Shown: in pieces, positions 1-64,000 of the stretch | Layout of the letters: each line of letters starts with the position of its first letter | How positions within the stretch are numbered: the stretch's first letter is position 1 | Virus record (IMG/VR): IMGVR_UViG_2974506496_000001 | Span: 207,183-271,182 of that record | DNA from: a virus | Lineage: Duplodnaviria > Caudoviricetes | DNA: 64,000 bases | Direction: 5' to 3' (one strand) | Program-made: the position numbers and the translations under genes | Notes under the pieces: model-generated | Told to the model about the DNA's origin: nothing | What the model saw: the letters and a program-made list of their open reading frames with translations, nothing else | Databases searched by the model: none

Positions 1-11
1 TTATTAACGAC

Positions 12-671
12 ATGTACTTTGTCATCTACCCGAATAAAATCAGGTTCCGTGGTGGCGAGTATGATAAGTACATCGAAGCGATTGCCTTGATGTATGGACT
101 GGTGAGTAATAAGAAGGTCAAGACCAAAGGCTTCGGCGGGACGTATAACCACGTCAAGTTTGAGCAAAGCATCATGAAAGACAAGCAGCTGTTGAAGACG
201 TACCTTACGCTCATCAACAAGGTGTTCTCCTTCTTCTTTATTAAAGTGAAGGAACCTGAACAACGCTGTCTCATTTATTGTGCCACGGTCGAGATGTGTT
301 TGTACGTGACGGATTATCTGAGCACTATCCATGATACCCTGATCGTGCGTAAGTATACCCAGGAAGACCCGAAAGAATCGTTGTATGAATCTGACGTGAG
401 TGTTTCGACACTGAAGTCAGCCGGTACCGGTGTGGATATCCCAGGACTCCGCACTTGCATCATGACGATCGCGATTGGGTCACGGCAAGCCAGTGATCAG
501 GCATTGGGGCGACTGCGGCGGTTGAAAGACTACCCGGACACTATCCCGACGTTTGTTTACTTCGCCTGCACGGGTATCGAAGCACACATGAAATACCACA
601 GCAAGAAACTCGAACTCTTCCCAGTGAAGACGTTGAGTCTGCGTGAGGTGAACAGCGGCTTCTCGTTATAA
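12..671 (+). CDS. SF2 (UvsW/Rad25-like) helicase, C-terminal part; gene starts upstream of the window (phiKZ gp75-like position)
   Basis: Motif V STLKSAGTGVDIPGL and motif VI QALGRLRR; frame is open back to the window edge. Confidence 0.8.
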   Translation: MYFVIYPNKIRFRGGEYDKYIEAIALMYGLVSNKKVKTKGFGGTYNHVKFEQSIMKDKQLLKTYLTLINKVFSFFFIKVKEPEQRCLIYCATVEMCLYVTDYLSTIHDTLIVRKYTQEDPKESLYESDVSVSTLKSAGTGVDIPGLRTCIMTIAIGSRQASDQALGRLRRLKDYPDTIPTFVYFACTGIEAHMKYHSKKLELFPVKTLSLREVNSGFSL

Positions 672-682
672 ACTGACTGTGT

Positions 683-719
683 AAAAGACCAGGGGGCTTA
701 CTCCTTGGTCTTTTATGCT
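683..719 (+). terminator. Hairpin + TATGC-type element
   Basis: aaaagaccaggggg/ctccttggtctttt stem followed by TATGCT, just after the helicase stop. Confidence 0.7.
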
Positions 720-755
720 TTCTTTCCTTTTCTTTTTGTTAAGGATACACAGCTT

Positions 756-1082
756 ATGAATGGTAACCGACCAGTAATGGTGATTGGCGGCATGGGGTTG
801 AGTCCTGCATTGATTGAGCGCTTACGGCAGTTAGACGACCTGGAGATCAAGTTGGTGGCCGATGTGGCAATCAGCGATATCCTGGAGTTTGAACCGGGTT
901 ATGCTCGCGGCTTGGTTCAGGCGATTCAGCATCAGCAACAACGTGAGTGGAATCCCTTCCGGGAAAGCTACTGGGATAACTTCATTACCCTGCGACGTAA
1001 AGAAGTCAACGGACATACCCGCATTCCTCCCAAGAAAGCCACCTGCAGCTCCCGTCGTAAGGGACGGAGGTTCAAGGGATGA
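756..1082 (+). CDS. Hypothetical protein with basic C-terminal tail
   Basis: ATG 756 preceded by AAGGA; ends SSRRKGRRFKG; ATGA overlap with next gene. Confidence 0.7.
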   Translation: MNGNRPVMVIGGMGLSPALIERLRQLDDLEIKLVADVAISDILEFEPGYARGLVQAIQHQQQREWNPFRESYWDNFITLRRKEVNGHTRIPPKKATCSSRRKGRRFKG

Positions 1083-1402
1083 GCGAGATCGATTATCGTG
1101 CATTGAAGTATTGTGTCACCAAGGTTAGTCGGCGTATCCGCGACGGGGATTCCCGTAACGCGTCACGTTGCCTCTTCCAGTATGTTGAGACGCACGCCGC
1201 ATTACAAGACATGGCCGCCATTGATCGTCTTTTAGCACAGTGCCGAGAAAATAAGGTACCCCTAAAAGAGATCAACAAAGTCTCGTTACTGCGTGCATGC
1301 TCATGTTTACGCCCCCACCTTACAGAGTATCAGTCGTGTATGGACCTGTGGCGCCAGGACATTAAAGCGGCGGGTATGGAAAACTTATTAATAGGATTGT
1401 GA
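1079..1402 (+). CDS. Hypothetical protein
   Basis: Translationally coupled ORF, 107 aa. Confidence 0.7.
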   Translation: MSEIDYRALKYCVTKVSRRIRDGDSRNASRCLFQYVETHAALQDMAAIDRLLAQCRENKVPLKEINKVSLLRACSCLRPHLTEYQSCMDLWRQDIKAAGMENLLIGL

Positions 1403-1403
1403 T

Positions 1404-1766
1404 ATGTCTGATTATTGTGCGGATATCTTTAAAGCGATCAGTTGCAAAACCCCCACCAAAGGCAGTGAACTCTACATCGATGATTTCGGTGATCTGTGGA
1501 TGTTGATTCCCAAGCTTAACCGCTTCGGTGAGCAGTCAGTGTTTCGTCAGTATGCCGGTAACCTTGCGTTGATGGCTGACCGCGGGCAGATGTATCAGGG
1601 TCAGTTATATGTGTGTGAGTTGATCCCGGGATATCACTTGGTGTTAACCAACCAAGCCGTGATGGTCAACCAATACAGCCTGGTGCAGTATGTGAAGACC
1701 CGTGCTGCGAAAGTGGAAGCGCGCTACCGTAAGAAACCCAAGCCGATGAGCCGAGCTTACGCGTAA
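1404..1766 (+). CDS. Hypothetical protein
   Basis: AGGA RBS, 120 aa, basic tail RYRKKPKP. Confidence 0.7.
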   Translation: MSDYCADIFKAISCKTPTKGSELYIDDFGDLWMLIPKLNRFGEQSVFRQYAGNLALMADRGQMYQGQLYVCELIPGYHLVLTNQAVMVNQYSLVQYVKTRAAKVEARYRKKPKPMSRAYA

Positions 1767-1796
1767 GCAACCTGACTGACAAGAAAGGATAGACCT

Positions 1797-2306
1797 ATGT
1801 TCGAATGGTTCTCTGTGTTATTGATGAAGTGGTTGACCCGAAAGGAAAAGAAACACAACAGGACAGTGCGGGTAGAACCGGTGGTGTTTGAACCGCAACT
1901 CAAACCCACCCCGCAGCCGTTGAGTAACGCGTTAAAAGAAGAAGCGCAGCAGATTCGGGACACCCTGCTGTTTGAGTCGCCGTTGAATAAATCCCGACCG
2001 ATCCCGACCAAACCCACCTTACGGGTAGTAAGACCCAGTACAAGCTCCTCACGCCCACACGGTAAGGCGAACGATGACAGCATGCTAACACATGCCTTAT
2101 TGATGCAGCAGGTGTTAGCAGACGATACAGCGCCGTCTGATCGTCATCATCGTACCCATGCCCCTCAGGATAACCACCGCCATGAAGACCGACCCTCGTA
2201 CCATTCCACGCCCACTCATCATAGCAGTTCTAGTAGTAGTCGCGATGATGATAACGGGAGTAATGATTACAGTAGCGGACCTAGTGACAGCGGTTCGTCT
2301 GATTAA
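1797..2306 (+). CDS. Hypothetical protein, hydrophobic N-terminus and Ser/Asp/His-rich disordered tail
   Basis: AAGGA RBS; starts MFEWFSVLLMKW; ends HHSSSSSSRDDDNGSNDYSSGPSDSGSSD. Confidence 0.7.
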   Translation: MFEWFSVLLMKWLTRKEKKHNRTVRVEPVVFEPQLKPTPQPLSNALKEEAQQIRDTLLFESPLNKSRPIPTKPTLRVVRPSTSSSRPHGKANDDSMLTHALLMQQVLADDTAPSDRHHRTHAPQDNHRHEDRPSYHSTPTHHSSSSSSRDDDNGSNDYSSGPSDSGSSD

Positions 2307-2345
2307 TACCCTCGATTAACCTTACGTAATAAGGAACGCCTCACC

Positions 2346-3203
2346 ATGACAGATCCCCACCCCATTCTCGCCGCAGCCATCGGAGAGCCCCAGGATGACG
2401 ATTGCTGGGATTTTCCGGGCGAGACTGTTGTTGGTCACGGCGACTTGATGTACACCAACATCCATAAGCCTCAGGCATTATGGAACGGTGTTATCCGGTC
2501 ACTGCGAAAACGTTTCCTTACTGAACCATCAATTAACCAAAAGGATACTTGTATGACCGAGCAATACAAGCCATCGCCTGACACCGGCTACCAAAACCTT
2601 TTCTGTGAGCCCGATGTTCTCAACACAAACGACCGAATTTATCCCCGCAAGAGTCTGGTAGCCTTACTGGAGAAATTCCCCTCCGATAATTTTCGTGGAA
2701 CACCCGCAGTTCGCTATCCTTTTATGCGCCGTCTGGCGGTGTTGTTTAAGATAGCGTTCTTACAGACCAGCCTTGACCAGAAAGCTTTATCCTTGAATAC
2801 ACGCCAGACCGGTAAACCACGGATCACGCAACATTCATTAACTAGTATCTGTAATTTAATGCACCAGCTGCATTATGAGCTCAGAGAGCTTCAGTATCAG
2901 AACCCCAATCCGATTGACCTGACCCGTTATGCAAGGCTGTTGAAGTGGGAAGCTGTAAAGACGGAAAAACCAGAGTGGCTTACATCCCTGGATGCAATTG
3001 AGTCACGCACCAAGTATAGCCGTCCGTTTGATGAAGATGTGGCGCATATGTACCTGAACCCCATAATGCCGATTCATAGACAAATTCAGGCGATGGAGCT
3101 TTTACCGGATTTGTTTGTGCCAACCAATCCTAAGTTCGGTAAAGCACTCACAGAACAACTCAACCGTGAAGCGCTGATTGCGCCACGCAAGCGCAGAGGT
3201 TAA
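2346..3203 (+). CDS. Hypothetical protein (possible second in-frame start at 2553)
   Basis: AAGGA RBS before both 2346 and 2553; ends APRKRRG. Confidence 0.7.
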   Translation: MTDPHPILAAAIGEPQDDDCWDFPGETVVGHGDLMYTNIHKPQALWNGVIRSLRKRFLTEPSINQKDTCMTEQYKPSPDTGYQNLFCEPDVLNTNDRIYPRKSLVALLEKFPSDNFRGTPAVRYPFMRRLAVLFKIAFLQTSLDQKALSLNTRQTGKPRITQHSLTSICNLMHQLHYELRELQYQNPNPIDLTRYARLLKWEAVKTEKPEWLTSLDAIESRTKYSRPFDEDVAHMYLNPIMPIHRQIQAMELLPDLFVPTNPKFGKALTEQLNREALIAPRKRRG

Positions 3204-3205
3204 TC

Positions 3206-4345
3206 ATGGCACTGGATCAAGAGTATTATGAAAAGGCATTGGGTGTCCTACTGACCAAAGGCTTCTCTAACCAAGAAGCTGACCAGATCGCCACCACGCT
3301 TTCGGTATATCTCCCGATGCGTTTCATCAAAGCTGGTGTATGGGCACTCATGCCTTACGACCAGCATCCGGCTGATCCCCTGGCATTTAAACACATGCGG
3401 CTACTTGACCGTATCCCTGAGTTAAAGAAACCAGTGATCCTTCAAATGCCGACTGACTTTACTTACACCACGTATGGTCAGGAGTATTGCCCTGGTGCTG
3501 ACTCGCCGGTATACACCACAGGACCCGATGGCTATACACATCATCCGGTTGGTTGGGAAAGTGGCATTACTGGCATGCCAGGCGTAATGGGTCCGGCTGG
3601 GGATGACAATATTGAAGTCAGTGATCTGACCTGTGATCACCCCCAAAGCGATTTTAGACTATCGTTACCTGCCGAATCAATGGCTAGTCAGTTTACCGTT
3701 GTCATGCGGGTTGGTGGTAAGGCTATTAAAATGACGCTGGAAGAACTCATCCAGGAAATTGGAGGTTATGACAAACTTCCTGCTTCTGCACGTGCTGCGA
3801 TTGATCGTGTCATGGAAGAGCATCGCAATGCCCCTGTAACTACTGTATCTGTGCGTACACCCTTACCAGGCGGAGTATCTCAGGATCAAGCTGACTATCT
3901 GAAACTGGGCGACCTCAGCGACATCGAAGGGATCAAACGGGCTTACCCGATCATCGACGAGAAAACAGCTGAACGGATGTCTAAGTTGCATTGTCAGCTT
4001 AATCAGCATATCGCGCGGGTTCATCGTGAGCCGAGAGACGTTGAGGTATTTGATCTGCTTGCGGGCGATCACTCTCAGCGGATATTCCAATCTCGTCATG
4101 CTAAACGTCAGTACCCAAACAGTTTGTTTGAGAAGTTCCTGCCGGATCAAGCAGACATCGATGAACCCGAGGGCATGACTGTTAAAATCAAAACTCACAG
4201 CATACGTCACTTCGGTCACGGTCTTGAAATTAGCACGCCGTTGTTTGGTCAATCCCACAAAAACCCTACGGGACCACAAACCATGCCGGGGCTTGAGAAA
4301 GGCCGTGATGGTAAACGTAAACGTAATAAGAAGGGCAGACGATGA
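3206..4345 (+). CDS. Hypothetical protein with basic tail
   Basis: GAGG RBS, 379 aa, ends GRDGKRKRNKKGRR. Confidence 0.75.
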   Translation: MALDQEYYEKALGVLLTKGFSNQEADQIATTLSVYLPMRFIKAGVWALMPYDQHPADPLAFKHMRLLDRIPELKKPVILQMPTDFTYTTYGQEYCPGADSPVYTTGPDGYTHHPVGWESGITGMPGVMGPAGDDNIEVSDLTCDHPQSDFRLSLPAESMASQFTVVMRVGGKAIKMTLEELIQEIGGYDKLPASARAAIDRVMEEHRNAPVTTVSVRTPLPGGVSQDQADYLKLGDLSDIEGIKRAYPIIDEKTAERMSKLHCQLNQHIARVHREPRDVEVFDLLAGDHSQRIFQSRHAKRQYPNSLFEKFLPDQADIDEPEGMTVKIKTHSIRHFGHGLEISTPLFGQSHKNPTGPQTMPGLEKGRDGKRKRNKKGRR

Positions 4346-5115
4346 TCGATCGCAGTTTTGAAGGTGGCTGGGAGTCTATACTGCAATGGCATGGGTTTGC
4401 TGATCGTGCTAAACAGGGGCTGTCTGAGCACTTTGTTATCGTGGATTACGGAACCCTGGCAGAGGCCGCCGCTTTTGAGCAATTGACAGCGCTGGCGGAG
4501 AAAGTGAAGTATGTCTCAGTCGAGCGAGTTAAAGCCGTTGACTTTACCCCGACGCTTGTACGTACGCTACATGAACGTGAACATGGCTGGCATTACTGTC
4601 ATGTCATGGGGCGATGTGGTTACGGCGGCCACGGGATAATGATCGGTGCTAATGGCGGCTGGACAGGCGCGCACGGCGGTGCAGGTGATGCAGGCCCGCC
4701 CTCAACACCTGATGATGGCTCGATACTATACCAGACAGATTACAGTAGTCTCGGTATCCAGGACCGAGGATTTACTACACTGCAAGACATGATGGAAAAC
4801 GCCAGCCCTTACGATTACCCTCGGGAGATTCGTATAGTAGGGGATCGGCATGACCCGGATGTCAAAGCGTTAACGCAGGCAGTGATAAAGCTTGTTGGGC
4901 GTCGAGCTATCAAAGTAGTTAACATACCGCATGCCGACATGATGTATAGACCCGGCCCGCACCGAACGTATAACCTCGCGCCGGAGAAATACCGGGAGCG
5001 ATTTGACATTGCTTATAAACAAGCATTAGAAAATCTCAACAAGGCGGCCATCCTGCCGTATGCCCGTGGACCATTGCAGTCTGTTCTGGCATCAAAGCGC
5101 AAGAAACACTTTTAA
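4342..5115 (+). CDS. Hypothetical protein with Gly-rich internal segment and basic tail
   Basis: ATGA overlap; 257 aa; ends ASKRKKHF. Confidence 0.75.
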   Translation: MIDRSFEGGWESILQWHGFADRAKQGLSEHFVIVDYGTLAEAAAFEQLTALAEKVKYVSVERVKAVDFTPTLVRTLHEREHGWHYCHVMGRCGYGGHGIMIGANGGWTGAHGGAGDAGPPSTPDDGSILYQTDYSSLGIQDRGFTTLQDMMENASPYDYPREIRIVGDRHDPDVKALTQAVIKLVGRRAIKVVNIPHADMMYRPGPHRTYNLAPEKYRERFDIAYKQALENLNKAAILPYARGPLQSVLASKRKKHF

Positions 5116-5142
5116 TCAGTTCCCCTCAACAGGAGAGTAACC

Positions 5143-5448
5143 ATGTGTAACATGCGATCGGATTGGTTTGTAGAAGACGAACCGTCCATGAAGGAAAGTG
5201 ATCCGCATTTCGACAATAAAGCAATGGATGGCTTGATGGCAAAGATCCGTGACTTTGTTAAAGAGAGTGATGCGGCGACCTATGTCCCGCAAGCCCTGTT
5301 TGGCGAAGCCGGTAAAGTTAACCTGTCCAAAGTGGCAGCAGTAACCCGTCCGGTCGATCACCTCATTACCCTGAACCCAGTGGCCAATGACGGTGATGTG
5401 TATCTGGACTTCGCGCGAGGGAAGCGGCGTGGATACAAACCCCACTGA
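5143..5448 (+). CDS. Hypothetical protein
   Basis: AGGAG RBS; ends ARGKRRGYKPH. Confidence 0.7.
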   Translation: MCNMRSDWFVEDEPSMKESDPHFDNKAMDGLMAKIRDFVKESDAATYVPQALFGEAGKVNLSKVAAVTRPVDHLITLNPVANDGDVYLDFARGKRRGYKPH

Positions 5449-5659
5449 AGTTAACATCGAGCAGGCCAATCGTTATGAGGGGTCTACCGATGATTTGGTC
5501 CAGCAAGCTAATGATCGTGGTTTTCTCCAGGGGATTCGTATCACTTCTGGCGAGGACATCGATCCAAGCATTTGGACACCTGAGAAGATCGAAAAGTTGA
5601 AAGCTGCACTTCGACATATTCGTGACTCAGAACAACGCATCAAAGGTAGCCAGGGGTAA
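5429..5659 (+). CDS. Small hypothetical protein
   Basis: GTG 5429 preceded by GAGGGA; in frame with track ORF 5387..5659. Confidence 0.5.
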   Translation: MDTNPTEVNIEQANRYEGSTDDLVQQANDRGFLQGIRITSGEDIDPSIWTPEKIEKLKAALRHIRDSEQRIKGSQG

Positions 5660-5677
5660 CACCCTGGCTTTATGCCG
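5648..5677 (+). terminator. Hairpin + TATGCCG element
   Basis: agccaggg/ccctggct stem then tTATGCCG. Confidence 0.7.
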
Positions 5678-5697
5678 GTTTAACGAGGACGTGTAAC

Positions 5698-6153
5698 ATG
5701 GAATCGAGCGGTTTGATTACGCTGGCAATGGTCTTTTTAACCTTCGTCATTGGGTTATGTTGTTGGCTGACGCGTTTCATACGCTATCACACCAACCGCT
5801 ACACCGTTGACACCAAGAAGGCGTTAAAGCAATTTGCCTGTAAGCTTGAAAGAGTACTGGATGTCCCGCAGCCGTATTCGCTGGCACAAAGCGAAATGAC
5901 AAGGCTGGATAATGAACTGAACGCTTCTCTCTTCCTCTTTGAAGAGATCACAGGGAAGATCCACGATGAAACCAGTCGACTGTACCTGGAGTCAAGTTTC
6001 ATGGTGGTGCGCGGCACTCAACACGATACCCCGATTCGTATCTGTGTGGCGAACACAATCTTCAGCCTGTCAACGACTAACCACAATCACCACAGCGTCA
6101 TGAAGGTCATCAACGACTTTAATAACCGCTTGGCTAAAATTGTAGAAAGTTAA
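5698..6153 (+). CDS. Hypothetical membrane-anchored protein
   Basis: GAGGA RBS; N-terminal hydrophobic helix LITLAMVFLTFVIGLCCWL. Confidence 0.7.
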   Translation: MESSGLITLAMVFLTFVIGLCCWLTRFIRYHTNRYTVDTKKALKQFACKLERVLDVPQPYSLAQSEMTRLDNELNASLFLFEEITGKIHDETSRLYLESSFMVVRGTQHDTPIRICVANTIFSLSTTNHNHHSVMKVINDFNNRLAKIVES

Positions 6154-6154
6154 G

Positions 6155-6190
6155 CACAGAAAAACTCAGACCTATATCACGCCCGTGATA
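6155..6190 (+). promoter_or_regulatory. Putative phage early (virion RNAP) promoter
   Basis: AGACCTATATCAC at 6168-6180; same motif recurs at 13826, 54044 and 63922; resembles the phiKZ early TATATTAC consensus. Confidence 0.6.
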
Positions 6191-6228
6191 GACCCCTCAA
6201 CCCCCATTAATCTTAAGTGAGTTCAATC

Positions 6229-6669
6229 ATGAAATACGTTTACACTATTATCGCTGTTCTTGGTTTCTCTTTTGCGTCTGTTGCAGTTGCTGCAGATCAA
6301 ACCAAAGTGGTGAAAGGTTGGTACGCCGAATACAACACGGCTTCGGTCCTGTATTCTGCTGGGCCAAAGAAAGGACAAGAATTGACCATGGAATGTGTAT
6401 TAGGTGGTTGGACGTTTGCGTATGCAGACAAGATGGGCGAGGAAGTAAACTCGGTCGATGATGACATGACAATCCTGGTCGACGGTGCAGCGTTTGCTGT
6501 GCCGAAGACTCAGGGTCAGCGTGAGAAGTTATACGCCGCCATTCAGCACGCTAAGAGTGGTATTCAATACAAGACCCACGCCTATGGTGTGTCGGTAGTA
6601 TTCCCAGTGGATGGCTTGGCCGAGATGTTTCGTGACCTGCCGTTTGAAGTCAGCCCGTGCATGAGCTAA
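6229..6669 (+). CDS. Exported/periplasmic hypothetical protein
   Basis: Sec signal peptide MKYVYTIIAVLGFSFASVAVAA-D; two Cys in the mature part. Confidence 0.7.
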   Translation: MKYVYTIIAVLGFSFASVAVAADQTKVVKGWYAEYNTASVLYSAGPKKGQELTMECVLGGWTFAYADKMGEEVNSVDDDMTILVDGAAFAVPKTQGQREKLYAAIQHAKSGIQYKTHAYGVSVVFPVDGLAEMFRDLPFEVSPCMS

Positions 6670-6682
6670 AAGGAAAACAATT

Positions 6683-7384
6683 GTGATGACCCCTACCAAA
6701 CAAATTAAACGCAGCTACCGTCTGATCAAAGTGACTGCCGATGTAACACGGGATAACTGGGTCGGGAAAGACATCGACTTCATTGTTCAGCCCAATAAAG
6801 ACATGATCGACGACACCACACGTGGTGGACCTAATCGCCTGCTCGCGACATACATCGTGCTGGGTAACCGTATTCCTGTAACCGTTAACAGCCATGCGGC
6901 CATTACCCGGGAAGAAGGCTTGCAGGATCTGCAGGTCAGTATTGTCGATGGTCAGTCAAAATACATTGACATCAGTAATGTGCGTTACGTCGTGTCGTGT
7001 GAGTTAGAAGAGCACTTCACCTGCACCCCACCAAAAGAACCTTCGCTACTTGATCAGCTGGTTGGCGGACCAATGGGTGACCCAACCCATATGTTCATTA
7101 TCGATGAAAACTATAACGTCTTTGTCGGCACAGCGAACGATTCACAGGAAGATTATACCTTGGCTGGTCGTCTGATCAGTAACCTCGGTTCTCATGATGC
7201 TGAAGCTAATGATTTGGAGATTATCGGCAGTTATCCTGATGACCAAGGTGACCACTACTACGTCTCCATTGACTGGAACAAGTCATTCATTTCCGGGATT
7301 TCCAACAACGAGAAATGCGAATGGTTTAACCAACTCGATGCACTGGTAGCAATGTTGCTGGAAAAGATTAAAGTTACAGTGTAA
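6683..7384 (+). CDS. Hypothetical protein
   Basis: AAGGA RBS, 233 aa. Confidence 0.7.
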   Translation: MMTPTKQIKRSYRLIKVTADVTRDNWVGKDIDFIVQPNKDMIDDTTRGGPNRLLATYIVLGNRIPVTVNSHAAITREEGLQDLQVSIVDGQSKYIDISNVRYVVSCELEEHFTCTPPKEPSLLDQLVGGPMGDPTHMFIIDENYNVFVGTANDSQEDYTLAGRLISNLGSHDAEANDLEIIGSYPDDQGDHYYVSIDWNKSFISGISNNEKCEWFNQLDALVAMLLEKIKVTV

Positions 7385-7392
7385 GTAATATC

Positions 7393-7425
7393 AGGCAGGG
7401 GGAATACTCTCTGCCTTTATTTTTT
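7393..7425 (+). terminator. Intrinsic terminator
   Basis: aggcaggggg/ctctctgcct stem followed by a T-rich tract. Confidence 0.7.
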
Positions 7426-7437
7426 GTGGTATTCTGC

Positions 7438-7470
7438 CACAGAAAACTACTGGCCATACTACCAGTGGTA
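7438..7470 (+). promoter_or_regulatory. Possible variant early promoter
   Basis: cacagaaaact...GGCCATACTAC; shares the cacagaaaa(a)ct upstream box with the 6155 site. Confidence 0.4.
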
Positions 7471-7496
7471 TTCACTCAATAGACTGCGAGGAATAA

Positions 7497-8057
7497 ATGA
7501 TGTTTGATAAAATTGAAGGATTGGCTGATGTGATCGAGCTGAAGTACGGCTTGCTTGATATCACCTATCACCGCGGTAACGACAAAGACCTCTATGTCGA
7601 TGTCTTTTATAAAGACACACGCTTGTCAAGCCGGCGTGACCTGACCGATGCCCTGGACTACGCTTATATCGGTGTGCGGTTGTGTAACCCTCAGTTCGGT
7701 GCCTGGTGTTATGGTGCTGAGCGTGAGTTGGTCATGTCGCATTTAATGGACGCATTGAGAATGGTGGGTAAGCCTGCACCCAGGGCGGTTGAAGACTCAC
7801 GGTTAAAGACAGGGATTCATCGTACCATTCAGCTGCTTACCGAGAACGGTAACCTGCATCCGAAAGAGGATGATATCCGCATCACGATCCATCGCGCGGC
7901 ACGAGTGGACTACGGTTCAACAGATACCATCGAAACAACCATCAGCATGACCAACCACGATATTACTATTAGTAAGCGACGGATTGAGTGTGTCAGTGGT
8001 GAGATGCGGGATTTACAAGCATGGGCGCGTAAGTTATATGCGAGACACTTTGAATAA
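7497..8057 (+). CDS. Hypothetical protein
   Basis: GAGGA RBS, 186 aa. Confidence 0.7.
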   Translation: MMFDKIEGLADVIELKYGLLDITYHRGNDKDLYVDVFYKDTRLSSRRDLTDALDYAYIGVRLCNPQFGAWCYGAERELVMSHLMDALRMVGKPAPRAVEDSRLKTGIHRTIQLLTENGNLHPKEDDIRITIHRAARVDYGSTDTIETTISMTNHDITISKRRIECVSGEMRDLQAWARKLYARHFE

Positions 8058-8067
8058 CGAGGTAGCT

Positions 8068-8469
8068 ATGGGTAGTGCGTACTGTAAGGTTGTGGCAATC
8101 CACAGCATCTATGTACACAGTGCAGCGATGGAAGCGGTATCCGCTAAATACAGGAGCTGTTTTCGTTTGGCGTATAACTTCGTGAATGCTACGCAGTTAG
8201 CCCAACAGCTACGGCTTGCCGTGAAGAACAGCGAAATCCTGATTGTCGATACCAGTGACTTTACTCGCCGGGCACTTAACAATCTTAATGAGCAGTTCTA
8301 CTGCATCTATCCGGGTGAGGAACAACATTCCGATATGTCAGTCAAGCATCAGCGTAACTGTCGCATGACGCCTGACTGTATTCATATCGAAATTCAAAAC
8401 CTCAGCGACTTTGAGCGCTTAAACTGGGAAGTTCGACCCGATGCAGGGTTAAGGATATCACGCCGTTAG
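8068..8469 (+). CDS. Hypothetical protein
   Basis: ATG 8068 with GAGGT RBS, in frame with track ORF 7984..8469. Confidence 0.65.
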   Translation: MGSAYCKVVAIHSIYVHSAAMEAVSAKYRSCFRLAYNFVNATQLAQQLRLAVKNSEILIVDTSDFTRRALNNLNEQFYCIYPGEEQHSDMSVKHQRNCRMTPDCIHIEIQNLSDFERLNWEVRPDAGLRISRR

Positions 8470-8471
8470 AA

Positions 8472-8523
8472 CGGCATATAGGCCCTCCGTAATGGAGGGC
8501 CTTTTATGACATCTTTTTTTTTT
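8472..8523. terminator. Bidirectional hairpin element between convergent genes
   Basis: CGGCATA + aggccctcc/ggagggcct stem + TATGAC + T10. Confidence 0.75.
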
Positions 8524-8534
8524 GGTTTACAGCG

Positions 8535-8981
8535 TTATACCAGGCGCTGAGTTAACTGCGAACTATATTGAATAGCGTGATAGGTCGCAGGTTTCTCAAG
8601 CTGCTCGGTGCAGCGGTAGACCGGGGTCTTCATAAAAGGGCAACCGGCATTCATTAATGCCTCACGGTTGCTGGGCGACTCATCCACGCGAATCACCACA
8701 TCCGTGGACTGGAAGCCAAAGACTTCCCGCTTCGTTGCAGTATATTCTGCATCCAGCACCACGATCTTACGGTTGATCACCAGCTTCACGGCCACCGGGT
8801 ATTTGATTACCAGGTCTGACCCTAAGCCCGCCAAGACAAACTTAATGACAAACTTCTTAAGTCCATTTAGCAACTGACTCTCACTGGCCCAACTTTTAAC
8901 AATCTGCAGCATGTGTGTATTTCCACTCATATAAGGGGAAGTTAAGAAAAGCAACCTGAGGGCCCGTCCGTGATCCCTCAT
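8535..8981 (-). CDS. Hypothetical protein (true start probably a downstream Met)
   Basis: 148-aa ORF co-oriented with the upstream minus-strand operon. Confidence 0.5.
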   Translation of the reverse strand: MRDHGRALRLLFLTSPYMSGNTHMLQIVKSWASESQLLNGLKKFVIKFVLAGLGSDLVIKYPVAVKLVINRKIVVLDAEYTATKREVFGFQSTDVVIRVDESPSNREALMNAGCPFMKTPVYRCTEQLEKPATYHAIQYSSQLTQRLV

Positions 8982-8987
8982 AATGTA

Positions 8988-9452
8988 TTACTTCATACCG
9001 TCCAACTGCTTTTGAAGTTCCTTTAACTGACGGCTTGCATCCGGCGTCTCGGCGTCATGATCTCTGATCGCTTCAATAAACGACTTCCGTTTGCAATAAG
9101 GATACTTCATCCATTTATCAAATGACAAACCAAATTTGCCCAAGATATCCGCACGCAGATATTCGAGCTCATACTTTCGATACCCAACTAACGCCAGCGA
9201 GTCTTCCTGCTCGACCTGTAAGATTAACGAGAGCGGCGAGGTTTCCACGTTATGGTCAATAATCCCAAACGTGTCATCGTAAAGCTCTGTTAATCGAATT
9301 AGTGGATACTCCCAGTTCTCGGTAAGAAACGTGGGGTTTTCTAACGCGACATCCCAGGCATCGGACCGATCACTTTCGGACAGACCGAAATCCCAATGGA
9401 TTAGATGTCGGCTTGATCGAACGTCTGATTCAGTGTATTCGTCATTAGGGTA
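8988..9452 (-). CDS. Putative -1 frameshift extension of the 9401..11020 protein (gpGT-like tail/baseplate chaperone C-terminal part)
   Basis: In the -1 frame, overlapping the 3' end of the upstream gene across a T TTT TTT heptamer; no Met until near its C-terminus; KFGLSFDKWMKYPYCKRKSFIEAI recalls gpT/T4 gp51-like short domains. Confidence 0.6.
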   Translation of the reverse strand, partial: YPNDEYTESDVRSSRHLIHWDFGLSESDRSDAWDVALENPTFLTENWEYPLIRLTELYDDTFGIIDHNVETSPLSLILQVEQEDSLALVGYRKYELEYLRADILGKFGLSFDKWMKYPYCKRKSFIEAIRDHDAETPDASRQLKELQKQLDGMK

Positions 9453-11020
9453 AAAAAAACCCGTGCTACGTTCAGCGGGGTGTATGCCGGGAAGGTGTTG
9501 CTCACCAGCGGTTGACGCGCCTGGCAGTTCGGGCATTTCCAACGCGGTACTGCGACCACACCGACCGTTACCCGGTTGATGAACTTGTTCAGCTCTTCAA
9601 AGAACGGTTTACGCATATCCGGGGTTGCACTGAATTGCTTCAGCAGCAAGGCCACGTCATCGGCCGACTCAACATAGTTGCCATCGTTGAACTCGATCTT
9701 GGTCACCCAGTGGGCGTAACCACGCATGGAGGACAGCGCTGCCTGTTTGTTGATGTGTTGCTCACGCTGCTCACGCGTCATGCTGTCGTTGAAGCTGTCG
9801 GTGATCGCTTGTTGAATGCCGTTGATCCAGGCATAACCCGCTGCATTCTTATCTTCGAGTGATGGCACCCGCAGATAGAACTTCACATCTTTCACAGTGA
9901 TGACATTGTCTTTCATCACTTCAAAGCCGGTCTGATAGGCAACGACCTGCTCGACGGTACGGCCGCTGAAGTGAGACATGTGCGCACGCTGGGTTGGTGA
10001 CAGACGATTGTTGTCAATGATCGACAGACGAGAGACGTTAACTTTCGCTGCTTCAACATGCACACACTTCTTCGGATCGGCGGCACAGGCAGTGACCATG
10101 TGGTAGCCAGACTTAAAGCGTGCGCCCAGGTAGGCGTTAGCGATCAGATCGAGATCCTGCTCTTTGATTAACGGCAGCAGGGTTTTCTTATCGGAGACGC
10201 CGATGCTGCTGTCAGTGACCATACCCAGCAGGAAGTCAGTCATGTGCTTACGCACCACGACATCCAGGTTGTTAAACACCAGACCGTTGGTACGACGACC
10301 GAGGATCGCTTTCTCAGCCATGATGGCGGTTTGCATATCCACAAACTCATCATCACCGGCAATCAGCAACGTAACCCAGATACCAGAATGTGGCAGCGGC
10401 AGATGGACATAGTCACCCATGTTCATCACGCCACGAGCACGCATCACTGCCTGTGGACCGGTCAGCAGTTTAGTGCCTTCGGTACTGCGCTTCACTGGCG
10501 GGCGAGAAACACCCTGCACTTTGTTATTGTCGAGCAGAATACCCTGCAGCCACTGCGCACCATCTTGACGAATGGTCAGGTTCAGACCAGAACGGTACGA
10601 CAGGTTGGTGATGGCGTTACTGGCCAGGGATAGCCAGATCATCGCTTTATCAGCACCGTACAGACTGACGATCTCTTTTAAGATCTTCTTGTCTTCGGTG
10701 TTGGTGTCGATCTCGTTGATCAGCGCCGTCGCTGCATCGTAATCCTGATGCATGATAGACAGCACACCTTCCGTGCCGACATCCTCCATGGAGTTCAGCT
10801 TTTCAATGATCGGGTTCTGATAGAGCGGATCGAACGCCTGCTCAACGGCTTCAACTTCAGGTGCTTCAGCTTCGCCCTGTTGGCTGGTTTCTGCTGGCTC
10901 GGGATCGGTGCCAATAGTACCAGTAGTCGCCGGACGGCCTGGATCAACTTCAGGAATACCAGAGTGGTTTTCTTCAACAGGATCTTGCTGTGACAGAATG
11001 GATGGGTTATCACCGGACAT
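9401..11020 (-). CDS. Conserved phiKZ-like protein with Cys motifs; candidate tail/baseplate-hub assembly chaperone (gpG / T4 gp26-like)
   Basis: 539 aa, AAGG RBS, acidic N-terminus, CAADPKKC and CPNC motifs, slippery site near the 3' end. Confidence 0.55.
   Translation of the reverse strand: MSGDNPSILSQQDPVEENHSGIPEVDPGRPATTGTIGTDPEPAETSQQGEAEAPEVEAVEQAFDPLYQNPIIEKLNSMEDVGTEGVLSIMHQDYDAATALINEIDTNTEDKKILKEIVSLYGADKAMIWLSLASNAITNLSYRSGLNLTIRQDGAQWLQGILLDNNKVQGVSRPPVKRSTEGTKLLTGPQAVMRARGVMNMGDYVHLPLPHSGIWVTLLIAGDDEFVDMQTAIMAEKAILGRRTNGLVFNNLDVVVRKHMTDFLLGMVTDSSIGVSDKKTLLPLIKEQDLDLIANAYLGARFKSGYHMVTACAADPKKCVHVEAAKVNVSRLSIIDNNRLSPTQRAHMSHFSGRTVEQVVAYQTGFEVMKDNVITVKDVKFYLRVPSLEDKNAAGYAWINGIQQAITDSFNDSMTREQREQHINKQAALSSMRGYAHWVTKIEFNDGNYVESADDVALLLKQFSATPDMRKPFFEELNKFINRVTVGVVAVPRWKCPNCQARQPLVSNTFPAYTPLNVARVFFTLMTNTLNQTFDQADI
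9452..9463 (-). other. Slippery sequence CGG GTT TTT TTT (candidate -1 programmed ribosomal frameshift site)
   Basis: Plus strand 9451-9463 reads taaaaaaaacccg; zero frame R-V-F-F-T, -1 frame G-F-F-Y. Confidence 0.65.
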
Positions 11021-11037
11021 TATGCTTATCCTTACCT

Positions 11038-11505
11038 TTACTTTTTAGTGGGGTCGACCTGAACCGGGTCATTGAGTTTGCTTGCTGCGCCAGCGGCAAC
11101 CGCGTTAGCATGGGCACTGTCTGACATGGTCAGAATGGCAGCACCGTGACGCTGCATCGCATCCAGCAATTTACTCTGCAGGACGATGTATTGTTCGTGC
11201 ACACTGAGGAAGTCAGCGATGGTGCTGTCATGCAAGGCATAACCGGTTTTGCCTTGATGCTGCTGCTTGATCATCGGCAGTGTTTCATCGATCTCTTTGA
11301 CTACAGCCAGCGCCGCTTCGATGTGCGAGCTTAACGCAGAGGGGTTTGGCTGAAAGCGAATGATGTTGGTGTTGACGGCCATGAGACAAGTATTGCTCAG
11401 CTCATTGCGCAAATTAATCGTATAAGTTGCCGCAGAATCCAGGTACTCCCAGAACTGATCGGGCTGATGGACCTCTGGTGCGAGAGGCGGTTCATTGGTT
11501 GACAT
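11038..11505 (-). CDS. Conserved hypothetical protein (helical)
   Basis: AAGGA RBS, 155 aa, first gene of the minus-strand operon. Confidence 0.7.
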   Translation of the reverse strand: MSTNEPPLAPEVHQPDQFWEYLDSAATYTINLRNELSNTCLMAVNTNIIRFQPNPSALSSHIEAALAVVKEIDETLPMIKQQHQGKTGYALHDSTIADFLSVHEQYIVLQSKLLDAMQRHGAAILTMSDSAHANAVAAGAASKLNDPVQVDPTKK

Positions 11506-11597
11506 AACGGGTCCTTGAGGTGATTTATCTTGTGGCTTACATATATTGACACTACTAATGTCAACAATTACAACGTTTATACGGAAAAGGCACGGTC

Positions 11598-12509
11598 ATG
11601 AGTGATTTTACTGACTTAACGAAATTGAAGACCGAATTACCACAAAACATCCAAAAGATTGATGAGCAGGATGATGTGGGTGACTTCAGCGATCTTAACG
11701 ACTACCTCATGACCATCATTCCGGATGAACGGCGTGAGCGCTTGATCGCGATCTGTCAAAACTTGAGCACCCTGCAGTATCATCAAGTCCAGCCCGATGT
11801 GGATCGGTTACTAATGATGGCCAACGACGGTGAAGCGCCTTCGGTGCTCGATGACTTGACCCGGTTGTTATTTGAACACGCTTATGACTTAACGAAAAAC
11901 ATGGGCTTTAACTGGGCTGATGAGATTGAGTTTGATCAGCTGTTCCTGCTCGGTGATGTAATCGAAGGTGCCATGTTGATTGATGGCATGGAAGACTACG
12001 GCGACCTCTCAGCGATCCTGGATGGGGATGACTCAGTTGAAGAGAAGGTGGTGGATATCTGGGGTCTGGTGCTCGACAAAGACATGCACCATCTGTTTGA
12101 ACAGATCCAGTCCATCGAACCGGCGGTGATCAGCGGGATCAAGCAAGTCACGACCCGACCGTATGCCGAAGACGATTATGCAGATGTGCAACGTCCACTT
12201 GAGTTTGTGGTTGAGCGGTTGGTGAAAGTCCGTGAAATGATGAAGACCGATGGCATTGCTTACCAGCACGTGGCCAAGGGTGGCGCCTTAGGCGTTGAGC
12301 TCGATTCACTGATCACGCTCTACACCCCTGAGCTGAATGCCGTGACCGACCCGATCGAACTGACCGACCTGCTGGTTGCCTTTACCCTGATCAGCAACAC
12401 CCCAGATGGTTTGGTGAAATCCACCGCATCCCGGCTGGCAGAAAAATGGATTGATGATATCGAAGTCATCAATGTGGTAGGTAAACATATCGACAGGTAT
12501 CCCGTGTGA
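11598..12509 (+). CDS. Acidic conserved protein upstream of the vRNAP subunit (probable virion protein)
   Basis: 303 aa; GTGA overlap with the RNAP gene; phiKZ-like synteny. Confidence 0.65.
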   Translation: MSDFTDLTKLKTELPQNIQKIDEQDDVGDFSDLNDYLMTIIPDERRERLIAICQNLSTLQYHQVQPDVDRLLMMANDGEAPSVLDDLTRLLFEHAYDLTKNMGFNWADEIEFDQLFLLGDVIEGAMLIDGMEDYGDLSAILDGDDSVEEKVVDIWGLVLDKDMHHLFEQIQSIEPAVISGIKQVTTRPYAEDDYADVQRPLEFVVERLVKVREMMKTDGIAYQHVAKGGALGVELDSLITLYTPELNAVTDPIELTDLLVAFTLISNTPDGLVKSTASRLAEKWIDDIEVINVVGKHIDRYPV

Positions 12510-13816
12510 ATATTCGCGACTATTTAATCATGGCCTTTCGGGCAGGGGCTTACAAGCAACGCCAGTGGGTGTTGAGTGTCATGAGTATCACCCAGACCCC
12601 GGATGGTAAATCCGTAGCAGACAGTATGATCCCGTATCAGGCACACCGCATCAACATCGGCGCGACCCTCGATTGGGCTTACTGGGACGACTTCAACAAA
12701 ACCTTTGTGCCGATTGAGGGAGTGGATGTTAACTTCCCGTTGTTTCGACCCGAGGATCAATACACACTACAACCTGGGGATTTTGCCAATGTCACTGAAG
12801 AAGTTACTACTACTTTCGGCCGTATTCTGGCTAACCATTATTATTTTATCGATGTGGTCGGTGAACGTGTCCCATTTCAGAACGTAGAATTCAACCGTGG
12901 GATGTTGGAGAAGATCTACAAGGCCCGGGTATTAGAAGACGCCCAGGACTTGCGGCGTTCTGATCCGTTCTACCTGACCGTCGATGAATTCAAACGCTCA
13001 GTGGATAATGGCTTTGCCTTGGGTGGGTTGTCGAAACTTTGTGTACCGACTGCTTGTCCGGAAACCATGTATCCGCCGAAGTTCATCATCGAGATGCGTG
13101 ACCGTCTGTTTGAAGAACACAAGGATGAGCTCAACAACCCGGTGGTCATGGGGCGTATTCAGGATGAGCTGTTAAAGCACTATCGTGAGTTCCTGATGTC
13201 CACCCCGTCAGCCAAGTTCTTTGTGATCAAGAAGACCATCGACCAGGCCTTCAACAACATGTTCCTGACCGGTGGTATTGCGGGGGCTTTTGGTGGTAAC
13301 ACTGTTATTACCAACTCGCTGTACGAAGGCTGGAACCTGAAGAACTTCCCGGCGTTAGTGAATGGCTCTATCGAAGCTTCCTTTGACCGCGGTGCGGCTA
13401 CAGCCGATGGCGGCGAGAAAGTGAAGATGTTGATCCGTGCCACGCAGAACATCCGTATCACCGATGATGATTGCGGCACCCAGCTCGGGGTACCGTGGGT
13501 GATTGAAGATGCCGGCAAGGCACGCTTCATTAACTCTTACATACTGGATAAGGGTGTGACGATTCTGTTAACTCCGGAGAACATTGATAAGTTCGTCGGT
13601 AAGCCGGTCATGACCCGTTCACCCAGCTTCTGTAAGAAATCCCATGGCGACTCCTGTAAGTTCTGCGTCGGTGCGCATAACGCCACCAACCCACGCGGGA
13701 TGTCTTCCGGTACCTCGAAGATCGGTTCTACCCTGATGTTGTTATCGATGAAAGCGATGCATAAAGGCAGTAAGATCGATCTGATCGAGTATAACCTTGA
13801 TGAGGTCTTTAACTGA
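12506..13816 (+). CDS. Virion RNA polymerase beta-prime subunit, middle fragment (phiKZ gp80-like)
   Basis: RGAATADGG, ITDDDCGT and RSPSFC...CKFCVG match the RpoC bridge-helix and Zn-site region; fragment size fits the split phiKZ-type vRNAP. Confidence 0.85.
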   Translation: MNIRDYLIMAFRAGAYKQRQWVLSVMSITQTPDGKSVADSMIPYQAHRINIGATLDWAYWDDFNKTFVPIEGVDVNFPLFRPEDQYTLQPGDFANVTEEVTTTFGRILANHYYFIDVVGERVPFQNVEFNRGMLEKIYKARVLEDAQDLRRSDPFYLTVDEFKRSVDNGFALGGLSKLCVPTACPETMYPPKFIIEMRDRLFEEHKDELNNPVVMGRIQDELLKHYREFLMSTPSAKFFVIKKTIDQAFNNMFLTGGIAGAFGGNTVITNSLYEGWNLKNFPALVNGSIEASFDRGAATADGGEKVKMLIRATQNIRITDDDCGTQLGVPWVIEDAGKARFINSYILDKGVTILLTPENIDKFVGKPVMTRSPSFCKKSHGDSCKFCVGAHNATNPRGMSSGTSKIGSTLMLLSMKAMHKGSKIDLIEYNLDEVFN

Positions 13817-13825
13817 GGATATCTG

Positions 13826-13850
13826 AAACCTACATTATAAGAGGGAGATA
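13826..13850 (+). promoter_or_regulatory. Putative phage early promoter
   Basis: AAACCTACATTAT copy of the recurring motif, upstream of the accessory island. Confidence 0.6.
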
Positions 13851-13870
13851 ACTTTTATAAGGAACGTACC

Positions 13871-14587
13871 ATGTATGGTTTATTAATCCTCGCCTTGCCT
13901 CAGTCACCGTACGTCCACATGAGTGCGATGACTGCGGACAGGTTTACTGAACTGCTCCCACAACTCCAGAAAGAGCTCGATGCAGATATCTTTCCTAATG
14001 TGTGTTTCCAGGGTGCATTCAATGTCAGTAATACCCGTACGGTCACTCAGCTGTTTATTCCGTGTAGCGGATTGGTGGCGGCGCGGGAGTTGGGGTATGA
14101 ACAGATCCGCAATATTCTCGCCAACCCAGAGAAGGAAGTCCAGCATGTCACCAACATCGGTGATTGGCTGGGTATTCCTGGTAAGGTGATGTTTGATAAT
14201 GCGGATGGATCTGTGGATGAGGTCGTTGTGACTGACATGTACAAATATCTGGTACATGAAAGAAGAGAGCGCTCTGTCTTTCGGTTCAGTCCTATTGATC
14301 TTAGTATAACCGATACCGAACCATTACCAACTCACCTCTACCCACGTGATCATTTCTACGACCAGGTCTACCTCGACAAAGACGGCGAGCGTGCTTTCCT
14401 GTCTTACGGGTCGTGCGGTGAGGAAGGCTGTGTCATAGAACCCAGAGAAGAGAAACCCGTGCAAGTGTACGGCGTTACCTACTCGTCACTGGATGAAGTG
14501 GCCCGATGCTATAACCTGCCTGAGCAGTACGTGAAAGAACGCGTTGAGTCTGACAGCCTTGAATGGCTGGAGTGGTCATATTTGTAA
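13871..14587 (+). CDS. Degenerate GIY-YIG-derived protein with NUMOD1-like C-terminal DNA-binding domain
   Basis: C-terminus KPVQVYGVTYSSLDEVAR...VKERVES..WLEWSY; N-terminus follows GIY-YIG spacing without the catalytic motif; paralog of 18136..18918 (shared TNIGDWL). Confidence 0.55.
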   Translation: MYGLLILALPQSPYVHMSAMTADRFTELLPQLQKELDADIFPNVCFQGAFNVSNTRTVTQLFIPCSGLVAARELGYEQIRNILANPEKEVQHVTNIGDWLGIPGKVMFDNADGSVDEVVVTDMYKYLVHERRERSVFRFSPIDLSITDTEPLPTHLYPRDHFYDQVYLDKDGERAFLSYGSCGEEGCVIEPREEKPVQVYGVTYSSLDEVARCYNLPEQYVKERVESDSLEWLEWSYL

Positions 14588-14715
14588 AAGTATTTGGGGA
14601 TGAGACGCAGAGCTGATTCCCATCTACGGTAAGTTGTTCAAGGAAGCAGCAAACCGGTTATAAAAAATGAAAGGGTTTTCGTAAGATAGTCAGTGCTCCG
14701 TACCCGAGACAATAC

Positions 14716-14913
14716 ATGACCACAAACCCGCAGTTTATTTTCGTGGCTCAGAATTCTGATGCTACACACAGCGTAGAGAAACTGGAAGTAGGACGCGATA
14801 CCGATACCCAGAAGAACCTCACGGAACTTCGTAAAGGTTTGCCGTTCGACTTCTCGTTTATCATGTCTGAAGAGGCGATCTATCAACTTCGACAGGCAGG
14901 GCACATCAACTAA
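14716..14913 (+). CDS. Small hypothetical protein
   Basis: 65 aa, co-oriented, fills the gap before the DUF2829 gene. Confidence 0.5.
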   Translation: MTTNPQFIFVAQNSDATHSVEKLEVGRDTDTQKNLTELRKGLPFDFSFIMSEEAIYQLRQAGHIN

Positions 14914-14928
14914 ACTGCTGAGGTAGTC

Positions 14929-15381
14929 ATGACGAACAAATCGGAGATCTCACACGGTGGTGGTGATCAGCCTATGGAAAAAGAGCAAAGCAACTTATCC
15001 GTACTGGTGAACTACTCCACAGGTGTGATGGAAGGTGACCGTTTTAATTACTCGGTTGCATTGGCGCTGTTGAAAGACGGCATCAAAGTGAAACGCGAAG
15101 ACTGGAAGAACGCTTTCCTGGTGTTCGTCCCGGGTAGTCAGAATGTTGAACTGCCAAAAGGGTCGCCGTATGAAGTCGCACTCCACGGTAAGAAGTCCGT
15201 TGCCAATATTCGTCCGCACATCGATCTGTACACGGAGTACGGTGAATTCGAAGTCGGTTGGACCGCCAACCAGGAAGACACCAACGCCGATGACTGGATG
15301 ATTGTCTTAGACAAGAACACCAATCAAGACGACAGTGCCGACGAAGAGAAAGAGTCCTCAAACGACGACTCGAAGTCATAA
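14929..15381 (+). CDS. tad2: DUF2829 / Tad2-family anti-defence nucleotide-sponge protein
   Basis: FNYSVALALLKDGIKVKREDW...FLVFVPG...HIDLYT...GWTANQEDTNADDW matches the DUF2829 pattern; GAGGT RBS. Confidence 0.75.
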   Translation: MTNKSEISHGGGDQPMEKEQSNLSVLVNYSTGVMEGDRFNYSVALALLKDGIKVKREDWKNAFLVFVPGSQNVELPKGSPYEVALHGKKSVANIRPHIDLYTEYGEFEVGWTANQEDTNADDWMIVLDKNTNQDDSADEEKESSNDDSKS

Positions 15382-15386
15382 ACCCC

Positions 15387-15415
15387 AGGAGAGCTTCGGC
15401 TCTCCTTTTATGCCC
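15387..15415 (+). terminator. Hairpin (UUCG loop) + TATGCC element
   Basis: aggagagc-ttcg-gctctcct-ttTATGCCC. Confidence 0.75.
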
Positions 15416-15430
15416 ATTAAGGAACATGTC

Positions 15431-15790
15431 ATGAGTGAAAAGAAAGCGTTTGAAGTGGTATTGGATAGCCGTCATGAACCGTACGAAGCTTACCAGTTAT
15501 TAGTGGCGCGTATCAATACGTTATTACGCACCGGTCAAGGCTACCATGAAGTGAAACTCACGAAGTGGCAGCTTTACGATAACGGTCTTCTTATCAAAGG
15601 AGATGATGATGTGCATATCTCCTTGTTGCGTCATTTCTATTACGATAAGCAACGCAATACGTTTGGTGGTGGCTTCATGGCCTTTGAGATCCTGGAAGAT
15701 TTGGGTCGTTACTACAAAGTGCACGATATCACAGAAGGGATGAGCGAGAACGTTGGCCTCGTCTTCACGATCACGGTAACCACACCATAA
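15431..15790 (+). CDS. Hypothetical protein, tandem paralog 1
   Basis: AAGGA RBS before ATG 15431; EVKLTKW motif. Confidence 0.7.
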   Translation: MSEKKAFEVVLDSRHEPYEAYQLLVARINTLLRTGQGYHEVKLTKWQLYDNGLLIKGDDDVHISLLRHFYYDKQRNTFGGGFMAFEILEDLGRYYKVHDITEGMSENVGLVFTITVTTP

Positions 15791-15796
15791 GAGGTT

Positions 15797-16165
15797 GTGA
15801 TGAAACCACTCTTCGCCATGAAGTTCGATACCCGGGATGCGGGATTAGGGGATCAACTCGATCTCTTGCAATCACGGGTGAAGGCTTACTCTAAACACGG
15901 CACCATGATCAAGGATGTGGCGGTGACGGCCTGGGTGGTCTGTTCGGATAACATGCCAGTTGCCGGTGATGACCCTGCTTATGTCAGTATTATCCACCGT
16001 TACCGTTACGACATCGAACAACAGTGTGTGGTCGGTGGGGTCAGTGCCATGGATGCTCTGCGTGAGATCTGGTCGGCGTATGGTCCTGACTCTACCCTCC
16101 CGCCGTTCAGCCGGATACCCGGTGCTGTCGATATGCAATTTACCTTAACTGTGTTCACTATTTAA
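15797..16165 (+). CDS. Hypothetical protein, tandem paralog 2
   Basis: GAGGT RBS; DVAVTAW motif. Confidence 0.7.
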   Translation: MMKPLFAMKFDTRDAGLGDQLDLLQSRVKAYSKHGTMIKDVAVTAWVVCSDNMPVAGDDPAYVSIIHRYRYDIEQQCVVGGVSAMDALREIWSAYGPDSTLPPFSRIPGAVDMQFTLTVFTI

Positions 16166-16178
16166 AGGAGATACCCTC

Positions 16179-16571
16179 ATGGGAGTTTCTACTGCTGCTG
16201 CTCGTCGTTCTAAAGAAGGGGTGTTTACCCGGAGTATTGAAGTGCGTCACGATCACTGGAAACGCGATATCACTGATCTAGGACTGGATGTCCATAACCT
16301 GGTGCTGTGCAAGCAGGAGATCGTGTCCGTTACCGTCACGGCTTGGCGGGCGTATGATGAGTGCGGTGTATTGCGCGGTAGTGCCAAAGAGTTGAAGTTA
16401 GACATTACGGAATGGTTCCTCGGTGACAAAGGCCCGGTCATTAATGATGCGATCAAACCTCTCACGTTTGCCTTCATCATTAATCAACAACGCAGCCAAC
16501 GCACGCCCTGGGTAAAAGATGTCCGCTTAGGGCTTAACCTGTCCATTGTCTACAAGAGGATTCAGCAATAA
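16179..16571 (+). CDS. Hypothetical protein, tandem paralog 3
   Basis: AAGGAG RBS; SVTVTAW motif. Confidence 0.7.
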   Translation: MGVSTAAARRSKEGVFTRSIEVRHDHWKRDITDLGLDVHNLVLCKQEIVSVTVTAWRAYDECGVLRGSAKELKLDITEWFLGDKGPVINDAIKPLTFAFIINQQRSQRTPWVKDVRLGLNLSIVYKRIQQ

Positions 16572-16915
16572 TGGAAATTGTCCACCAACTCGATCTTAGC
16601 CACGGCTGGGAACCCTTCAACCGCCTGAAAGCCGCCTTTGCCAAGAAACCCCCGGAGGCGATCCACATCACTGCCTGGGTCGCTCATGGTTATAAAGGAA
16701 ACCTCATCGGCGATGAGCAAGTGGTGAAAGGGTCGTGCCAGGAGTGTCGGATTGATGTGACCCACATCTTCTTTCCCAGTCGGCCTGAGATCTTGATTGG
16801 TTTGTCGAGCTTCATTAACACTATTAACCGTGACGGGCCGGTGAAGATCCCGGCCTGGACCGGATCGATTACTCTTTGTCTTGAATTAGCGATAAGTTAT
16901 ACGGATAGAATTTAA
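16571..16915 (+). CDS. Hypothetical protein, tandem paralog 4
   Basis: Stop/start overlap; AIHITAW motif. Confidence 0.7.
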   Translation: MEIVHQLDLSHGWEPFNRLKAAFAKKPPEAIHITAWVAHGYKGNLIGDEQVVKGSCQECRIDVTHIFFPSRPEILIGLSSFINTINRDGPVKIPAWTGSITLCLELAISYTDRI

Positions 16916-16916
16916 T

Positions 16917-16953
16917 CGGCATATATTCTGTCTCGTTAGCGTAAGCTCGCTAA
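16917..16953 (-). terminator. CGGCATA + hairpin element (oriented for the minus strand)
   Basis: CGGCATA at 16917 and ttagcg/cgctaa stem at 16936-16953. Confidence 0.4.
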
Positions 16954-17022
16954 AAACCCTTTTAAAGTTTTGTATAACAAACTATCAACTTTGTAGAAAG
17001 AAACAAATAGGAAATTAATCTC

Positions 17023-17733
17023 ATGTTGCATGAAAACTTTGAAGCCTTAGTGGCGAACATCGCCAACCAAATCAATCAGCTGGAACCAGAGGATCTGCCG
17101 TCACTGATCCTGACCAAGAGCGAGGTCTACATCAACGACAAGCGACACGATCGCACGCGTCTACTGCTGAACCTGTTTACCCCACAACCCGGGCACACGC
17201 ACGACGTGACCTTCGATCAAGAGCTGCAGGATGCCTTCGCTCACAACAACCTGGAGTTTATCAAAGTCGGTGAAGGGATCGCCTACGGACTACTGCGTAC
17301 CAGTATCGTTAACAACGAACCCGCGGTGTTCTGGATTCACGCCGATGTCTCCGATGATGCATCATTACTGAAGCAAGCCTGGGACATCATCACCGACCTG
17401 AAGAAGAATGCGGGTTACCCCCAGGCGTTTAACATTGACGTGCTCGACGTAAGCTGGCATGCGTTAAGCTGGGCACAACTGCTGGGGACTTTGCTTGACC
17501 GCACTGACCCGACCCGCCGGTTCCGTTTGGCAACTAACCCCGATTACGATTTTGTGTTATCCCAGAAAGCCATCACGTACTACCAGGAGACGTTGAGTAA
17601 ACGTCCGATGGCACCGGTTGCTTACCTCGATGACACTAACCTGTTTAATGGTGGCGACTTTAACGACAGTGATCGCAACTGGGCAATCGCCCCGAACGAC
17701 AGCACCCGCCCTATCGTGAAGGTGTATGTTTAA
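17023..17733 (+). CDS. Hypothetical protein
   Basis: AGGA RBS, 236 aa. Confidence 0.7.
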   Translation: MLHENFEALVANIANQINQLEPEDLPSLILTKSEVYINDKRHDRTRLLLNLFTPQPGHTHDVTFDQELQDAFAHNNLEFIKVGEGIAYGLLRTSIVNNEPAVFWIHADVSDDASLLKQAWDIITDLKKNAGYPQAFNIDVLDVSWHALSWAQLLGTLLDRTDPTRRFRLATNPDYDFVLSQKAITYYQETLSKRPMAPVAYLDDTNLFNGGDFNDSDRNWAIAPNDSTRPIVKVYV

Positions 17734-17791
17734 ATAAACACAAGCTCCAGATGGTATACTTGGAAACATTTATTGATCTGGAGCCCCAGCC

Positions 17792-18091
17792 ATGCAAAAC
17801 AATGACGATGTGGTGCCGATGCACTATAACCACAACGTGGACATGAATAACCCGCTCGACGTGGATGAAGAGGCGTTAAAGGTTCGCTTCGCTGCGCGCC
17901 TGTGCAGCTTCCTTGATCTTGCCGAGCAACTGAATAAGGATGACTTAACCCAAAACGATATCAGTCAGTTCACCGTCGGTATCGTAAACTTAGTGTGTGA
18001 CTCAATGGGCAGTAGTCCCAAACGAGACCTTTACAGGAGACAGATGGTTGACAAACTTGAACCTGTTCTGTCGAGGCATCTGATTAAATAG
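17792..18091 (+). CDS. Hypothetical protein
   Basis: GGAG RBS, 99 aa. Confidence 0.65.
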   Translation: MQNNDDVVPMHYNHNVDMNNPLDVDEEALKVRFAARLCSFLDLAEQLNKDDLTQNDISQFTVGIVNLVCDSMGSSPKRDLYRRQMVDKLEPVLSRHLIK

Positions 18092-18135
18092 TCGGAGGCG
18101 TGACGGAACGCGACTACATTGCAGTATAAAAGGAT

Positions 18136-18918
18136 ATGGCTATGACGTTCGAAAAAGAAGGGGACACGTTGCACATTGTGCGACTGAGAACCAAAGGCTG
18201 GTACCACATGACGGTAACCAGCGATCCTGATGCGAGTATGGATATCGTTAACACGAACTTACGTCAGGGCACTTTTACTGATCCACTTTTACAACACCAG
18301 TACGACATCTGTAAAAAAGAGATGGGACAAGATCCCAATCCAAATGACATCGTTTTCCACCAGTTCGTGACCACGCCAGACCAGACCGGGTATCAGTCTG
18401 GCCACTGGATGATTCGTGATCACATTCGCCACGGCTATTCACTGAAGTGCCTGACTAACATCGGTGACTGGCTTTCGACCGCAGCCTATCTTTATATCCC
18501 AGACCCTGATGATAAAGAGGGCGGTGATAGAAAATACAAAGTAACTGACTTAGGTAAGTATCTCGACAAGGAAGAGTTGTTGGGTCACTCCGACCACCTG
18601 CCGATGTATTTCTTGCCTGATGAGGAACCGGGTGACAGCTATGATGAGTTGATTGAAACCCATCGTCTTCCGCAACCTGACAAAGGTTACTCTTGTGTGG
18701 CCATCAAGAACGGTATGTCGTTTAGTTTGCTGACGTACAACAACTCCAAGCGGGTGCTTTCAGAAGAGGAAGAACTGCAAACCACAACCGTCCCAGTCAG
18801 GGCAGATGGTTTGCTGTACAGCTCCGTCTTAGAGTTGGCTATGGCTAAGAACGCCCCAGTCTGGTTTGTCTTGGAGATGTTAACTTCCGAAACCGACCCG
18901 AACTGGCATTTCGTCTAA
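18136..18918 (+). CDS. Degenerate GIY-YIG-derived protein with NUMOD1-like C-terminus (paralog of 13871..14587)
   Basis: LTNIGDWL, VTDLGKYL, PVRADGLLYSSVLELA...NWHFV. Confidence 0.55.
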   Translation: MAMTFEKEGDTLHIVRLRTKGWYHMTVTSDPDASMDIVNTNLRQGTFTDPLLQHQYDICKKEMGQDPNPNDIVFHQFVTTPDQTGYQSGHWMIRDHIRHGYSLKCLTNIGDWLSTAAYLYIPDPDDKEGGDRKYKVTDLGKYLDKEELLGHSDHLPMYFLPDEEPGDSYDELIETHRLPQPDKGYSCVAIKNGMSFSLLTYNNSKRVLSEEEELQTTTVPVRADGLLYSSVLELAMAKNAPVWFVLEMLTSETDPNWHFV

Positions 18919-19006
18919 CCGAGATTGGCTGTGGGGAATCCTATGCAATTGCAAAGTGTAGAGAGAACCACGGCCAATCGTAAGCTGTATCATAAGGAGA
19001 GAGATT

Positions 19007-20587
19007 GTGAGTGAAGCTAACCAGAACATCGTAGAAAGCTACGACGACCTGCCGAAGAACGCGCAGAAAGGTGATCGCTATACCGTGCGTGAAGACGCGA
19101 TCGTTTACGAACTCCAGGAAGATGGTTCTTGGAAAGACGTAGACATCAACGAACAGGTTGATCAGGAAAACGAAGAGCAGGCGCAGACCGAAGATGGTCA
19201 GCAGTCTGACACCGGCGCAACTGACCAGCCTGCCTCTGATGAAGAGGGCGACGCGGATTCGTCTAAAACGGCAGCTACCGATGAAGAAAACCAGGTAGAT
19301 GACAACGGCGATGACAAGCAGACTCCGGCTGAAGAGAAGCAGGAAGAAGCAGCGCAGGCGGTTGATGAAACCCAGCCACGTGATGACCCTTACGTACGAG
19401 GAGCGAACAGCGATGCCAATCCGGCACAACCTGAAGATGCGAATCAAACGCAAGATCAGACTGACGAAGCAGGACAAACTCCTGATTCTTCTGACGATAC
19501 CAACGCGCAGCAGGAAAGCACTGATGGCGTTGCGACGCAGGATGCGAAAGAGCAGGCTAACATCCCGGAAGGGGTAGATCCTGAAGAAGCGCAACCTGAC
19601 AACCAGCCACTGGCAGTAGCACCGGTTGAGCAGCCCCCTGTCCAGCACGAAGCGGTCGCGGTTGATCCTAACGCTGACCAGCCATCACCTGAAGCGCGTC
19701 CAGACAGCAAGATCGAAGAAGCGGCTGAACTGAACGCACAGAAAGAAGATGCGGCTCGTGACGAGATCGCTGAAGCCGGTGCTGATGCACAAGCTGCGAC
19801 CTCTGCTGAGCAGACTGACGCTGGCAAAGCCAAAGAAGACGCACAGGCTGAAGGCCAGTTGCCGAACGATGGTGCTGCTGATGATGTCGCCGCTGGTAAA
19901 CCACGTAATGACCAGACCTACACCGAAGATCAGAAAGCGGCGAACACGCCAGCTCCTGAAATCGTGCAGGCTCAGGAAAACCATACGTCAGAGCCTGATC
20001 CGGTAGTTAGCCAGGAAGAGACCCATGTGCAGAACGCCACGGACCCTGACCAGCCGACTATCATCCCGCAGGAAGCGAAGTCTGAATCACTGGCGCATCA
20101 AGCTGCCGATCCAACGCAGGAAACTGTGTTTGTTAAGCAGGATGAAAACCTGGACCCGGAAGTGCGTGTGCTGCAACAGCGCATCGAAGAGTACATCAGC
20201 AACATGGGTGTGAACGGTAAGCACGATCGCCGTGACGGTCCGAAGTATCAGGCTCGCCTGTACAAAGACCTGCACTCCATCATGGCGCTGGAGCCAGTGA
20301 AGTTCAAGCAAGTGATGGACTACCTGCTGAACCGTGTGTATGAAGAACGTGCCGGTGCTTTCTCTGACACCTATACGCGCCGTTACTTCGATCAGCTGTC
20401 ACCGATGCACATGCAGACCGATCGCGTGCGTGAGTTTGACAACATCCTGTCGCTGGTAACCACTGTGGGTCATTCCAAAAACCGCAGTCGTGCCCTGCAG
20501 CAGGTTGATCTGCAGCGCGCCCTGAAGAACATTCAGGATGCCGGGAAGCAGCAGCGTATGGCAGCGTACTTTGATGCTCTGCGTTAA
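19007..20587 (+). CDS. Protein with long acidic disordered N-region and helical C-terminal domain
   Basis: GTG start with AGGAGAG RBS; D/E/Q/A-rich region, then a compact domain from LDPEVRVLQQRIEEYI. Confidence 0.75.
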   Translation: MSEANQNIVESYDDLPKNAQKGDRYTVREDAIVYELQEDGSWKDVDINEQVDQENEEQAQTEDGQQSDTGATDQPASDEEGDADSSKTAATDEENQVDDNGDDKQTPAEEKQEEAAQAVDETQPRDDPYVRGANSDANPAQPEDANQTQDQTDEAGQTPDSSDDTNAQQESTDGVATQDAKEQANIPEGVDPEEAQPDNQPLAVAPVEQPPVQHEAVAVDPNADQPSPEARPDSKIEEAAELNAQKEDAARDEIAEAGADAQAATSAEQTDAGKAKEDAQAEGQLPNDGAADDVAAGKPRNDQTYTEDQKAANTPAPEIVQAQENHTSEPDPVVSQEETHVQNATDPDQPTIIPQEAKSESLAHQAADPTQETVFVKQDENLDPEVRVLQQRIEEYISNMGVNGKHDRRDGPKYQARLYKDLHSIMALEPVKFKQVMDYLLNRVYEERAGAFSDTYTRRYFDQLSPMHMQTDRVREFDNILSLVTTVGHSKNRSRALQQVDLQRALKNIQDAGKQQRMAAYFDALR

Positions 20588-20602
20588 TTGATCATTTGAT
20601 CA

Positions 20603-20653
20603 GCATAAGGAGAGGCCTCGCGCCTCTCCTGTTTATGCCGTCTTTTTTTTTTT
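20603..20653. terminator. Bidirectional hairpin + TATGCCG element
   Basis: GCATA-aggagaggc/gcctctcct-gttTATGCCG + T run between convergent genes. Confidence 0.8.
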
Positions 20654-21155
20654 ACACTAAAATGCCGTTAAAGGCCACCGGGTCATTAGCCAGGAATGGA
20701 TTGTACCGAACCACGGACCCTAATGTGTAATCGTAATAGATGAAATCCAAGCATTGCGCACCCTGGTAGGTAGTCCATGACTTTGATAGATAACCATTGC
20801 GATCTAACGCAACGTAAGCTGGGCGGCTTGACAACGGAGTAAACTTCATCAACACTTGTGGCTGGTTGTTGAGGTTGTTTGTAAATACAGGCAGGGAAGG
20901 ATGCGCATGCCTTGCAATGGAGCACAACCAAGAGTCGTAGGTAAACCACTCTTTATACGGCGTGCCGTACATGTTGTTGGATGTGTTCAATGTAGTATTA
21001 ACATATTTACCGGCATTGGCGGACATGCTGGTACTCGCGTTCGCTACCTTCGTATATTTGGCGGCATTGGCCGCAAGCCACGCCTCGAATTGTGCATAGG
21101 TCATCTTAGTACCTATCTGTGGCTGTGACTTACTGCCCATTAACATCTCTAACAT
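20652..21155 (-). CDS. LCCL-like domain protein with MLEMLM leader; candidate adhesin
   Basis: MYGTPY..FTYDSWLCSIARHA...AYVALDRNGYLS fits the LCCL pattern; paralog of 21168..21677. Confidence 0.55.
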   Translation of the reverse strand: MLEMLMGSKSQPQIGTKMTYAQFEAWLAANAAKYTKVANASTSMSANAGKYVNTTLNTSNNMYGTPYKEWFTYDSWLCSIARHAHPSLPVFTNNLNNQPQVLMKFTPLSSRPAYVALDRNGYLSKSWTTYQGAQCLDFIYYDYTLGSVVRYNPFLANDPVAFNGILV

Positions 21156-21167
21156 GGTAACTCCTGA

Positions 21168-21677
21168 TTAGATCAACACCCCGTTAAACGGTACCGGTGT
21201 GCCGCCATTTAACGGAGTCCACCGCATCACAACACCCTGGGTATTGTCGTAGTAAATAAAGTCAAGCACAGTACGCCCATTAAATGATCCGTAAGACAAG
21301 CTGGTGTAACCGTTACGATTGAGGCCTGAATAGGCACTTTTGGTAACATAAGGTCCAAGCTTCATTAAACAAAACTGTTTATTCGCCAACATGTAATCAA
21401 ACATCGTTTGTGCCGGACACGCATGTCGTGCGATCCTTGCCCAAGTTGAATCGTGAGTACAGGAGTTTAAATAGGGAGTACCCCACATGTTACCGCCATC
21501 AGCCGTCATGGAGATCCTGGCATAGCCGTTCGTAAACGTGGTGGACGACGGAGTGCCTGTATTCGACGCTGCACTGACCGCACTGTACTTAGTGGTATTG
21601 GTATTTAACCAAGTAACAAAATCCGCATAGCTCATCTTTACAGTTTTCTTGCCAGCGTACATTAATAACTCGAGCAT
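21168..21677 (-). CDS. LCCL-like domain protein with MLELLM leader; candidate adhesin
   Basis: MWGTPY..CTHDSTWARIARHA...AYSGLNRNGYTS; GGAG RBS. Confidence 0.55.
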   Translation of the reverse strand: MLELLMYAGKKTVKMSYADFVTWLNTNTTKYSAVSAASNTGTPSSTTFTNGYARISMTADGGNMWGTPYLNSCTHDSTWARIARHACPAQTMFDYMLANKQFCLMKLGPYVTKSAYSGLNRNGYTSLSYGSFNGRTVLDFIYYDNTQGVVMRWTPLNGGTPVPFNGVLI

Positions 21678-21748
21678 AACTCCACCTCAAAATAAAATCC
21701 CGTTAGCAAGGGTTCTGGTTCTCTAATACATGACTTATAGGATTTAGC

Positions 21749-21778
21749 CGGCATAACGGAGCAGGCAACGCCTACTCC
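21749..21778 (-). terminator. Hairpin + TATGCCG element on the minus strand
   Basis: CGGCATA at 21749; ggagcaggc/gcctactcc stem downstream of the Gly-rich gene. Confidence 0.7.
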
Positions 21779-21818
21779 TGAATCCTGGTGTGAATAACGG
21801 TTGGTCGATTGGGGTATT

Positions 21819-22796
21819 TTAACCCGCTGTAGTTTGATCTGGGTAACCTCGACCTGTCCCCCAGACAATACGAACAATACCATCAGCACCACTACCTAAG
21901 AAACTGGTGCCGTCACTCTTGTACTGACTTGCCCCGCCGCCTCCTGCACCCCCGCCTGGAATCGCGGTAGGTATCCCCGCCCCTGATCCTGGCATATCCT
22001 TGATACGTCCTGTCGATTTAATTCCCCCACCACCTCGACCAGTATAGATCTTGGTAGTGCCTTGGGTCGTCAGGGTAACATTCCCACCATAACCCGCTCC
22101 CGTATCCGCAGGGTTAGTGGGGGTTGCGCCATAAGCACATCCTGCGCCGCCATCGCCCATGTAACCGCCTGCACCGCCACCGCCGACCGCACGTGTCGTT
22201 AATGACCCGGTGCCACCCTTTCCACCTGTACCACCCCCAACAATAGGTTTGGTAGCAGGGTTCTGGATAGGGTTGTTCGCGATCCCGGCTAACACACCGC
22301 CGACGACATTTAACAGCCCGCCGACCAAACCGCCTACTAATCCCCCTACTATATCCACCAATACCAGATCCAGGAGATTACCGGAAAGTCCATTCGACTG
22401 CGGCATGACGGTAACTGCCGTGTTACCGGATGCGTCCTCCCCGCCACCCACTGCTTTTAACAGATAGGTGCCATTACGCGCTATCCCGGAGAAAGACCCT
22501 TTATTCGCCGTGAAGGCGGTTTTAACGGGTGTTGGTGTACCAATCCCACCTTGCCCTACCACAACCGTCATCTTCTCACCAGGAGTCACAGGGATCGCAT
22601 TACGATAACGTAACGTCCCGCCATTCCCGCCGGTGTGTACAAGGGTAGTGCTACTGGCTGATTGCCCACCCCCTACTGCGACGGCACTCATGCTCGTTGC
22701 CCCTTCTGGCACAATCAGTTCGTACACCCCCGCCTTTGTGAAGAGCGTCTCTAGGGGTAACTTAATGTGTGTCTTGTTTAACAATAACCCAATCAT
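21819..22796 (-). CDS. Glycine-rich putative tail-fibre adhesin
   Basis: VAVGGG...GGNGGTLRYRNAIPVTPGEKMTVVVGQGG...GADGIVRIVWG is typical of phage Gly-rich receptor-binding proteins; MIGLLL leader. Confidence 0.65.
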   Translation of the reverse strand: MIGLLLNKTHIKLPLETLFTKAGVYELIVPEGATSMSAVAVGGGQSASSTTLVHTGGNGGTLRYRNAIPVTPGEKMTVVVGQGGIGTPTPVKTAFTANKGSFSGIARNGTYLLKAVGGGEDASGNTAVTVMPQSNGLSGNLLDLVLVDIVGGLVGGLVGGLLNVVGGVLAGIANNPIQNPATKPIVGGGTGGKGGTGSLTTRAVGGGGAGGYMGDGGAGCAYGATPTNPADTGAGYGGNVTLTTQGTTKIYTGRGGGGIKSTGRIKDMPGSGAGIPTAIPGGGAGGGGASQYKSDGTSFLGSGADGIVRIVWGTGRGYPDQTTAG

Positions 22797-22853
22797 GCAT
22801 CATCCTTCTAGAATGAGTACCTTGACGACCTACTCGCGTCATAGCATTCCAGC

Positions 22854-22897
22854 CGGCATAAGGGAGTGGATACCCTGACCGTAGCCAAGGTATCCAC
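22854..22897 (-). terminator. Hairpin + TATGCCG element on the minus strand
   Basis: CGGCATA at 22854; gtggatacc/ggtatccac stem after the DNA polymerase subunit gene. Confidence 0.7.
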
Positions 22898-22905
22898 GTG
22901 GTGCG

Positions 22906-24627
22906 TCAAGCCGCAGCCATGAAATCGATCTCGATGTGTTTTTCTACCATAAAGTCTTTCAGTAACGTAATGGTCTCAGGTGCTTTGTACAACTTACGTG
23001 CAAGTTCACCGGCATTGTTCATACCACCGGCTGCCAGGTTTACTGCTACCTGACGATACTCCGTATCATCCAATCCTTCGATCTGGGTCATCTCAATCCA
23101 GGTGGTTTGTTTCCCCACATTCATGATGACCGTACCGGTCGGGTATGCTCCTTCTACGTCGATGTCGTTCGTACCTGTTCGCACATAGGACTTGACATTC
23201 GGCAGTTCTTTAAACATCGCTTTGCCGTTTAAAGCAACCAGCTCTGTTGGCAGCATGACGATCCAGCCACCCAGCCCCTGAATGTGATCATCCAGTTCGG
23301 TACGCATCTGATCTGATGTAGTACCCCAGATATACCCTTCTTTCATTACATCGTAATGCATCGCCTCAGCGATACGTGTCGGCTGCGATATAAAGTTACG
23401 GTAGTCTGACACCCCGCAGAACGTTGGAACCGCTACAGAGAGATCTGAGGTCTTCTCGTCCATCATTTCAACCACGATGCAGTCGAAGATGTTATACATC
23501 ACATATTCGTACTTGTAGTTGCTCTGCATGAACTCATGCCAGTCTGCCCCGTGGTACCCTTCAGCTTCACTGAACTTCATCTTGGTCACACCGAGTACTT
23601 TCTCTGCGATGTTATCCAGTTTGTAGTTCAGCTCTTTACCGTTCATGGTACGCAGGTAGTAATAGGCTGACATCGATTCAGCCCAACGGAACGACGCAGG
23701 GGCATTGACGTAAGGCCACTTCTCATAGTTAGCTAATGATGTCTTGGTGACTTCTTTGCCATCATTTTTTACTTTGTGGGTTTTGCCCTCGTAGTAATAA
23801 ACGTTACGGTACTCTTGGGGTACCGAGGGATCGCAAATAACGTCAGCAGGGTTGATGCCGGCATTAGTTAATGTTTGGGTGAGAACCTTGTAGTCGAACT
23901 CGAGCACGTTCCAGCCAGTGATGAAATCGGGCATCCACTCATGGGCGCGTTCAAACAGTTTGACAAAGCCATCTGCAGCACTGTCAACCAACACGAACTC
24001 TGGGTTGGTGATGCTGCGTTTGGTTGCCCACTCGCCCAGGTATTTATCCCAGGCCAGTTTCAGCTTCTGATGAATACGTTCATCCGCTTCCCCGCCAAAG
24101 TAGCGACGGATCACAAAGGTAAAGGTGCGTTCTTTAAAGGTTAAGGATGCCATGATCGGCTCACCCTTATACCGCTCGTCTACCATTTCGGTTTCGATAT
24201 CGAACACACTGATTTTGTACGGAGTAAAGGTATCAGGAAACTTCGCTTCGTACATCGCTTTGACAATCGAGGAGGGTTCGATGTCAGCGCCATACACGTA
24301 CGGACTGCGACATACCCGACGCAGTTGCTGATCGGTGGCACCTTTTCCCAACATCTTTGAGATGTGGTTAGGAAGATCCCACTGCGGGCAACTGAACTTC
24401 TGCAGCTTGGACAGCTCTTCGTAATCTTTCTTATCCTGGTGATTGCGGTACGCCGGTTTGGTGAGGTAGTAATCACGCTTCATGTCTTTGATGATGCGGG
24501 TGTGGGGTTTGCTGTTCCCGTTCTCGTCAATCACATTCTCTTTCACGAAGATGATGTCTGATTTGCCGCGCAGAGAAAGGGTATAGATCGCGTGCTTGCA
24601 TTCGAAACGAAGGTTATTGCTGCTCAT
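22906..24627 (-). CDS. Split family-B DNA polymerase, 3'-5' exonuclease-containing subunit (phiKZ gp82-like)
   Basis: ExoI FDIETE, ExoII GWNVLEFD, ExoIII YNIFD, plus motif-A-like DIDVEGAYPT; ORF ends before motifs B/C. Confidence 0.85.
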   Translation of the reverse strand: MSSNNLRFECKHAIYTLSLRGKSDIIFVKENVIDENGNSKPHTRIIKDMKRDYYLTKPAYRNHQDKKDYEELSKLQKFSCPQWDLPNHISKMLGKGATDQQLRRVCRSPYVYGADIEPSSIVKAMYEAKFPDTFTPYKISVFDIETEMVDERYKGEPIMASLTFKERTFTFVIRRYFGGEADERIHQKLKLAWDKYLGEWATKRSITNPEFVLVDSAADGFVKLFERAHEWMPDFITGWNVLEFDYKVLTQTLTNAGINPADVICDPSVPQEYRNVYYYEGKTHKVKNDGKEVTKTSLANYEKWPYVNAPASFRWAESMSAYYYLRTMNGKELNYKLDNIAEKVLGVTKMKFSEAEGYHGADWHEFMQSNYKYEYVMYNIFDCIVVEMMDEKTSDLSVAVPTFCGVSDYRNFISQPTRIAEAMHYDVMKEGYIWGTTSDQMRTELDDHIQGLGGWIVMLPTELVALNGKAMFKELPNVKSYVRTGTNDIDVEGAYPTGTVIMNVGKQTTWIEMTQIEGLDDTEYRQVAVNLAAGGMNNAGELARKLYKAPETITLLKDFMVEKHIEIDFMAAA

Positions 24628-24727
24628 GATGAATGATAATCCTATGTCAAAACACTACAAAGTGCACCAGTGTTTAATACGCGTTATAACATCAGGCGTG
24701 CAACTACATTTATACAAAGGAGATCAC

Positions 24728-25990
24728 ATGATCCTATCTAGCGGTCTGGAAGCGATTAGCTTTCAAAAGAATCCGCTCTTTTACAAACAGCTGGTTGTCG
24801 AATTCGGCCGTCTGATGGAACTTGCTAAAGCCAATGGTAAGAAGCGCTTGACCGAAGAGATGATGGCGCAGTCTAACCTGGCAAAAATCACCATGGCGAA
24901 CACCGGCATCAAAGTCTCGCCTGGGGTGGATACCCGCATGCAGTGTAATGCGTACGTTATGATTCCGAGCATCAACTCCTATCACGTCTTCAATGACCGC
25001 ATGCGTCAGATCTTCTCAGGGTATGCCGAATCGTTTGAGCAGTTTCGTAAAGCCAACGATGTGTTGATTGGGTTGGTTGATCTGCAGAACTCCAAAGTGG
25101 GCGGGGTCTTCTCGACTATTGATCACCGCATCTGTCTGTCGTACGATATGATGACCGACTATGACATGACCCCGGGTGAAGTCGCAGCCATTTACATGCA
25201 TGAAGTCGGCCATGCCTTTACCTTCCTGGAGATGCTGCATTATACCGCTACCACCAACCTGGTGCTGACCGCTGGCATTGAAGCGATCATCAAATCAGAA
25301 ACTTCTCGTAAGCATGTCATCTTAAGTGATATCGAAAACTCCTTAGGGATTAAGATTGATAATAAAGATGAACTGGTCGCTTACGACAAGTATGAAGATT
25401 ATGCTGTCACGATCCTGTCGAAGTACAATCGCACCTTAGCTGCGGCCCTGGGTTCACCGGCACACGATGAATCGATGTCTGAGCAGATGGCAGATATGTT
25501 TGCCACCCGACATGGCGCGGGATTGGATCTGGCGCGGGGATTGTCCCGTATTCACAAATATTACAATTCACCGAAGTTTAAGTTTGCCCGCTATCTGGAG
25601 ATCTTTGTCGGCATCCTGCAGACCATGGGCTTGTCCCTGGTGTTCGATGTGTTGGGAGTAATCGTTGTCCTGACTGTCGGTAACTTCTTTGGTGGGACGT
25701 ATGACCGGGCGAAAGACCGTTTCATCCGCATGCGTAACGAAATCGTGGTCGGCCTGAAAGATGAAGAGATCAGTGCAGCTGACCGCAAACTCTTGATCAG
25801 TCATATCGCCGAGCTGGACAAGATCATTGCCCAGGCCAAAAACGAAAGCTCCTTTGTCGAGCAGTTGTCTCTGGTGGTGCGCGCCAGCCAGCGTGAGCGT
25901 TATGCCAGCAAGTACCTGCAAAAGGATCTTGAAGCCCTTCTTAATAATCCGCTCTATGTCAGTGCGGCCAAACTGAAAACATTGCAATAA
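24728..25990 (+). CDS. Virion head protein with HExxH zincin motif and hydrophobic segment
   Basis: ATG 24728 with AAGGAG; SSGLE site; MHEVGH; EQMADMFA; hydrophobic IFVGILQTMGLSLVFDVLGVIVVLTVG. Confidence 0.7.
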   Translation: MILSSGLEAISFQKNPLFYKQLVVEFGRLMELAKANGKKRLTEEMMAQSNLAKITMANTGIKVSPGVDTRMQCNAYVMIPSINSYHVFNDRMRQIFSGYAESFEQFRKANDVLIGLVDLQNSKVGGVFSTIDHRICLSYDMMTDYDMTPGEVAAIYMHEVGHAFTFLEMLHYTATTNLVLTAGIEAIIKSETSRKHVILSDIENSLGIKIDNKDELVAYDKYEDYAVTILSKYNRTLAAALGSPAHDESMSEQMADMFATRHGAGLDLARGLSRIHKYYNSPKFKFARYLEIFVGILQTMGLSLVFDVLGVIVVLTVGNFFGGTYDRAKDRFIRMRNEIVVGLKDEEISAADRKLLISHIAELDKIIAQAKNESSFVEQLSLVVRASQRERYASKYLQKDLEALLNNPLYVSAAKLKTLQ

Positions 25991-26003
25991 GGATTCATCA
26001 GAA

Positions 26004-26510
26004 ATGATTATTGACGTAGCAGAATTAAAGAAACAGATCGTGTCGGTGCGTTCTATTGCAGAGATCCCAACTACCCTGCGTACTAAACTGATTGAAACCG
26101 GTCTGGCCCGTGCGGTAGCTTATGGTGTTGATCTGCCAAAAGAGCTGGTCGGCAACCCGGTCTCCTATTTCGCCAGCAACGCCACTGATGCTAAGCAGGC
26201 ACTGGCGGTGATCAACGAAACCAACGTGATCAACATCTCCCGTATCCTGTCACTCGCCACCATCATCTGGCAGGCACGCTACAACATGGTTTATCTGCCC
26301 GCCACTCGCGAGTCCATGGAGTTGACCCATCAGGTATTGTCCGATCAACGCGAATGGTTGTTCGATGCAGAGCAGCAGGATTTCCTGTCGGCGACCATTG
26401 GCGACGGTACGGTGCAAGACAGCCTGAAGCTGGCTCTGTTAACCTTCACCTGCCCGGCTGTGATCAACCCTAACCAGGTAGCACCAGTCACCACCGCTGA
26501 CGAGGAGTAA
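26004..26510 (+). CDS. Virion head-module protein
   Basis: AAGGA RBS; operon position. Confidence 0.65.
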   Translation: MIIDVAELKKQIVSVRSIAEIPTTLRTKLIETGLARAVAYGVDLPKELVGNPVSYFASNATDAKQALAVINETNVINISRILSLATIIWQARYNMVYLPATRESMELTHQVLSDQREWLFDAEQQDFLSATIGDGTVQDSLKLALLTFTCPAVINPNQVAPVTTADEE

Positions 26511-26512
26511 TC

Positions 26513-27979
26513 ATGTCTATTGATCTGATCGCTTCCTTTATCGACGATTCGGGCAATGTCCCGATGACGGCGCTGACCGTGGTAAAGAAAGAGAACGACG
26601 AAGCCAACGCACAACTGCCGAAACAGGTAGCGATGCTGAAAGCCTCTAACGAACGTATCGTTGAACTTCAGTCTGTGATCGAGCGCGTACGTCGTGAAGG
26701 CATGAGCCGTGAAGTTGCCGCGATTGTTGCCTCGATTGCACCCGAAGCGCTGCCGGTTGGCTACGGTGCTGAAGGTTTCACTGAGCAACCCTCAAAGCTC
26801 GGGATGGCCGCTGGTCTGGAATCGATCACCGCCTATGTGATTGATGGCATCAAACGTCTGATCGCATTCCTGATTGATAAGGCCAAGAAAGCCGCTGCCT
26901 TTATTGTGGATCAGTATCGTCGTCTGACGGGCATTGCTCCCACTGCGTACAAGATCGATCGTCGTGCTGCTTATCTTACGGCGATGTCTGCCCGGTTTGC
27001 TCAGCACTTCGGTACGGATCTGGCGACCCTGTTAGAGCAGGATATCAATGCCGGCTTTACCAGTATCGAAAGTACCCGTATGGTATTAAGCGGAATGTTT
27101 GCTGATGCGGAAGTGCTGCAGGCGGATCTGTCTAAATATGGCAAGCACATCAATGTCATGTCCAAACAGATCGAAGCGTTACTGGCAGATGCGCCAGCAC
27201 GTGTGGTGCGGGTCAATGCGATTGTTAATGATGTCACGGTATCGCGCAATGGCAGCAACGATCGCAGTGCAGAGATCCTGCGTCTGATCGACACCCGTAA
27301 CCTCGATGCCGTGGTTAGTACGTTGCGCAGCGTCAGTAAGTTACTGGTCAGCAGCCCGATGTACAAATCCACTGGCGCCGGTAAAGACGGCAAAATCAAA
27401 CAGACTATCCTTGAGCAGTTAAACAGCGATGGTTTCCGTGAGATGATGTCCGGTCTTTCCATGGCTGCTAATGCTGGCATGACCCACACCATGGACATGA
27501 CGGATGCCTCGGCGATCATTCGCTCACGTAATCTGGCTGAGGCTGTTAAAGAGCTCACCAATTACGAAGAAGTGAAGAAGCGTTCACTGGATGACCTCAA
27601 GTCTGCTACTGGTTCGATCAACAGCAACAAATATGTGCAGGCCGCTGAACAGTCACCGGGTGATGACCCGACCATGGCAGCTGTGGTGCAGTTTAACCAA
27701 TACTGGGATGATGTCACGACCGCCGTAAAAGTGGCACAGGACATCACCACCGCCTACGCGGAGACAGTATTCAAACTGCAGCTGTTCTCGGTGCGTTGTC
27801 AGGATCTGGCGCTGGTACAGTGGTCCGCTAACCCAGCCAATGCCGGCCTGGCAGAAGCCAATGCCGCGACTGAACGTCTGCAGGCGGTGGTCAAGCAGTA
27901 TCTGGATAAGGTCGTGAAGAACACCACGGGCTTGAAAGGTGCGCTGGATGACCTCGGCAAACTGGTCAATCAACTGTAA
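26513..27979 (+). CDS. Internal head protein (protease-processed)
   Basis: YGAE and AGLE sites, then an amphipathic IKRLIAFL helix, as in phiKZ-type head paralogs. Confidence 0.7.
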   Translation: MSIDLIASFIDDSGNVPMTALTVVKKENDEANAQLPKQVAMLKASNERIVELQSVIERVRREGMSREVAAIVASIAPEALPVGYGAEGFTEQPSKLGMAAGLESITAYVIDGIKRLIAFLIDKAKKAAAFIVDQYRRLTGIAPTAYKIDRRAAYLTAMSARFAQHFGTDLATLLEQDINAGFTSIESTRMVLSGMFADAEVLQADLSKYGKHINVMSKQIEALLADAPARVVRVNAIVNDVTVSRNGSNDRSAEILRLIDTRNLDAVVSTLRSVSKLLVSSPMYKSTGAGKDGKIKQTILEQLNSDGFREMMSGLSMAANAGMTHTMDMTDASAIIRSRNLAEAVKELTNYEEVKKRSLDDLKSATGSINSNKYVQAAEQSPGDDPTMAAVVQFNQYWDDVTTAVKVAQDITTAYAETVFKLQLFSVRCQDLALVQWSANPANAGLAEANAATERLQAVVKQYLDKVVKNTTGLKGALDDLGKLVNQL

Positions 27980-27988
27980 GGAAATCGC

Positions 27989-29245
27989 ATGGAATCCACA
28001 TTACTTCAAACGATCAATGAAACCACGGAGTTGTGTGACTCTTTGATTTCGTTGTCACAACGTCTTGAGATGTTGGGTCCCATTGCTGCTGAATCCGTTA
28101 ACTTCGCAAAGATCCATGAATCGATTAACCTGAAGGTGGCGAAGATTGCCGCTTCGATGGAGTCGATTGAAGCTAACGGCATCAACCAGGAGGCGGTGTT
28201 AGAAATCAATACTGCCATGCCTGGTATCATTCCCAACACCATCCCTCTTAATGGATACACCAAAGCCCGCAGTCAGATGAATGTGGGGTTTGCCTTAGAG
28301 TCGTTGGAGTCAGGTAAAGCAGCAATGATCTCCGGTTCAGTAACAGGGATCGTGGCCGTGATCGTCAAACTGTTTCGTTGGGTTGTCATGACCATCAAGC
28401 AGTATGTCAAATCACGCCGTGATGCGAACCGTCTCGGTGTCTCTGTGACACAAGCACTGCAACGTGCGGGAACGATCAACGAATACCTGTTAGAACAGTT
28501 GGCAAAAACCCCAGAAGCCAAAGCCGCCCGTCCGGGCTTTGAATGGTTGGTATCGATCTGGCGTCCGCAGGCTGGGATCTTTAAGTTCAATGAAGATGCA
28601 CTGGTGCAGTGGTGGCCAGAACTCGTCAATGAACTGGAGTACGAATACAACCAGATCAGCAAGGCGTTTGACATGCTGCGTAGCGGTGGGTCGTTTGTCC
28701 CGAACATTGCGAAAGCGCATCAGTCCCCCTCCATGAAGCGTTTCTTTGAAGCCTTACCGCAAGGGACGGATCGTCAAGGGAACATCGTTGAGGTAGAGCT
28801 GGCGAAGAAGCAGTTTCAGGAGAACCCACAGCGTGCGTTGTTCCAGCTGGCTGAGCGTCTGCGCTACATGATCATGCGCGAGCCTAAATCAAAAGGTACT
28901 GACTTTGGGCAAGAGCTGATTTCAGTAGGTCGCAGTATTGAAGCCTACACCAATGTGGATCGTCTGGTGTTTGATCAGCTGAATACCTACGATACCAACA
29001 ATCGATTAGGGAAACTGGAAGAGGCGTTTGGTGCGTTGTATAAGCAAGTACAAGCCACACGCTACACTGCAGACAAAGCCCTGGTTGATGAGTTCGTGGG
29101 TTACCTGAACCGTTATTCAGAAAAGCTTAACTGTTTCGTGCAACTGATCACCATTGTGAGTTACCTGGATAGCTGTAGTTTCCAGATCCTTGACAATGTC
29201 TCCAAAGCCACCATGAAGTACGTTGATATTGCTGCCAGTAATTAA
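27989..29245 (+). CDS. Internal head protein (protease-processed)
   Basis: ASME, FALESLE sites; N-terminal architecture similar to 26513..27979. Confidence 0.7.
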   Translation: MESTLLQTINETTELCDSLISLSQRLEMLGPIAAESVNFAKIHESINLKVAKIAASMESIEANGINQEAVLEINTAMPGIIPNTIPLNGYTKARSQMNVGFALESLESGKAAMISGSVTGIVAVIVKLFRWVVMTIKQYVKSRRDANRLGVSVTQALQRAGTINEYLLEQLAKTPEAKAARPGFEWLVSIWRPQAGIFKFNEDALVQWWPELVNELEYEYNQISKAFDMLRSGGSFVPNIAKAHQSPSMKRFFEALPQGTDRQGNIVEVELAKKQFQENPQRALFQLAERLRYMIMREPKSKGTDFGQELISVGRSIEAYTNVDRLVFDQLNTYDTNNRLGKLEEAFGALYKQVQATRYTADKALVDEFVGYLNRYSEKLNCFVQLITIVSYLDSCSFQILDNVSKATMKYVDIAASN

Positions 29246-29247
29246 AT

Positions 29248-29299
29248 CGGCATAAAGGCCTGGCCTTCCTTGCGGAGGGCCAGAGCCTTGCTTATGCCG
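29248..29299. terminator. Bidirectional CGGCATA-hairpin-TATGCCG element
   Basis: Fully symmetric copy; the right-hand TATGCCG overlaps the last codons of the convergent gene. Confidence 0.8.
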
Positions 29300-32249
29300 T
29301 TAAGCTTGACTTCGCTGAGGTATGTTTCAGGAAGGTAATGGAGATGTCTTCTTTCACCGTTAAGGTTTCATCCGACGCCACATCTACCCGTTTCTTGATG
29401 GCACACCGCATGGTGTCATCTAATGCGGTCATGACTTTGATGTCACCGTTCACCCCGAGTGCTTTAAACTCGATGTCAACCACATCAGACGTTCGATACG
29501 GTTTCAGCGCATCAACCAGATCTGTTAGACCAAAGGTCGCCCGGGCAATCACAGCAGCAACCGCTGGACTCACTTTCGCTGACAGGTTGTCACGCAACGA
29601 GGTGTTCTTGTAACCGTTGTCGGTCATGTAGAAGGTTACGTCAAAACCAATCGCGGCGGAGATCTGACGAGACTCTCGTGCATTGGCAATCACATCGATC
29701 AAGCCCAGGGTTTGTTTCGGTCGTAACGACACCGTGGTCTTCTCAAGCAACTGCCGCTTCACCGTAACCATATCTTGCGTCACCCAGTCAACCAGATCAG
29801 AGATCACATCAGTGATGTATGTCTTATCCAGCGGGTTACCGGTAAAGTAGTAGACACCATCCAGACCCACCACATCGATCTCACGCACCACCACACGTTC
29901 ATTAAGCGGGATAGGGTTACCTTGCTCATCCGACTTAATGTCACCCACCCGATAACGATAGATGATGTTGTTATCAGCGTCATACATGATGTCGCCTTTG
30001 GCGTGCAGGATGATCGGTTGGTTGTTGCTGTCAAACACCAATTGGTTAGTGACCGCATCACGCTGATACACTGTCTCTGCATAGCGCCATGGTACATCGA
30101 CATCATACTTCTGATACTCGATGTCAGACACCACTGAACGTGACCGCTGATACAGATAGGTCAGGGCTTTGCCCATCACCACATCGTAGGACTGCTCCGT
30201 CACCACCACGAACTGCTGATCCAGGTAGAAACTCCCCAGCTTCTTATCACTGTCGCTGTACACCACATCGTTCGGTGATTTGGCCACCGCAATACAGTTC
30301 AGCAGGATGAAGTTCTTTTCCAGTACCGAGCGCAACTTAGACGGTGCATTACCAAACTGACCAAAGGAGGTCAGGATGATCTCGTCCTCGTTGGTGATGT
30401 CGAGATTACTGTCAATGTCAAACTGCCAGACACGTTCGCGGGTTGCTGTCCGACCGATCATCACGCCATTGAGGTAGCCGTAGTTGCTTTCCCCTTCTGG
30501 CATGAACAGTAACTGACACGCCACATCGCTGTCTGCCAGGTCTTTGTAGTAATCACCTGAACTCGTCACCACGGTTGCTCTAAAGCCATTGGTGGTTTTG
30601 GTAAAGGTAAAACTGTCCGCCACAAGTTCAACACCGATGGAGTTGTTCTCATAGCTGAATACCCGACCTGCTACAGAAGGACGATCCAGATCATAGACCC
30701 GAGTGGTAAACGCATCGTTATTCGCATCCAACACCATGTAGAAAGGTGAGAACATGAACACGTTGTTGTTGACCGTCAAGGCACGACTGTCTAATCCCGC
30801 ACCGTTGATCGTAGCCAGCTCCGCATCGGATACCATGTTGTAGATGCCGTTGACCAGCCGGTATAAGGCGGTCGGGGTGATGGTGATGCGATTGCCGTTG
30901 TCACGCACTGCGGTATTACTGACCAACTGCAACATCGATGACTGCAGGGTAATGATCCCGGTACCGGCCGGCGTGTTGATACCAGACTTGTTGGTCTGCG
31001 GATTCAGTGACCGTGTCGCATGGTAAATACGTTGCGTCACTGTGTCTTCTGATTTCAATGCCCCGTAGCCTAAATCGACCAGGGTTTGTGAGACCTGCGC
31101 TTCAGTAATCGGTAAGACCGTTTTATTGGCCGAATAGATCACCGCTTCCCGCAACGCTTCAACACTGAGACCGTTCACCCCACCGCTGACACCGCTGCTG
31201 ATCGACATGGTCTTTTCATTAAAGACGGTCAATGGGGTAGAGTACTTATCCAACACCCGATCTTCGTAATTGAAGTCACGGTAGACCGCACTGATTGAAG
31301 AAGACTGCAGCGCCAGCGTTTCGATAACCAGGTTACCTTTACTGGTGTAGACATCCGCCCGCACCTGACGACCCACTGCCAGATTGTTGGAGATGTAGAT
31401 TTCCGGTAGCACAACCTTCACTGAGTCTTCTAACACCTGGGCGACGAAGGTCAGCTTGGTGTTGTCATAGACCAGGTCATCATGGGTGACGTACGCCTCT
31501 TCCCACTCATCGGTCACATTCGCCCGCGTAAAGACGCGCAGGTAATAGAACTGATCACCTTTTAATGGATAGGTATTGCGATACCCACTCATGCTGGTAA
31601 TCTGACCGTAATAAGGCTGGGCTTTGAACTGACGTAAAGGTACCGTGATGTAGAGCAGTTCAACCCCGTTGAAGATCGCAGTGCGCCAGGTTAACTGGTT
31701 GGTTTCAACCGTCAGTAACGGGCTGGGTTGCGACACATCGTACACCACCACAAAGCCGCCATGTTTCATCACCCGGATTTCAATCGGATACTCCAGACTG
31801 AAGGTGACATCCATCACCGTGATTTCCGTGTTGCGCGGAATCACCATCTTCGAGTAGATGCTGTCGATGTCATCGCTACCACTGCTGTCGAGTTGCACCG
31901 CTCGTGCCCGAATCTCATCGGCATTGAAAATGAAGTTGGTGGTGATACGTGACGGAGTACAGAAACGGTTCTTGTAATCCTCATCACTCATGTTGCGATA
32001 CAGATCTTCATACGTCCGCGCCATCTTCGGGTAGTACGCCGTATAAAGGTCTTCATGGTTTTGCATCACCGCTGAACCGGTCAGGGCAACCAGCTCAAAA
32101 GCAAACATCGCAGGGTTGGTGGCATTCATGATATCAATCGTGCCGTCCATGTTTTGGTCTAACAGATCGAGTGTGTAGTCCATCATCAACGATGGATCAT
32201 TACGCAGGTCGATCATTTTCTGTTTACGTACGTCGATGCTGTCGCTCAT
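29292..32249 (-). CDS. Baseplate wedge-like structural protein (phiKZ gp87-like position)
   Basis: 985 aa; SGGVNGLSVEALREAVI...PITEAQ resembles the baseplate J/T4 gp6 motif; synteny. Confidence 0.6.
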   Translation of the reverse strand: MSDSIDVRKQKMIDLRNDPSLMMDYTLDLLDQNMDGTIDIMNATNPAMFAFELVALTGSAVMQNHEDLYTAYYPKMARTYEDLYRNMSDEDYKNRFCTPSRITTNFIFNADEIRARAVQLDSSGSDDIDSIYSKMVIPRNTEITVMDVTFSLEYPIEIRVMKHGGFVVVYDVSQPSPLLTVETNQLTWRTAIFNGVELLYITVPLRQFKAQPYYGQITSMSGYRNTYPLKGDQFYYLRVFTRANVTDEWEEAYVTHDDLVYDNTKLTFVAQVLEDSVKVVLPEIYISNNLAVGRQVRADVYTSKGNLVIETLALQSSSISAVYRDFNYEDRVLDKYSTPLTVFNEKTMSISSGVSGGVNGLSVEALREAVIYSANKTVLPITEAQVSQTLVDLGYGALKSEDTVTQRIYHATRSLNPQTNKSGINTPAGTGIITLQSSMLQLVSNTAVRDNGNRITITPTALYRLVNGIYNMVSDAELATINGAGLDSRALTVNNNVFMFSPFYMVLDANNDAFTTRVYDLDRPSVAGRVFSYENNSIGVELVADSFTFTKTTNGFRATVVTSSGDYYKDLADSDVACQLLFMPEGESNYGYLNGVMIGRTATRERVWQFDIDSNLDITNEDEIILTSFGQFGNAPSKLRSVLEKNFILLNCIAVAKSPNDVVYSDSDKKLGSFYLDQQFVVVTEQSYDVVMGKALTYLYQRSRSVVSDIEYQKYDVDVPWRYAETVYQRDAVTNQLVFDSNNQPIILHAKGDIMYDADNNIIYRYRVGDIKSDEQGNPIPLNERVVVREIDVVGLDGVYYFTGNPLDKTYITDVISDLVDWVTQDMVTVKRQLLEKTTVSLRPKQTLGLIDVIANARESRQISAAIGFDVTFYMTDNGYKNTSLRDNLSAKVSPAVAAVIARATFGLTDLVDALKPYRTSDVVDIEFKALGVNGDIKVMTALDDTMRCAIKKRVDVASDETLTVKEDISITFLKHTSAKSSLTA

Positions 32250-32258
32250 CGTAGCCTC

Positions 32259-33284
32259 TTATTTTTGATCCTTCGGAACCCACCACTGGAATTCGTTCGT
32301 CATCACGTCGATATAAGGATAACCAATAAAGTTGTAGCGCTGCATTTCACCCGGGGAGATTTTGCGGAAGAACGTGTTACGGTTTGCGGCTTTCATCTGC
32401 GGGTTAAATAACTCGACACAACTGTTGAAATCCAGGATCAGGGATTGCGTGTTATAGCGCCAGCCCACACACTGCCAGTTACAACTGATTTGGTTATTGT
32501 TCTTGATCAGTGGGGTGTCTTTGGTGGTGCCAAAGTCAAACGCATTACCAATCGGGTTGGTGGTACAGATTGCTGCGTAGGGTGCACCGATCTTCGTCAC
32601 ATAGCGTGAAGTCTGATCCAGGATGATGCGATAGAAGCGCATGGTGTAATCAATATAGTTGTTAACAATGGCGTCCCAATAGGGAACCATGTCGCCAAGG
32701 TATACCGATGAGCTGTACGTTTGCAGCAGATCCAGAATCATGGTGATCGGGTCACCTGAGATGTTGGTGTGCGTTGATGTCACCTGATAGGCTTCATTAA
32801 ACTCCGATTGCCCATCGACCATCGACCAGGTTTCTTTACGTGAGCCTGGTGGTGCAGTAAAGGTATCGATCACGATATCGGGAAAACCGGTCATCGATTC
32901 CAGGGTGTTTGATAAAATGGACACGAAGGCCTGTTGGTTATCAAACAGTCTGGAGTAGCTTTTTCGATCAATTGTGCCGGTCGCATCAAACATCGAACGG
33001 ATCGCACCAGGGATCGTATCGGCGTTGTTTGAAGCAAGCGAAAGCAGCTTTTCTTGTCGATTCAGATTATCGTATGACAGGTTAAGGATTGGGCGTGTGA
33101 AAAAGGTATACCCCATGACGTCTTTGTTGATGGGTAGAAAGGCGCTACGGTTACTGAATTTGTTCAAACCCCAATAGTTATGCGCAAGCGATGAGGTTAC
33201 ACTACCATACCCGGACTCCCTTGCAGCCGAGTCAATACTCTCGGTCCACAACCCAGGATTGTAGTCGTCATTGTCATTGGCCAT
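32259..33284 (-). CDS. Tail/baseplate structural protein (phiKZ gp88-like position)
   Basis: 341 aa, YTFFTRPILNLS; operon with the wedge-like gene. Confidence 0.55.
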   Translation of the reverse strand: MANDNDDYNPGLWTESIDSAARESGYGSVTSSLAHNYWGLNKFSNRSAFLPINKDVMGYTFFTRPILNLSYDNLNRQEKLLSLASNNADTIPGAIRSMFDATGTIDRKSYSRLFDNQQAFVSILSNTLESMTGFPDIVIDTFTAPPGSRKETWSMVDGQSEFNEAYQVTSTHTNISGDPITMILDLLQTYSSSVYLGDMVPYWDAIVNNYIDYTMRFYRIILDQTSRYVTKIGAPYAAICTTNPIGNAFDFGTTKDTPLIKNNNQISCNWQCVGWRYNTQSLILDFNSCVELFNPQMKAANRNTFFRKISPGEMQRYNFIGYPYIDVMTNEFQWWVPKDQK

Positions 33285-33337
33285 TACTCATCACCTCTTT
33301 GAAATAGAATATCCGTTGAATCCATAGGAGTACTTTT

Positions 33338-34504
33338 ATGTTACCATTAGTTACGGGGGCGATTACACTGGCCAGTTCGCTTGCGCTTGTCGCCGAACGT
33401 ATTCTGGCAGCCAAGAAAGCTGCTGGTGAAGTCGCTGGTACTGTTGACAATACGTTGGCCACGTTAGGCCAGATGGGCACACGTGATTTGGTAACCTTTA
33501 CCAAAGTGACCCGCATGGAACCTCTGGTGTTGTTAGATGATCGTTTGAAGTTTGATCCTTCGACCCCTGAGATCCTGCAAGTACTGACCAGTTTGATTGC
33601 CGGCTACTATACCCAGGCGTTTGCCCTGCTGGGCCAGGTCGACGGTATTGACGTCATTGGCACCCTGGATAAGCTGAACCCGTCACGTACTGGTATTGGC
33701 CTGAACAACTTTGAAGGTGATCTTGAGAAAGACGGCCTCCATAAATTTAGTAACCAGTCAAATACCCCTCTCTATAGTATCGGGCTGGAAGCACTGACTG
33801 AAGTGCAGAGCGCTGAGAACAAGCCGGTTAAAATCCAGACCGATAAAAATGTCGTGGCTGATATTTCGGCACCGACTAACCTGGCGCTGGGTAAGATGAT
33901 CAAGGTGACCTTGTCAGCTAATGGCAACACCATTGAGATCCCAATCACCATCCGTGTGAAACCTGTCACCACCGGTAGCGATGCCGTCACGGCGATTCTG
34001 GCTATTGGTACCACGAAGAACACTGTGGCTGAGCGCTGGAACCGTTTCAAAGCTGGTGAGCTGACCTTCACTAACCTGGCCACTGGCGATGACGTGATTC
34101 GTCAACACAAGAAGATCCTGGTGCAGGATACCTCGGGCTTCTATGCCGAGATCACCCGTCGTGCCCGTGGTAATGCGAAGAAAGGCGCCCTGTCCGGTAA
34201 CCTGTCGCTGGCTACGGATTCTAACGTGGTAATGATCTCTTCAGCCACGGCGCTGGATGTGGGTCGCGAGCTCGGCGGTGAACTGTCCAACTTCCGTATC
34301 CGTGAAGCGATGTTCGCCAAGGTGTACTCTAACATGCTGATCATCGTGGATGACCTGCGTGGCATGGTCTCCTTCTACTACCGCGGTGAGTCATTACCAA
34401 ACGTGCTGTCGCTGCAGGATATCAAACTGTATAACAAAGGCAGCGGTCCAGACATCATGTCGATCTTCAGTGCGTTTGCTGAAAACAAAATCCCTTCCCT
34501 TTAA
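33338..34504 (+). CDS. Inner-body/internal head protein (phiKZ gp89-like)
   Basis: AGGAG RBS; TRMEPLVLLD; IGLE site; synteny. Confidence 0.65.
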   Translation: MLPLVTGAITLASSLALVAERILAAKKAAGEVAGTVDNTLATLGQMGTRDLVTFTKVTRMEPLVLLDDRLKFDPSTPEILQVLTSLIAGYYTQAFALLGQVDGIDVIGTLDKLNPSRTGIGLNNFEGDLEKDGLHKFSNQSNTPLYSIGLEALTEVQSAENKPVKIQTDKNVVADISAPTNLALGKMIKVTLSANGNTIEIPITIRVKPVTTGSDAVTAILAIGTTKNTVAERWNRFKAGELTFTNLATGDDVIRQHKKILVQDTSGFYAEITRRARGNAKKGALSGNLSLATDSNVVMISSATALDVGRELGGELSNFRIREAMFAKVYSNMLIIVDDLRGMVSFYYRGESLPNVLSLQDIKLYNKGSGPDIMSIFSAFAENKIPSL

Positions 34505-34516
34505 GGATCTCGTTCG

Positions 34517-35410
34517 ATGAACATTTTTAACTACGTCAAAGGCCTGATTGGTACGGTTGACAAACGCGATGTCCTAAGCGAGATCGATGCCCTGCGTGAT
34601 GAGCTCACCCGGTTCACCATTAACAACTATGCGAAAGCCATGGATGTTAATGTCAACACCGACGGCAGTAATTACTACGTAAAACAGATCAGCCGTGAAT
34701 TCGCGAAAGTGAAACAGGTTGAAGGTTTACGTGGTCAGAACCTGATCGCTCAAACGTACATCTCCTTAAAGCAGCTGACCCTGACCCTGGAGTGGATGCG
34801 CAAACAGGTTGAGCGTGAGTACGGCGGTCGTATTGCCCGTGAAGCCGTTGACTTTAAACAAGCCAACTTCCTGCGCTATATCGACTCGATCGACTTCTAC
34901 CTGCGTTACGCTCGCTCCATGCTGCTCGTGGTGACGTCCCTGAATGCTAACCCATCAGCGGATATCACTAAAGGCTTCACGGTGCATGAGATCCGTTTCC
35001 TGACCGATACTGCTGTGCACTTCATCTACCTGACCTCGCTGTTCTCACAGCCGGTGAGTGTGACTGAGAAAGTGTTCGATGCGGTGCCATCGGTTGTGGT
35101 CTCCGATGCGGATCAGCAAGCGATCGAAGCAGTACTGGGTAACAAGACTGATGTGGCGAGGTCTAACTTCATCCCATTGGGTTACAACCCGTTCTTCCTG
35201 ATTGGTCGTCTGCGTGCTGAACGTCGTGTGAAACGCCTGCGGGCAGCTGAAGCGGCAGCCATTGCCACTGAGCTGACCTTGAGCAAGCTCATGGACAAAC
35301 AAGCAGGCGGGTCAGAAGACCCCACCATTCAGAAACAAATTGATCATTATCAGAATCAGTTGAACCGACTGAACTTTGAGATCGATCAGATCAAATCCGA
35401 AGTCGAGTAA
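34517..35410 (+). CDS. Inner-body/internal head protein (phiKZ gp90-like)
   Basis: 297 aa, YNPFFLIG, C-terminal coiled coil; synteny. Confidence 0.65.
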   Translation: MNIFNYVKGLIGTVDKRDVLSEIDALRDELTRFTINNYAKAMDVNVNTDGSNYYVKQISREFAKVKQVEGLRGQNLIAQTYISLKQLTLTLEWMRKQVEREYGGRIAREAVDFKQANFLRYIDSIDFYLRYARSMLLVVTSLNANPSADITKGFTVHEIRFLTDTAVHFIYLTSLFSQPVSVTEKVFDAVPSVVVSDADQQAIEAVLGNKTDVARSNFIPLGYNPFFLIGRLRAERRVKRLRAAEAAAIATELTLSKLMDKQAGGSEDPTIQKQIDHYQNQLNRLNFEIDQIKSEVE

Positions 35411-35420
35411 GGAGTCCGTC

Positions 35421-35960
35421 ATGGCAGATCGTGTTAGTACTGGTGCAGAGATTATCTACGGCACCGGCTTTACCTCCCATGGCGGCCCAGGACAGCAAGG
35501 CGTAAAGATCAACGTCGACAACAACGTCATTGATCTTTACCAGCGTTTGGCAGGCAACATCACGCTCGCCGGTAACTTTAACTTCCGAAAAGAAGTGTGT
35601 GTTACTGCTGCACGACTGTTACTGCCATTGCCAAACTGGCTCCTGGCCACCCGTAGTAATTACCTGCACTCCAAACACGCGCTGTTGTTCGCCCGTGACC
35701 TGGGGTTGATTGCGATGGGTAAGAGTCCGGACATGAGTGTGATGACGCGCATGCGTCTGTTTTCACCCAGTTCTGTGAAGTCCAACCCGGGTGAGCTGAA
35801 TGCGTCGAATTACGATGCACTCTCGTTGATCCCTAATAAGTTCATTGATGAGCTGCGTACCTATTCCAATGGTGCACAGCTGGCTAACCTGACCCGCGAC
35901 GCACAGCATGTGAAAGACCTGGTCACGTCATTATATGTCATGTTTGGTTCTGTTGAATAA
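35421..35960 (+). CDS. Virion head-module protein
   Basis: ATG 35421 with AAGGAG RBS. Confidence 0.65.
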   Translation: MADRVSTGAEIIYGTGFTSHGGPGQQGVKINVDNNVIDLYQRLAGNITLAGNFNFRKEVCVTAARLLLPLPNWLLATRSNYLHSKHALLFARDLGLIAMGKSPDMSVMTRMRLFSPSSVKSNPGELNASNYDALSLIPNKFIDELRTYSNGAQLANLTRDAQHVKDLVTSLYVMFGSVE

Positions 35961-35997
35961 CAGGCCTCAAAATCGGAATGTAGAGGATACGTAAAAA

Positions 35998-37587
35998 ATG
36001 AGTAAAGCATACCTCCATACCCTGCTGACTGCAGGTAATGAAGCGTTTGATGCAGCCGGCGAACCAGTGGGTGTGACTGTGGTTGATGCCCCGATCGAAG
36101 TGCCTGTTGTTGCAGACCCAGCAGTTGAGCCAGAAGCCCCAGCGGTAACTGATGCGCCAGTGGTTACGCAGGACCCGGTTGAGCCTGATCCAGAACCAGC
36201 AGCGGTCGTCGTTGCCATCAACGAAGATGAGAAAGAGCTGGTCATTGCGTCTACTGAAGCGGCTGCGGCCGAAGTGGTTGTGATCGAATCTGATTGCGCG
36301 CTGGAAGAAGTTGAAGACCTGCTCGACGACCAGATCCAGGTTGTAGCGGAAACTGAAAACATCGTCGCCTCTATGGAATCGTTCGTCGGTTCTGCGATGA
36401 CCATGCAGGATGCGCAAGCCCTGCAGCAGTGGGTGCATAACGCCACCCGTGGTCAATATGACCAAGCTAAAGTTGTCGGCTCTCTGGAAGCGTTCGGTAA
36501 CGACGTCTCTACCGATGATGCGCTGAACGCTGGCCTGGAAGGGATCGGCGAGTTCCTGAAAGCTGCCCGTAATAAAGCAGCTGATCTGCGTAAAGTCATG
36601 GTTGCGCGCTGGAACGCTTTCTTCAAAGATGTGTTCGTGGGCTTTGATAAAGTTGCACGTCGTGCTGATGCGCTGGGTAAACTGGCGAAAGGTACTTCAG
36701 GCGAATCCAACTCCTCTACTATTCAGCTGCCGCTGGATACGGCCTGGCGTCTGGTGAAAGATGGTAAGGTTTCTCAGAACCTGCCGAAAGATCTGGGTGA
36801 CCTGGGTAAATTTGCCAAGGCGGTCTTTAAAGACAACCCGGAAGCGCTGCTGGTGCATCGTAAGAAACTGGTTGACATCGCTGTTCGTCTGTCTACTGCT
36901 GACTATGACGACGCACTGAAGATCGGCAAAGAGCTGGTGAACTTCGAACTGCCAAGCGTTGGCGTGTGCAAAACCAAAGTGGTCAACAACTCCAACACGG
37001 TTGATGTGTATCGCTCTGATGAGTTCCTGGGTGCGCTGTCTATTTTCTATTGCAAGCCTGTTGACAAAATCAATGCGCAGTTACCACTGCCGCGTCAGCT
37101 GTCTGACAAGTTCAACTCCATCATCGCGATCGATGTGAGCGTGTCTGAAACCGGTAAGAAAACACCGAAGCTGGATGTCTCTATTGATACCCTGCAACCG
37201 GCTGAAATCGCCAAAGTGGCTGATGATGTCAACGCTATCCTGGGCGACATCCGTCAGTACCGCACCAACTACGGTGAGTGGTATGCGGCGAACAGCGATC
37301 TGGATCGTGTGATCGGTATCCTGGCGAACGTACCGTGGTCTGGCGATGCTGGCACCACTACTGTCGACAGCACCACTGATGCCGAGGGTAATACCTCAAC
37401 CATCGTGAACATCATCGGTCTGAACCGCGACCTGGCGGATGTGATTGAAGGCATGCATGACATGTATAGCTACCTGTCTGTAAGCCCGATCCGTGTCCTG
37501 TCTGCCGAACTGCTGCCAATCCTGAACCGTGCACTGGAAGTGGGTGAGCGTTCTCTGGCAACCTACAGCGACAACAACCTGGCGTAA
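35998..37587 (+). CDS. Internal head protein, paralog family (phiKZ gp93-like / SPN3US gp53-54-like)
   Basis: Acidic propeptide with AGNE, ASME, GSLE, AGLE sites. Confidence 0.75.
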   Translation: MSKAYLHTLLTAGNEAFDAAGEPVGVTVVDAPIEVPVVADPAVEPEAPAVTDAPVVTQDPVEPDPEPAAVVVAINEDEKELVIASTEAAAAEVVVIESDCALEEVEDLLDDQIQVVAETENIVASMESFVGSAMTMQDAQALQQWVHNATRGQYDQAKVVGSLEAFGNDVSTDDALNAGLEGIGEFLKAARNKAADLRKVMVARWNAFFKDVFVGFDKVARRADALGKLAKGTSGESNSSTIQLPLDTAWRLVKDGKVSQNLPKDLGDLGKFAKAVFKDNPEALLVHRKKLVDIAVRLSTADYDDALKIGKELVNFELPSVGVCKTKVVNNSNTVDVYRSDEFLGALSIFYCKPVDKINAQLPLPRQLSDKFNSIIAIDVSVSETGKKTPKLDVSIDTLQPAEIAKVADDVNAILGDIRQYRTNYGEWYAANSDLDRVIGILANVPWSGDAGTTTVDSTTDAEGNTSTIVNIIGLNRDLADVIEGMHDMYSYLSVSPIRVLSAELLPILNRALEVGERSLATYSDNNLA

Positions 37588-37605
37588 CCGTCATAAGGCA
37601 AAGAG

Positions 37606-38991
37606 ATGTCTTTACACCAAAAGCTCCTCTCTGCCGGGCTGGAGGCGTTTGATGCGCCTCCGGCTGCTCCGGTAGTAGCGGCAGTAGTACCTGCTCCATT
37701 TGATAACAACGCCCCGGTTAGCGAAGACCCGGAACTGATTCGTGAAGAGACTGCCGCTCGTTTAGCGCTCGTGTCGATCATCGAAGCGGAACGTGACGAA
37801 GAAGACTCGCGGTCAGCGGTTTACGAACTGCGTCGTCTGTCTGATGGTTTGGAAGGGTTGATGGTTGAGATTCAAAACGTCAACAACCCAGAAGAACCGA
37901 CTGAAGACGAAATGGCGATGTTGAAAGCCACCGCCCAGCAAGTACGTAAAGAGCTGCTGGAAGATGGTGAGCAAGAACTCGTCATCAATGTCGAAAACGG
38001 CATTCTGGTCGGTTCACAGGAAGGTCTGGCTGATGCCCTCAGTAATGTGGCGAAGAAGATCGGTTTTGCATTAGGTAATGCAGCGAAAGGTTTACTGAGC
38101 AAAGGCGAGCAGGCGAAAGCGCCGTTGTCTTATAACCGTAAACTGGCAGCTGAACTGAAAGCGAAAATCGATAAGCTCGGCACGACAGAATTTGACTTTA
38201 CCATGCCAGCTGATCTGGTCCGTCAGATTCGTGTGAGCGATACCGGTCCGGTTGATGCACTCAAAGCAGTAGCAGACTTCCCGGCAGCACTTGATGCCTG
38301 GTATCTGACCCCTGCTGATGCAGCAATGAACCTGTTTGAAAAACACGCCAACATCGTGCAGGCGATTGCCGGTAGCAAGACTCTCGAAGAGTTCAACACG
38401 AACTATGCGAAACTGAGCTCACTGGCACCACCGCTACCTGCAGGCGCTAAACGCCTTGATCCGATTAACACGCGGGATTATATCTTCGATGTTAATGAAC
38501 ATCACCCAAGTATGGGTCGTGTGGCTCGCTACTATTATGTTGCGCGTCCGGATGTGGGTAAAACGCCTGAAGATAAAGCGCTGGATAATGTCATTGCTTT
38601 GGCGCAGTATTCGACCGGGATCTATCCGTTCGATAAGATCTCTAAACGCAAAGCAACTGATGAGCAGGTGAAGTTCAGCGCGGCTGAAGTCAAAGGCTTG
38701 CTGGATGACATGCTGAAAGCGTGTGACGTGGTTGATAAGTACCTTTCACGTCTTGCAGTCGCCAGCACAATGGATAAGCGCTACAACGCTCTGGTTGATT
38801 TACTCAATAGCGACTTGCGTAAACAAGAGTGGTGTTCCACAGAAGTCAACCGCATGGCACGCGTTGCGTTGATCTCAATGGATGCGTATTATTCATACGG
38901 GTTTGCTTATACCAGTCGTGCTTACGAGCTGATGGAGGTGATCGTCAAGTTGGTGAAGAAAGCCGTGTATAAATCTGACCTCAGTAAGTAA
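37606..38991 (+). CDS. Internal head protein, paralog family
   Basis: MSLHQKLLSAGLEAF start; DGLE, GSQE sites. Confidence 0.75.
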   Translation: MSLHQKLLSAGLEAFDAPPAAPVVAAVVPAPFDNNAPVSEDPELIREETAARLALVSIIEAERDEEDSRSAVYELRRLSDGLEGLMVEIQNVNNPEEPTEDEMAMLKATAQQVRKELLEDGEQELVINVENGILVGSQEGLADALSNVAKKIGFALGNAAKGLLSKGEQAKAPLSYNRKLAAELKAKIDKLGTTEFDFTMPADLVRQIRVSDTGPVDALKAVADFPAALDAWYLTPADAAMNLFEKHANIVQAIAGSKTLEEFNTNYAKLSSLAPPLPAGAKRLDPINTRDYIFDVNEHHPSMGRVARYYYVARPDVGKTPEDKALDNVIALAQYSTGIYPFDKISKRKATDEQVKFSAAEVKGLLDDMLKACDVVDKYLSRLAVASTMDKRYNALVDLLNSDLRKQEWCSTEVNRMARVALISMDAYYSYGFAYTSRAYELMEVIVKLVKKAVYKSDLSK

Positions 38992-39002
38992 ACGGAGAAA
39001 AC

Positions 39003-40373
39003 ATGTCCGCGATTAATGACTTTCTATTTACTGCGGGCATGGAGGGGTTTAACGACCCCTCCTCTATACCGCCCGTTGGTATAGTTGTGCCCTTTTTTGG
39101 TGTTGAGGAGTTCGCCGAAGCGGATGCTGAACAATCTGTACGTATGACAGAGATGAACCAGCAAGCCGAAGCAATTCAACGCCTGCAACAAACGCTGGTC
39201 TACATCAACGCTCACCGTCCGACCTTTGACCGTGAGAATGCTGCCGTCGTGCAGCAAGCACTGGGTGAAGTGCAGGTACTGATGCCCGACATGGAAGACC
39301 CGGTCACCATCATGGGGTCGCTGGAGCATTATACGCCGGCTTACACCAACCACCTGCTTGCGCACGGTATTGAAGGCATTGGTGATAAGATCCTGAGCGT
39401 GGTCAAGAAGATCATCGAACTCTTGAAGAAAGGTTATGCCTTCTTGAGTAAAGCCATCCAGGCAAAGGGTGTGGTCTTCGGTAAACAGAAGCGCGAACTC
39501 GATGACCTCAATGCGTGGTTTAAAGAGCAACGCAAAAGCAACGATAAGCCCGCTACCACCACCGGTAATGAACCTAAGGTTGTTACGGTCACTGCCCCGA
39601 CCTATCTGTACACCGTCGACAGTAACAAACCGTTAGCGGCAGATCGCTTAGCAAGCGAAGTGGCAAAGTACAATAAATTCCTGCAGGCCTTCTCGGTTGA
39701 TTTCATCCGGGCGCATATTACCCTGGGTGATCTCTATATTCGTGCACTGGGTAGTCTGGATATTGCCAGCACCAGTAACGAAGAGTTGTTCACCAAGATG
39801 TTTAAGGGCCAGTTTAAATACCAGGCCTCGGGTGCATCGCTGTACACCAAACGCAACGGCGAGATGTGTGATATCGAAACAGTTGGGTTGATTGGCGGGA
39901 TTGGCTTTAAAGCCTCCATCGCGAATATCCTGGTCGCACCGCTTGAGATGACTGCAGACGGTTCTAACCAGCGTAAGTTCTTCAAGCAGATGAACGGGTT
40001 ATACAACTACAGTTTTGTCTCCAAAATAAAAATGGATGGCAGTACGGTAGGGAATACCCCAATCTATGCTTGCAGTCTCGCTGACGCTGAGCGGTTGGTG
40101 AATCAACTTGATATGTTGACCAACTGGATGATTAACAGTCAACACGACGAAGAGATCCGTGACTTTAATAAGCGGGTGACTGAGTGTGTGGATAAGCTGG
40201 CTGATCGTGCCGGTCGTCTGGGTAATGACCGCAGTGATTTTATCACTACTGTGATCAACGCCTTGTCTGGTATCTCCAGTGGTCTGGAAAATGTGTCTCG
40301 TGGCATGAATCAGCAAACGAACACATTGATCAACAACTTGCGTGAGTACGTTACCAAATCCACGAAAGCGTAA
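39003..40373 (+). CDS. Internal head protein, paralog family
   Basis: MSAINDFLFTAGMEGF start; GSLE, HGIE sites. Confidence 0.75.
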   Translation: MSAINDFLFTAGMEGFNDPSSIPPVGIVVPFFGVEEFAEADAEQSVRMTEMNQQAEAIQRLQQTLVYINAHRPTFDRENAAVVQQALGEVQVLMPDMEDPVTIMGSLEHYTPAYTNHLLAHGIEGIGDKILSVVKKIIELLKKGYAFLSKAIQAKGVVFGKQKRELDDLNAWFKEQRKSNDKPATTTGNEPKVVTVTAPTYLYTVDSNKPLAADRLASEVAKYNKFLQAFSVDFIRAHITLGDLYIRALGSLDIASTSNEELFTKMFKGQFKYQASGASLYTKRNGEMCDIETVGLIGGIGFKASIANILVAPLEMTADGSNQRKFFKQMNGLYNYSFVSKIKMDGSTVGNTPIYACSLADAERLVNQLDMLTNWMINSQHDEEIRDFNKRVTECVDKLADRAGRLGNDRSDFITTVINALSGISSGLENVSRGMNQQTNTLINNLREYVTKSTKA

Positions 40374-40466
40374 ATTATTATATGTGTTAACGGCCCTGCA
40401 GGAAACGCGGGGCCTTATCACAATACGATCGTATTTAATTTCATGAAATTAAGGTAGAGACTCACT

Positions 40467-41822
40467 ATGTCTATTCAAGCATTTTTAAACCTCGGCGCCG
40501 AGGCTTTCGAAGACGCACCGGTTGTTGAAGAAGCACCGGTTGTAGTTGTTGCACCAGTACCAGAAGAAGTGATCGAGCTGATTGCCGAGCGTGATGATTC
40601 GAACATCGCCCTGGCTATTGCTCAGGATGCGGCGGCAATGTCTGCTGCTGAGCGTCAGGTGGAAGAGTTTGCTTCCGCAATCGAGCGCGTTGAAAATGTC
40701 CAGGCATCAATGGAGCACTTCATCGAAGCGGGCCTGTCGCAGAAATCAGCAATGATGCTGCATCGCCAGATCTCAACAGTTATGGCATCTGTCGGCAAGG
40801 ATGGCAGCGCCATCGGTGGCGGTCTGGAAAACTTCGACAACGAAGAAGCCAGCATTGCACTGCTGACCGCTGGTCTGGAAGCACTGGATGCCGAGAAAGC
40901 CGATCTGTCCTCCCGTGCCGGTGCATCTATTGCCGGTATCGCTGGTAACATTAAAAGCTTTCTGGGCAACATCAGTACTCAGGCCGGTCGTTATAAACTG
41001 CGTGCTGAAGCGATCGTTAAATCTGCTGACGGCGCTGAAGCCAAGTCCGGTACTGTTGAAGTAAAAGATAAACACCTGGTTGTAAAAGGTGGCAATCCAT
41101 CAACTAACCTGAAAGGCGATCTGGGTAACTTCAGCAAGCTGGTTGGTGCGGCAATCGCTACCTTCATCGAAGGCGATATCGTTAAAGAAGGCAGCGCCCT
41201 GGCAAAAGCTGGCGAGACCATCATTAAAGCGACTACCGCTGATGTGGCAGTGAAAGCTGCAATGGGTGTGAAACACAATCCATTCCCGGGCGCAACCATC
41301 GCAGTGCAGGACAAAGACACCTTCAGTATCAAACGTACTGAAGTGGTTCTCGGCGGCTATGCGGTATTCGATCTGCAATATAAAGCCACCGGCGGCGAAG
41401 GTGCTGAAGCAGCTGTTGCGCATCTGAATGCACTGAGCAAAAACCGCGTTACTCTTCGTCAGGCTCCAGTTGAAGCTGGTAGCGAGAAAGTATTCTCTGC
41501 CACTATGTCTCCGGCCGATGGCGCAGCACTGGCGAAAGATGTTATCGCAATGCTGGACAACATCACAGCGGTCAATAACCGTAGCCTGGGTGCGGTAAGT
41601 GGTGCACTGGCCCGTCTGGGTACCAGCGTTGTGTTGAAAGGTGCTGTGGCGAAAGACGCAGACAAAGACGTGAAGAAAATTGCTGGTGCCATGGGTAAAA
41701 CCCTGGTTGGTTCTATCCAGGCTGTTAACAGTCTGCCACGCGATGCCCTGAGCGCTGCGCTGAAAGTGTCTGATGCTGTACTGAAAGTTGCTAAGAAAGC
41801 TGCTGCAGGTCAAGTAGACTAA
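40467..41822 (+). CDS. Internal head protein, paralog family
   Basis: LGAEAF, ASME, GGLE, AGLE sites; VLGGY motif. Confidence 0.75.
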   Translation: MSIQAFLNLGAEAFEDAPVVEEAPVVVVAPVPEEVIELIAERDDSNIALAIAQDAAAMSAAERQVEEFASAIERVENVQASMEHFIEAGLSQKSAMMLHRQISTVMASVGKDGSAIGGGLENFDNEEASIALLTAGLEALDAEKADLSSRAGASIAGIAGNIKSFLGNISTQAGRYKLRAEAIVKSADGAEAKSGTVEVKDKHLVVKGGNPSTNLKGDLGNFSKLVGAAIATFIEGDIVKEGSALAKAGETIIKATTADVAVKAAMGVKHNPFPGATIAVQDKDTFSIKRTEVVLGGYAVFDLQYKATGGEGAEAAVAHLNALSKNRVTLRQAPVEAGSEKVFSATMSPADGAALAKDVIAMLDNITAVNNRSLGAVSGALARLGTSVVLKGAVAKDADKDVKKIAGAMGKTLVGSIQAVNSLPRDALSAALKVSDAVLKVAKKAAAGQVD

Positions 41823-41842
41823 TCGAGTAACTTGACAACCTT

Positions 41843-41876
41843 AGGGGGAGAGGGGTTTCCCTCTCCTCTTATACCG
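41843..41876 (+). terminator. Hairpin + TATACCG variant element
   Basis: ggagaggg/ccctctcc stem then tctTATACCG. Confidence 0.7.
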
Positions 41877-41893
41877 ACCAAGAAGGTGAATGC

Positions 41894-44236
41894 ATGTCAA
41901 CCATGACAGAACTGGGTCCGTCACAAGGCACACTCCTTGCGGATGAGAAAGCAGTACACGATGACGCGGCCACCGAAGCCACCGAAGTTGCACTCCACGT
42001 ATTAAAGAAGATTGGTAAGAAGAAAGAGAAAGATGACGAGGATGAAGAGGTCGTGCTCTCCTTTGGTAGCGAAGGCTATGCCATGCTCACCAGTATGTCA
42101 TTTGATCTGACTGAGAACTCCGATCTGGCCGTACAGGAACTCCTGGATAAGATCACCACCATCGTCATTGAAGCAAATGGCAATCTCACGCAGAAAGATC
42201 TGGAGAAGATCAAGAGTGTGGGGAATGAGTCGTTATTAGGCGATGGGAATGAAGACTATAAAGAAGTCGTCACCATGGTCATGAAACGGATCATGCAATT
42301 CATTCGCTGGGCGATCAACCAGGGTAAGGAAGGGATCAAACGGGTTGCTGACCGCTTGAGTCGTCTGAGCGTGAAGACGATGTATGTTGAGCGTAAGATC
42401 GATATCTCCACTGACAACTCATTGCCGACTGACAAGTTTGTGTTACCGCGCAGCTATCCAATGCTGATGATGGTGAACAAACCACCGGCCAATGCCATGG
42501 AAGTGATTAACGCCGTCAACCGCACCAAGTATCTCTTCACCACGCTACATAACGACTACCAAGGCTTCCAGGCGTTGTTTAAGGCAGCGGTAGCCACTGG
42601 CTCTCGGGCTGACACCTTAGAGATGATCAACAACTATCTCAACGGGTTGATCAGTAAGCTCTCAGCACGCCCTAACCCACTGTTCGATAACCGCAATACC
42701 TTTAACCAGTTACCGGGTGGGTATCGTCTGGTGTTCTCAGAAGGTCAGTCGTTTGCGGATTGTGGGGCAACGATCCTGCGTACGCCGGAGAAATACGAAG
42801 CCGCACCGGCGGTTCAGCGTCCAGATAAAGCGAGTCTGGTACGGTTGGTCAGTGAGATCAAAACCTACCTGCGGGTGATTAACGAAGTCTACGGTAAAGT
42901 CTCCAGTCGGTTGGAGGTTGATTTCCGTAACATCGTGAAAGCCGCTGAGAAAGAAGTGAAGGGGTTTGATTCAACAGCAGATATCCGCACTGCCTCGACC
43001 ACCATCGAATGGTTCACCGAACAGCAGTCACGCCTGTATACCCGCTCAATGATGCTCTCTTGTACGGTATTGAATGCCGCGCTTGATTACTGTCTGGGTG
43101 CCATTGGGGCGAAACCGGCTGTCGGGACCGAAAGCTTTGATATCCTTGATACCTCATCAATGGGTTATGCGATCGAGTCGCTGGGCGAGCAAATGGAACG
43201 GCTTGACGCTGGCTTGTGTGAACTGGAGATCGATGCCCGTACTATGCAGTCGATTACCGATGTCAAAGAGATGGTAGATGTCGATAACGATCACGTCATC
43301 CAGCTTCTGATGCAACAGCGCCCAAGCAGCTATTTCAATCCACCGGATGGACTGTCAGAGTACTCGCTGGGTGATGCCTTTAACGGCAGTGCTACGGCAC
43401 GTTATATTGGCAGGCGTTTAACCAGTATCGTTAACCTCACGAATCAGCTCTCAGGCACCACGGATTTGATGAAAGGGTTATTGGCTGAAATGCCAACGGG
43501 TGAGATCAAGCCAGGCAGTGATGCGGATGTAATCGAGCGTAACTCGTTGCTTGACCGGGAGATGTTTGAAGGTCATCCCCTGTGTGCGTTCCTGCATCGG
43601 GTAGACCGGGAAGGTATCTACGCCACCGATGTGATTCGCTATGTTACTGACACCTATGAGAAACTGCGTCAAGTGCGCACGACTCTGGCGGTTCAGGCTG
43701 AGCAGATGACACTAACAGTGGCTGATGGTGAGATGAACGTGAGCTTGTTGAAAGAGTTCCTGTTTAACGCCCCTCAGGAGCCCTTCACGGACAGCGTACT
43801 CTGTGGTGGATTCAGACTACAACCTGTAGCAGAAAAGCTCGGAGAACTCGTTATACACGGTGCTGTGATGGATTCCCCTCCACCACTGAAACCGATGACG
43901 ACTATCCATCGCCCAAGCTACGACGAGTATAATGGTGTCAACCAGCTGGCAAGCCTGTTCGGTAATGAACTGCGGGAACTGGCTAAGATCGCAGAGCGGC
44001 TACAAATCGGCACAGGGTATTTGCGCTACATCACAACCTCAGTAGCGGACAACCTCAATGAGGATGGCTTGAAAGGGGGTGGTGATGGTTGGTTCAATAC
44101 TGCACTTGAGTACTTGGCGGTGTCAGCACGCCAGTATCGCTGGATGTATCGCCTAACTGTTCAGTTGGCGGTGTATGAACACACCATGATCAATGCCCTG
44201 CGTCACTACAACAACTCAGGAGGCTGGCATGACTGA
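41894..44236 (+). CDS. Large head protein, apparent tandem fusion of two paralog-family domains
   Basis: 780 aa; LPGGYRL and LCGGFRL in the two halves; G-x-E sites at the N-terminus and mid-protein. Confidence 0.6.
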   Translation: MSTMTELGPSQGTLLADEKAVHDDAATEATEVALHVLKKIGKKKEKDDEDEEVVLSFGSEGYAMLTSMSFDLTENSDLAVQELLDKITTIVIEANGNLTQKDLEKIKSVGNESLLGDGNEDYKEVVTMVMKRIMQFIRWAINQGKEGIKRVADRLSRLSVKTMYVERKIDISTDNSLPTDKFVLPRSYPMLMMVNKPPANAMEVINAVNRTKYLFTTLHNDYQGFQALFKAAVATGSRADTLEMINNYLNGLISKLSARPNPLFDNRNTFNQLPGGYRLVFSEGQSFADCGATILRTPEKYEAAPAVQRPDKASLVRLVSEIKTYLRVINEVYGKVSSRLEVDFRNIVKAAEKEVKGFDSTADIRTASTTIEWFTEQQSRLYTRSMMLSCTVLNAALDYCLGAIGAKPAVGTESFDILDTSSMGYAIESLGEQMERLDAGLCELEIDARTMQSITDVKEMVDVDNDHVIQLLMQQRPSSYFNPPDGLSEYSLGDAFNGSATARYIGRRLTSIVNLTNQLSGTTDLMKGLLAEMPTGEIKPGSDADVIERNSLLDREMFEGHPLCAFLHRVDREGIYATDVIRYVTDTYEKLRQVRTTLAVQAEQMTLTVADGEMNVSLLKEFLFNAPQEPFTDSVLCGGFRLQPVAEKLGELVIHGAVMDSPPPLKPMTTIHRPSYDEYNGVNQLASLFGNELRELAKIAERLQIGTGYLRYITTSVADNLNEDGLKGGGDGWFNTALEYLAVSARQYRWMYRLTVQLAVYEHTMINALRHYNNSGGWHD

Positions 44237-44576
44237 TAACAGTAACAAGGCGTTGTATAATGCAGCGCGCTTGCCTGTTCTTTACGAGTACCCGCATGAC
44301 TTCACCCCGTATGCCCGTTTACTGGCTAACGAGAAGCAAGGCGCACAACCTTCGCAGGCGTTTGCTGAGATGCTGGCTAAGGTAACGGGTGATCCCTGGA
44401 CACTGACCCCTAAGCAACCGTATACCCTGTACGGTGCCAAGGTGACGTTGATTGGTGAGAACCAGCCCAACTTCCCAACCAGTAAACGGTTTCCTTACGT
44501 CCTGGTGTTGCAGTTGAGTACCAGGTATCAAGAACGCAAGTTATACCTGAGCTTTAAGATCTTGAAATCGAGCTGA
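44229..44576 (+). CDS. Small putative virion protein
   Basis: ATG 44229 with GGAGG RBS overlapping the previous gene end. Confidence 0.6.
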   Translation: MTDNSNKALYNAARLPVLYEYPHDFTPYARLLANEKQGAQPSQAFAEMLAKVTGDPWTLTPKQPYTLYGAKVTLIGENQPNFPTSKRFPYVLVLQLSTRYQERKLYLSFKILKSS

Positions 44577-44613
44577 GCATAAGGAGAGGGCAAACGCCCT
44601 CTCCTCTATGCCG
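44577..44613. terminator. Bidirectional hairpin + TATGCCG element
   Basis: GCATA-aggagagggc/gccctctcct-cTATGCCG between convergent stops. Confidence 0.8.
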
Positions 44614-45315
44614 TTATGCTTGTGGTGCTTCGCCACTGCCATCAGCTGGCGTGGTTTCATCTTCACTGAACGTATTGGGAATACGAGGCAGATCACCAAT
44701 CACAGTTGCGGAGGTTACCGCGTTCTTGAAAGTCCAGTAACGCTCAAGGTACGCATTATAAGACTCCAGCAGACGCTCAACCACGTCGATCACTTCAACC
44801 GGTAAGAGTTCAACCATTTGACCGTCAACAGTACGCAGACGAAATTTGGTTTCATCGGAGGCCCCGACGCGTTTCTCACCGACCACACGCATGCCCATCA
44901 GGTTAGCGCGTTCTTCAGCAGTCATCACCACTTTATAGTCTGTGCTTTCATGAGTAAATGCAATGCCGTTGTTAAGATCATTACTGATGATCTCTTTGGC
45001 ACTTTGCAGTGACATGTCTTTACCCATTGCCAGGTTGGCTGCGAGCTCTTCTTCATTATAAGCCCGCACATCCCAGAATTGGTAATAAAGACCGTCATCA
45101 CCTTTAACCGGTGTACCTTCGGTCACCACATCGCCATCCGGTCGATCAACCATGTTGACCATGGCGTAAGGACGAGGAAGGTTCAGCAGCTTCTCAGACT
45201 CGATGGTGCTACCCCAGCTGGTCTGCATGTTGTCCTGACGGGCATCATACATGTACTTCGGGTAAGCCATATCCTCGATACGGACGAGGGGTGTAGAATT
45301 CGTTACTGTAGTCAT
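44614..45315 (-). CDS. Fibre assembly chaperone-like protein (DUF4376/Tfa-like)
   Basis: Directly downstream of the fibre gene; RPDGDVVTEGTP..DGLYYQFW and a C-terminal helical domain ending VIGDLP. Confidence 0.55.
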   Translation of the reverse strand: MTTVTNSTPLVRIEDMAYPKYMYDARQDNMQTSWGSTIESEKLLNLPRPYAMVNMVDRPDGDVVTEGTPVKGDDGLYYQFWDVRAYNEEELAANLAMGKDMSLQSAKEIISNDLNNGIAFTHESTDYKVVMTAEERANLMGMRVVGEKRVGASDETKFRLRTVDGQMVELLPVEVIDVVERLLESYNAYLERYWTFKNAVTSATVIGDLPRIPNTFSEDETTPADGSGEAPQA

Positions 45316-45363
45316 TACGACTCCTTGAAGAATGCTGGGGCTTTCACCCCAGCACAGACGCCG

Positions 45364-48462
<3,099 letters not shown>

Positions 48463-48521
48463 TACAAACCTCTTTTAGTAACTATATTGCTGTTTAGTGT
48501 AAACGGGTTCACACTCGTGTG

Positions 48522-49055
48522 TTATGCCACGCTTTCAAGCTTCAGTGGCTGGCCGTCTTCAGTTGTGAGCCATTGACCACTTTCAGTCAGCAGGACAGGC
48601 TGCTGCGTCGCACCGGTGTTAATCAGCACCGCAAGGGTACCTTCATAGACGAGGCTACCTTGGAAGACGATGTCGTGCATGATACGACCTTCGCTGTCCG
48701 TGTTGTTCGCGTCAATGGTGCGATCTGAAATGTCATTGGCTGTGACCTGCAAGCCGTAACGACCGTTTAACGTCGCCAGCAGATCTTTAGTTGTGGATGG
48801 AGTACTAACAGTGAGTTCTGGAACAATGCCAAAAAACAACGTCGATACCTTGAGTCGGTCGAGGTTGACGATATTGCTCCCAACGTACCCTTTGTCAGCT
48901 ACAGCAATAACAGGGATGTCGGTATCGCGTTTACCCGCTCCTGTCACTGGCGTAGGGACACCAAAGTTAATTTGATCAGCCTGGATAGTAAGATTATTAT
49001 CCTGGTTAATTTGATCAACGATGATTTGGGCCGATGGCTGATTCAGGATGGTCAT
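48522..49055 (-). CDS. Virion structural protein; candidate anchor/adaptor for the collagen fibre
   Basis: First gene of the fibre operon; LLATLNGRYGL, SLVYEG; C-terminal LLTESGQWLTTEDGQPLKLE. Confidence 0.6.
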   Translation of the reverse strand: MTILNQPSAQIIVDQINQDNNLTIQADQINFGVPTPVTGAGKRDTDIPVIAVADKGYVGSNIVNLDRLKVSTLFFGIVPELTVSTPSTTKDLLATLNGRYGLQVTANDISDRTIDANNTDSEGRIMHDIVFQGSLVYEGTLAVLINTGATQQPVLLTESGQWLTTEDGQPLKLESVA

Positions 49056-49186
49056 ACTTTTCTCCCGTAAGCGCCGTTTCTGATGATCATATAATAATTT
49101 CTTTTCTACAAAACTAACCTAATCAAATAGGTATTCTGTGGTGAAATCGTATAGACATTAAAAGAAAGGGGATTGAGGATTACATC

Positions 49187-50743
49187 ATGCCCATTGTGAC
49201 TGAAGCTACACCTGAGCAACACAAGTCGATTATTCGCCCGGTGGTCATTGAAGTCGTCAACCAGATTCTGCCTGTCATGCGCTTAAGTAATGACGACGAA
49301 TTGATCTTCAATGGTTTTGCGGATATTGCCATGTTGTCAAATTCCATGATCGGTGTGAACCGTAACCCTGACTCGCCCATTCGTCCACCGGGTCCAAGTC
49401 AGATCATGGTTAATATCGAGGAGAGTGCAACCAGCACCACCTCACCTGAGATGGCGGTACTTTATCCTGAGAACCGGTTTATCATGCGTGATGCTCGCCT
49501 GGGGATTGGTGTCCGTCCGGTTCGTAAACGCACCTTACTCAACATCACCTTTAATAAACGTTTCCGCTCCAAAGCCGCCGCTGACCGCTGGCATTCCAAC
49601 ATGGAACAGCTGATGGCCCGTTATGTGCAGGATTATATCCACACCCTGGATTATCACTACAACATCCCTGACGGTATGCTGGTGATGCTCAGTGAGTTCT
49701 GGAAGCTGCGTGAAGCACAAGCGCCGTATAACCAGAACTTCGGTGAATGGCTCTCCTCGTGCATGGCGCCGTACCAGACGGTCACCACTAACCAGGCGGG
49801 TAAACAAGCACAGTTGTCATTTGCTGAATCGTTAGATAACGTGCAGGGGTGGTGGGATTTCGATGTGGTGCCCTACCCGGTCCGTGAGAACACCCGTGGG
49901 AACTGGCAAGTCACCTTCGATTACAAAGTCGAATTTGATAAGGTAATTGAATTGGTGATGAACTACCCGATCATCATTCATAACCAGATGCTTCCCCCGG
50001 AGATGATCCCTCAGCCACGCCTACCGAGCTATCGCAACAAGGTATATCAGAAGAACGCGATGATGTATCGGGCCGAAGCCGTACAGCAGGAAGTAGAGCC
50101 AGCAAACTACAGCTTGCGTGATTACCTGTGCTACCCGGTGTACGATGACTGGATACCGGAATACATCCCGCCGTATCAGATCGTGCAATACACTGCCCAG
50201 CTTGCTGTTGATCCGGCTGACCTGCGGTTGGTGGTTAACTTAAAAGAGTTGGGGGATTATGAGTTCACGGGAGCGGCACTGGAGTACTTGCGCTATGTGA
50301 AGAACCGGGCTTTCGTCAATACCCGTTCGGTGATTCAGCTGAAGGTGTATGAAGAGGATGTGCTGATCGATTCGGAGAAGCTCACCTTGGACAGTAACCT
50401 GGATGTGCACTGTGCCTTTGATCTGAACCTGCGTAAATCTTACCACATCATGGTCACCATCGACTCCGACCTGGCAAAACTGTCTGAACAGACCGTCAGT
50501 GAGTTAAAAGAAGATGGCTGGTTTACTGAGAATGTCTTGCAGGTGATCTACCCGCAGTATCTCAATGCCCCGGTTTGGCCAAAACCCAATGACCGGGGGA
50601 CGATCTCTGATCTTGCCTGGGATCGGTTTGTGGCGGCACTCTACCCGACCAACCAGTGGTACCGCAAGCCGGACATCGCCCAGCTAACGATTGGACAGTT
50701 TACCATTCTTGCTAAGAAGAGAAACGATCATGGCTATCGCTAA
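49187..50743 (+). CDS. Conserved phiKZ-like virion structural protein
   Basis: 518 aa, GAGGA RBS, structural-module synteny. Confidence 0.6.
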   Translation: MPIVTEATPEQHKSIIRPVVIEVVNQILPVMRLSNDDELIFNGFADIAMLSNSMIGVNRNPDSPIRPPGPSQIMVNIEESATSTTSPEMAVLYPENRFIMRDARLGIGVRPVRKRTLLNITFNKRFRSKAAADRWHSNMEQLMARYVQDYIHTLDYHYNIPDGMLVMLSEFWKLREAQAPYNQNFGEWLSSCMAPYQTVTTNQAGKQAQLSFAESLDNVQGWWDFDVVPYPVRENTRGNWQVTFDYKVEFDKVIELVMNYPIIIHNQMLPPEMIPQPRLPSYRNKVYQKNAMMYRAEAVQQEVEPANYSLRDYLCYPVYDDWIPEYIPPYQIVQYTAQLAVDPADLRLVVNLKELGDYEFTGAALEYLRYVKNRAFVNTRSVIQLKVYEEDVLIDSEKLTLDSNLDVHCAFDLNLRKSYHIMVTIDSDLAKLSEQTVSELKEDGWFTENVLQVIYPQYLNAPVWPKPNDRGTISDLAWDRFVAALYPTNQWYRKPDIAQLTIGQFTILAKKRNDHGYR

Positions 50744-52001
50744 GACACCCGCATCGAAGGTTCCAAACCCGGTGCAGAACCCGGTGATCAAATCACCGGA
50801 GGTTAGAAACGAAGTGGTCGATTCCACTTATAACCCCCGTAAGTCGTTAATGACCTTTGTCGGGGGGTCGTCTTGGGTCATCACCTATTACAGTCAGGTC
50901 TTGGGTGAGGGCAGTGAACCCATGGCCTTGCAGCATGACGAGCAAGGGACCACACAGCAGTACCTGCGTATTCGTCGCAATGTCATGAAAGTCTCCACCC
51001 CGCTGAACCATAACCCCGAGAAAGACCAGGGGCAAATGGAAATCACCGGGGCCGGTTATCTGATGCCAGGGATTGTGCCGAACCAAGGTGACATGTTTGT
51101 GGCCGATGTGGGTGATGGTCGTGCTGGACTCTTTACCATCAACGATATCGAGATCATGTCCATCTATAACGACACCGCGTATCAGGTGACGTATGAGATG
51201 ACGGACTTCTGGGATGCTGCTATCCAGAAGCTGCTCGATGACAAGACGGTGCAAGACACGGTCTATGACATGGACTTTGCCCGTACGGGTAAGAACCCGA
51301 TCATCGCCTCGGAAGACTTCTTTAACCGTGAGCGCATGATGGGACTGGAGGCCTCGTTAATCCATCACTTCTTCATGACGTTTTACGATAACGAGTTCAA
51401 CACCTTCTTACTCCCGGGGCAATTGCGCACTACTTACGACCCGTACCATGCCCGGTTTGTGGATAAGTTGATTGACTACGATTCACGCCCAGGTCATGCC
51501 CGGGTTAACATCTACGACGAGTCACTCAAGGGTAATGCAAAACCCACGACGATCTGGGACCTGTTAGTTGCACAAGACCCGCTGATGTTTAAGTACATCA
51601 CCAAACAGATGCAAGTCTTGCCCGCGACGTACTTTCGCAGTGCCACCGCGCTGTACGGGGCAATTGCGTATGCAGGTATCTACGGGGTGGTCTATCCGGT
51701 CAGTACCGATATCTTCATTAATACCGATATCGCCATTCCAGTTACCCCCATCAACCCTTTGCTGTTCAGTGGGATTGGGATCAACAAGACCTACGTGTTA
51801 AGTGAGGCCTTCTATCTGCAGCAACCGCATCTGATGAGCGAGCTGGAGCGGCAGGTGTATAACCTCATTACCGGCTTACCCATCAACGTGGAAAAGCTGA
51901 TCGATTTGGTGGATACCTACTTCGAGGCAGCGCCATTGGTACAATACTACGCATTTCCTCTATTAGTGTGTTTGTGCCGAACCGCACGTTATCGTTTATA
52001 G
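50730..52001 (+). CDS. Conserved phiKZ-like virion structural protein
   Basis: ATG 50730; PNQGDMFVADVGDGRAGLF motif; synteny. Confidence 0.6.
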   Translation: MAIAKTPASKVPNPVQNPVIKSPEVRNEVVDSTYNPRKSLMTFVGGSSWVITYYSQVLGEGSEPMALQHDEQGTTQQYLRIRRNVMKVSTPLNHNPEKDQGQMEITGAGYLMPGIVPNQGDMFVADVGDGRAGLFTINDIEIMSIYNDTAYQVTYEMTDFWDAAIQKLLDDKTVQDTVYDMDFARTGKNPIIASEDFFNRERMMGLEASLIHHFFMTFYDNEFNTFLLPGQLRTTYDPYHARFVDKLIDYDSRPGHARVNIYDESLKGNAKPTTIWDLLVAQDPLMFKYITKQMQVLPATYFRSATALYGAIAYAGIYGVVYPVSTDIFINTDIAIPVTPINPLLFSGIGINKTYVLSEAFYLQQPHLMSELERQVYNLITGLPINVEKLIDLVDTYFEAAPLVQYYAFPLLVCLCRTARYRL

Positions 52002-52008
52002 GTGTTCT

Positions 52009-52638
52009 ATGACCCAGGTGATACATAGCACGGAATTTCTAAAGAGTGAACTGGAGCGTTTACAAGTGGTGCTGTTCGAGTGCCGCTATGAATGCCGTAT
52101 CCGCCAACGCGATCTCTACGATGTTGACTATCTGCAAAACGTGGGACTGCCATCATCTGGGATAGCTTGGCTCGATCAGGAGATGGACAACCAGTTAGTG
52201 GATATGTTCCTTACCATTAACAAGATGACCGAGTGTGTGAAGAACGGGTATAACTTCTACATCAACTACCCGGAGACCTACGCAGGGATCATCTACAAAG
52301 CGATCACCGACTACATCCGCTATTACGGCGAGCTCTCGGACCGTTTCCCGAACTTACCGTTACCGGATCAGGACGACTTTGAGATCCTGGACCAGACCGC
52401 GAGTAAGATCTATACAGTCTATCGCTGCTATGAGAAACCGGAAGAACTCTCGGGTATTGTCGGTCGTCTGCGTCGACGTCGTCGCTCCTTCGATCTGCAG
52501 AACCCGGTGGCCGAAGTTGAGCTACAGCGTGATGAAGACGGTAACGTGATTGCGAAGGAACATAACTCGATGCTGGATATGTTTGCTGACCGCATGACCG
52601 TGAAGAGGATTCCAAAGCATGAATTTGGAGAAGAGTAG
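52009..52638 (+). CDS. Conserved hypothetical protein
   Basis: 209 aa within the structural operon. Confidence 0.65.
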   Translation: MTQVIHSTEFLKSELERLQVVLFECRYECRIRQRDLYDVDYLQNVGLPSSGIAWLDQEMDNQLVDMFLTINKMTECVKNGYNFYINYPETYAGIIYKAITDYIRYYGELSDRFPNLPLPDQDDFEILDQTASKIYTVYRCYEKPEELSGIVGRLRRRRRSFDLQNPVAEVELQRDEDGNVIAKEHNSMLDMFADRMTVKRIPKHEFGEE

Positions 52639-53980
52639 TCTTTATAATGAAATCATCGCGATCGGGACCAAAGGCGGGCGCAGTGTCTACCGAATAAAGG
52701 CGGAGATCTTTTTTGATACCACCATCTGTTCGGTATTCCGGGTACGCAGTCTCAATCGCTTTGATGACTTCATGAACCGCTACAGTGAAGAGCTGAACAT
52801 TGAAGTGGCAATGTCAGAGGGGGTGTACAACCAACAGATCATCCCCAATGCCACGCGGCTTAAGATGCACCTGGTGATTAACAAGTACGAACCGGGACAA
52901 GAACCCGTCAGTACGCGCTACACACTTCGGGTGTTTCCTAAAACGGGATATGACCCGCAGCTGACACAACAACGGGCCGCGGATATCAACCAGGCTGCGA
53001 TTGCTGCAACCTCCTTGCAGTTCTATCAGTTCCAGTTGTTTACCTCGGCGATTGAACAACTCAGTGCAACACCGTGTGCCGGGATCTTTCCTACTACCTC
53101 ACCGGCGGCGTTAATTCGGGTGTTACTGGGCGGGGTGTCGGAAGGGCTGGAGTTACCGTTAGAGGAAAAGCCGCTGGGGATGGAGATGTACCCGGTGGAT
53201 GCGGTGACGCCAGATGGCAAGGAGATCATCAAGAACCATGTGGTGGTCAAGCCGATCCAGTTGTGTGACTTACCGGGCTTTCTACAGCACGAGTATGGGT
53301 TGTACAAGACAGCGATTGGGTCGTATTACCATAAGCAGTACTGGCACATCTGGCCGCTCTACAACACCAAACGGTTTGAACTGGTGCGCAAGAACCTGAT
53401 TGTAGTCAACGTTCCTAAGGATAAGTTCCCTAACATGGAACACACCTATGAGATGCGTGGCTCGAGTCTGTGTGTCTTGGCGACCGGTGATACTGCAGTG
53501 CACGACACGTCGAACCTGGCGCAATACCAGGAAGGCAATGGCGTCAGAGCAACCCGGTCCTCTGCGATGAGTGGTGATGAGGGGATGGAGGTGAAGCAGG
53601 GGCAGGTGGTGCTGCAGCGTGGTGCGACTAACTCTGAGTTCATTACCAATACCCGTCAAGGTGCAGTTAACTTCGCCCCCATGGCCGGTGAGATCACGGA
53701 CAACAGTTATCGCATTGTGTCAAAGACCGCAGTTAATAACGGATCTACCATTCAGGTGACCTGGCAGAACGCCGACCCTGAGCTGATCTTCCCTGGCATG
53801 CCGGTGAAGTACCTCTACATGAAGTCGACGGGTGTTGAACAACGCTACGGGACGCTGGTGATGGCAGAGGCGCATTATCGACTAGCACAGGACGGGTTAG
53901 CTGATGAGGTGATGTTGTGTGATATGGCCTTAACCTTGTTCATTGATACCGCCGACGAAACCGCCAACAGTTCATTGTAA
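52619..53980 (+). CDS. Virion structural protein, possibly baseplate hub-like
   Basis: 453 aa, GAGGA RBS, C-terminal WQNADPELIFPGMPVK. Confidence 0.5.
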   Translation: MNLEKSSLYNEIIAIGTKGGRSVYRIKAEIFFDTTICSVFRVRSLNRFDDFMNRYSEELNIEVAMSEGVYNQQIIPNATRLKMHLVINKYEPGQEPVSTRYTLRVFPKTGYDPQLTQQRAADINQAAIAATSLQFYQFQLFTSAIEQLSATPCAGIFPTTSPAALIRVLLGGVSEGLELPLEEKPLGMEMYPVDAVTPDGKEIIKNHVVVKPIQLCDLPGFLQHEYGLYKTAIGSYYHKQYWHIWPLYNTKRFELVRKNLIVVNVPKDKFPNMEHTYEMRGSSLCVLATGDTAVHDTSNLAQYQEGNGVRATRSSAMSGDEGMEVKQGQVVLQRGATNSEFITNTRQGAVNFAPMAGEITDNSYRIVSKTAVNNGSTIQVTWQNADPELIFPGMPVKYLYMKSTGVEQRYGTLVMAEAHYRLAQDGLADEVMLCDMALTLFIDTADETANSSL

Positions 53981-53995
53981 TTAGTGACATTCATC

Positions 53996-54029
53996 CCTAG
54001 TCTTATGAGCTCCTGGCTCATAGGCTAGG
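53996..54029. terminator. Long hairpin ending the structural operon
   Basis: cctagtcttatgagc-tcctg-gctcataggctagg. Confidence 0.55.
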
Positions 54030-54043
54030 ATGGATTTATTCTT

Positions 54044-54066
54044 AGACCTACATTATCGAGATGATC
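54044..54066 (+). promoter_or_regulatory. Putative phage early promoter
   Basis: AGACCTACATTAT; implies the downstream gene starts at 54090, not 54030. Confidence 0.6.
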
Positions 54067-54089
54067 CAATAAAATATAAGGACTTCACC

Positions 54090-55568
54090 ATGAGTCGCAA
54101 TTTCTCGTTGACCACCCTCATCAATCTCCTTCAAGCTGAGCTCGATTGGTACTCTACCCAGTTTCCTGAGTTTGAAGCCGATGTGCTGGACATTGTTAAT
54201 AACACCATCAGCGGTAAGTTAACCGCCAGTGACTTTGGCTGGACTTATAATCGCCTGATCTCTAAATTTGGCCTGGTGATGCAGGATACCGGTAACCCGC
54301 GGGCAAGGTTCTTGCGTTGCATCGTACCGAACTGCACCCATGGTATTATCCCACAGCTGCAGAGCATTCGTAATTACGGTGATCAACACATCGATCGTGA
54401 TCACATCATGGCCAGCGCTGTAGAGATCTTGTTGGGAAATTCCGTCGCCCCGATTATCAGCAGTTTTTATAAAAGCATCAAGCAGGGTGGCGATACTGCA
54501 CCGTGGGAGCGTGAGGGCTATTATGAATTGTTGTATATGCGCTTGCGCAACAACCGCCATCAATTCCCTTCAGGCTTTCAGGTGCTGCAACCCCAACCGC
54601 GCTTGACGGATGAACTCTCCACTGAGATCTATCGTCGCTTTGATGAGATTGTCGGTGCCCTGGAGAAGTTTAACAGCGACCCACAATACGCGTCAGAGAA
54701 CTACACCCTGCACGGCCTGCAAGATCCGTGGACTCATGCCGGGACTCGGGGCGATACCATGGCAGCGAAGTTGTGCCGTGCAATTGATGGTGAACGCCCC
54801 CACCACTATGACGAAGATGAAGACGAGGAGCTTTCGTTTAACCTCACACCCTATAACCCGGAAGCGGATTTAGTGAGCACGCTGAATAACGTGCATCATC
54901 TTCAGCCGATTGTGAAAGCCATCGTCAGTGCGGCAGCCACCAAAGAGTCTATTGATGAACGTTACCCGTTTCGTCAACCTCACGGTGTGCTTCAGTTGGT
55001 GCAGAAAGGTTACTTCGATGGCCTGACCCCAAAACACCTCAACGAGATCTACAGCACCGATCTCACTATCCCTGCGATCCACAACGTATTAAGTAAGGTA
55101 ACTTACTATAGTCGCGATGACCATGCGCAGCTTGAACTCGACCAGAACGGCAACATTCCTGATCGTCAAATCAACCCGGTGATCACTAACTTTAACCAAG
55201 CTCTAAACCGTACATACCCAACCAATATCCCGTTACTGACCATTCCAATGCCGGTGGCCATGAACGAAGAGCTCGACTTTGCAGCCCTCGCGAAAACCGA
55301 GATCAGAAACTATAACCGGGATGGGTATCTGTGGTTGTTGCTCGGTATCGTCTTTGACATCAGTAAGATGACCGTGACGTATCGCCGTCAGCTGAACCGC
55401 ATCAAAGGCGTGCCGTTACGGAAGGTGTGGGAATTGCCTCTGATCGTCACACCGCATCGCACCATCGAAGAGATCTTTGCTGATCTTGGTTATGAAATCT
55501 TAGAGGTAACTGATCCAAATGCCAAAACAGAAGCTCCAGTTCGAAAACCTGGTGGCAAGCGTAAATGA
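54090..55568 (+). CDS. Hypothetical protein with basic tail
   Basis: ATG 54090 with AAGGA RBS; ends PVRKPGGKRK. Confidence 0.7.
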   Translation: MSRNFSLTTLINLLQAELDWYSTQFPEFEADVLDIVNNTISGKLTASDFGWTYNRLISKFGLVMQDTGNPRARFLRCIVPNCTHGIIPQLQSIRNYGDQHIDRDHIMASAVEILLGNSVAPIISSFYKSIKQGGDTAPWEREGYYELLYMRLRNNRHQFPSGFQVLQPQPRLTDELSTEIYRRFDEIVGALEKFNSDPQYASENYTLHGLQDPWTHAGTRGDTMAAKLCRAIDGERPHHYDEDEDEELSFNLTPYNPEADLVSTLNNVHHLQPIVKAIVSAAATKESIDERYPFRQPHGVLQLVQKGYFDGLTPKHLNEIYSTDLTIPAIHNVLSKVTYYSRDDHAQLELDQNGNIPDRQINPVITNFNQALNRTYPTNIPLLTIPMPVAMNEELDFAALAKTEIRNYNRDGYLWLLLGIVFDISKMTVTYRRQLNRIKGVPLRKVWELPLIVTPHRTIEEIFADLGYEILEVTDPNAKTEAPVRKPGGKRK

Positions 55569-55914
55569 TTTCGCTGGTCAACTGGGTCAGGTAGCTGTGC
55601 TGATCGAAGGCTTTGATGGGGGCGCTAAGCGCCCCTATTTAGCGTTTGCTCTCCATATGCTCCTTTCATCAGACGCGTCCGAGCGACTGGGTGCCGGTTG
55701 GTACCTGTTACTCATTCGGGCTATGTACAACGAACTCGGCCATGAGTTCACTACCGTCGATGAGTTAGATGACTTCATCGATACCTTTTATGACTTGTTT
55801 GATGCGCACAACATCGAACTGAACGACGCCGTCGTGAACGAATTGAATATCGCTTTCGACATGTTTGAAGAGTCACTCGACCTGGGTGATGCCACCGACG
55901 AGTATGACGACTAA
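55519..55914 (+). CDS. Acidic hypothetical protein
   Basis: GAGGT RBS; D/E-rich C-terminal half. Confidence 0.65.
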   Translation: MPKQKLQFENLVASVNDFAGQLGQVAVLIEGFDGGAKRPYLAFALHMLLSSDASERLGAGWYLLLIRAMYNELGHEFTTVDELDDFIDTFYDLFDAHNIELNDAVVNELNIAFDMFEESLDLGDATDEYDD

Positions 55915-55943
55915 TTCCCATCCTTAATTAACCGAGACGTAAA

Positions 55944-56165
55944 ATGAAAAAGAACATCCTACTGGCTGTGGTCCTGTTGTCCGCACTTCCTTCTGTAAAG
56001 GCATCCATGGATGTCCCGCCAGATCCGTACACCATTCAGTGTTTATCGGAGACTGAATGCTTTTATGCTAATGGACGTAAAGTGACTGAGCAGGAACTTC
56101 AGAAACTGGCGCTCCTGATTCAACAAGAGGAACAAAATGAGTCAAGTCAAAACAATGACGGCTGA
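55944..56165 (+). CDS. Small exported protein
   Basis: Signal peptide MKKNILLAVVLLSALPSVKA; C-x5-C. Confidence 0.6.
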   Translation: MKKNILLAVVLLSALPSVKASMDVPPDPYTIQCLSETECFYANGRKVTEQELQKLALLIQQEEQNESSQNNDG

Positions 56166-56919
56166 AGAGATCAGAAAGGCGATGTGGGTCTATGATGCAT
56201 TGTCTAACAGCCACCGTGGTCTGTATGTCAAAGCAGAAGGTCCGGATGGTTCGGGTAAGTCAACCTTTGTGAAACTGCTAACGGAATGGTTACAGACACA
56301 GTTAGGTAACAGCCGGGCGGTGATGACCCGTGAAATGGGCGGCACTGCACAAGGTCGTGTCTTTCGTGAAATGGTGCTCTTCCCTAAAGAGACCCAAGAG
56401 CTGGATCTGCAAACTGAAACGCTGCTGTGCTGGGCTGATCGGGTTGAAGGCCAGAAGCAAGTTAAAGCCTGGTTAAACGCCGGGATCGCTGTGGTTCAGG
56501 ATCGCACCTACTTCTCCACCTACGCTTATCAAGGCATGCTGTACGGACAGTCACCGTTGGTAAGCAAGATTCATTCCGGCCTGGACATCATGAACGCGGA
56601 TATCGTGTTTGTGTTGGACGTTGACCCAGAAGACATTCTGGCGCGCGTAGGTCGTCGTGAAGCAAAGGGTAATGAAGATCCAACGGGTAATGACCGGATG
56701 GATGTGATGACCGATCGGCAGCTAAAAGACCTCTGCTACTTTTACCGGGGTATTGAGCACCAGATGCCCGCCTGTGCCAATATCAAACAATCTAAAGTCA
56801 TCCACCTGGATGGCCGGCAAACGCAGGAGCAATTGCTGCAGGATGCCATTGTTCACTTAACCCGTTTTCTGGATGAGAAGGAACGCGAAGCAAATGACCT
56901 CTGCCGTGCTATTTGCTAA
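56137..56919 (+). CDS. tmk: Thymidylate kinase
   Basis: P-loop EGPDGSGKST, TREMGGT, DRTYFSTYAYQG. Confidence 0.92.
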   Translation: MSQVKTMTAEEIRKAMWVYDALSNSHRGLYVKAEGPDGSGKSTFVKLLTEWLQTQLGNSRAVMTREMGGTAQGRVFREMVLFPKETQELDLQTETLLCWADRVEGQKQVKAWLNAGIAVVQDRTYFSTYAYQGMLYGQSPLVSKIHSGLDIMNADIVFVLDVDPEDILARVGRREAKGNEDPTGNDRMDVMTDRQLKDLCYFYRGIEHQMPACANIKQSKVIHLDGRQTQEQLLQDAIVHLTRFLDEKEREANDLCRAIC

Positions 56920-57205
56920 TGTGACCGAACCTCTGTTGCTGAAACTCAAAGAGGTGAATGAAGCGGTTGACCTCGAGTGGCTGATTGAACAGGGTAAGAT
57001 GGTCAGTCTTATTCGTAAGAACGTCGTGCGTGCTGAACGTGATGACGGCGCGCATGTGCATGTGATGGTGTTTCCCCGCGAGTATCTTCTGAACCTCGCT
57101 GACCGCCATGACGATGCGCAATATCAGGCCTGGTTAATCGAAAGCAAGATCAAGCCTTTTAAAGAGCATTACGCTCACGGTAGTCTCAGTATGTACGTGT
57201 ACTAA
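56894..57205 (+). CDS. Hypothetical protein
   Basis: ATG 56894 with AAGGA RBS. Confidence 0.6.
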   Translation: MTSAVLFANVTEPLLLKLKEVNEAVDLEWLIEQGKMVSLIRKNVVRAERDDGAHVHVMVFPREYLLNLADRHDDAQYQAWLIESKIKPFKEHYAHGSLSMYVY

Positions 57206-57214
57206 CTTTAAGCA

Positions 57215-57244
57215 GGAGTAAGGAAACTTACTCCGCTTATGCCA
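57215..57244 (+). terminator. Hairpin (GAAA loop) + TATGCC element
   Basis: ggagtaag-gaaa-cttactcc-gctTATGCCA. Confidence 0.7.
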
Positions 57245-57268
57245 ATTTAATTTAACCGGACGTGTATC

Positions 57269-57679
57269 ATGAAATTAGGCTTTTATTACGCATTAGTAAA
57301 GAACCATGTGTCAGGTAAACGTGAGATCTTATCTATCCAACGTGAGAGTGTCGCAGAACTCTTCCCAGTGTGTTATACGCGACTCTGTAAAGATATCGAG
57401 GAAAACCACAGTGGTAAGTACGAAACCTCAGCATTGGCCTTTGGTGCGCTTAAAATCGAGTATCATGCAGCCAGTCAGTTGGGAACGGTATGGATTGGAC
57501 ATACCAAGGTCGGAATCATTACCCCGAAAGCCACGTTGATCTCGGTAGGCGTGGAATATCCGATTGGGACTTTCTACTTATCCCCTCCGCCAAGTCTGCA
57601 GATTGGTGACCCAGAACTGATTCAGTTACGGGATGTGGTGGCCAGTGTCATTGGCGATGCAACATGGGTGATGAACTAA
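57269..57679 (+). CDS. Hypothetical protein
   Basis: 136 aa; stop overlaps the next start. Confidence 0.65.
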   Translation: MKLGFYYALVKNHVSGKREILSIQRESVAELFPVCYTRLCKDIEENHSGKYETSALAFGALKIEYHAASQLGTVWIGHTKVGIITPKATLISVGVEYPIGTFYLSPPPSLQIGDPELIQLRDVVASVIGDATWVMN

Positions 57680-58176
57680 TGGCGAAGATCAATGTCTCGA
57701 ATGCCACGACCTATAAGTTCTTTAAAGAACGTGCAAACCACACACTGCGTCATTTTGCCCAAGATCTTGATCCGGGTATTCTGCCAGTCGTAAGGGAACT
57801 TAACGCAATAGAAGGGATCGCCCCTGTCTGGAGTTGTGAGTCACACCCTAAAGGTAATGCACATCTTCTTCGCGAGGCATACGTTATCTGTGTGGTCACT
57901 GGGCGGGGGATGGATAAGTTAGAAGAGATCTATAAAGAATGGATGCGGTTGCTAGACCAAGATCGATCATCCTGGCGTAAAGACGATACCGCCCATTCTC
58001 GTAGAAAACGAGTATTTGCTCATCATGTGGTAATCACGACACGTCGCTTGACTTGGCCTAATGACTTCAGTCGCCACTATACCTCTGTCTGTTTAGGGTA
58101 TGAGCGCCTTAATGCCGTCAACAAGCGCTTGGTGCTTCTGTCGTTTGAACAAGCTATCCGTAACGTAACCTTTTAA
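57679..58176 (+). CDS. Hypothetical protein with TYW3-like N-terminal motif
   Basis: LDPGILPVVRELNAIEGIAPVWSCESH. Confidence 0.55.
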   Translation: MAKINVSNATTYKFFKERANHTLRHFAQDLDPGILPVVRELNAIEGIAPVWSCESHPKGNAHLLREAYVICVVTGRGMDKLEEIYKEWMRLLDQDRSSWRKDDTAHSRRKRVFAHHVVITTRRLTWPNDFSRHYTSVCLGYERLNAVNKRLVLLSFEQAIRNVTF

Positions 58177-58183
58177 ACTTAAT

Positions 58184-58251
58184 CGGCATAACCCCCTGAG
58201 AGAGAAGCGCAATGCTTCTCTCTCAGGGATGCCTGAATCTCTTTTTTTTTT
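58184..58251. terminator. Bidirectional CGGCATA-hairpin element
   Basis: CGGCATA; 15-bp stem ccctgagagagaagc/gcttctctctcaggg; ATGCC; T run. Confidence 0.8.
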
Positions 58252-58371
58252 AGTCTGGTTAAATATAGTGGATAGAGAATTAACTTGAATAACAAAAAAT
58301 AAAGCAAAGTAATATCAACGCCGGTAAGGGCTACAACAGTTGTTCTAATTTTCAGGCACGTAGCCTAGGAG

Positions 58372-58409
58372 AAAAAAAAGGAGGAAGCAGCTTATCCAGT
58401 TACTTCCTC
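58372..58409 (-). terminator. Intrinsic terminator of the helicase gene
   Basis: gaggaag/cttcctc stem followed by T8 on the minus strand. Confidence 0.6.
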
Positions 58410-58450
58410 AAAAACGTTATTTCTCGTCGTCCCCATTCTGGGACATAGTA

Positions 58451-59983
58451 TTACCCAAACCACGGAGCTCCACCGCCATCAGAGTTTGTCTCTCCGGCAA
58501 CGTGCTTACGGGATTTGTCCTTTCCATTCACATCATCAAGAATACCGACTCCAGGTTCGAACTTGTAAACGCAATATTTATCACGCTCAGGTGTAATCGA
58601 AATGGTGCGATGCTTACCGCGCTGAATGCACAGATAAGACTCTTCACCAACACGGACAATATGGATAATCATTTCCACATCGACTTCTTGGTCGATCTTG
58701 GTACAGTTATCCCAATAACCTTTATTCGCTGTTTCACGTGGAAGGTCTTCTTCGAGACCGTTACGGACCAGCATCTTCGCAGCAGGACTCAACTGATGCG
58801 GAGTAATGACACAGATACCACGAGCAGATGTAAAGTTACGGACACGACGGAAAAGATCACGGTACTCTTGTCCCGCAACACCTTTCTCGCAACCTTCTTT
58901 ACTGAACATCCCCAGGTAGTCGATGGTTAATAGATGAATTTCATAACCCATATTCTCAAAGTGCTTAATACGCTCAAAGAGATTACGGTAACCAAACTGC
59001 GATGGGTTAACACGACAGAAGTTGACTTCATAACCGTTAACAGATAAGGCGGCTAAGACTTCACGGGCTGCTTCCGCTTCATCTACTGTCTGATGGTTAT
59101 GATCCAGGCCATCGATGTTTGCTTTGATCTTCTTCCACCACAGAACCATGTTGTCGGTCATGTTGTTTTCAGAAGAGATGTGCATGATCATCGGTTTCTT
59201 CTTCGGATCACGCATGTACGGTTTGTTAAAGGTGGCGATCTGACGTGTCAGGTCCATGGTGAAGCCGGTCTTGTTGTTGTGCTGCAATGCACCAATCAAG
59301 ACGAACTCACTGCGACGGAACCCGCCCACTTCACCCAGCATGCGGTTGATACCGGTGTAACCTGTCTTTAATACCCCAAGCGTAGAAGACTCTTCTTTCG
59401 CTTGCTTAAAGATCTTACCCACTTCTTCCAGGTTACTGACTGTAATGTCAGAGATCACCGCTGGGTCAAACTGTTCAGAGACACCGATGTTAACCGTTTC
59501 AATCTCTTCTAACAGCTTGACCACCGCAGAATCCATGTCGATGTCTTCACCGCCGAAGATGATAGGTGCTGCAAACCGCTTGATGATGGCCTTCGCCCGA
59601 CGGTGCTGATCCCACTTACGTAGTTCACGTCCAATGGCAACCACAGACTGTTTGGCTTTGTAAGGATCATCCTCGGTGCTGCTGACACCCATTTCTAAGG
59701 CTTGGTAAGTTGCCGCGTCATGGCCGCAGTCAGTTAACAAGCGTTGAAGAAGATCAGTTTTATCCAGTGGTTGATTCTTAGGACGACTAATCATCCAGCG
59801 AATAGTACGGCGTAAAGCCAGCTGTACATTGCGGGATTCGTCATCACCTGTACCTTCAACAGGGGTCGGAATGTTATCCAGGAGTTCATCAACGAACTCA
59901 CTGCTGTCATCGCTGTCAGTGCCAACAATGGACTCTTGATAAAATAACGTAATAATCTTTATGAGTAATAGAACGGTTTCCAT
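58451..59983 (-). CDS. dnaB: DnaB-like replicative helicase (phiKZ gp118-like)
   Basis: LKTGYTGINRMLG..GGFRR, variant Walker A GALQHNNKTG, ISSEN, LTIDYL, TPHQLS, QRGKHR; ATG 59983 with GAGG RBS. Confidence 0.88.
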   Translation of the reverse strand: METVLLLIKIITLFYQESIVGTDSDDSSEFVDELLDNIPTPVEGTGDDESRNVQLALRRTIRWMISRPKNQPLDKTDLLQRLLTDCGHDAATYQALEMGVSSTEDDPYKAKQSVVAIGRELRKWDQHRRAKAIIKRFAAPIIFGGEDIDMDSAVVKLLEEIETVNIGVSEQFDPAVISDITVSNLEEVGKIFKQAKEESSTLGVLKTGYTGINRMLGEVGGFRRSEFVLIGALQHNNKTGFTMDLTRQIATFNKPYMRDPKKKPMIMHISSENNMTDNMVLWWKKIKANIDGLDHNHQTVDEAEAAREVLAALSVNGYEVNFCRVNPSQFGYRNLFERIKHFENMGYEIHLLTIDYLGMFSKEGCEKGVAGQEYRDLFRRVRNFTSARGICVITPHQLSPAAKMLVRNGLEEDLPRETANKGYWDNCTKIDQEVDVEMIIHIVRVGEESYLCIQRGKHRTISITPERDKYCVYKFEPGVGILDDVNGKDKSRKHVAGETNSDGGGAPWFG

Positions 59984-60011
59984 TATGCCCCTCGTTATAA
60001 GGTAATTAACC

Positions 60012-60641
60012 ATGTACAATGAAAAGTTGGTAATTGTGCCAGCGCCAATCCTTCGGGCTATTCACAATGCAAAAGAAAGTGAAGCAATTTTAACGTGTCC
60101 GAAAAGAATGCTTTCCATATTATCCAGACGTGATGTCATTTTCTACTACGTGGTGAATACTCTTCTTTGTGACTATTCCTATAAAGCAGACCCAGCCAAC
60201 CCAGAACCACCATTGGTGTCGGCGCTGCGGGATCTGTTGTCACACACTAACGGCGTAATGAATGCCTTTACCTCGCCGGCGTGGGTTGCGTTTGTTGATG
60301 AGAACGACGCCGATATCCAAAGTGAGCGTCGACTGAAAGCGCGTAGTATCTATGAGTACCTGACTGGTGAACCGTATGCATGGAATTCAACAGAAGGTGA
60401 CGATTCTTTAAGCTATATCTATGACACCCAGGCGAAAGTCGTGGGAGGTGAAGCCGTTGCAGTGTTGATTAATGCTGTGAAGGAGAACGATAGTTACAAT
60501 ATCATCAGTCATCAACGTTTATTCGAACAAACCATTCTGGCGTTCACTACACTGACAGCAGACACCAAAAGCTTTGCTTCCCTTTATAAAGGCTTTTGTG
60601 AACTGGTTTACCAAGACTCGCTAATCCGACGTTTTGTGTAA
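60012..60641 (+). CDS. Conserved protein between helicase and capsid genes (phiKZ gp119-like position)
   Basis: AAGGT RBS; 209 aa; synteny. Confidence 0.65.
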   Translation: MYNEKLVIVPAPILRAIHNAKESEAILTCPKRMLSILSRRDVIFYYVVNTLLCDYSYKADPANPEPPLVSALRDLLSHTNGVMNAFTSPAWVAFVDENDADIQSERRLKARSIYEYLTGEPYAWNSTEGDDSLSYIYDTQAKVVGGEAVAVLINAVKENDSYNIISHQRLFEQTILAFTTLTADTKSFASLYKGFCELVYQDSLIRRFV

Positions 60642-60783
60642 GAATCTATGTAATAGTATGTAAATTGCCATTTCGATGGCGGCGTACTGTTATGACCGTG
60701 TGTTAGCGCGACACAACCCCCTGTTTATGTACATAGACAGGTAATATCGAAAACTTATATAAGTTATTGAAGGAAACAACGAA
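60642..60783 (+). promoter_or_regulatory. Late promoter region and structured 5' leader of the capsid gene
   Basis: Tandem TATG (phiKZ late-promoter core) at 60647 and 60657, then four inverted repeats. Confidence 0.5.
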
Positions 60784-63051
60784 ATGGCATTGAAACTTCT
60801 GCATGTAGCTAAAACCGCCGACATGCTGTCACGCATCCAATCTCAGATCAATGGCGGCCATGCATCAGGCGACGCTACCGCGGTTAAAAGCTACGGTATG
60901 GAGTCGCTTGACGGCAACACTCTGGGCGCGCAGGAAACCGCCATCAAAAATGGTATCTCTGTCATTACCGACGTGATCGCTCAGGGCACTGCATCTCAGG
61001 GCCAGAGCTACGCCGGTAACGGTCTGGAAGGTTTCTCTGATGCACAGATCCAAGCGGCATCAATCGCACTGACTATCGGTGGTGACTTCCAGGGTTACAT
61101 CGGTGCACTGAAAAACAACTCTAACCGTGCCATGTCTGCATCTGACCTGAGCCTGGTTTCCGGTAGCCGTTACGGCTCTGCTAACATGAAGCAGGGTTAC
61201 GGTACCGAAGCTTTCGAACAGGCGCAGAGCTTTGTTCCTCAGCAGAACGCAACGGTTGAATACAACCTGAAAGCGGCTAAGCAGGATGCCGTTGGTGAAG
61301 CCTTCTTCCCAACTACTACCCTGACGCCAAACGACATCGGCCTGAGCGTAACTGTGCCGGTTGACATCGTTGAACCTTTCATCAAGCACAAAGCAAATGG
61401 CGAAGTGACGGATTGGCAGCGTAAGAAGCTCATCAACGCAATGCGTGACCCGACCATTCTGCGTAACGACGCGATCAAGCTGATTCCTTATCGTCCACTG
61501 GACGGCAGCAACGACGCACAGTTCGCAGTAGGCGTGCCGAAGTTCAACGAAATTCAGGGCGGCGAAGAAGTACCAACTGGTGCACTGAAGCCTGGTATCA
61601 AAATCGGTTTCATGGGTCTGTGCTCTACTCCGTCTCTGGTTCAGGCCGGCGCGCTGGAAGCATCTGATCAGATCGACACCGGTGCTCGTCTGCAGTACAT
61701 CTGGATCGAAGTAGCTAACGCCTCTGGTACCAAAGAGCTGTTCAAGCTGCGTACTGATCACCTGGATCGTTCTACTTTCCAGAAATCTCAGGAAGGCGAT
61801 AAGTTCGAGACGTCTCTGGACTTCTCTAACATCACCATCGCGCTGAACGACCTGAACAAAACCACCGACAACACCGATTCAGCTCTGCTGGCTCCGTTGG
61901 TGACTTCTGGTCAGCAAGCGATCCTGGCGCTGGATATCAAAGGCACCATGAACCACGAGAAAGGCAGCCTGGTAGTTAACTCGCTGACTAACCCGTCTAT
62001 CATCCGTGTTTACGATACCGTGGCTAAAGAAGATGCGAACACCAAGTCTGGTGCTCTGCGTGACGCAATCGACGCTCTGACGATCACCTTCAAAGGTTAC
62101 TTCGTCCGCGCTAACCTGCGTAACAGCAACTTCCGTACCCGCGAGCAGCGTGTTGACCGCCAGACTTCCGTGTACAAGTACATGGTACAGCTGGGCGCGC
62201 CAATCACTGCTATCGCTCCAGTAACTGACGCATGGGGCCCGAAAGAGTCTATCGCAGTTGAAACCCTGAGCAACGCAACGTATGCACGTAACTCCGCAAT
62301 GGCTATCAGCCGTCTGCTGGACTACGTTGAAACCATCCGTGATGCAGGCGTGACCAACAACGGTCTGTGGCAGCGTTACGATGAGAACAGCATCGAAGGC
62401 GTTGGTAAAGCTGTAGTTGATCCATGGTACGGCGAAGGTAGCTTTGACATCTCTAAAGTTGTCAACGGTGTTAAATCTTCTCAGACCCGCGATGACGTTT
62501 CTGAAAAGATCCTGAACATCCTGCGTACCTACGCATACCGCATGAACGCCGAGTCTGGCTACAACGTTGCACTGCAGATGCTGTACAACGAAGTTCAGCC
62601 AACGCTGGTTATCGCAACCGACAACATCATCGCGCAGTACCTGATGGAAGTTGGTGACCTCCGCACAGCTGGTATCAGCTTCAAAGTGCACGTGGCCACC
62701 ACCAACAACATCGAGATGCGCGGCAAGATCATCATGACCCTGTCTCGTATGAAGTCAGGCGGTCTGGATCTGCTGACGTTCGGTATGCACCTGTGGGTGC
62801 CTGAGATCGTAGCAACTGTTAACGTAATGCGTAACGGTACCTACATCGAAGAAACCATGGTGCAGCCGCGTAACCTGCACGTAGTGGTTTGCCCAATCGT
62901 GGCGAACATCACCATCACCGGTCTGGAAGAAGCGTACACCGGCAAGATCACTGTCCCTGTTGACATCGTGAGCGAGCCTGAGTCTGCTGGCGCCCAAGAC
63001 CTGGGTGGTCTGAACACTACTCCGGCAACTACTACCAACCCTGCTGCGTAA
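60784..63051 (+). CDS. Major capsid protein (phiKZ gp120-like)
   Basis: 755 aa; propeptide with YGME, NGLE, YGTE sites; YNLKAAKQDAVGEAFFPT; VQPRNLHVVVCPI; strong codon bias; follows dnaB as in phiKZ. Confidence 0.9.
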   Translation: MALKLLHVAKTADMLSRIQSQINGGHASGDATAVKSYGMESLDGNTLGAQETAIKNGISVITDVIAQGTASQGQSYAGNGLEGFSDAQIQAASIALTIGGDFQGYIGALKNNSNRAMSASDLSLVSGSRYGSANMKQGYGTEAFEQAQSFVPQQNATVEYNLKAAKQDAVGEAFFPTTTLTPNDIGLSVTVPVDIVEPFIKHKANGEVTDWQRKKLINAMRDPTILRNDAIKLIPYRPLDGSNDAQFAVGVPKFNEIQGGEEVPTGALKPGIKIGFMGLCSTPSLVQAGALEASDQIDTGARLQYIWIEVANASGTKELFKLRTDHLDRSTFQKSQEGDKFETSLDFSNITIALNDLNKTTDNTDSALLAPLVTSGQQAILALDIKGTMNHEKGSLVVNSLTNPSIIRVYDTVAKEDANTKSGALRDAIDALTITFKGYFVRANLRNSNFRTREQRVDRQTSVYKYMVQLGAPITAIAPVTDAWGPKESIAVETLSNATYARNSAMAISRLLDYVETIRDAGVTNNGLWQRYDENSIEGVGKAVVDPWYGEGSFDISKVVNGVKSSQTRDDVSEKILNILRTYAYRMNAESGYNVALQMLYNEVQPTLVIATDNIIAQYLMEVGDLRTAGISFKVHVATTNNIEMRGKIIMTLSRMKSGGLDLLTFGMHLWVPEIVATVNVMRNGTYIEETMVQPRNLHVVVCPIVANITITGLEEAYTGKITVPVDIVSEPESAGAQDLGGLNTTPATTTNPAA

Positions 63052-63078
63052 GCACCAGGCGCGAGAGTAATCCGTAGC

Positions 63079-63118
63079 GCATAAACAGAGGAGGAGCATT
63101 GCTCCTCCTCTTATGCCG
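63079..63118 (+). terminator. Hairpin + TATGCCG element
   Basis: GCATAA..agaggaggagc/gctcctcctct-TATGCCG, no U-tract. Confidence 0.8.
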
Positions 63119-63156
63119 TGTGATTTTATAGAGGCACACACCAGGGGCGGATAGTA

Positions 63157-63870
63157 ATGCTTGAATTACTAATGATAGGAAGGAAGAAAGCAACAGGGGG
63201 TGGGACACCTGCGGATCTTGGACCAGGACCTGCCTCCATGCTTGGGTATTACGAGCGACCGGATGGCGGTAACTCAGGGTACTTCGGTACCTTTACTAAT
63301 TTTGTTTCAACAGCCGGGTTATGTCAATCTATCGGGTTAACTGCAGGTTACCAGCAAGTTGAGAATGCCACTTGGCATAAGTTTCTGTTAGATGGTAAGA
63401 TCCTCTTTATACCAACCAACTATATCGTACGTAATCTTCACTGGAACTACATTTATAATGCCGGGGCAGTATACGGGGATGACAGTTTTGGTCTTTATCA
63501 AAGCCCAACGCCAACAGCACAGAGTGCCATGCATGTGACGGTGGATGGTCGGGTTTATCGCGTGCGGTTAGTATCTATCTCAAATGGCGATCCGGCTCTG
63601 ACAGGCCAAATCGATAAAACCACCGAATGGGGTCGGTTGATGTATCCGATTGATCCAACGGTAGATGCTAGTAATACTGAAGCGGGTAAGAAATGGGGTA
63701 ACGTGGGACTGCTTTTGAGTTCAACGCAGATTCTGGCAAAGGAGACCTACGCCAGCACACCTGCTAGTAGCCTGGTTGTGGTTACGAATTCTACGACACG
63801 CTCCGCTCAATCTAAATCATCCGCACCCAGTAACTGCACCTGGCGTCCGATTCTTGAACTTGTGCAGTAA
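63157..63870 (+). CDS. phiKZ gp131-family-like tail-associated protein with MLELLM leader
   Basis: GPGP, GYFG, IGLTAG, WHKFLLDGKILF, IYNAGAVYG, YRVRL, EWGRL, terminal WRPILEL. Confidence 0.7.
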   Translation: MLELLMIGRKKATGGGTPADLGPGPASMLGYYERPDGGNSGYFGTFTNFVSTAGLCQSIGLTAGYQQVENATWHKFLLDGKILFIPTNYIVRNLHWNYIYNAGAVYGDDSFGLYQSPTPTAQSAMHVTVDGRVYRVRLVSISNGDPALTGQIDKTTEWGRLMYPIDPTVDASNTEAGKKWGNVGLLLSSTQILAKETYASTPASSLVVVTNSTTRSAQSKSSAPSNCTWRPILELVQ

Positions 63871-63875
63871 GCTCT

Positions 63876-63906
63876 AAGAGGAAGGCTCCGGCCTCCTCTT
63901 ATGCCG
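63876..63906 (+). terminator. Hairpin + TATGCCG element
   Basis: aagagga(a)ggc/gcctcctctt stem running into TATGCCG. Confidence 0.75.
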
Positions 63907-63921
63907 ATCTGAAAGAATTAC

Positions 63922-63944
63922 AGACCTACATTACTAACTAGATG
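63922..63944 (+). promoter_or_regulatory. Putative phage early promoter
   Basis: AGACCTACATTAC. Confidence 0.6.
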
Positions 63945-64000
63945 TAACAGCGACGCTAGTGTTTAGTTGAAGCCTTACATCTATGTGGAGTTAGGCGCGT

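Follow-up and report, generated by a model that had tools for sequence, protein, structure and literature searches.

Transcripts of the jumbo phage phiKZ end at stem-loops that are followed by TTAT, and the motif 5'-BCCYCCCCHWWDGGGRRGGBYTTATKYYGT-3' was found at 61 phiKZ terminators identified by ONT-cappable-seq (Putzeys 2024, microLife, PMC10914365). For phage 201phi2-1, PMC11512511 describes a motif A present at 59 terminators, which its authors liken to the motif of phiKZ, and eight terminators, picked for their differing motifs, that reduced expression of a downstream reporter in uninfected cells. The sites analysed here lie in a window of 64 kb (the whole stretch of DNA under study), which is the last part of the 271-kb genome of an Erwinia jumbo phage. 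This genome is 99% identical to those of Erwinia phages Desertfox and Deimos-Minion and is related to phiKZ. It encodes a baseplate protein common to 280 phiKZ-like records, a capsid protein homologous to PHIKZ120 (E 9e-53) and a homologue of PHIKZ123, the beta-like subunit of the phiKZ nvRNAP (E 2e-48). By these sequence matches, it belongs to a phiKZ-like (Chimalliviridae) jumbo phage that, like phiKZ itself, has multisubunit RNA polymerases of its own. Rfam and tRNA scans of the whole 64-kb window gave no matches.

The hairpin-and-tail sites of this phage are very probably transcription terminators, each composed of a GC-rich hairpin and a tail of the form U-UAUGCCG-n-Y-U. Their consensus tail, TTATGCCGnYT, corresponds to the published phiKZ motif TTATKYYGT, and the sites thus add a solid new example to an element already described, for phiKZ and 201phi2-1 in 2024, rather than introducing a novel type of signal. 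In both this phage and phiKZ, the hairpin is followed directly by T-TAT-G-Y-Y-G-(n)-Y/T (YTTATKYYGT after the stem), the sites lie just 3' of genes in the orientation of transcription, and bidirectional copies with CATAA on the upstream side occur between convergent genes. However, the Erwinia phage has a more sharply defined tail with a higher GC content (TTATGCCG) than phiKZ, which mostly has TTATGTTG or GCTG, and in the Erwinia tail one variable base separates the G from the Y-T. The stems are 5' GGAGAGG...CCTCTCC 3' in this phage and 5' CCCTCCC...GGGAGGG 3' in phiKZ, so that composition is similar, but polarity is opposite and the pyrimidine-rich 5' arm of the phiKZ stem (CCYCCCC...GGGRRGG) is absent. 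Phage 201phi2-1 has another host and another GC content. In it, co-occurring flanking motifs (A/B) extend the hairpin, as the CGGCATAA and TTATGCCG flanks do here; the likeness of motif A itself is taken from its authors' statement rather than from a comparison of letters. A literature search for the literal TTATGCCG returned a primer in the announcement of Klebsiella phage Miami as its sole match.

The tail logo, T-TATGCCG-n-Y-T, was derived from 55 sites whose selection makes TATGC invariant. Around this core, T is found at position -1 in 49/55 sites, and the core is followed by C (45/55), G (44/55), any base, and two pyrimidines (46/55 and 49/55). The original prediction held that several copies lack a real U-tract, and a run of five or more T's within 25 nt is indeed present at only 12/55 sites, where it begins past the 8-nt tail, 8-10 nt beyond the stem. 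Canonical intrinsic (Rho-independent) terminators share with these sites a GC-rich RNA hairpin, U-rich first tail bases (UUAU), an expected release 5-8 nt past the stem and, in a minority of sites, a T-run. They differ in that most sites here have no U-tract after the hairpin and carry a conserved, specific tail whose distal half is GC-rich. This GC-rich part (GCCG) is unpredicted by the U-tract model, and counts against the terminator reading. Viral polymerases are also stopped by sequence-specific signals such as the class II signal ATCTGTT of T7 and the early signal U5NU of poxviruses. These resemble the tail in using a short specific sequence, beyond structure, as a stop cue, but act without a hairpin, and the poxvirus signal requires a factor.

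Bare TATGCC is not enriched in the window (32 copies versus 26 expected). Across the whole genome, however, 65 hairpins have a TATGC tail, compared with 2-7 in five first-order Markov simulations, an excess of about tenfold or more that agrees with the expected association of motif and hairpin. The enrichment is therefore positional. The most frequent 6-mer after hairpins genome-wide is TTATGC, and 54 of its 151 occurrences are hairpin-adjacent. Some hairpins of this genome have no such tail, which argues against the terminator reading.

Placement follows the direction of genes, which were called by an ORF and codon-usage script of this analysis rather than taken from annotation. A same-strand gene ends upstream of 61/70 sites genome-wide, confirming the proposed strand rule, and the median distance from stop codon to hairpin is 11 nt. 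Of the 61 co-oriented sites, 23 point into a converging gene from its 3' side; a same-strand gene follows 38/70 sites. The motif is found at 16/21 junctions called convergent, mostly in the two-sided form CGGCATAA-hairpin-TTATGC(C/T)G, as had been claimed for such junctions, although some junction classes are probably wrong (for example 8209-8328, and five "convergent" junctions without a hairpin). Most copies at co-directional junctions have the tail on a single strand, that of the genes, and the motif is present at 0/21 divergent junctions genome-wide. The proposed role as a termination or RNA 3'-end signal is thus borne out as regards strand-specific placement where transcription units end and, as regards RNA ends, through phiKZ, whose motif coincides with mapped ends.

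The original prediction listed 17 sites, and the sequence given for each is present at 17/17 coordinates. Eight plus-strand sites have an exact TATGCC (5671, 15409 as TATGCCC, 20634, 29293, 44607, 57238 as TATGCCA, 63112 and 63900), as do 6/6 minus-strand sites; the other plus-strand tails are the variants TATGCTT (714), TATGACA (8505) and TATACCG (41870). The claimed hairpins are strong at 15/17 sites (-14 to -31.5 kcal/mol), whereas that of 16917(-) is weak and doubtful. At these 15 sites, the gap between stem end and TATG is 0-3 nt, or 5 nt at 22854(-).

The first site on the plus strand is 683..721, where a hairpin (683-714, -19.6 kcal/mol) after a gene ending at 671 is followed by the variant TATGCTT and T-rich sequence. 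A hairpin with a GNRA loop and tTATGCCG occupies a co-directional junction at 5648..5678 (-16.7 kcal/mol, 1-nt gap), and one with a UUCG loop and ttTATGCCC lies at 15387..15416 (-16.2 kcal/mol). The variant TATACCG follows a hairpin between two internal-head-protein genes (41843..41877, -22.7 kcal/mol), and TATGCCA follows a hairpin with a GAAA loop at 57210..57245 (-15.9 kcal/mol). The major capsid protein gene (60784-63051) is followed by a putative terminator with TATGCCG and no U-tract (63087..63119, plus strand, -20.3 kcal/mol), whose opposite strand has a partial copy, TATGCGC. The last plus-strand site, 63876..63907, has a hairpin of -14.1 kcal/mol and TATGCCG, and the early-promoter-like CCTACATTAC lies 19 nt downstream. 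A minority tail class, TTAT followed by T-rich sequence, also occurs in this genome; an example is the hairpin with TTATTTTTTG (TTAT, then a U-tract) at 7393..7426 on the plus strand.

On the minus strand, a hairpin with gtTATGCCG lies between two minus-strand genes (21748..21778, -16.1 kcal/mol). A longer, imperfect hairpin with a 5-nt spacer and TATGCCG (22853..22897, -23.5 kcal/mol) follows a gene named DNA polymerase from the annotation of Erwinia phage AH06, and a long hairpin with TATGCCG follows a DnaB-like helicase gene (58183..58233, -31.5 kcal/mol), its plus side having the partial copy ATGCCTG and T10. The doubtful copy at 16916..16957, TATGCCG with a 6-nt gap and a weak hairpin (-7.9 kcal/mol), is antisense between two plus-strand genes.

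At convergent junctions, a single palindromic hairpin that stands between CGGCATAA and TTATGCCG would serve both genes. The bidirectional site at 29247..29300 has this arrangement (-30.2 and -25.4 kcal/mol) between a plus-strand gene ending at 29245 and a baseplate-wedge gene (29292-32249, minus strand) whose stop codon overlaps the plus-strand tail. Another putative bidirectional terminator, at 8471..8512, has one hairpin (8480-8502; -26.4 and -19.5 kcal/mol) with TATGACA and a T-run on the plus side and TATGCCG on the minus side. Two further plus-strand sites at convergent junctions are 20608..20653, with gttTATGCCGTC, T11 and an upstream AGCATAA that is a partial copy on the opposite strand (-21.7 kcal/mol), and 44582..44614, with cTATGCCG and an upstream GAGCATAA (-21.7 kcal/mol).

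The 5' arms of the stems, described earlier as SD-like, have a mean purine fraction of 0.79, versus a phiKZ mean of 0.37, and exceed 0.65 in 66/84 hairpins. Such arms raise the idea of a hidden mini-gene or sequestered ribosome site, in which the tail ATG is a start codon, and the GGGAGGG 3' arm of phiKZ and of Goslar-type phages does stand at SD distance from this ATG. In this phage, however, polarity is opposite: CCUCUCC forms the 3' arm, next to the tail, and the SD-like sequence is in the distant arm, yet the tail is still kept. The frames opened by the ATG run from 3 to 65 codons without pattern, and the sole long one (15409) merges with the next gene. We regard this explanation as scarcely credible.

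Loops and folds show a preference for the sense strand. The 84 hairpins with YTAT tails include 16 with UUCG or GNRA loops and 4 with the reverse complements of these loops. Fold stability at motif-selected sites is -17.3 kcal/mol in the sense and -16.0 kcal/mol in the antisense orientation (Wilcoxon p = 0.008), a small effect; the same comparison on hairpin-selected sites was dropped because it is biased by the stem-finding procedure. The bias of loops and G-U pairs toward the sense strand is a sign of action as an RNA structure.

Orthologous junctions in Erwinia phage AH06 have altered stems and conserved tails, consistent with the proposal that the short tail, and not the stem, is the conserved part. 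The hairpin core of 29247..29300 is inverted in AH06 with both tails retained, 57210..57245 has a compensatory stem change and an unaltered tail, 41843..41877 keeps its variant TATACCG, and 44582..44614 is identical. In ten relatives surveyed over 100 kb per genome, the 8-nt tail is kept among Pseudomonas, Xanthomonas and Erwinia phages with GC contents from 37 to 55%; the G-Y-Y-G extension is limited to some members of the family. This limitation and the reversal of stem polarity relative to phiKZ, with retention of the tail, are new observations. Because the tail outlasts both this flip and differences of host and GC content, selection acts on the tail itself.

A DNA-level element (a cruciform, or a recombination or nuclease site) that works independently of transcription might be suspected, since bidirectional copies are long DNA palindromes and the core of one hairpin has opposite orientations in this phage and AH06. 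It is nevertheless very improbable: the two orientations are not equal, with most co-directional copies having a single-strand tail that tracks gene direction, the loop and G-U bias favours sense RNA, and RNA ends of relatives map at the motif.

The anatomy, enrichment, strand rule and conservation described above are observed in the DNA, and the placement of RNA ends at the tail is carried over from phiKZ. We re-analysed phiKZ 3' ends (PMC10914365 Table S4) at 21 terminators with TTATG tails and found them inside the tail, mostly following TTATGY(Y): at tail position 6-7 in 13 cases, 4 in five and 2 in three; these ONT ends are accurate to about 2 nt, poly(A) tailing masks a terminal A, and termination is indistinguishable in them from processing or trimming back to the hairpin. 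By analogy, transcripts of this phage would end within the tail; most would have UUAUGC(C) as their last bases, 5-7 nt beyond the stem, and others would stop at UUAU.

An RNA-processing or stability element could also yield such ends, if polymerase reads through and the transcript is cleaved by a nuclease within its single-stranded UUAUG, with the hairpin protecting the new 3' end, or if hairpin and tail are bound by a phage protein that stabilises the RNA or exports it from the phage nucleus. The scatter of phiKZ ends across tail positions 2-7 is as expected of trimming, 3'-end sequencing is blind to the difference between termination and cleavage, and the weakness of an RNA-DNA hybrid leaves the conserved GCCG unaccounted for. 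On the other hand, the phiKZ and 201phi2-1 sites were published as intrinsic terminators, and the reporter effect of the eight 201phi2-1 sites was seen in uninfected cells. Moreover, a spacing of 5-7 nt between stem end and RNA end is that of intrinsic termination, and there is no known cleavage factor. We consider processing unlikely.

If the sites are terminators, the tail presumably takes the place of the U-tract of an ordinary intrinsic terminator. Its proximal UUAU may form a weak hybrid, and its distal part may add pyrimidine-then-G steps. Multisubunit polymerases pause at such steps. Hybrid weakness and pausing together might then let the unusual, sigma-less phage polymerases, and possibly that of the host, release at the hairpin without a long U-run. 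The eight 201phi2-1 terminators act with host polymerase, so termination need not be specific to the phage polymerases.

The tail also contains TATG, the established core (-3 to +1) of phiKZ late promoters (Yakunina 2015, as cited in PMC12809450 and PMC7618050), and GP123, a beta-like subunit, binds TATG on the non-template strand (PMC7618050, PMC12809450). Each site might therefore end one transcript and begin the next, with nvRNAP starting at the G, and a same-strand gene does follow 38/70 sites. However, the 23 sites facing a converging gene aim into its 3' end, and divergent junctions, where promoters must lie, have none. In phiKZ, the covered range has 61 TATG sites next to hairpins, and 0/119 mapped transcription start sites fall within 2 nt of any of these; starts near terminators rely on a second element, 6-49 nt downstream. 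Although phiKZ late promoters share these four bases, they have no upstream hairpin and A/T-rich flanks; likewise, the copies of TATG that precede the capsid gene of this phage have A/T-rich flanks (TATGTA) and no hairpin, unlike TATGCCG. The next start codon lies at varying distances from the tail, between 24 and more than 150 nt. The tails thus do not lie as promoters upstream of genes that they would drive and, by analogy with phiKZ, probably do not start transcripts at the G. The suggested coupling of termination to re-initiation at the tail TATG is not supported by these comparisons, and a joint terminator and promoter is decidedly improbable.

The terminator reading can be extended, tentatively and with considerable doubt, to a sequence-specific stop. 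The pocket under the beta-lobe (GP123 in phiKZ) that binds non-template TATG at late starts might also capture TATG in the transcription bubble during elongation by nvRNAP. The enzyme would then pause at the pyrimidine-G step that follows, and the hairpin could release the RNA without a U-tract. In a weaker version, the two phage polymerases favour different tails, TTATG versus TTATT. The G-form tail is present in 0/3 mapped phiKZ terminators nearest an early promoter, a number far too small to be informative. Polymerase-specific tails were also sought in the Erwinia phage and rejected: TTATG follows 6/16 first hairpins after early-promoter-like sites and about half of all intergenic hairpins, with no clear difference.

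Conservation of the tail is unaccounted for by the standard hairpin-plus-U-tract model. If the sequence-specific stop is correct, one recognition site would serve for both starts and stops, and context would decide between them, the upstream hairpin and GC-rich CCG being set against A/T-rich flanks. As an aid to annotation, the motif labels the ends of about 60 operons, both in this genome and in its relatives, and the element offers compact, strong terminators that would act bidirectionally.

All 17 sites of hairpin plus TATGCC(G) named in the original prediction were found in the window. The TATGCC hexamer alone is not over-represented there (32 copies versus 26 ± 5 expected); its placement, rather than its number, is what stands out. 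The anatomy observed in this phage is that of a hairpin with a closely spaced tail: at 15 sites the hairpin is predicted at -14 to -31.5 kcal/mol, and its stem ends 0 to 3 nucleotides upstream of TATG, except at 22854 (minus strand), where this gap is 5 nucleotides. A weak site at 16917 (minus strand; -7.9 kcal/mol, 6-nucleotide gap) runs antisense to the genes around it and could be a chance occurrence. Variant tails are present on the plus strand at 714 (TATGCTT), 8505 (TATGACA) and 41870 (TATACCG).

Genome-wide, TATGC follows 65 hairpins (stems of 6 bp or more, including 4 or more GC pairs), compared with 2 to 7 in five Markov simulations, which bears out the proposed association of hairpin and tail. 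The top 6-mer behind hairpins is TTATGC, with 54 of its 151 genome copies in this position, and 55 sites aligned on TATG give the consensus T-TATGCCG-n-Y-T. Genes were called from our own ORF and codon-usage analysis, which agrees with the annotation of Erwinia phage AH06 across a collinear 40 kb. Outside the window, two lengthy stretches in which no gene was called (162755-163098 and 167724-168850 of the full record) contain hairpins with T-runs behind them, and may represent non-coding RNAs or small genes that were missed. A strand-specific signal at gene ends had been predicted, and indeed 61 of 70 sites lie just 3' of a same-strand gene, with a median stop codon-to-hairpin distance of 11 nucleotides. 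The next gene is co-directional for 38 of these 70 sites and converging for 23, and 8 sites form the other half of a two-sided element where the neighbouring genes are co-directional. The predicted occurrence of the motif on both sides of convergent junctions also holds, since a single hairpin lies between CGGCATAA and TTATGC(C/T)G in 16 of the 21 called, whereas the element is found at none of the 21 called divergent junctions. Because a same-strand gene lies upstream, convergent junctions are occupied and divergent ones are empty, the strand rule in this phage is that of a signal for stopping transcription rather than for starting it. The minus-strand baseplate-wedge gene ends in ...ACG GCA TAA, and its last codons and stop overlie the plus-strand tail TTATGCCG (window 29292-29300); several further convergent genes end within the element or directly abut it.

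The full virus record is 271,182 bp (49.9% GC), and the window comprises its bases 207183-271182. An 8-kb piece shares 98.4-99.3% identity with Erwinia amylovora phages Desertfox, Deimos-Minion, MadMel and Rebecca, and 79% with Agricanvirus AH06. The baseplate-wedge/virion protein (985 aa; window 29292-32249, minus strand) is common to phiKZ gp087 and 280 phiKZ-like records, a homologue of PHIKZ123, the phiKZ non-virion polymerase beta-like subunit, is encoded in the genome (E 2e-48), and an ORF of 755 aa (window 60784-63051) is a major-capsid homologue. Given these relatives and homologues, the phage is, as judged from sequence, a jumbo phage of the nucleus-forming type that has multisubunit RNA polymerases of its own.

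Transcript ends of phiKZ have been mapped by ONT-cappable-seq (Putzeys et al. 2024, PMC10914365), and by sequence comparison the tail TTATGCCGnYT is the phiKZ terminator motif. In 201phi2-1, a motif in 59 terminators "strongly resembles" that of phiKZ, flanking motifs lengthen the terminator hairpin, and a reporter trap in the uninfected host showed activity for eight terminators chosen for the assay (PMC11512511). We placed phiKZ positions from preprint supplementary Tables S3 and S4 on the whole phiKZ record, and found hairpin plus YTAT at 45 of 85 terminators examined. For the 21 TTATG terminators, 13 of the mapped 3' ends are at tail positions 6-7, five at position 4 and three at position 2. 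phiKZ RNAs therefore end inside the tail, mainly at ...UUAUGY(Y) with G often the next base, at a stated resolution of ~2 nucleotides and with poly(A) tailing masking terminal A residues. By analogy with these relatives, RNA ends probably lie in the tail here too, and homology with the mapped elements of phiKZ and 201phi2-1 supports the predicted role in termination. On the early-promoter-rich plus strand of phiKZ at 196-263 kb, terminators mostly carry TTTATTT(T)CG tails, not TTATGYYG, a hint that tail type perhaps differs by gene class or polymerase, although they are too few to judge.

The original prediction also proposed that TATG, the phiKZ late-promoter core, could couple termination to re-initiation. 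In phiKZ this core occupies -3 to +1, and GP123 binds it on the non-template strand (PMC7618050, PMC12809450). Of the 149 published phiKZ transcription start sites, 119 were examined, and none lies within 2 nucleotides of the G in any of the 61 YTATG sites that adjoin a hairpin in the range covered. Eight lie 6-49 nucleotides 3' of such a site, where they use a distinct early, middle or late element. In this phage, the TATG copies ahead of the capsid gene have A/T-rich flanks (TATGTA) and no hairpin. Re-initiation at the tail is unlikely because of the phiKZ start sites, this different context and the placement of elements at convergent junctions; a distinct promoter often lies close behind the terminator. 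Four A/T-flanked, hairpin-less TATG copies (CTATGTAAT, GTATGTAAA, TTATGACC and TTTATGTACAT; window 60640-60783) upstream of the major capsid gene are candidate late promoters, and phiKZ reportedly has three promoters before its capsid gene. Also, (A)CCTA(C/T)ATTA(C/T) has 17 intergenic copies genome-wide, all on the plus strand, preceded by A/T-rich sequence and 36-213 nucleotides upstream of a plus-strand gene; those in the window are at 13830-13838 and 63926-63934. Its sequence is similar to that of the phiKZ early-promoter core TATATTAC, likewise confined to one strand, and these copies are likely virion-polymerase early promoters. Six of the 17 lie 24-36 nucleotides behind a TTATGCCG terminator.

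Conservation is evident at six junctions orthologous with AH06, where tails are unchanged and stems differ, including a compensatory A-U to G-C change at 57.2 kb and several changes at 63.1 kb. At 29.25 kb the hairpin core is inverted (CCTTCC-TTGC-GGAGGG here, window 29255-29289; CCCTCC-GCAA-GGAAGG in AH06, piece L077:5541-5575) while the outer stem and both flanking tails are unchanged, which suggests that a short stretch of DNA flipped at a palindrome. Two comparisons hint that the element acts as RNA rather than as DNA. YTAT-tailed hairpins have sense UUCG/GNRA loops in 16 of 84 cases, versus 4 with reverse complements. At sites chosen by motif, folding in the sense orientation has a small stability advantage over antisense folding (-17.3 versus -16.0 kcal/mol, p = 0.008); a larger effect in an earlier comparison was discounted, as stem selection biased that result.

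Our preferred reading is an intrinsic-type terminator with a two-part tail, in which UUAU would give a weak proximal hybrid and G-C-C-G would supply pyrimidine-then-G steps, a kind of step that makes multisubunit polymerases pause. Direct recognition of the tail by the polymerase seems improbable, with some room left for it because the A and G of TATG are strictly conserved. A processing or protein-binding role, compatible with the 3'-end data taken alone, we consider unlikely. A minority of sites, including 20634, 8505 and the plus side of 58184, carry a T-run 8-10 nucleotides past the stem, and their CGGCATAA/TTATGCCG flanks can pair, extending the stem as far as the T-run. This could place another terminator, of canonical type, after the first one, and such an arrangement would match the "elongated hairpin" class of 201phi2-1.

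The element is already published for two Pseudomonas phages, and our additions are modest: a consensus that is more sharply defined, the reversed stem polarity and the distribution across the family. A survey covering 100 kb of each of ten further phiKZ-like phages shows that a hairpin followed by YTAT is general. The G-Y-Y-G extension is clear in Erwinia pEa_SNUABM_37, PhiPA3, phiKZ and Xanthomonas LucasX, as in this phage; Ralstonia RSF1 and Serratia 2050HW have it in part, and TTAT plus T-rich sequence takes its place in SPN3US, Vibrio pir03, Vibrio pVa-21 and Aeromonas LAh10. The 5' arm is purine-rich in this phage (0.79), pEa_SNUABM_37, 2050HW and pVa-21, and pyrimidine-rich in phiKZ (purine fraction 0.37), PhiPA3 and LucasX. 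This flipped polarity rules out, for this phage, a Shine-Dalgarno sequence in the 3' arm paired with the tail ATG, from which reading frames are short and irregular. Compared with phiKZ, the stem is turned round and the tail kept, and this persistence of the tail while stem polarity flips between lineages argues that the tail is under selection in its own right.

Follow-up and report, generated by a model that had tools for sequence, protein, structure and literature searches.

The window (a stretch of 64,000 nucleotides from IMG/VR record IMGVR_UViG_2974506496_000001) comes from an Erwinia Agricanvirus jumbo phage, which is phiKZ-like. Its minus strand contains a 539-aa ORF (9401..11020) that is homologous to gp77 of phiKZ, gp136 of 201phi2-1, and gp074 of PhiPA3. 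(The names gp77 and gp136 are given in the notes of the homologues' records.) This agrees with the initial annotation, which had proposed a phiKZ-type jumbo phage. The ORF matches phrog_4585 (E = 7e-189), and 211 phage records were matched with tblastn. The neighboring genes are homologues of gp78, of gp79 (a virion protein), and of the virion RNA polymerase subunit gp80, as in phiKZ. By this homology and by its synteny with the homologues of gp78, gp79, and gp80, the ORF is the Agricanvirus copy of cg18 (phiKZ gp77), a core gene of the Chimalliviridae, the nucleus-forming phages. In a published list of core genes, cg18 corresponds to Goslar gp081, phiKZ gp077, and RAY gp267 (Table S3). (In RAY, the gp181-type protein with a lysozyme domain is gp162.)

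The first ~120 residues of the 539-aa protein are acidic, rich in proline, and modelled with low confidence, and the conserved core spans residues ~129-539. Two pairs of cysteines in the core lie in invariant alignment columns: C312-x6-C319 (in ACAADPKKC; 10064..10087, minus strand) and C496-x-x-C499 (in WKCPNCQ; 9524..9535, minus strand). Together these four invariant cysteines probably form a zinc site. Searches of Pfam, NCBIfam, and PDB sequences with either the 539-aa ORF or the downstream domain described below found nothing meaningful. A match to Tako8 from the sequence search was a repeat artefact.

A slippery sequence and an open -1 frame

Near its 3' end, the ORF reads CGG GTT TTT TTT ACC (9463-9449, minus strand), just as the initial annotation had reported. 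These are the codons for R520, V521, F522, F523, and T524. The run of eight Ts (9452..9459, minus strand) includes an in-frame heptamer, T TTT TTT, at 9458-9452, which is made up of the last base of V521 and the codons for F522 and F523. Sixteen sense codons follow the site, as had been counted before, and then a TAA stop codon (9401-9403). Starting at the run, the -1 frame continues without interruption to a stop codon at 8990-8988, and its length, 154 codons, is also as first described. This continuation (8988..9452, minus strand; YPNDEY...DGMK, then TAA) would be residues 524-677 of a long form. That is, a slip would give ...VARVFF-YPNDEY..., and the size of the fusion comes out as originally calculated (523 + 154 = 677 amino acids). 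The predicted junction peptide of the fusion is VFFYPNDEYTESDVR, if the protein is cleaved after R520. The product of the -1 frame matches phrog_13274 and phrog_12109. Its conserved motifs include h.FG, ELYDDxFGIxDH, SPLSL, QED, and GLSFDxWMxYP, and it has a charged, helix-like C-terminal end.

The two frames share 51 nucleotides (9401..9451, minus strand), which encode T524-I539 and the stop codon in frame 0 and the first 17 codons after the slip in frame -1. The -1 frame also has two potential start codons within the upstream gene: the TTG at 9542 that had already been pointed out and an ATG at 9536 (together 9534..9542, minus strand). They lie 26-28 codons upstream of the run. These are the kind of starts that are annotated for a "separate" gene of 184 or 182 amino acids (compare gp272 of Deimos-Minion). 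On reading the sequence, we saw nothing like a Shine-Dalgarno sequence at the usual distance before the ATG. Past the run, the first ATG, GTG, or TTG in the -1 frame of the window is 68 codons downstream.

The initial annotation had noted no obvious stimulatory hairpin, and neither did we see one. Folding of the individual loci and folding of the alignment did not identify a conserved stimulatory hairpin or an upstream element that resembles a Shine-Dalgarno sequence. For the 70 nucleotides after the run, the folding z-scores range from -3.8 to +1.3 across loci (-1.2 in the window), and the alignment folds around the site have almost no covariation. Two candidate hairpins, one ~10 nucleotides past the run in an AT-rich metagenomic clade and, in the clade of the window, another ~39 nucleotides past it, were not called because their covariation was too low. 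Scans with Rfam models and for terminators and promoters gave no match.

Conservation of the run and of the -1 frame

We compared 43 distinct loci: the window, 17 loci from named phage records, and contigs from IMG/VR and from metagenomes. These loci reach down to 18-29% protein identity and include phiKZ-like, 201phi2-1, PhiPA3, Seoulvirus, Vibrio, Bacillus, and metagenomic lineages. In all 43, a run of six to eight Ts is found at the same position and in the same frame, on the same pair of Phe codons (Phe-Leu or Val-Phe in a few). The run is T8 in 22 loci, T7 in 13, and T6 in 8. The site is usually T_TTT_TTT, T_TTT_TTA, T_TTT_TTC, or G_TTT_TTT; one locus (L031) has just the tetramer T_TTT. 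In the six loci with G_TTT_TTT, the heptamer is imperfect for the P-site tRNA, and most of the T6 loci are of this type. The zero-frame stop codon is 8-44 codons beyond the run, and a conserved -1 ORF of 149-172 amino acids follows the run in every locus. By these comparisons, the conserved layout of the run and the -1 ORF is far beyond chance.

The start of the -1 ORF is not conserved. In 40 of the 43 loci, there is no start codon for this frame upstream of the run; the exceptions are the window's close group and RSF1. An upstream start is missing even from AH06, whose nucleotide sequence is 80% identical to that of the window. The first start codon after the run is 8-108 codons in, at inconsistent positions within conserved sequence. 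Gene callers scatter the start as well, and report tails of 72-186 amino acids. Nevertheless, in tblastn comparisons of relatives with 40-49% identity, the homology in the -1 frame begins at residue 1 past the run. We found no homologue of either part in which the two are fused in a single ORF.

Two other features suggest that the nucleotide sequence itself matters. In several lineages, TTT makes up a fraction of only 0.09-0.31 of the other Phe codons in the zero-frame ORFs, and none of the 31 homologous ORFs that we checked has a second run of six or more Ts upstream of the site. Because TTT is rare elsewhere and such runs are not repeated, this comparison indicates that codon choice at the slippery site is under selection. 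Also, the overlap is more similar between relatives than its surroundings are. Its nucleotide identity is 0.94 between the window and AH06, 0.88 between the window and another locus (L012), and 0.92 between AH06 and L012, versus 0.63-0.75 in the flanks. This is the signature of dual coding.

The initial annotation had proposed a programmed -1 frameshift by which the product of the downstream frame is joined to the 539-aa protein. This proposal gains support from the whole family: a zero-frame heptamer whose position and frame are kept against codon bias, homology in the -1 frame that runs from the site onward, a conserved -1 ORF without a conserved start of its own, and extra nucleotide conservation in the overlap. 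Very probably, then, judging from the sequences, the reading frame slips back by one base at the T8 run, which would yield forms of 539 and 677 residues.

The locus would then be mis-annotated in all of the genome records that we examined, some of which show a small gene there that is spurious while others leave the place blank. The small downstream "gene" of public records would be the 3' part of the long form, because the frameshift adds that frame. We did not find a description of a frameshift in cg18 in the literature or in genome records (for phiKZ, gp77, Chimalliviridae, 201phi2-1, or SPN3US). The papers that mention a "gp77" concern genes of other phages.

Proposed slippage by the ribosome and other explanations

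In the mechanism that we propose, most ribosomes would terminate at the TAA (9401-9403), and the 539-aa protein would result. A fraction of them would slip by -1 at U UUU UUU (9458-9452), with both tRNA-Phe re-paired to UUU. The slipped ribosomes would go on to read UAC CCU AAU ... and to add the conserved 154-aa domain, and the product would be the 677-aa long form. In the long form, the last 16 residues, which are part of the core's terminal helix, would be replaced by the new domain. The short form might serve as the bulk chaperone and the long form might provide an adaptor domain, in a fixed and lower amount.

The same 677-aa fusion would arise if the RNA polymerase of the phage or of the host added one U at the run in some of the mRNAs. 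Chimalliviridae transcribe their later genes with their own divergent multisubunit RNA polymerase. Every locus has a homopolymer of 6-8 Ts, which is a known substrate for slippage, and we see no conserved RNA structure of the kind that is typical when ribosomal frameshifting is stimulated. But with bacterial RNA polymerase, efficient slippage is seen at runs of about 9, which are longer than the T7 of 13 loci and the T6 of eight. At every locus, the run is also positioned such that either one tRNA-Phe or two in tandem could shift, and in the variants T_TTT_TTA and T_TTT_TTC, the heptamer rule still holds with a shorter pure run. We consider polymerase slippage to be unlikely, and we infer that it is probably the ribosome that slips and that two forms are made in some ratio.

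Two other explanations do away with slippage. The two frames could be ordinary genes, with the downstream frame translated from its own start (the TTG at 9542, the ATG at 9536, or an internal codon) and with the run conserved because it encodes Phe-Phe. These residues alone could fix the frame of the run, the window does have a TTG and an ATG upstream of it, separate genes are annotated in public records (such as for Deimos-Minion), and the upstream stop codon of 201phi2-1 shares bases with a TTG. Yet the upstream start is missing from nearly all of the loci, including AH06, and the later starts would cut into conserved sequence. Nor would two genes account for why TTT TTT is retained where TTC is the preferred Phe codon, or for why the -1 frame always opens just a few codons before the run. 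This makes two separate genes quite improbable. Alternatively, a homopolymer error or a recent mutation might have split a single 677-aa gene, as homopolymers are error-prone in some sequencing chemistries. However, we see this split in all 43 distinct loci, which come from independent isolates, IMG/VR, and metagenomes, and no relative has the fused frame. Also, Logan contigs from four runs in four independent studies cover the T8 run without any insertion or deletion, and since assemblies from four studies all have T8, it is not a sequencing error. (These are assembled contigs and give the consensus of the DNA, so their lack of length variation is not a test of polymerase slippage. A search for RNA sequencing runs that contain this stretch gave none.) Furthermore, the zero-frame peptide that follows the run is conserved and is modelled as a helix. 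An artefact or a decayed gene is almost inconceivable.

The predicted fold of the core and its probable function

With an alignment of 34 sequences, the core of the 539-aa protein was modelled with a pLDDT of 78.9 and a pTM of 0.81. (An earlier model from 13 close sequences had a pLDDT of 46 and was discarded.) The helix at positions 399-417 of the model, which corresponds to residues 518-536, is the C-terminal helix of the core and contains the end that is encoded by the overlap. We compared this model to the BFVD, so these are matches of a predicted model to predicted models. After its own family, the matches are proteins of 216-285 amino acids that are described as "baseplate hub assembly protein, T4-like," "baseplate hub subunit," or "baseplate hub assembly chaperone." Ranks 19-50 are mostly such T4-like hub proteins, with E = 3e-7 to 7e-3, probabilities of 0.97-1.00, and target TM scores of 0.50-0.57. 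The models support the view that the core (residues ~200-525) has the fold that is predicted for gp26 and gp51 of T4.

The initial annotation had likened both parts of the fusion to gp26 and gp51. For the upstream protein, the likeness stands at the level of fold, in the BFVD, and does not extend to a profile match. PF12322 (T4_baseplate) has no match at E ≤ 10 in the window's protein, in eight homologues, or in the whole genome (where the result is weak evidence, as control genomes also gave no match), and NCBIfam returned no relevant family for the proteins we tested. Using hhalign, the core scored 12-50% against a 49-sequence alignment of gp26 and 32-64% against gp51, with an ambiguous register, while a control comparison of gp26 to gp51 scored 98.8%. 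The ambiguity possibly reflects that both families look internally duplicated. For the tail (GLSFDKWMKYP..KR), the likeness did not hold up: hhalign gave under 1% against gp26, gp51, or the C-terminus of gp51, and a language-model lead of 0.82 is weak. The ESM leads for the tail were "Gp51_C" and "P2 GpE," both at 0.82, and we rejected them as being at chance level. With the model of the core, PDB Foldseek and VIA-wide searches found no match above noise.

Two observations bear indirectly on whether the protein is in the virion. The preprint on the structure of the Goslar virion, whose composite model has 28 different proteins, makes no mention of Goslar gp081 in its text. The record for gp136 of 201phi2-1 has no note of mass spectrometry, unlike its neighbor gp138. 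Separately, in phiKZ data (PMC12571901), PHIKZ077 is at 0-2 counts only. In the same study, antisense oligomers against PHIKZ077 were marked "tox," and therefore that screen is uninformative as to whether PHIKZ077 is essential. Given the modelled fold, the protein most likely acts as an assembly factor that helps to build the tail baseplate or hub but is not part of the virion. The function of gp26 and gp51 of T4 is itself only loosely known. Overall, we think it probable that a ribosomal -1 shift in cg18 gives two forms of such an assembly factor.

Few phages are studied as intensively as the phiKZ-like nucleus-forming ones, which serve as models for cell biology and are candidates for therapy, and cg18 is one of roughly 70 core genes that they share. 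If the frameshift occurs, then proteomic and genetic screens have looked for the long form in the wrong protein database. The phage may rely on making its two forms at a set ratio, and mutants that are locked in one form would give a handle on the function. With the link in fold to gp26 and gp51, this suggests that a two-form assembly chaperone is a general need of long-tail assembly, which would be fulfilled here by a fold unrelated to lambda G/GT.

Comparison with known systems

In T4, gp26 (208 amino acids) and gp51 (249 amino acids) are baseplate hub assembly proteins that belong to PF12322 and are named "gp26 family baseplate hub assembly chaperone" by NCBI. Both gp26 and the cg18 protein have two cysteine pairs, and they share a strand motif (DIKIKFRYPKIFDDKN in gp26 and DVKFYLRVPSLEDKN in the cg18 protein). 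By our own reading, both also have an ending of the form CPxC ... FF.L, and the frameshift site in cg18 is exactly on that FF. As is predicted for the cg18 locus, gene 26 of T4 has two products (26 and 26'). On the other hand, the cg18 protein is more than twice as long as gp26 or gp51, with a long disordered N-terminus and insertions, and T4 relies on a pair of paralogues and on an internal start instead of a frameshift.

The initial annotation had also suggested that the locus encodes a pair like gpG/gpGT of lambda. Our analysis does not support placing cg18 in that family. No Pfam family of any kind was hit at E ≤ 1. Although there is a -1 shift near the 3' end, the body is not small (~100-150 amino acids): at 539 residues rather than about 140, it is roughly four times too large. 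The gene lies between homologues of gp78, gp79, and virion RNA polymerase, and not beside tube and tape-measure genes. In a search of the BFVD and PDB for the fold of tail assembly chaperones (TACs), none was above noise, and the TAC of HK97 was at rank 39 with Z = 3.6. The suggestion that cg18 is the tail chaperone of this group may still apply in a functional sense. Like gpG/gpGT, and like E/E+E' of P2, cg18 has a slippery heptamer at the 3' end of a phage morphogenesis gene. As in gpG/gpGT, a minority -1 shift would swap a short C-terminus for an extra domain, so that two forms have a common N-terminal body; the arrangement is kept despite sequence divergence; and the virion probably lacks the proteins. 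The slippery sequence differs, as it is U-rich in cg18 and not G GGA AAG.

A fuller scenario, which we offer tentatively and consider possible rather than likely, is that the short form is gp26-like, the long form is gp51-like, and both are forms of one hub-assembly chaperone that are made at a fixed ratio from one mRNA. The -1 domain would then be an adaptor through which the chaperone docks on a partner in the hub, on the tube initiator, or on the tape measure, and cg18 would be the missing functional counterpart of G/GT in phiKZ-like contractile tails. In this scenario, the frameshift would do for jumbo phages what a pair of paralogues does for T4, and the logic of making two forms by recoding would have arisen independently in an unrelated chaperone fold.

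Gene 10 of T7 (10A/10B) is another parallel. There too, a -1 shift at a U-rich site (G GUU UUC in T7) near the stop codon gives a minor, C-terminally extended form. In T7, however, a capsid protein is lengthened by a short stretch, while cg18 encodes a likely assembly factor and a conserved domain of ~155 amino acids, which is the size of a folded domain.

A slippery run near the 3' end of the gp77 homologue

The window shares 98-99% identity with the jumbo phages MadMel, Rebecca, Desertfox, and Deimos-Minion of Erwinia amylovora and 81% with phage AH06 of E. billingiae; these phages all belong to the genus Agricanvirus. The 539-aa ORF on its minus strand (9401..11020) belongs to phrog_4585 (E 7e-189), and with tblastn this large protein was matched in 211 phage records, all of them phiKZ-like jumbo phages. 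According to the notes in those records, the homologues are phiKZ gp77, 201phi2-1 gp136, PhiPA3 gp074, and EL gp47. The gene neighborhood is the same as in phiKZ: the homologue of gp78 (11038..11505, minus strand), the divergently transcribed homologue of gp79 (11598..12509, plus strand), and a gp80-type RNA polymerase subunit (12506..13816, plus strand). This is core gene cg18 (Goslar gp081 / phiKZ gp077 / RAY gp267) in Table S3 of Prichard et al. 2023, which labels it "hypothetical protein" and does not mark it as unique to chimallin-encoding phages (PMC10299810).

At its end, the ORF reads ...GTA GCA CGG GTT TTT TTT ACC CTA ATG... on the minus strand. The run of eight Ts is at 9459-9452, and the in-frame heptamer T TTT TTT (9458-9452) covers the last base of V521 as well as F522 and F523. 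Past the run, the zero frame has 16 sense codons (T524-I539) and then TAA. The -1 frame is open through the run, past which 154 codons (YPNDEYTESDVR...QLDGMK) lead to a TAA at 8990-8988; this tail corresponds to phrog_13274 / phrog_12109. Slipping back by one base would give a protein of 523 + 154 = 677 amino acids. (The ORF list starts the -1 frame at a TTG at 9542, and there is an ATG at 9536; both lie within the upstream gene. The first possible start past the run is 68 codons downstream.) The initial annotation, which was made from the sequence alone, had described this heptamer, and on re-reading the sequence, its frames, coordinates, starts, and fusion length were correct in every element.

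Could this be a single gene that was split by a sequencing error? Protein searches found no single fused ORF among the homologues of either part: the large protein has 539-558 amino acids in all of these relatives and the tail has at most 186. Also, contigs from four runs in four studies (of phage isolates and of metagenomes from plants, the phyllosphere, and soil) carry 7-13 substitutions per kb relative to the window, and in all four studies they cover the run without an insertion or deletion, so its length of eight is unchanged in these contigs. The absence of fused relatives and the indel-free independent contigs exclude an artefact. In the contigs of these four runs, there are 19 substitution sites within 8900-9900 of the window and none within 9061-9484, a stretch that takes in the slip site, the overlap, and the greater part of the -1 tail.

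Conservation of the run and of the -1 frame

Our comparison of the gene's 3' end covered 43 distinct loci: the window and loci from named phages, IMG/VR contigs, and metagenome contigs. (The 17 loci from named records are AH06, Deimos-Minion, Salmonella SA002, Erwinia pEa_SNUABM_37, Proteus phage 10, PhiPA3, 201phi2-1, phiKZ-type PA_ZH1, Bacillus AgentSmith, Seoulvirus SPFM17, Asesino, Vibrio BONAISHI, Halocynthia phage JM-2012, Serratia Haymo, Salmonella SPLA10, Ralstonia RSF1, and Klebsiella Eowyn.) All 43 have a T-run on a conserved Phe-Phe position (Phe-Leu or Val-Phe in a few), with eight Ts in 22 loci, seven in 13, and six in 8. The zero-frame codons at the run are NNT TTT TTT in most loci, NNT TTT TTA in three, and NNT TTT TTC in three. 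Six of the eight loci with six Ts have NNG TTT TTT; another (L032) belongs to the TTA group, and the last (L031) has GTT TTT TAC, where the tetramer T_TTT is all that remains.

The -1 frame is open for 149-172 codons from the run in all 43 loci. Ahead of the run it is open for just 3-24 codons in most of them, and 40 have no ATG, GTG, or TTG in this frame upstream of the run; the other three are the window, the near-identical Deimos-Minion, and RSF1. Past the run, the first start in the -1 frame is 8-108 codons in, at inconsistent positions within conserved sequence. The candidate site for the -1 frameshift and fusion of the initial annotation, with its overlap and open -1 frame, is thus kept in every locus. 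The zero frame continues for 8-44 sense codons past the run. The longest extensions are in Serratia phage Haymo (37 codons) and Salmonella phage SPLA10 (44 codons), so their dual-coded overlap exceeds 110 nt; elsewhere the range is 8-21 codons.

The tail is homologous across the whole family. It has motifs such as h.FG, ELY[DE]xx[FY]GIxDH, PL, [QS]E[DK], and [LM]SFxx[FW]..P, as well as a charged segment at its C-terminus, and in relatives of 40-49% identity its homology starts at the first codon past the run (tblastn). At moderate evolutionary distances, the overlap (51 nt in the window) is more conserved than its flanks, as two superimposed coding constraints would predict: nucleotide identity is 0.94 versus 0.75/0.75 between the window and AH06, 0.88 versus 0.68/0.73 between the window and a related locus (L012), and 0.92 versus 0.67/0.63 between AH06 and L012. 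These observations agree in suggesting that the run is more than a conserved Phe-Phe. Furthermore, both Phe codons at the slip site are TTT despite the low share of TTT among the other Phe codons of the same ORFs, which is 9-31% in several lineages (0.09 in related locus L043, 0.10 in PhiPA3, 0.18-0.21 in the SA002 group, and 0.31 in the window). From the TTT shares of one lineage per major clade (0.31, 0.21, 0.50, 0.10, 0.36, 0.42, 0.56, 0.21, and 0.39), and assuming independence, the probability that both codons would be TTT in all nine lineages is roughly 5e-10. No second run of six or more Ts was found upstream of the site in the 31 ORFs checked.

Since the -1 frame has no consistent start, gene callers begin the tail anywhere from residue 12 to 89 of the frame, giving proteins of 72-186 amino acids. 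In the record annotations, the tail gene overlaps the upstream gene or is separated from it by about 200 nt. Such gene-free gaps follow the gp77 homologue in the loci from AH06 (L001 4324-4526), PA_ZH1 (L009 2680-2897), and AgentSmith (L010 2785-2999); each gap corresponds to the N-terminal half of the -1 domain, which is conserved, and past it a gene of 68-80 amino acids is called from an internal ATG. None of the genome records examined marks the slip site. A full-text literature search, whose coverage excludes most subscription journals, found no description of frameshifting in phiKZ, gp77, Chimalliviridae, 201phi2-1, or SPN3US. From these comparisons, we consider the predicted recoding site in this core gene to be real and family-wide, with a predicted product, and it is unannotated in the records examined.

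Ribosome or RNA polymerase

The site is laid out like a programmed -1 ribosomal frameshift: on UUU UUU, a pair of tRNA-Phe would re-pair perfectly one base back, and the TTA and TTC variants still obey the X XXY YYZ rule. Because the signal here is a homopolymer, RNA polymerase could yield the identical protein by adding one U at the run. The lineages with just six or seven Ts and the variants that preserve the heptamer favor the ribosome. We think that slippage by the polymerase is rather unlikely and that the ribosome is probably what slips.

As the initial annotation had said, there is no obvious stimulatory hairpin for a ribosomal frameshift, and no conserved stimulator was found: in most lineages, the predicted fold of the 70 nt past the run is no better than that of shuffled sequences (z = -1.2 in the window; range -3.8 to +1.3), covariation is almost absent from alignment folds, and Rfam has no matches. 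Nor does the minus strand have a terminator-like site from the zero-frame stop (9401) to the -1-frame stop (8988). An AT-rich clade of metagenomic and IMG/VR loci has a hairpin about 10 nt past the T-run (CUCUCCGU...AUGGAGAG; L013:2620-2660, L029:2695-2735, and L041:2689-2729). Across these three loci, the 70 nt past the run have a fold z of -2.0 to -2.5; in locus L038 it is -3.8. One pair of the hairpin is changed on both sides in L041 (U-A to G-C), and neither change alters the zero-frame amino acid. Covariation in the alignment fold is too low to call this hairpin a stimulator, and it is absent from the window's clade.

Predicted structure and comparison with assembly chaperones

Searches of both parts against Pfam, NCBIfam, and PDB sequences gave no meaningful match, and PF12322 had no match in the whole genome. 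Modeling from 13 close sequences gave a poor first structure (pLDDT 46). With diverged relatives from IMG/VR and metagenome loci added (34 sequences), the core (residues 120-539) was modeled with a pLDDT of 78.9 and a pTM of 0.81. The N-terminus (residues 1 to about 120; 10664-11020) is acidic, has a high content of Pro, Glu, and Thr and a pLDDT of about 30, and varies in length and sequence even between close relatives; in some lineages (phrog_8054, phiEaH2-type, 686 aa), the N-terminal part is much longer.

No solved structure matches the core model. In BFVD, Foldseek matched its own family first, down to 11% identity, and then almost exclusively proteins of 216-285 amino acids annotated as "baseplate hub assembly protein, bacteriophage T4-like," "baseplate hub subunit," or "baseplate hub assembly chaperone" (E 3e-7 to 7e-3; probability 0.97-1.00; target-normalised TM 0.50-0.57). 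Record annotations point in the same direction ("baseplate protein" in AH06; "putative baseplate hub assembly protein" in AgentSmith), and a feature search of the ESM Atlas ranked 20th a cluster with PF12322 in 24% of its members. Profile-profile comparison of the family is only suggestive, at 12-50% for gp26 (an alignment of 49 sequences) and 32-64% for gp51 (control, gp26 against gp51, 98.8%). By eye, the family shares several features with T4 gp26/gp51: two Cys pairs (in the window protein C312/C319 and C496/C499, which do not vary within the gp77 family), a CPxC...FF.L ending, and a strand motif (DVKFYLRVPSLEDKN in the window protein and DIKIKFRYPKIFDDKN in gp26). T4 gp26 ends three residues past its FF, the point where the jumbo-phage gene would shift frame. 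In both the gp77 family and gp26/gp51, a strand-helices-Cys-pair module seems to have been duplicated in tandem, and this may be why the registers in the profile comparison are ambiguous. The apparent module (two strands, helices, and a Cys pair) is seen in T4 gp26/gp51 (L011:5803-6429 and 6480-7229) and at 9401-10420 of the window. With hhalign, the C-terminal half of the jumbo-phage core aligns with the N-terminal half of gp26/gp51; by fold, the whole small gp26/gp51-type proteins superpose on the core. The proposed resemblance of the upstream protein to gp26/gp51 thus held for the predicted fold but failed for the family profiles, so we describe this protein as a putative distant, enlarged structural relative of T4 gp26/gp51 and not as a family member.

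Because the residues past the slip site lie within the terminal helix of the model (model residues 399-417, protein residues 518-536), the 154-aa domain of the long form would replace most of that helix, from residue 524. The initial annotation had also likened the tail to gp26/gp51; by ESM (0.82) and hhalign (<1%), the tail resembles the C-terminus of gp51 or P2 GpE no more than expected by chance. By analogy with G/GT, we infer that the tail might be an adaptor present in sub-stoichiometric amounts. The text of the preprint on the Goslar virion structure, with its composite model of 28 different proteins, does not mention Goslar gp081, and the record for 201phi2-1 gp136 has no mass-spectrometry note, while gp138 has one. 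These observations would fit a non-structural assembly factor, and we infer the function of the window protein from the predicted structure.

Membership in the G/GT family, which the idea of a gpG/gpGT-like pair implied, is not supported: homology was not found, the body is 4 times larger, and the gene does not adjoin tube or tape-measure genes. The likeness to lambda G/GT and to P2 E/E+E' is instead that of a putative morphogenetic helper that would be made in two forms via a conserved -1 shift near the 3' end of its gene.

Follow-up and report, generated by a model that had tools for sequence, protein, structure and literature searches.

In phage T4, the unrelated internal proteins IPI, IPII, IPIII and Alt share an N-terminal address of about 10 residues (CTS), followed by a prohead-protease site; it directs cargo to the head interior and is then cleaved off. 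T2/S16-type phages encode a separate Gly-rich adhesin, gp38, whose N-terminal part binds the tip of the trimeric long tail fibre. The tailspikes of K1-5, K1E and SP6 follow the docking-peptide principle. The same principle is described for KP32, K11 and KP34, podophages that infect Klebsiella, where a conserved N-terminal docking peptide is found on the secondary receptor-binding proteins (RBPs) of branched systems (PMC6872550); for such Klebsiella systems, PMC13352976 reports an experimental validation of the peptide. DUF7941 proteins form baseplate-anchored filaments bearing carbohydrate-binding domains, with head-to-tail docking of DUF7941 strands; in the Goslar filament proteins gp22, gp23, gp86, gp92 and gp161 these domains are C-terminal (PMC13742148).

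Here, we studied a window of 64 kb that forms the end of a 271-kb Erwinia jumbo phage genome (Agricanvirus; 98% to Desertfox, MadMel and Deimos-Minion). We consider it moderately probable that M-[LFI]-E-[LM]-L-[LM] is a portable N-terminal virion-attachment peptide with which the phage holds small adhesin bodies non-covalently on a fibre scaffold. That is, the tag and a linker of 6-20 residues (rich in Gly/Ser/Ala/Lys/Pro) would head small lectin- or adhesin-type bodies, would plug them into the scaffold without a covalent bond and would thus provide accessory, interchangeable host-recognition heads.

A recurrent peptide at gene starts

As in docking-peptide systems, a short N-terminal peptide is found on unrelated bodies, namely on the products of seven genes (four in the window, three elsewhere in the genome; Table 1) from four body families (LCCL-like, Gly_rich_2, Kelch and a phiKZ-gp83-type domain). 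Within the genome, the tag consensus M-[LF]-E-[LM]-L-[LM] precedes a linker rich in Gly, Ser and Lys. The four window ORFs start as described in the initial annotation, and a purine-rich Shine-Dalgarno-like stretch is located 5-10 nt 5' of each of them. One copy, MIGLLL, is degenerate, i.e., it is without the Glu3 that is present in all six canonical tags of the genome; it is counted among the tags only because its two Gly-rich paralogues bear canonical ones.

Table 1. Features of the window (window positions) and tagged genes outside it (positions marked "genome").
Position	Strand	Feature	Evidence or remark
20652..21155	-	Tagged protein, 167 aa: MLEMLMGSK, linker, LCCL-like body	phrog_6409, E 3e-88
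21168..21677	-	Tagged protein, 169 aa: MLELLMYAGKK, Lys-rich linker, LCCL-like body	ORF and phrog match
21819..22796	-	Gly_rich_2 protein, 325 aa: degenerate tag MIGLLLNK	PF21722, 35.9 bits
44193..44576	+	DUF7941 C-terminal-domain-only protein, 127 aa	PF25613 positions 185-261; phrog_11456, phrog_1037
44614..45315	-	233-aa fibre-linked protein	phrog_4998; weak DUF4376
45364..48462	-	Collagen-like beaded tail fibre, 1032 aa	Collagen Pfam; phrog_3904 tail fibre
45367..45885	-	Fibre C-terminal domain, best candidate socket	Homologues in tag-bearing phages
48522..49055	-	DUF7941 N-terminal-domain-only protein, 177 aa	PF25613 positions 1-155; directly upstream of fibre gene
63157..63870	+	Tagged protein, 237 aa: MLELLMIGRKK, Gly-rich linker, 'GPGP...WRPVLELV' domain	ORF, tblastn
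genome 46128	+	Tagged Kelch-like protein, 312 aa: MLELLMLGH	Outside window
genome 83714	+	Tagged Gly-rich protein: MFEMLLGG, GTG start	Outside window
genome 96831	-	Tagged Gly-rich protein: MFELLLNSS, GTG start	Outside window

Translated in all six frames, the complete genome (271,182 bp) contains the pattern [LFIM]E[LM]L[LM] nine times. Six of the nine occurrences sit straight after a start codon and head ORFs of at least 160 aa, while a single occurrence in the predicted ORFs (together 86,629 residues), that in g40106, is not at a gene head. The tag recurs at gene starts more often than expected by chance. Its codons vary among the copies (TTA/CTC/CTT/TTT; GAG/GAA; TTG/ATG/TTA/CTG), and because of these differences the tag can be regarded as conserved at the protein level, in agreement with the initial annotation. 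It is therefore extremely unlikely that an AT-rich, unstructured 5' start of the coding sequence, as a feature of the nucleic acid or of translation initiation, explains the likeness instead of a protein signal: several copies do use AT-rich codons (TTA, ATG, GAA) in a genome of 50% G+C, but the synonymous variation is extensive (CTC, CTT, CTG, GAG, TTG), GTG starts occur as well, the same peptide is kept across phages that differ strongly in G+C content and codon usage, and the motif was not found at the remaining ~330 gene starts of the genome.

A search of related phages, already suggested with the first description of the tag, finds it in 12 further phages, and the examined loci give about 48 different tagged N-termini. 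These are phiKZ (gp83, gp298; MFELLL), 201phi2-1 (gp452, gp456; MIDLLM, MIDLML), EL (gp155, gp153), PCH45 (4 tagged genes), Noxifer (at least 3), Ralstonia phage FLC1-1B (at least 5), Salmonella phage SA002 (at least 10), Burkholderia phage SURPRISE13 (MLDLLM codons, a pattern-scan match only), Proteus phage 10 (MLESIL heading an LCCL-like body), the 229-kb IMG/VR jumbo-phage contig L079 (3) and two non-chimalliviruses of the Vequintavirinae, i.e., PBES 02 (at least 4, with ConA-like among the bodies) and SSE121 (1). No tags were found in SPN3US and Goslar.

Body families

The initial annotation had assigned the window bodies to LCCL-like, Gly-rich and gp131-like families, of which the second can be retained and the first tentatively so. 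Both LCCL-like products are paralogues (41% identity). The AF2 model of the 169-aa protein has a pLDDT of 93, with tag residues 3-6 as a low-confidence helix. Foldseek places the LCCL domain 1jbi at rank 2 for this model (prob 0.99, E 0.026; TM 0.39 query-normalised, 0.61 target-normalised) and gives no match at E <= 0.001; a Pfam LCCL match was not found in the tagged window proteins. The predicted fold thus lends weak support to the LCCL-like label.

For this family, 193 relative clusters were found. Among its 119 stand-alone members, 38 carry the tag studied here, while others start with MLPFP-type (19), MLHMP-type (6) or xNPGIL-type (6) peptides. Tag and body are shown to shuffle independently.

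Given the Pfam gathering cut-off of 24.3 bits for Gly_rich_2, the 325-aa window protein scores above the threshold (Table 1). Of its two paralogues, the MFEMLL-tagged one reaches 25.8 bits and the MFELLL-tagged one 17.4 bits, i.e., a value under the cut-off.

The body of the 237-aa protein belongs, based on alignment, to the family of the phiKZ gp83 N-domain, 201phi2-1 gp452 and EL gp155. It has tblastn matches in 111 phage records, and the alignment often starts at residue 1. The gp131-like identity found no support: the nearest phiKZ relative is gp83 (alignment, GenBank note), and no PDB sequence match was obtained at E <= 1 in a comparison that presumably included phiKZ gp131. A comparison with the phiKZ genome gave no match at E <= 0.01, with a sensitivity so low that gp83 was missed too.

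Virion membership and the putative socket

A role of the tag in virion attachment is supported because tagged relatives in phiKZ, 201phi2-1 and EL count as virion proteins. That is, the record of 201phi2-1 gp452 notes that it was 'identified as virion protein by mass spectrometry', and the records of phiKZ gp83, phiKZ gp298 and EL gp155 carry the annotation of virion structural proteins. It is also supported because phiKZ gp298, a low-abundance virion Kelch protein, is a published adsorption factor for some strains: the orf298::Tn mutant does not adsorb to two wild strains but does adsorb to PAO1 (bioRxiv 10.1101/2025.11.23.690004). The examined literature on the tagged proteins of phiKZ, 201phi2-1 and EL makes no mention of a shared N-terminal peptide or attachment mechanism, and a MLELLM-type plug appears to be undescribed. 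In a cryo-EM atlas that covers 40 phiKZ proteins, gp83, gp145 and the fibre gp146 do not occur in the main text (PMC13250141).

The record of phiKZ gp83 also reads 'structural head protein', as would be expected if the tag were a T4 CTS-like capsid-targeting sequence by which cargo enters the head and is later ejected into the host. We consider this very unlikely, given the lectin- or adhesin-type bodies (Kelch, LCCL-like, Gly-rich and, in PBES 02, ConA-like), the requirement of phiKZ gp298 for adsorption, i.e., for an outside function, and the synteny with the tail fibre and not with head genes.

If the tag is an attachment peptide, the collagen-like fibre module proposed in the initial annotation is its likeliest, still putative socket. 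The fibre is supported in this role because it co-occurs with the tag and often adjoins tagged genes. Every tag-bearing phage tested has a homologue of the fibre C-domain (weak in EL; weak and partial, N-terminal third only, in 201phi2-1), none was found in the tagless chimalliviruses SPN3US and Goslar, and 4MG has the fibre domain while the strict ATG pattern revealed no tag, in a sample that is small and phylogenetically non-independent. The collagen fibre is the single structural module that accompanies the tag in two unrelated phage groups. It shows 43% identity to ADU18_0115 of PBES 02, and two tagged bodies, the fibre and the 233-aa protein are the only virion-type proteins common to both genomes (bases 1-116,000 of 149,732 compared for PBES 02). 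The order fibre, 233-aa protein, tagged gene(s) is observed in EL, Noxifer, FLC1-1B, PCH45, SA002 and L079; the tagged genes of the Erwinia phage are not adjacent to the fibre. We infer that the tag itself does the binding and is retained by the mature protein; the socket would be the C-domain, the knobs or the 233-aa partner within the fibre module.

The 233-aa protein (AF2 pLDDT 91) is a candidate fibre chaperone or adaptor and as such an alternative socket. Its only structural similarity is to a prefoldin-like helical hairpin (Z 6.6, under the tool's stated noise level). This similarity, the weak DUF4376 match and the position of the gene between or beside tagged genes in six phages would also suit a tag that is no structural plug but an assembly or quality-control signal, read by the 233-aa protein or by a host chaperone. 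The latter would favour Leu-rich cores with basic flanks, which resembles the hydrophobic Leu/Met core and subsequent Lys/Gly-rich stretch, and later virion contact would be unneeded. We rate such a signal as improbable, since the tag heads four unrelated folds whose bodies fold without it in other lineages, and since chaperone-binding motifs do not typically have a conserved Glu amid their hydrophobic residues.

The attachment peptide is further supported because SPN3US fuses the same bodies covalently to a fibre-forming module: gp121 and gp118 combine the DUF7941 N-domain with a gp83-type body, and gp112 combines it with an LCCL-like body. The same fusions could indicate that the socket is a DUF7941 filament and not the collagen-like fibre, with tagged adhesins capping or decorating a DUF7941 'fibre cloud'. 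The stand-alone N-domain gene next to the Erwinia phage fibre gene (Table 1), whose product is kept as a separate 175-177-aa protein in relatives, fits this idea, as does the head-to-tail docking of DUF7941 strands (PMC13742148). In SA002, an N-domain-only gene is located ~4 kb upstream of the fibre on the same strand, and the 1386-aa fibre ORF would fill the span. In addition, the DUF7941 linker has L-x-x-L-[VI]-like motifs (e.g., 'DLEELI' in the protein at genome 12311-13129), but its likeness to the tag is weak and was judged by eye. Furthermore, no DUF7941 match was found in PBES 02 with its tagged genes, while the DUF7941-richest chimalliviruses (SPN3US with 17 matches, Goslar with 10) are tagless. 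We thus consider a DUF7941 socket unlikely.

Several observations stand against the attachment peptide on a fibre scaffold. The 44 proteins listed in a published crude-lysate MS of RAY and Deimos-Minion do not include the tagged ones (Deimos-Minion gp288-290 and gp324), which may be of low copy number or absent. Further points are the head note of gp83, the lack of gp83 and the gp146 fibre in the main text of the phiKZ atlas, the non-adjacent fibre, the tagless 4MG and the weak EL and 201phi2-1 matches. The hairpin-TATGCCG element, which had been taken to bound small cassettes of tagged genes, is real but occurs genome-wide (at least 43 strict copies, before and after genes of every kind) and delimits no special cassettes. 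Apart from these cassettes, the idea of a short docking peptide that puts interchangeable heads on a common virion site fits all the indirect evidence.

Comparison with known systems

Relatives of the window proteins are themselves tagged: phiKZ gp83, 201phi2-1 gp452 and EL gp155 share both tag and body domain, and phiKZ gp298, 201phi2-1 gp456 and EL gp153 share the tag. DUF7941 proteins likewise display adhesin-type domains at the tail periphery and, in SPN3US, share the gp83-type and LCCL-like bodies. Their attachment, however, is covalent via a module of ~150 residues, whereas the four tagged window proteins have no DUF7941 (PF25613) match at E <= 0.1 and the tag occurs in PBES 02 without DUF7941. 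While gp38 uses a folded N-terminal attachment domain, the MLELLM tag is a hexapeptide, and in contrast to the cargo of the T4 CTS, tagged bodies are adhesin-like, one of them with an adsorption phenotype.

The KP32-type systems show the layout that is proposed here, i.e., a short N-terminal peptide, unrelated receptor-binding proteins, a non-covalent site and a modular host range, with both the receptor binding and the attachment being predicted in our case. There is no sequence relation between the peptides, and only six residues are conserved in the Erwinia phage tag. KP32-type phages are podophages with one secondary RBP, and their bodies are trimeric depolymerase spikes; the tag-bearing phages are myoviruses (Chimalliviridae, Vequintavirinae), whose genomes encode as many as 10 or more tagged proteins with small lectin-like bodies. 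In KP32-type systems, the peptide is bound by a partner protein with a dedicated branching or adaptor domain (T4gp10-like); for the tag, a collagen-like fibre module is the candidate socket, based on co-occurrence and synteny. Short N-terminal plugs are already known in small phages, and the MLELLM plug would extend the same principle.

The N-terminal tag in the Erwinia phage genome

The window covers positions 207183-271182, i.e., the end of a 271,182-bp genome. This genome shares 98% identity with Desertfox, MadMel and Deimos-Minion, jumbo phages of Erwinia amylovora (genus Agricanvirus), which belong to the phiKZ-like, nucleus-forming group. Four genes of the window start with a six-residue peptide of the MLELLM type (the tag). 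Re-reading the sequence reproduced exactly the four reading frames and N-termini of the initial annotation, and a Shine-Dalgarno-like stretch is found 5' of all four starts. Three more tagged genes were identified by a genome-wide motif scan. Respective coordinates are provided in the table.

The tag is real and widespread. A six-frame translation of the whole genome has nine matches to the pattern [LFIM]E[LM]L[LM], 6/9 of them placed directly behind a start codon heading a long ORF. The predicted ORFs, with 86,629 residues altogether, contain a single match that is not behind a gene's start codon. Codons vary freely among the copies, i.e., conservation is at the protein level as had been claimed, which therefore argues for selection on the peptide. 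The MIGLLL start is without the Glu common to the six canonical tags; decay of a former tag is the best interpretation, since both its paralogues have canonical tags.

The 48 distinct tagged N-termini gathered over all fetched loci give M-L-E-[M/L]-L-[L/M]-[G/S]-[G/S]-[G/K]-K-K as consensus, where the frequency at position 3 is circular because the regular expression demands E or D there. Residues 7-16 behind the tag are mainly G (20%), S (12%), A (10%), K (9%) and P (9%). Some database records conceal the tag through their start-codon calls. The public start of Deimos-Minion gp324, the orthologue of the 237-aa tagged protein, is Met28, and the ESM Atlas copy of this protein also begins at residue 28.

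The tagged genes had further been described as cassettes bordered by a hairpin-TATGCCG element. This does not hold, as at least 43 copies with a perfect stem of at least 5 bp are spread over the whole 271-kb genome. The element, a G+C-rich hairpin with (T)TATGCCG behind it, is intergenic, often straight behind a stop codon and 25-130 nt ahead of the next gene; sometimes a single palindrome yields it on either strand. Its pattern points to general transcription punctuation, probably with the double role of terminator and phage-RNAP promoter. A different common N-terminal motif (..LL[ST]AG.EAFD..) is found in four tandem paralogues (529, 461, 456 and 451 aa), which are followed by a 780-aa protein.

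Coordinates of the tagged genes, candidate docking partners and neighbouring features
Feature	Position	Strand	Remarks
Small tagged paralogue	window 20652..21155	-	MLEMLM
Small tagged paralogue	window 21168..21677	-	MLELLM; 169 aa
Gly_rich_2 protein	window 21819..22796	-	MIGLLL; 325 aa
237-aa tagged protein	window 63157..63870	+	MLELLM
Part ahead of public start	window 63157..63237		Deimos-Minion locus 6656..6736
Kelch-like tagged protein	genome 46128	+	MLELLMLGH; outside window
Gly_rich_2 tagged protein	genome 83714	+	MFEMLLGG; GTG start; outside window
Gly_rich_2 tagged protein	genome 96831	-	MFELLLNSS; GTG start; outside window
526-aa acidic protein	window 19007..20587	+	
DNA polymerase gene	window 22906..24627	-	
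Tandem paralogues	window 35998..41822	+	four genes
DUF7941 C-domain-only protein	window 44193..44576	+	127 aa; HMM 185-261; flanks fibre operon
233-aa protein	window 44614..45315	-	
Collagen-like fibre	window 45364..48462	-	1032 aa
DUF7941 N-domain-only protein	window 48522..49055	-	177 aa; HMM 1-155; other flank of fibre operon
Hairpin element (TATGCC start)	window 5671, 8478(-), 15409, 20634, 29254(-), 44607, 57238, 63112		
Hairpin palindrome	genome 27553/27586	both	TATGCCGATT both ways

Spread of the tag and independence of the bodies

To obtain the tag distribution, whole phage records were pattern-scanned and the ORF context was checked afterwards. The strict scan yielded 14 forward matches versus 0 for a backwards-read control pattern. 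As the initial annotation had suggested looking for, the tag heads genes in further phages, both chimalliviruses and Vequintavirinae. It is found in phiKZ (gp83 and gp298, both MFELLL), 201phi2-1 (gp452 MIDLLM, gp456 MIDLML), EL (gp155 MIEALL, gp153 MLESQL), PCH45 (four genes), Noxifer, Ralstonia FLC1-1B, Salmonella SA002 (at least 10 genes), Proteus phage 10 (MLESIL with an LCCL-like body) and at gene starts of L079 (229-kb IMG/VR contig). For Burkholderia SURPRISE13, MLDLLM codons at a candidate gene start were matched by pattern alone. Beyond the chimalliviruses, PBES 02 and SSE121 (both Vequintavirinae) carry at least four tagged genes (LCCL-like, Kelch and ConA-lectin bodies) and one tagged gene (body Gly_rich_2-like by eye), respectively. 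No credible tagged gene start was found in SPN3US and Goslar, even with a relaxed pattern. Tagged genes adjoin the DNA polymerase gene in the window, and likewise in phiKZ (gp82/gp83), SA002, SURPRISE13 and PBES 02.

The bodies, i.e., the protein parts behind tag and linker, are diverse. Both small paralogues belong to phrog_6409; their body has a confident predicted fold (pLDDT 93) with a weak likeness to the LCCL domain 1jbi (Foldseek, prob 0.99, E 0.026). The Gly-rich label of the 325-aa protein agrees with its assignment to Gly_rich_2, while the gp131-like label of the 237-aa protein was dropped, as sequence searches gave no similarity to gp131. In the latter protein, tag and Gly-rich linker precede a ~210-residue domain ('GPGP...GYFG...WRPVLELV'), which is also the N-terminal part of phiKZ gp83 (with a Kelch domain behind it), 201phi2-1 gp452 and EL gp155. 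A PDB sequence search gave no match for the 237-aa and 233-aa proteins, and in the ESM Atlas the former falls into unnamed clusters only.

For the 169-aa LCCL-like protein, a full HMMER search returned 193 representative clusters and another homologue search 3 matches. Within 119 stand-alone family members of 140-215 aa, N-termini are MLELLL-type (38/119), MLPFP-type (19/119), MLHMP-type (6/119) or xNPGIL-type (6/119), and behind all four types the 'Y..F' helix opening the body comes next. Longer relatives either repeat the body in tandem or have it fused to the N-domain of DUF7941 (PF25613, a filament module). Tag and body thus appear to be independent modules. In other lineages, the same LCCL-like body stands behind MLPFP.., MLHMP.PML.. 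or ..NPGILAAG.. N-termini.

Candidate docking partners

DUF7941 was considered first as a universal socket of the tag. DUF7941 proteins assemble into head-to-tail polymers, i.e., baseplate-anchored filaments, some with carbohydrate-binding domains (Goslar structure, PMC13742148). In SPN3US, gp121 and gp118 comprise a DUF7941 N-domain (HMM 1-153) directly followed by the 'GPGP...GYFG' body, and gp112 joins the N-domain to an LCCL-like body. That is, the body joined covalently there would be supplied with a hexapeptide in the Erwinia phage. The latter encodes three full DUF7941 genes besides the N-domain-only and C-domain-only proteins, and the N-domain-only form is kept at 175-177 aa in relatives. 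SA002 shows the same split-DUF7941 layout around its fibre operon. We demoted this candidate, since PBES 02 has tags and no DUF7941 match, whereas the DUF7941-rich SPN3US (17 matches) and Goslar (10) are tagless. DUF7941 would thus be an alternative display scaffold rather than a general socket.

The collagen-like fibre and, encoded just downstream of it, the 233-aa protein (together the fibre module) are the likeliest candidate docking partner, as far as gene content and order indicate; the initial annotation had also named this fibre. A comparison of the Erwinia phage ORFs with PBES 02 (bases 1-116,000 of 149,732 bp) matched only an RNR subunit, an HNH nuclease, two tagged bodies, the 233-aa protein and the fibre, the last at 43% identity over 800 residues. 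Homologues of the fibre's last 173 residues (C-domain) occur in SA002, PCH45, EL (weak), Noxifer, FLC1-1B, SURPRISE13, phiKZ (gp146, annotated 'tail fiber protein'; E 1.5e-11) and, weakly and over the N-terminal third only, 201phi2-1; none was found in SPN3US and Goslar. The 233-aa protein shares this distribution except for phiKZ and 201phi2-1, where no homologue was found. In EL, the gene order is gp156 (fibre), gp155 (tag and gp83-type domain), gp154 (233-aa homologue) and gp153 (tag and Kelch); Noxifer, FLC1-1B, PCH45, SA002 and L079 also have the genes of fibre and 233-aa protein contiguous with tagged gene(s).

Overall, the C-domain is present in 271 phage records, mainly Vequintavirinae and relatives as well as phiKZ-like phages. 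In an out-of-sample check, SSE121 has a tagged gene, 4MG has none with the strict pattern, and phi92 has none but also has only part of the C-domain. The 233-aa protein shows a sub-threshold DUF4376 match and a confident structure model, for which Foldseek gave no match at E <= 0.001 and VIA-align only prefoldin-like helical hairpins within noise (Z <= 6.6). Along the fibre, (G-D-K)n collagen runs alternate with ~10 knob repeats of ~60 residues each ('LP...GD.Y......Y.W.G..F...G'); these could provide many more candidate binding sites than the C-terminal tip.

Virion membership and implications

Several tagged proteins are annotated as virion components. The record of 201phi2-1 gp452 notes 'identified as virion protein by mass spectrometry', and phiKZ gp83, gp298 and EL gp155 are annotated as virion structural proteins. 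A transposon study of phiKZ found orf298 dispensable on PAO1 and needed for adsorption to two wild isolates, and it describes gp298 as a Kelch virion protein of low abundance (bioRxiv 10.1101/2025.11.23.690004). Tagged proteins are not among the 44 proteins of a published mass spectrometry table for RAY and Deimos-Minion, which refers to crude lysate and, with so few proteins, says little about their presence in the virion. The tagged trio adjoins the gene of a very acidic, low-complexity 526-aa protein, whose orthologue (Deimos-Minion gp287, RAY gp281) is among the best-retrieved in published lysate mass spectrometry.

The best-supported reading is that the tag is a putative portable attachment peptide for accessory adhesins. 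A tentative and rather doubtful extension is that tag and collagen-like or long tail fibre make up a display system of two parts, transferable and common to Chimalliviridae and Vequintavirinae (unrelated groups of myoviruses), while tagless relatives fuse the same domains to DUF7941 filaments. Any tagged small lectin domain would then be loaded onto the fibre, and each phage would therefore carry 2 to >10 accessory adhesins as a mixed set able to evolve.

Host recognition by jumbo phages is poorly understood, and neither long fibres nor low-copy adhesins are resolved in the virion structures recently obtained for phiKZ and Goslar. Accessory adhesins are scattered over genomes, mostly annotated as 'hypothetical', and some public start codons cut off their tag. 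A minimal address would allow them to be listed by sequence alone, account for the virion entry of proteins such as phiKZ gp298, and offer a testable modular handle on the host range of Erwinia and Pseudomonas phages. Relating tag-plus-body genes to the DUF7941-body fusions of SPN3US also joins two display strategies that were so far treated apart, if they were described.

Within the literature open to searching, the tag is apparently undescribed: a full-text search for 'MLELL' returned no phage paper, and a shared N-terminal motif is not mentioned in the main text of the phiKZ atlas (PMC13250141), the Goslar paper or the phiKZ transposon study. The principle is already known from the branched receptor-binding proteins of small phages (PMC6872550; PMC13352976).
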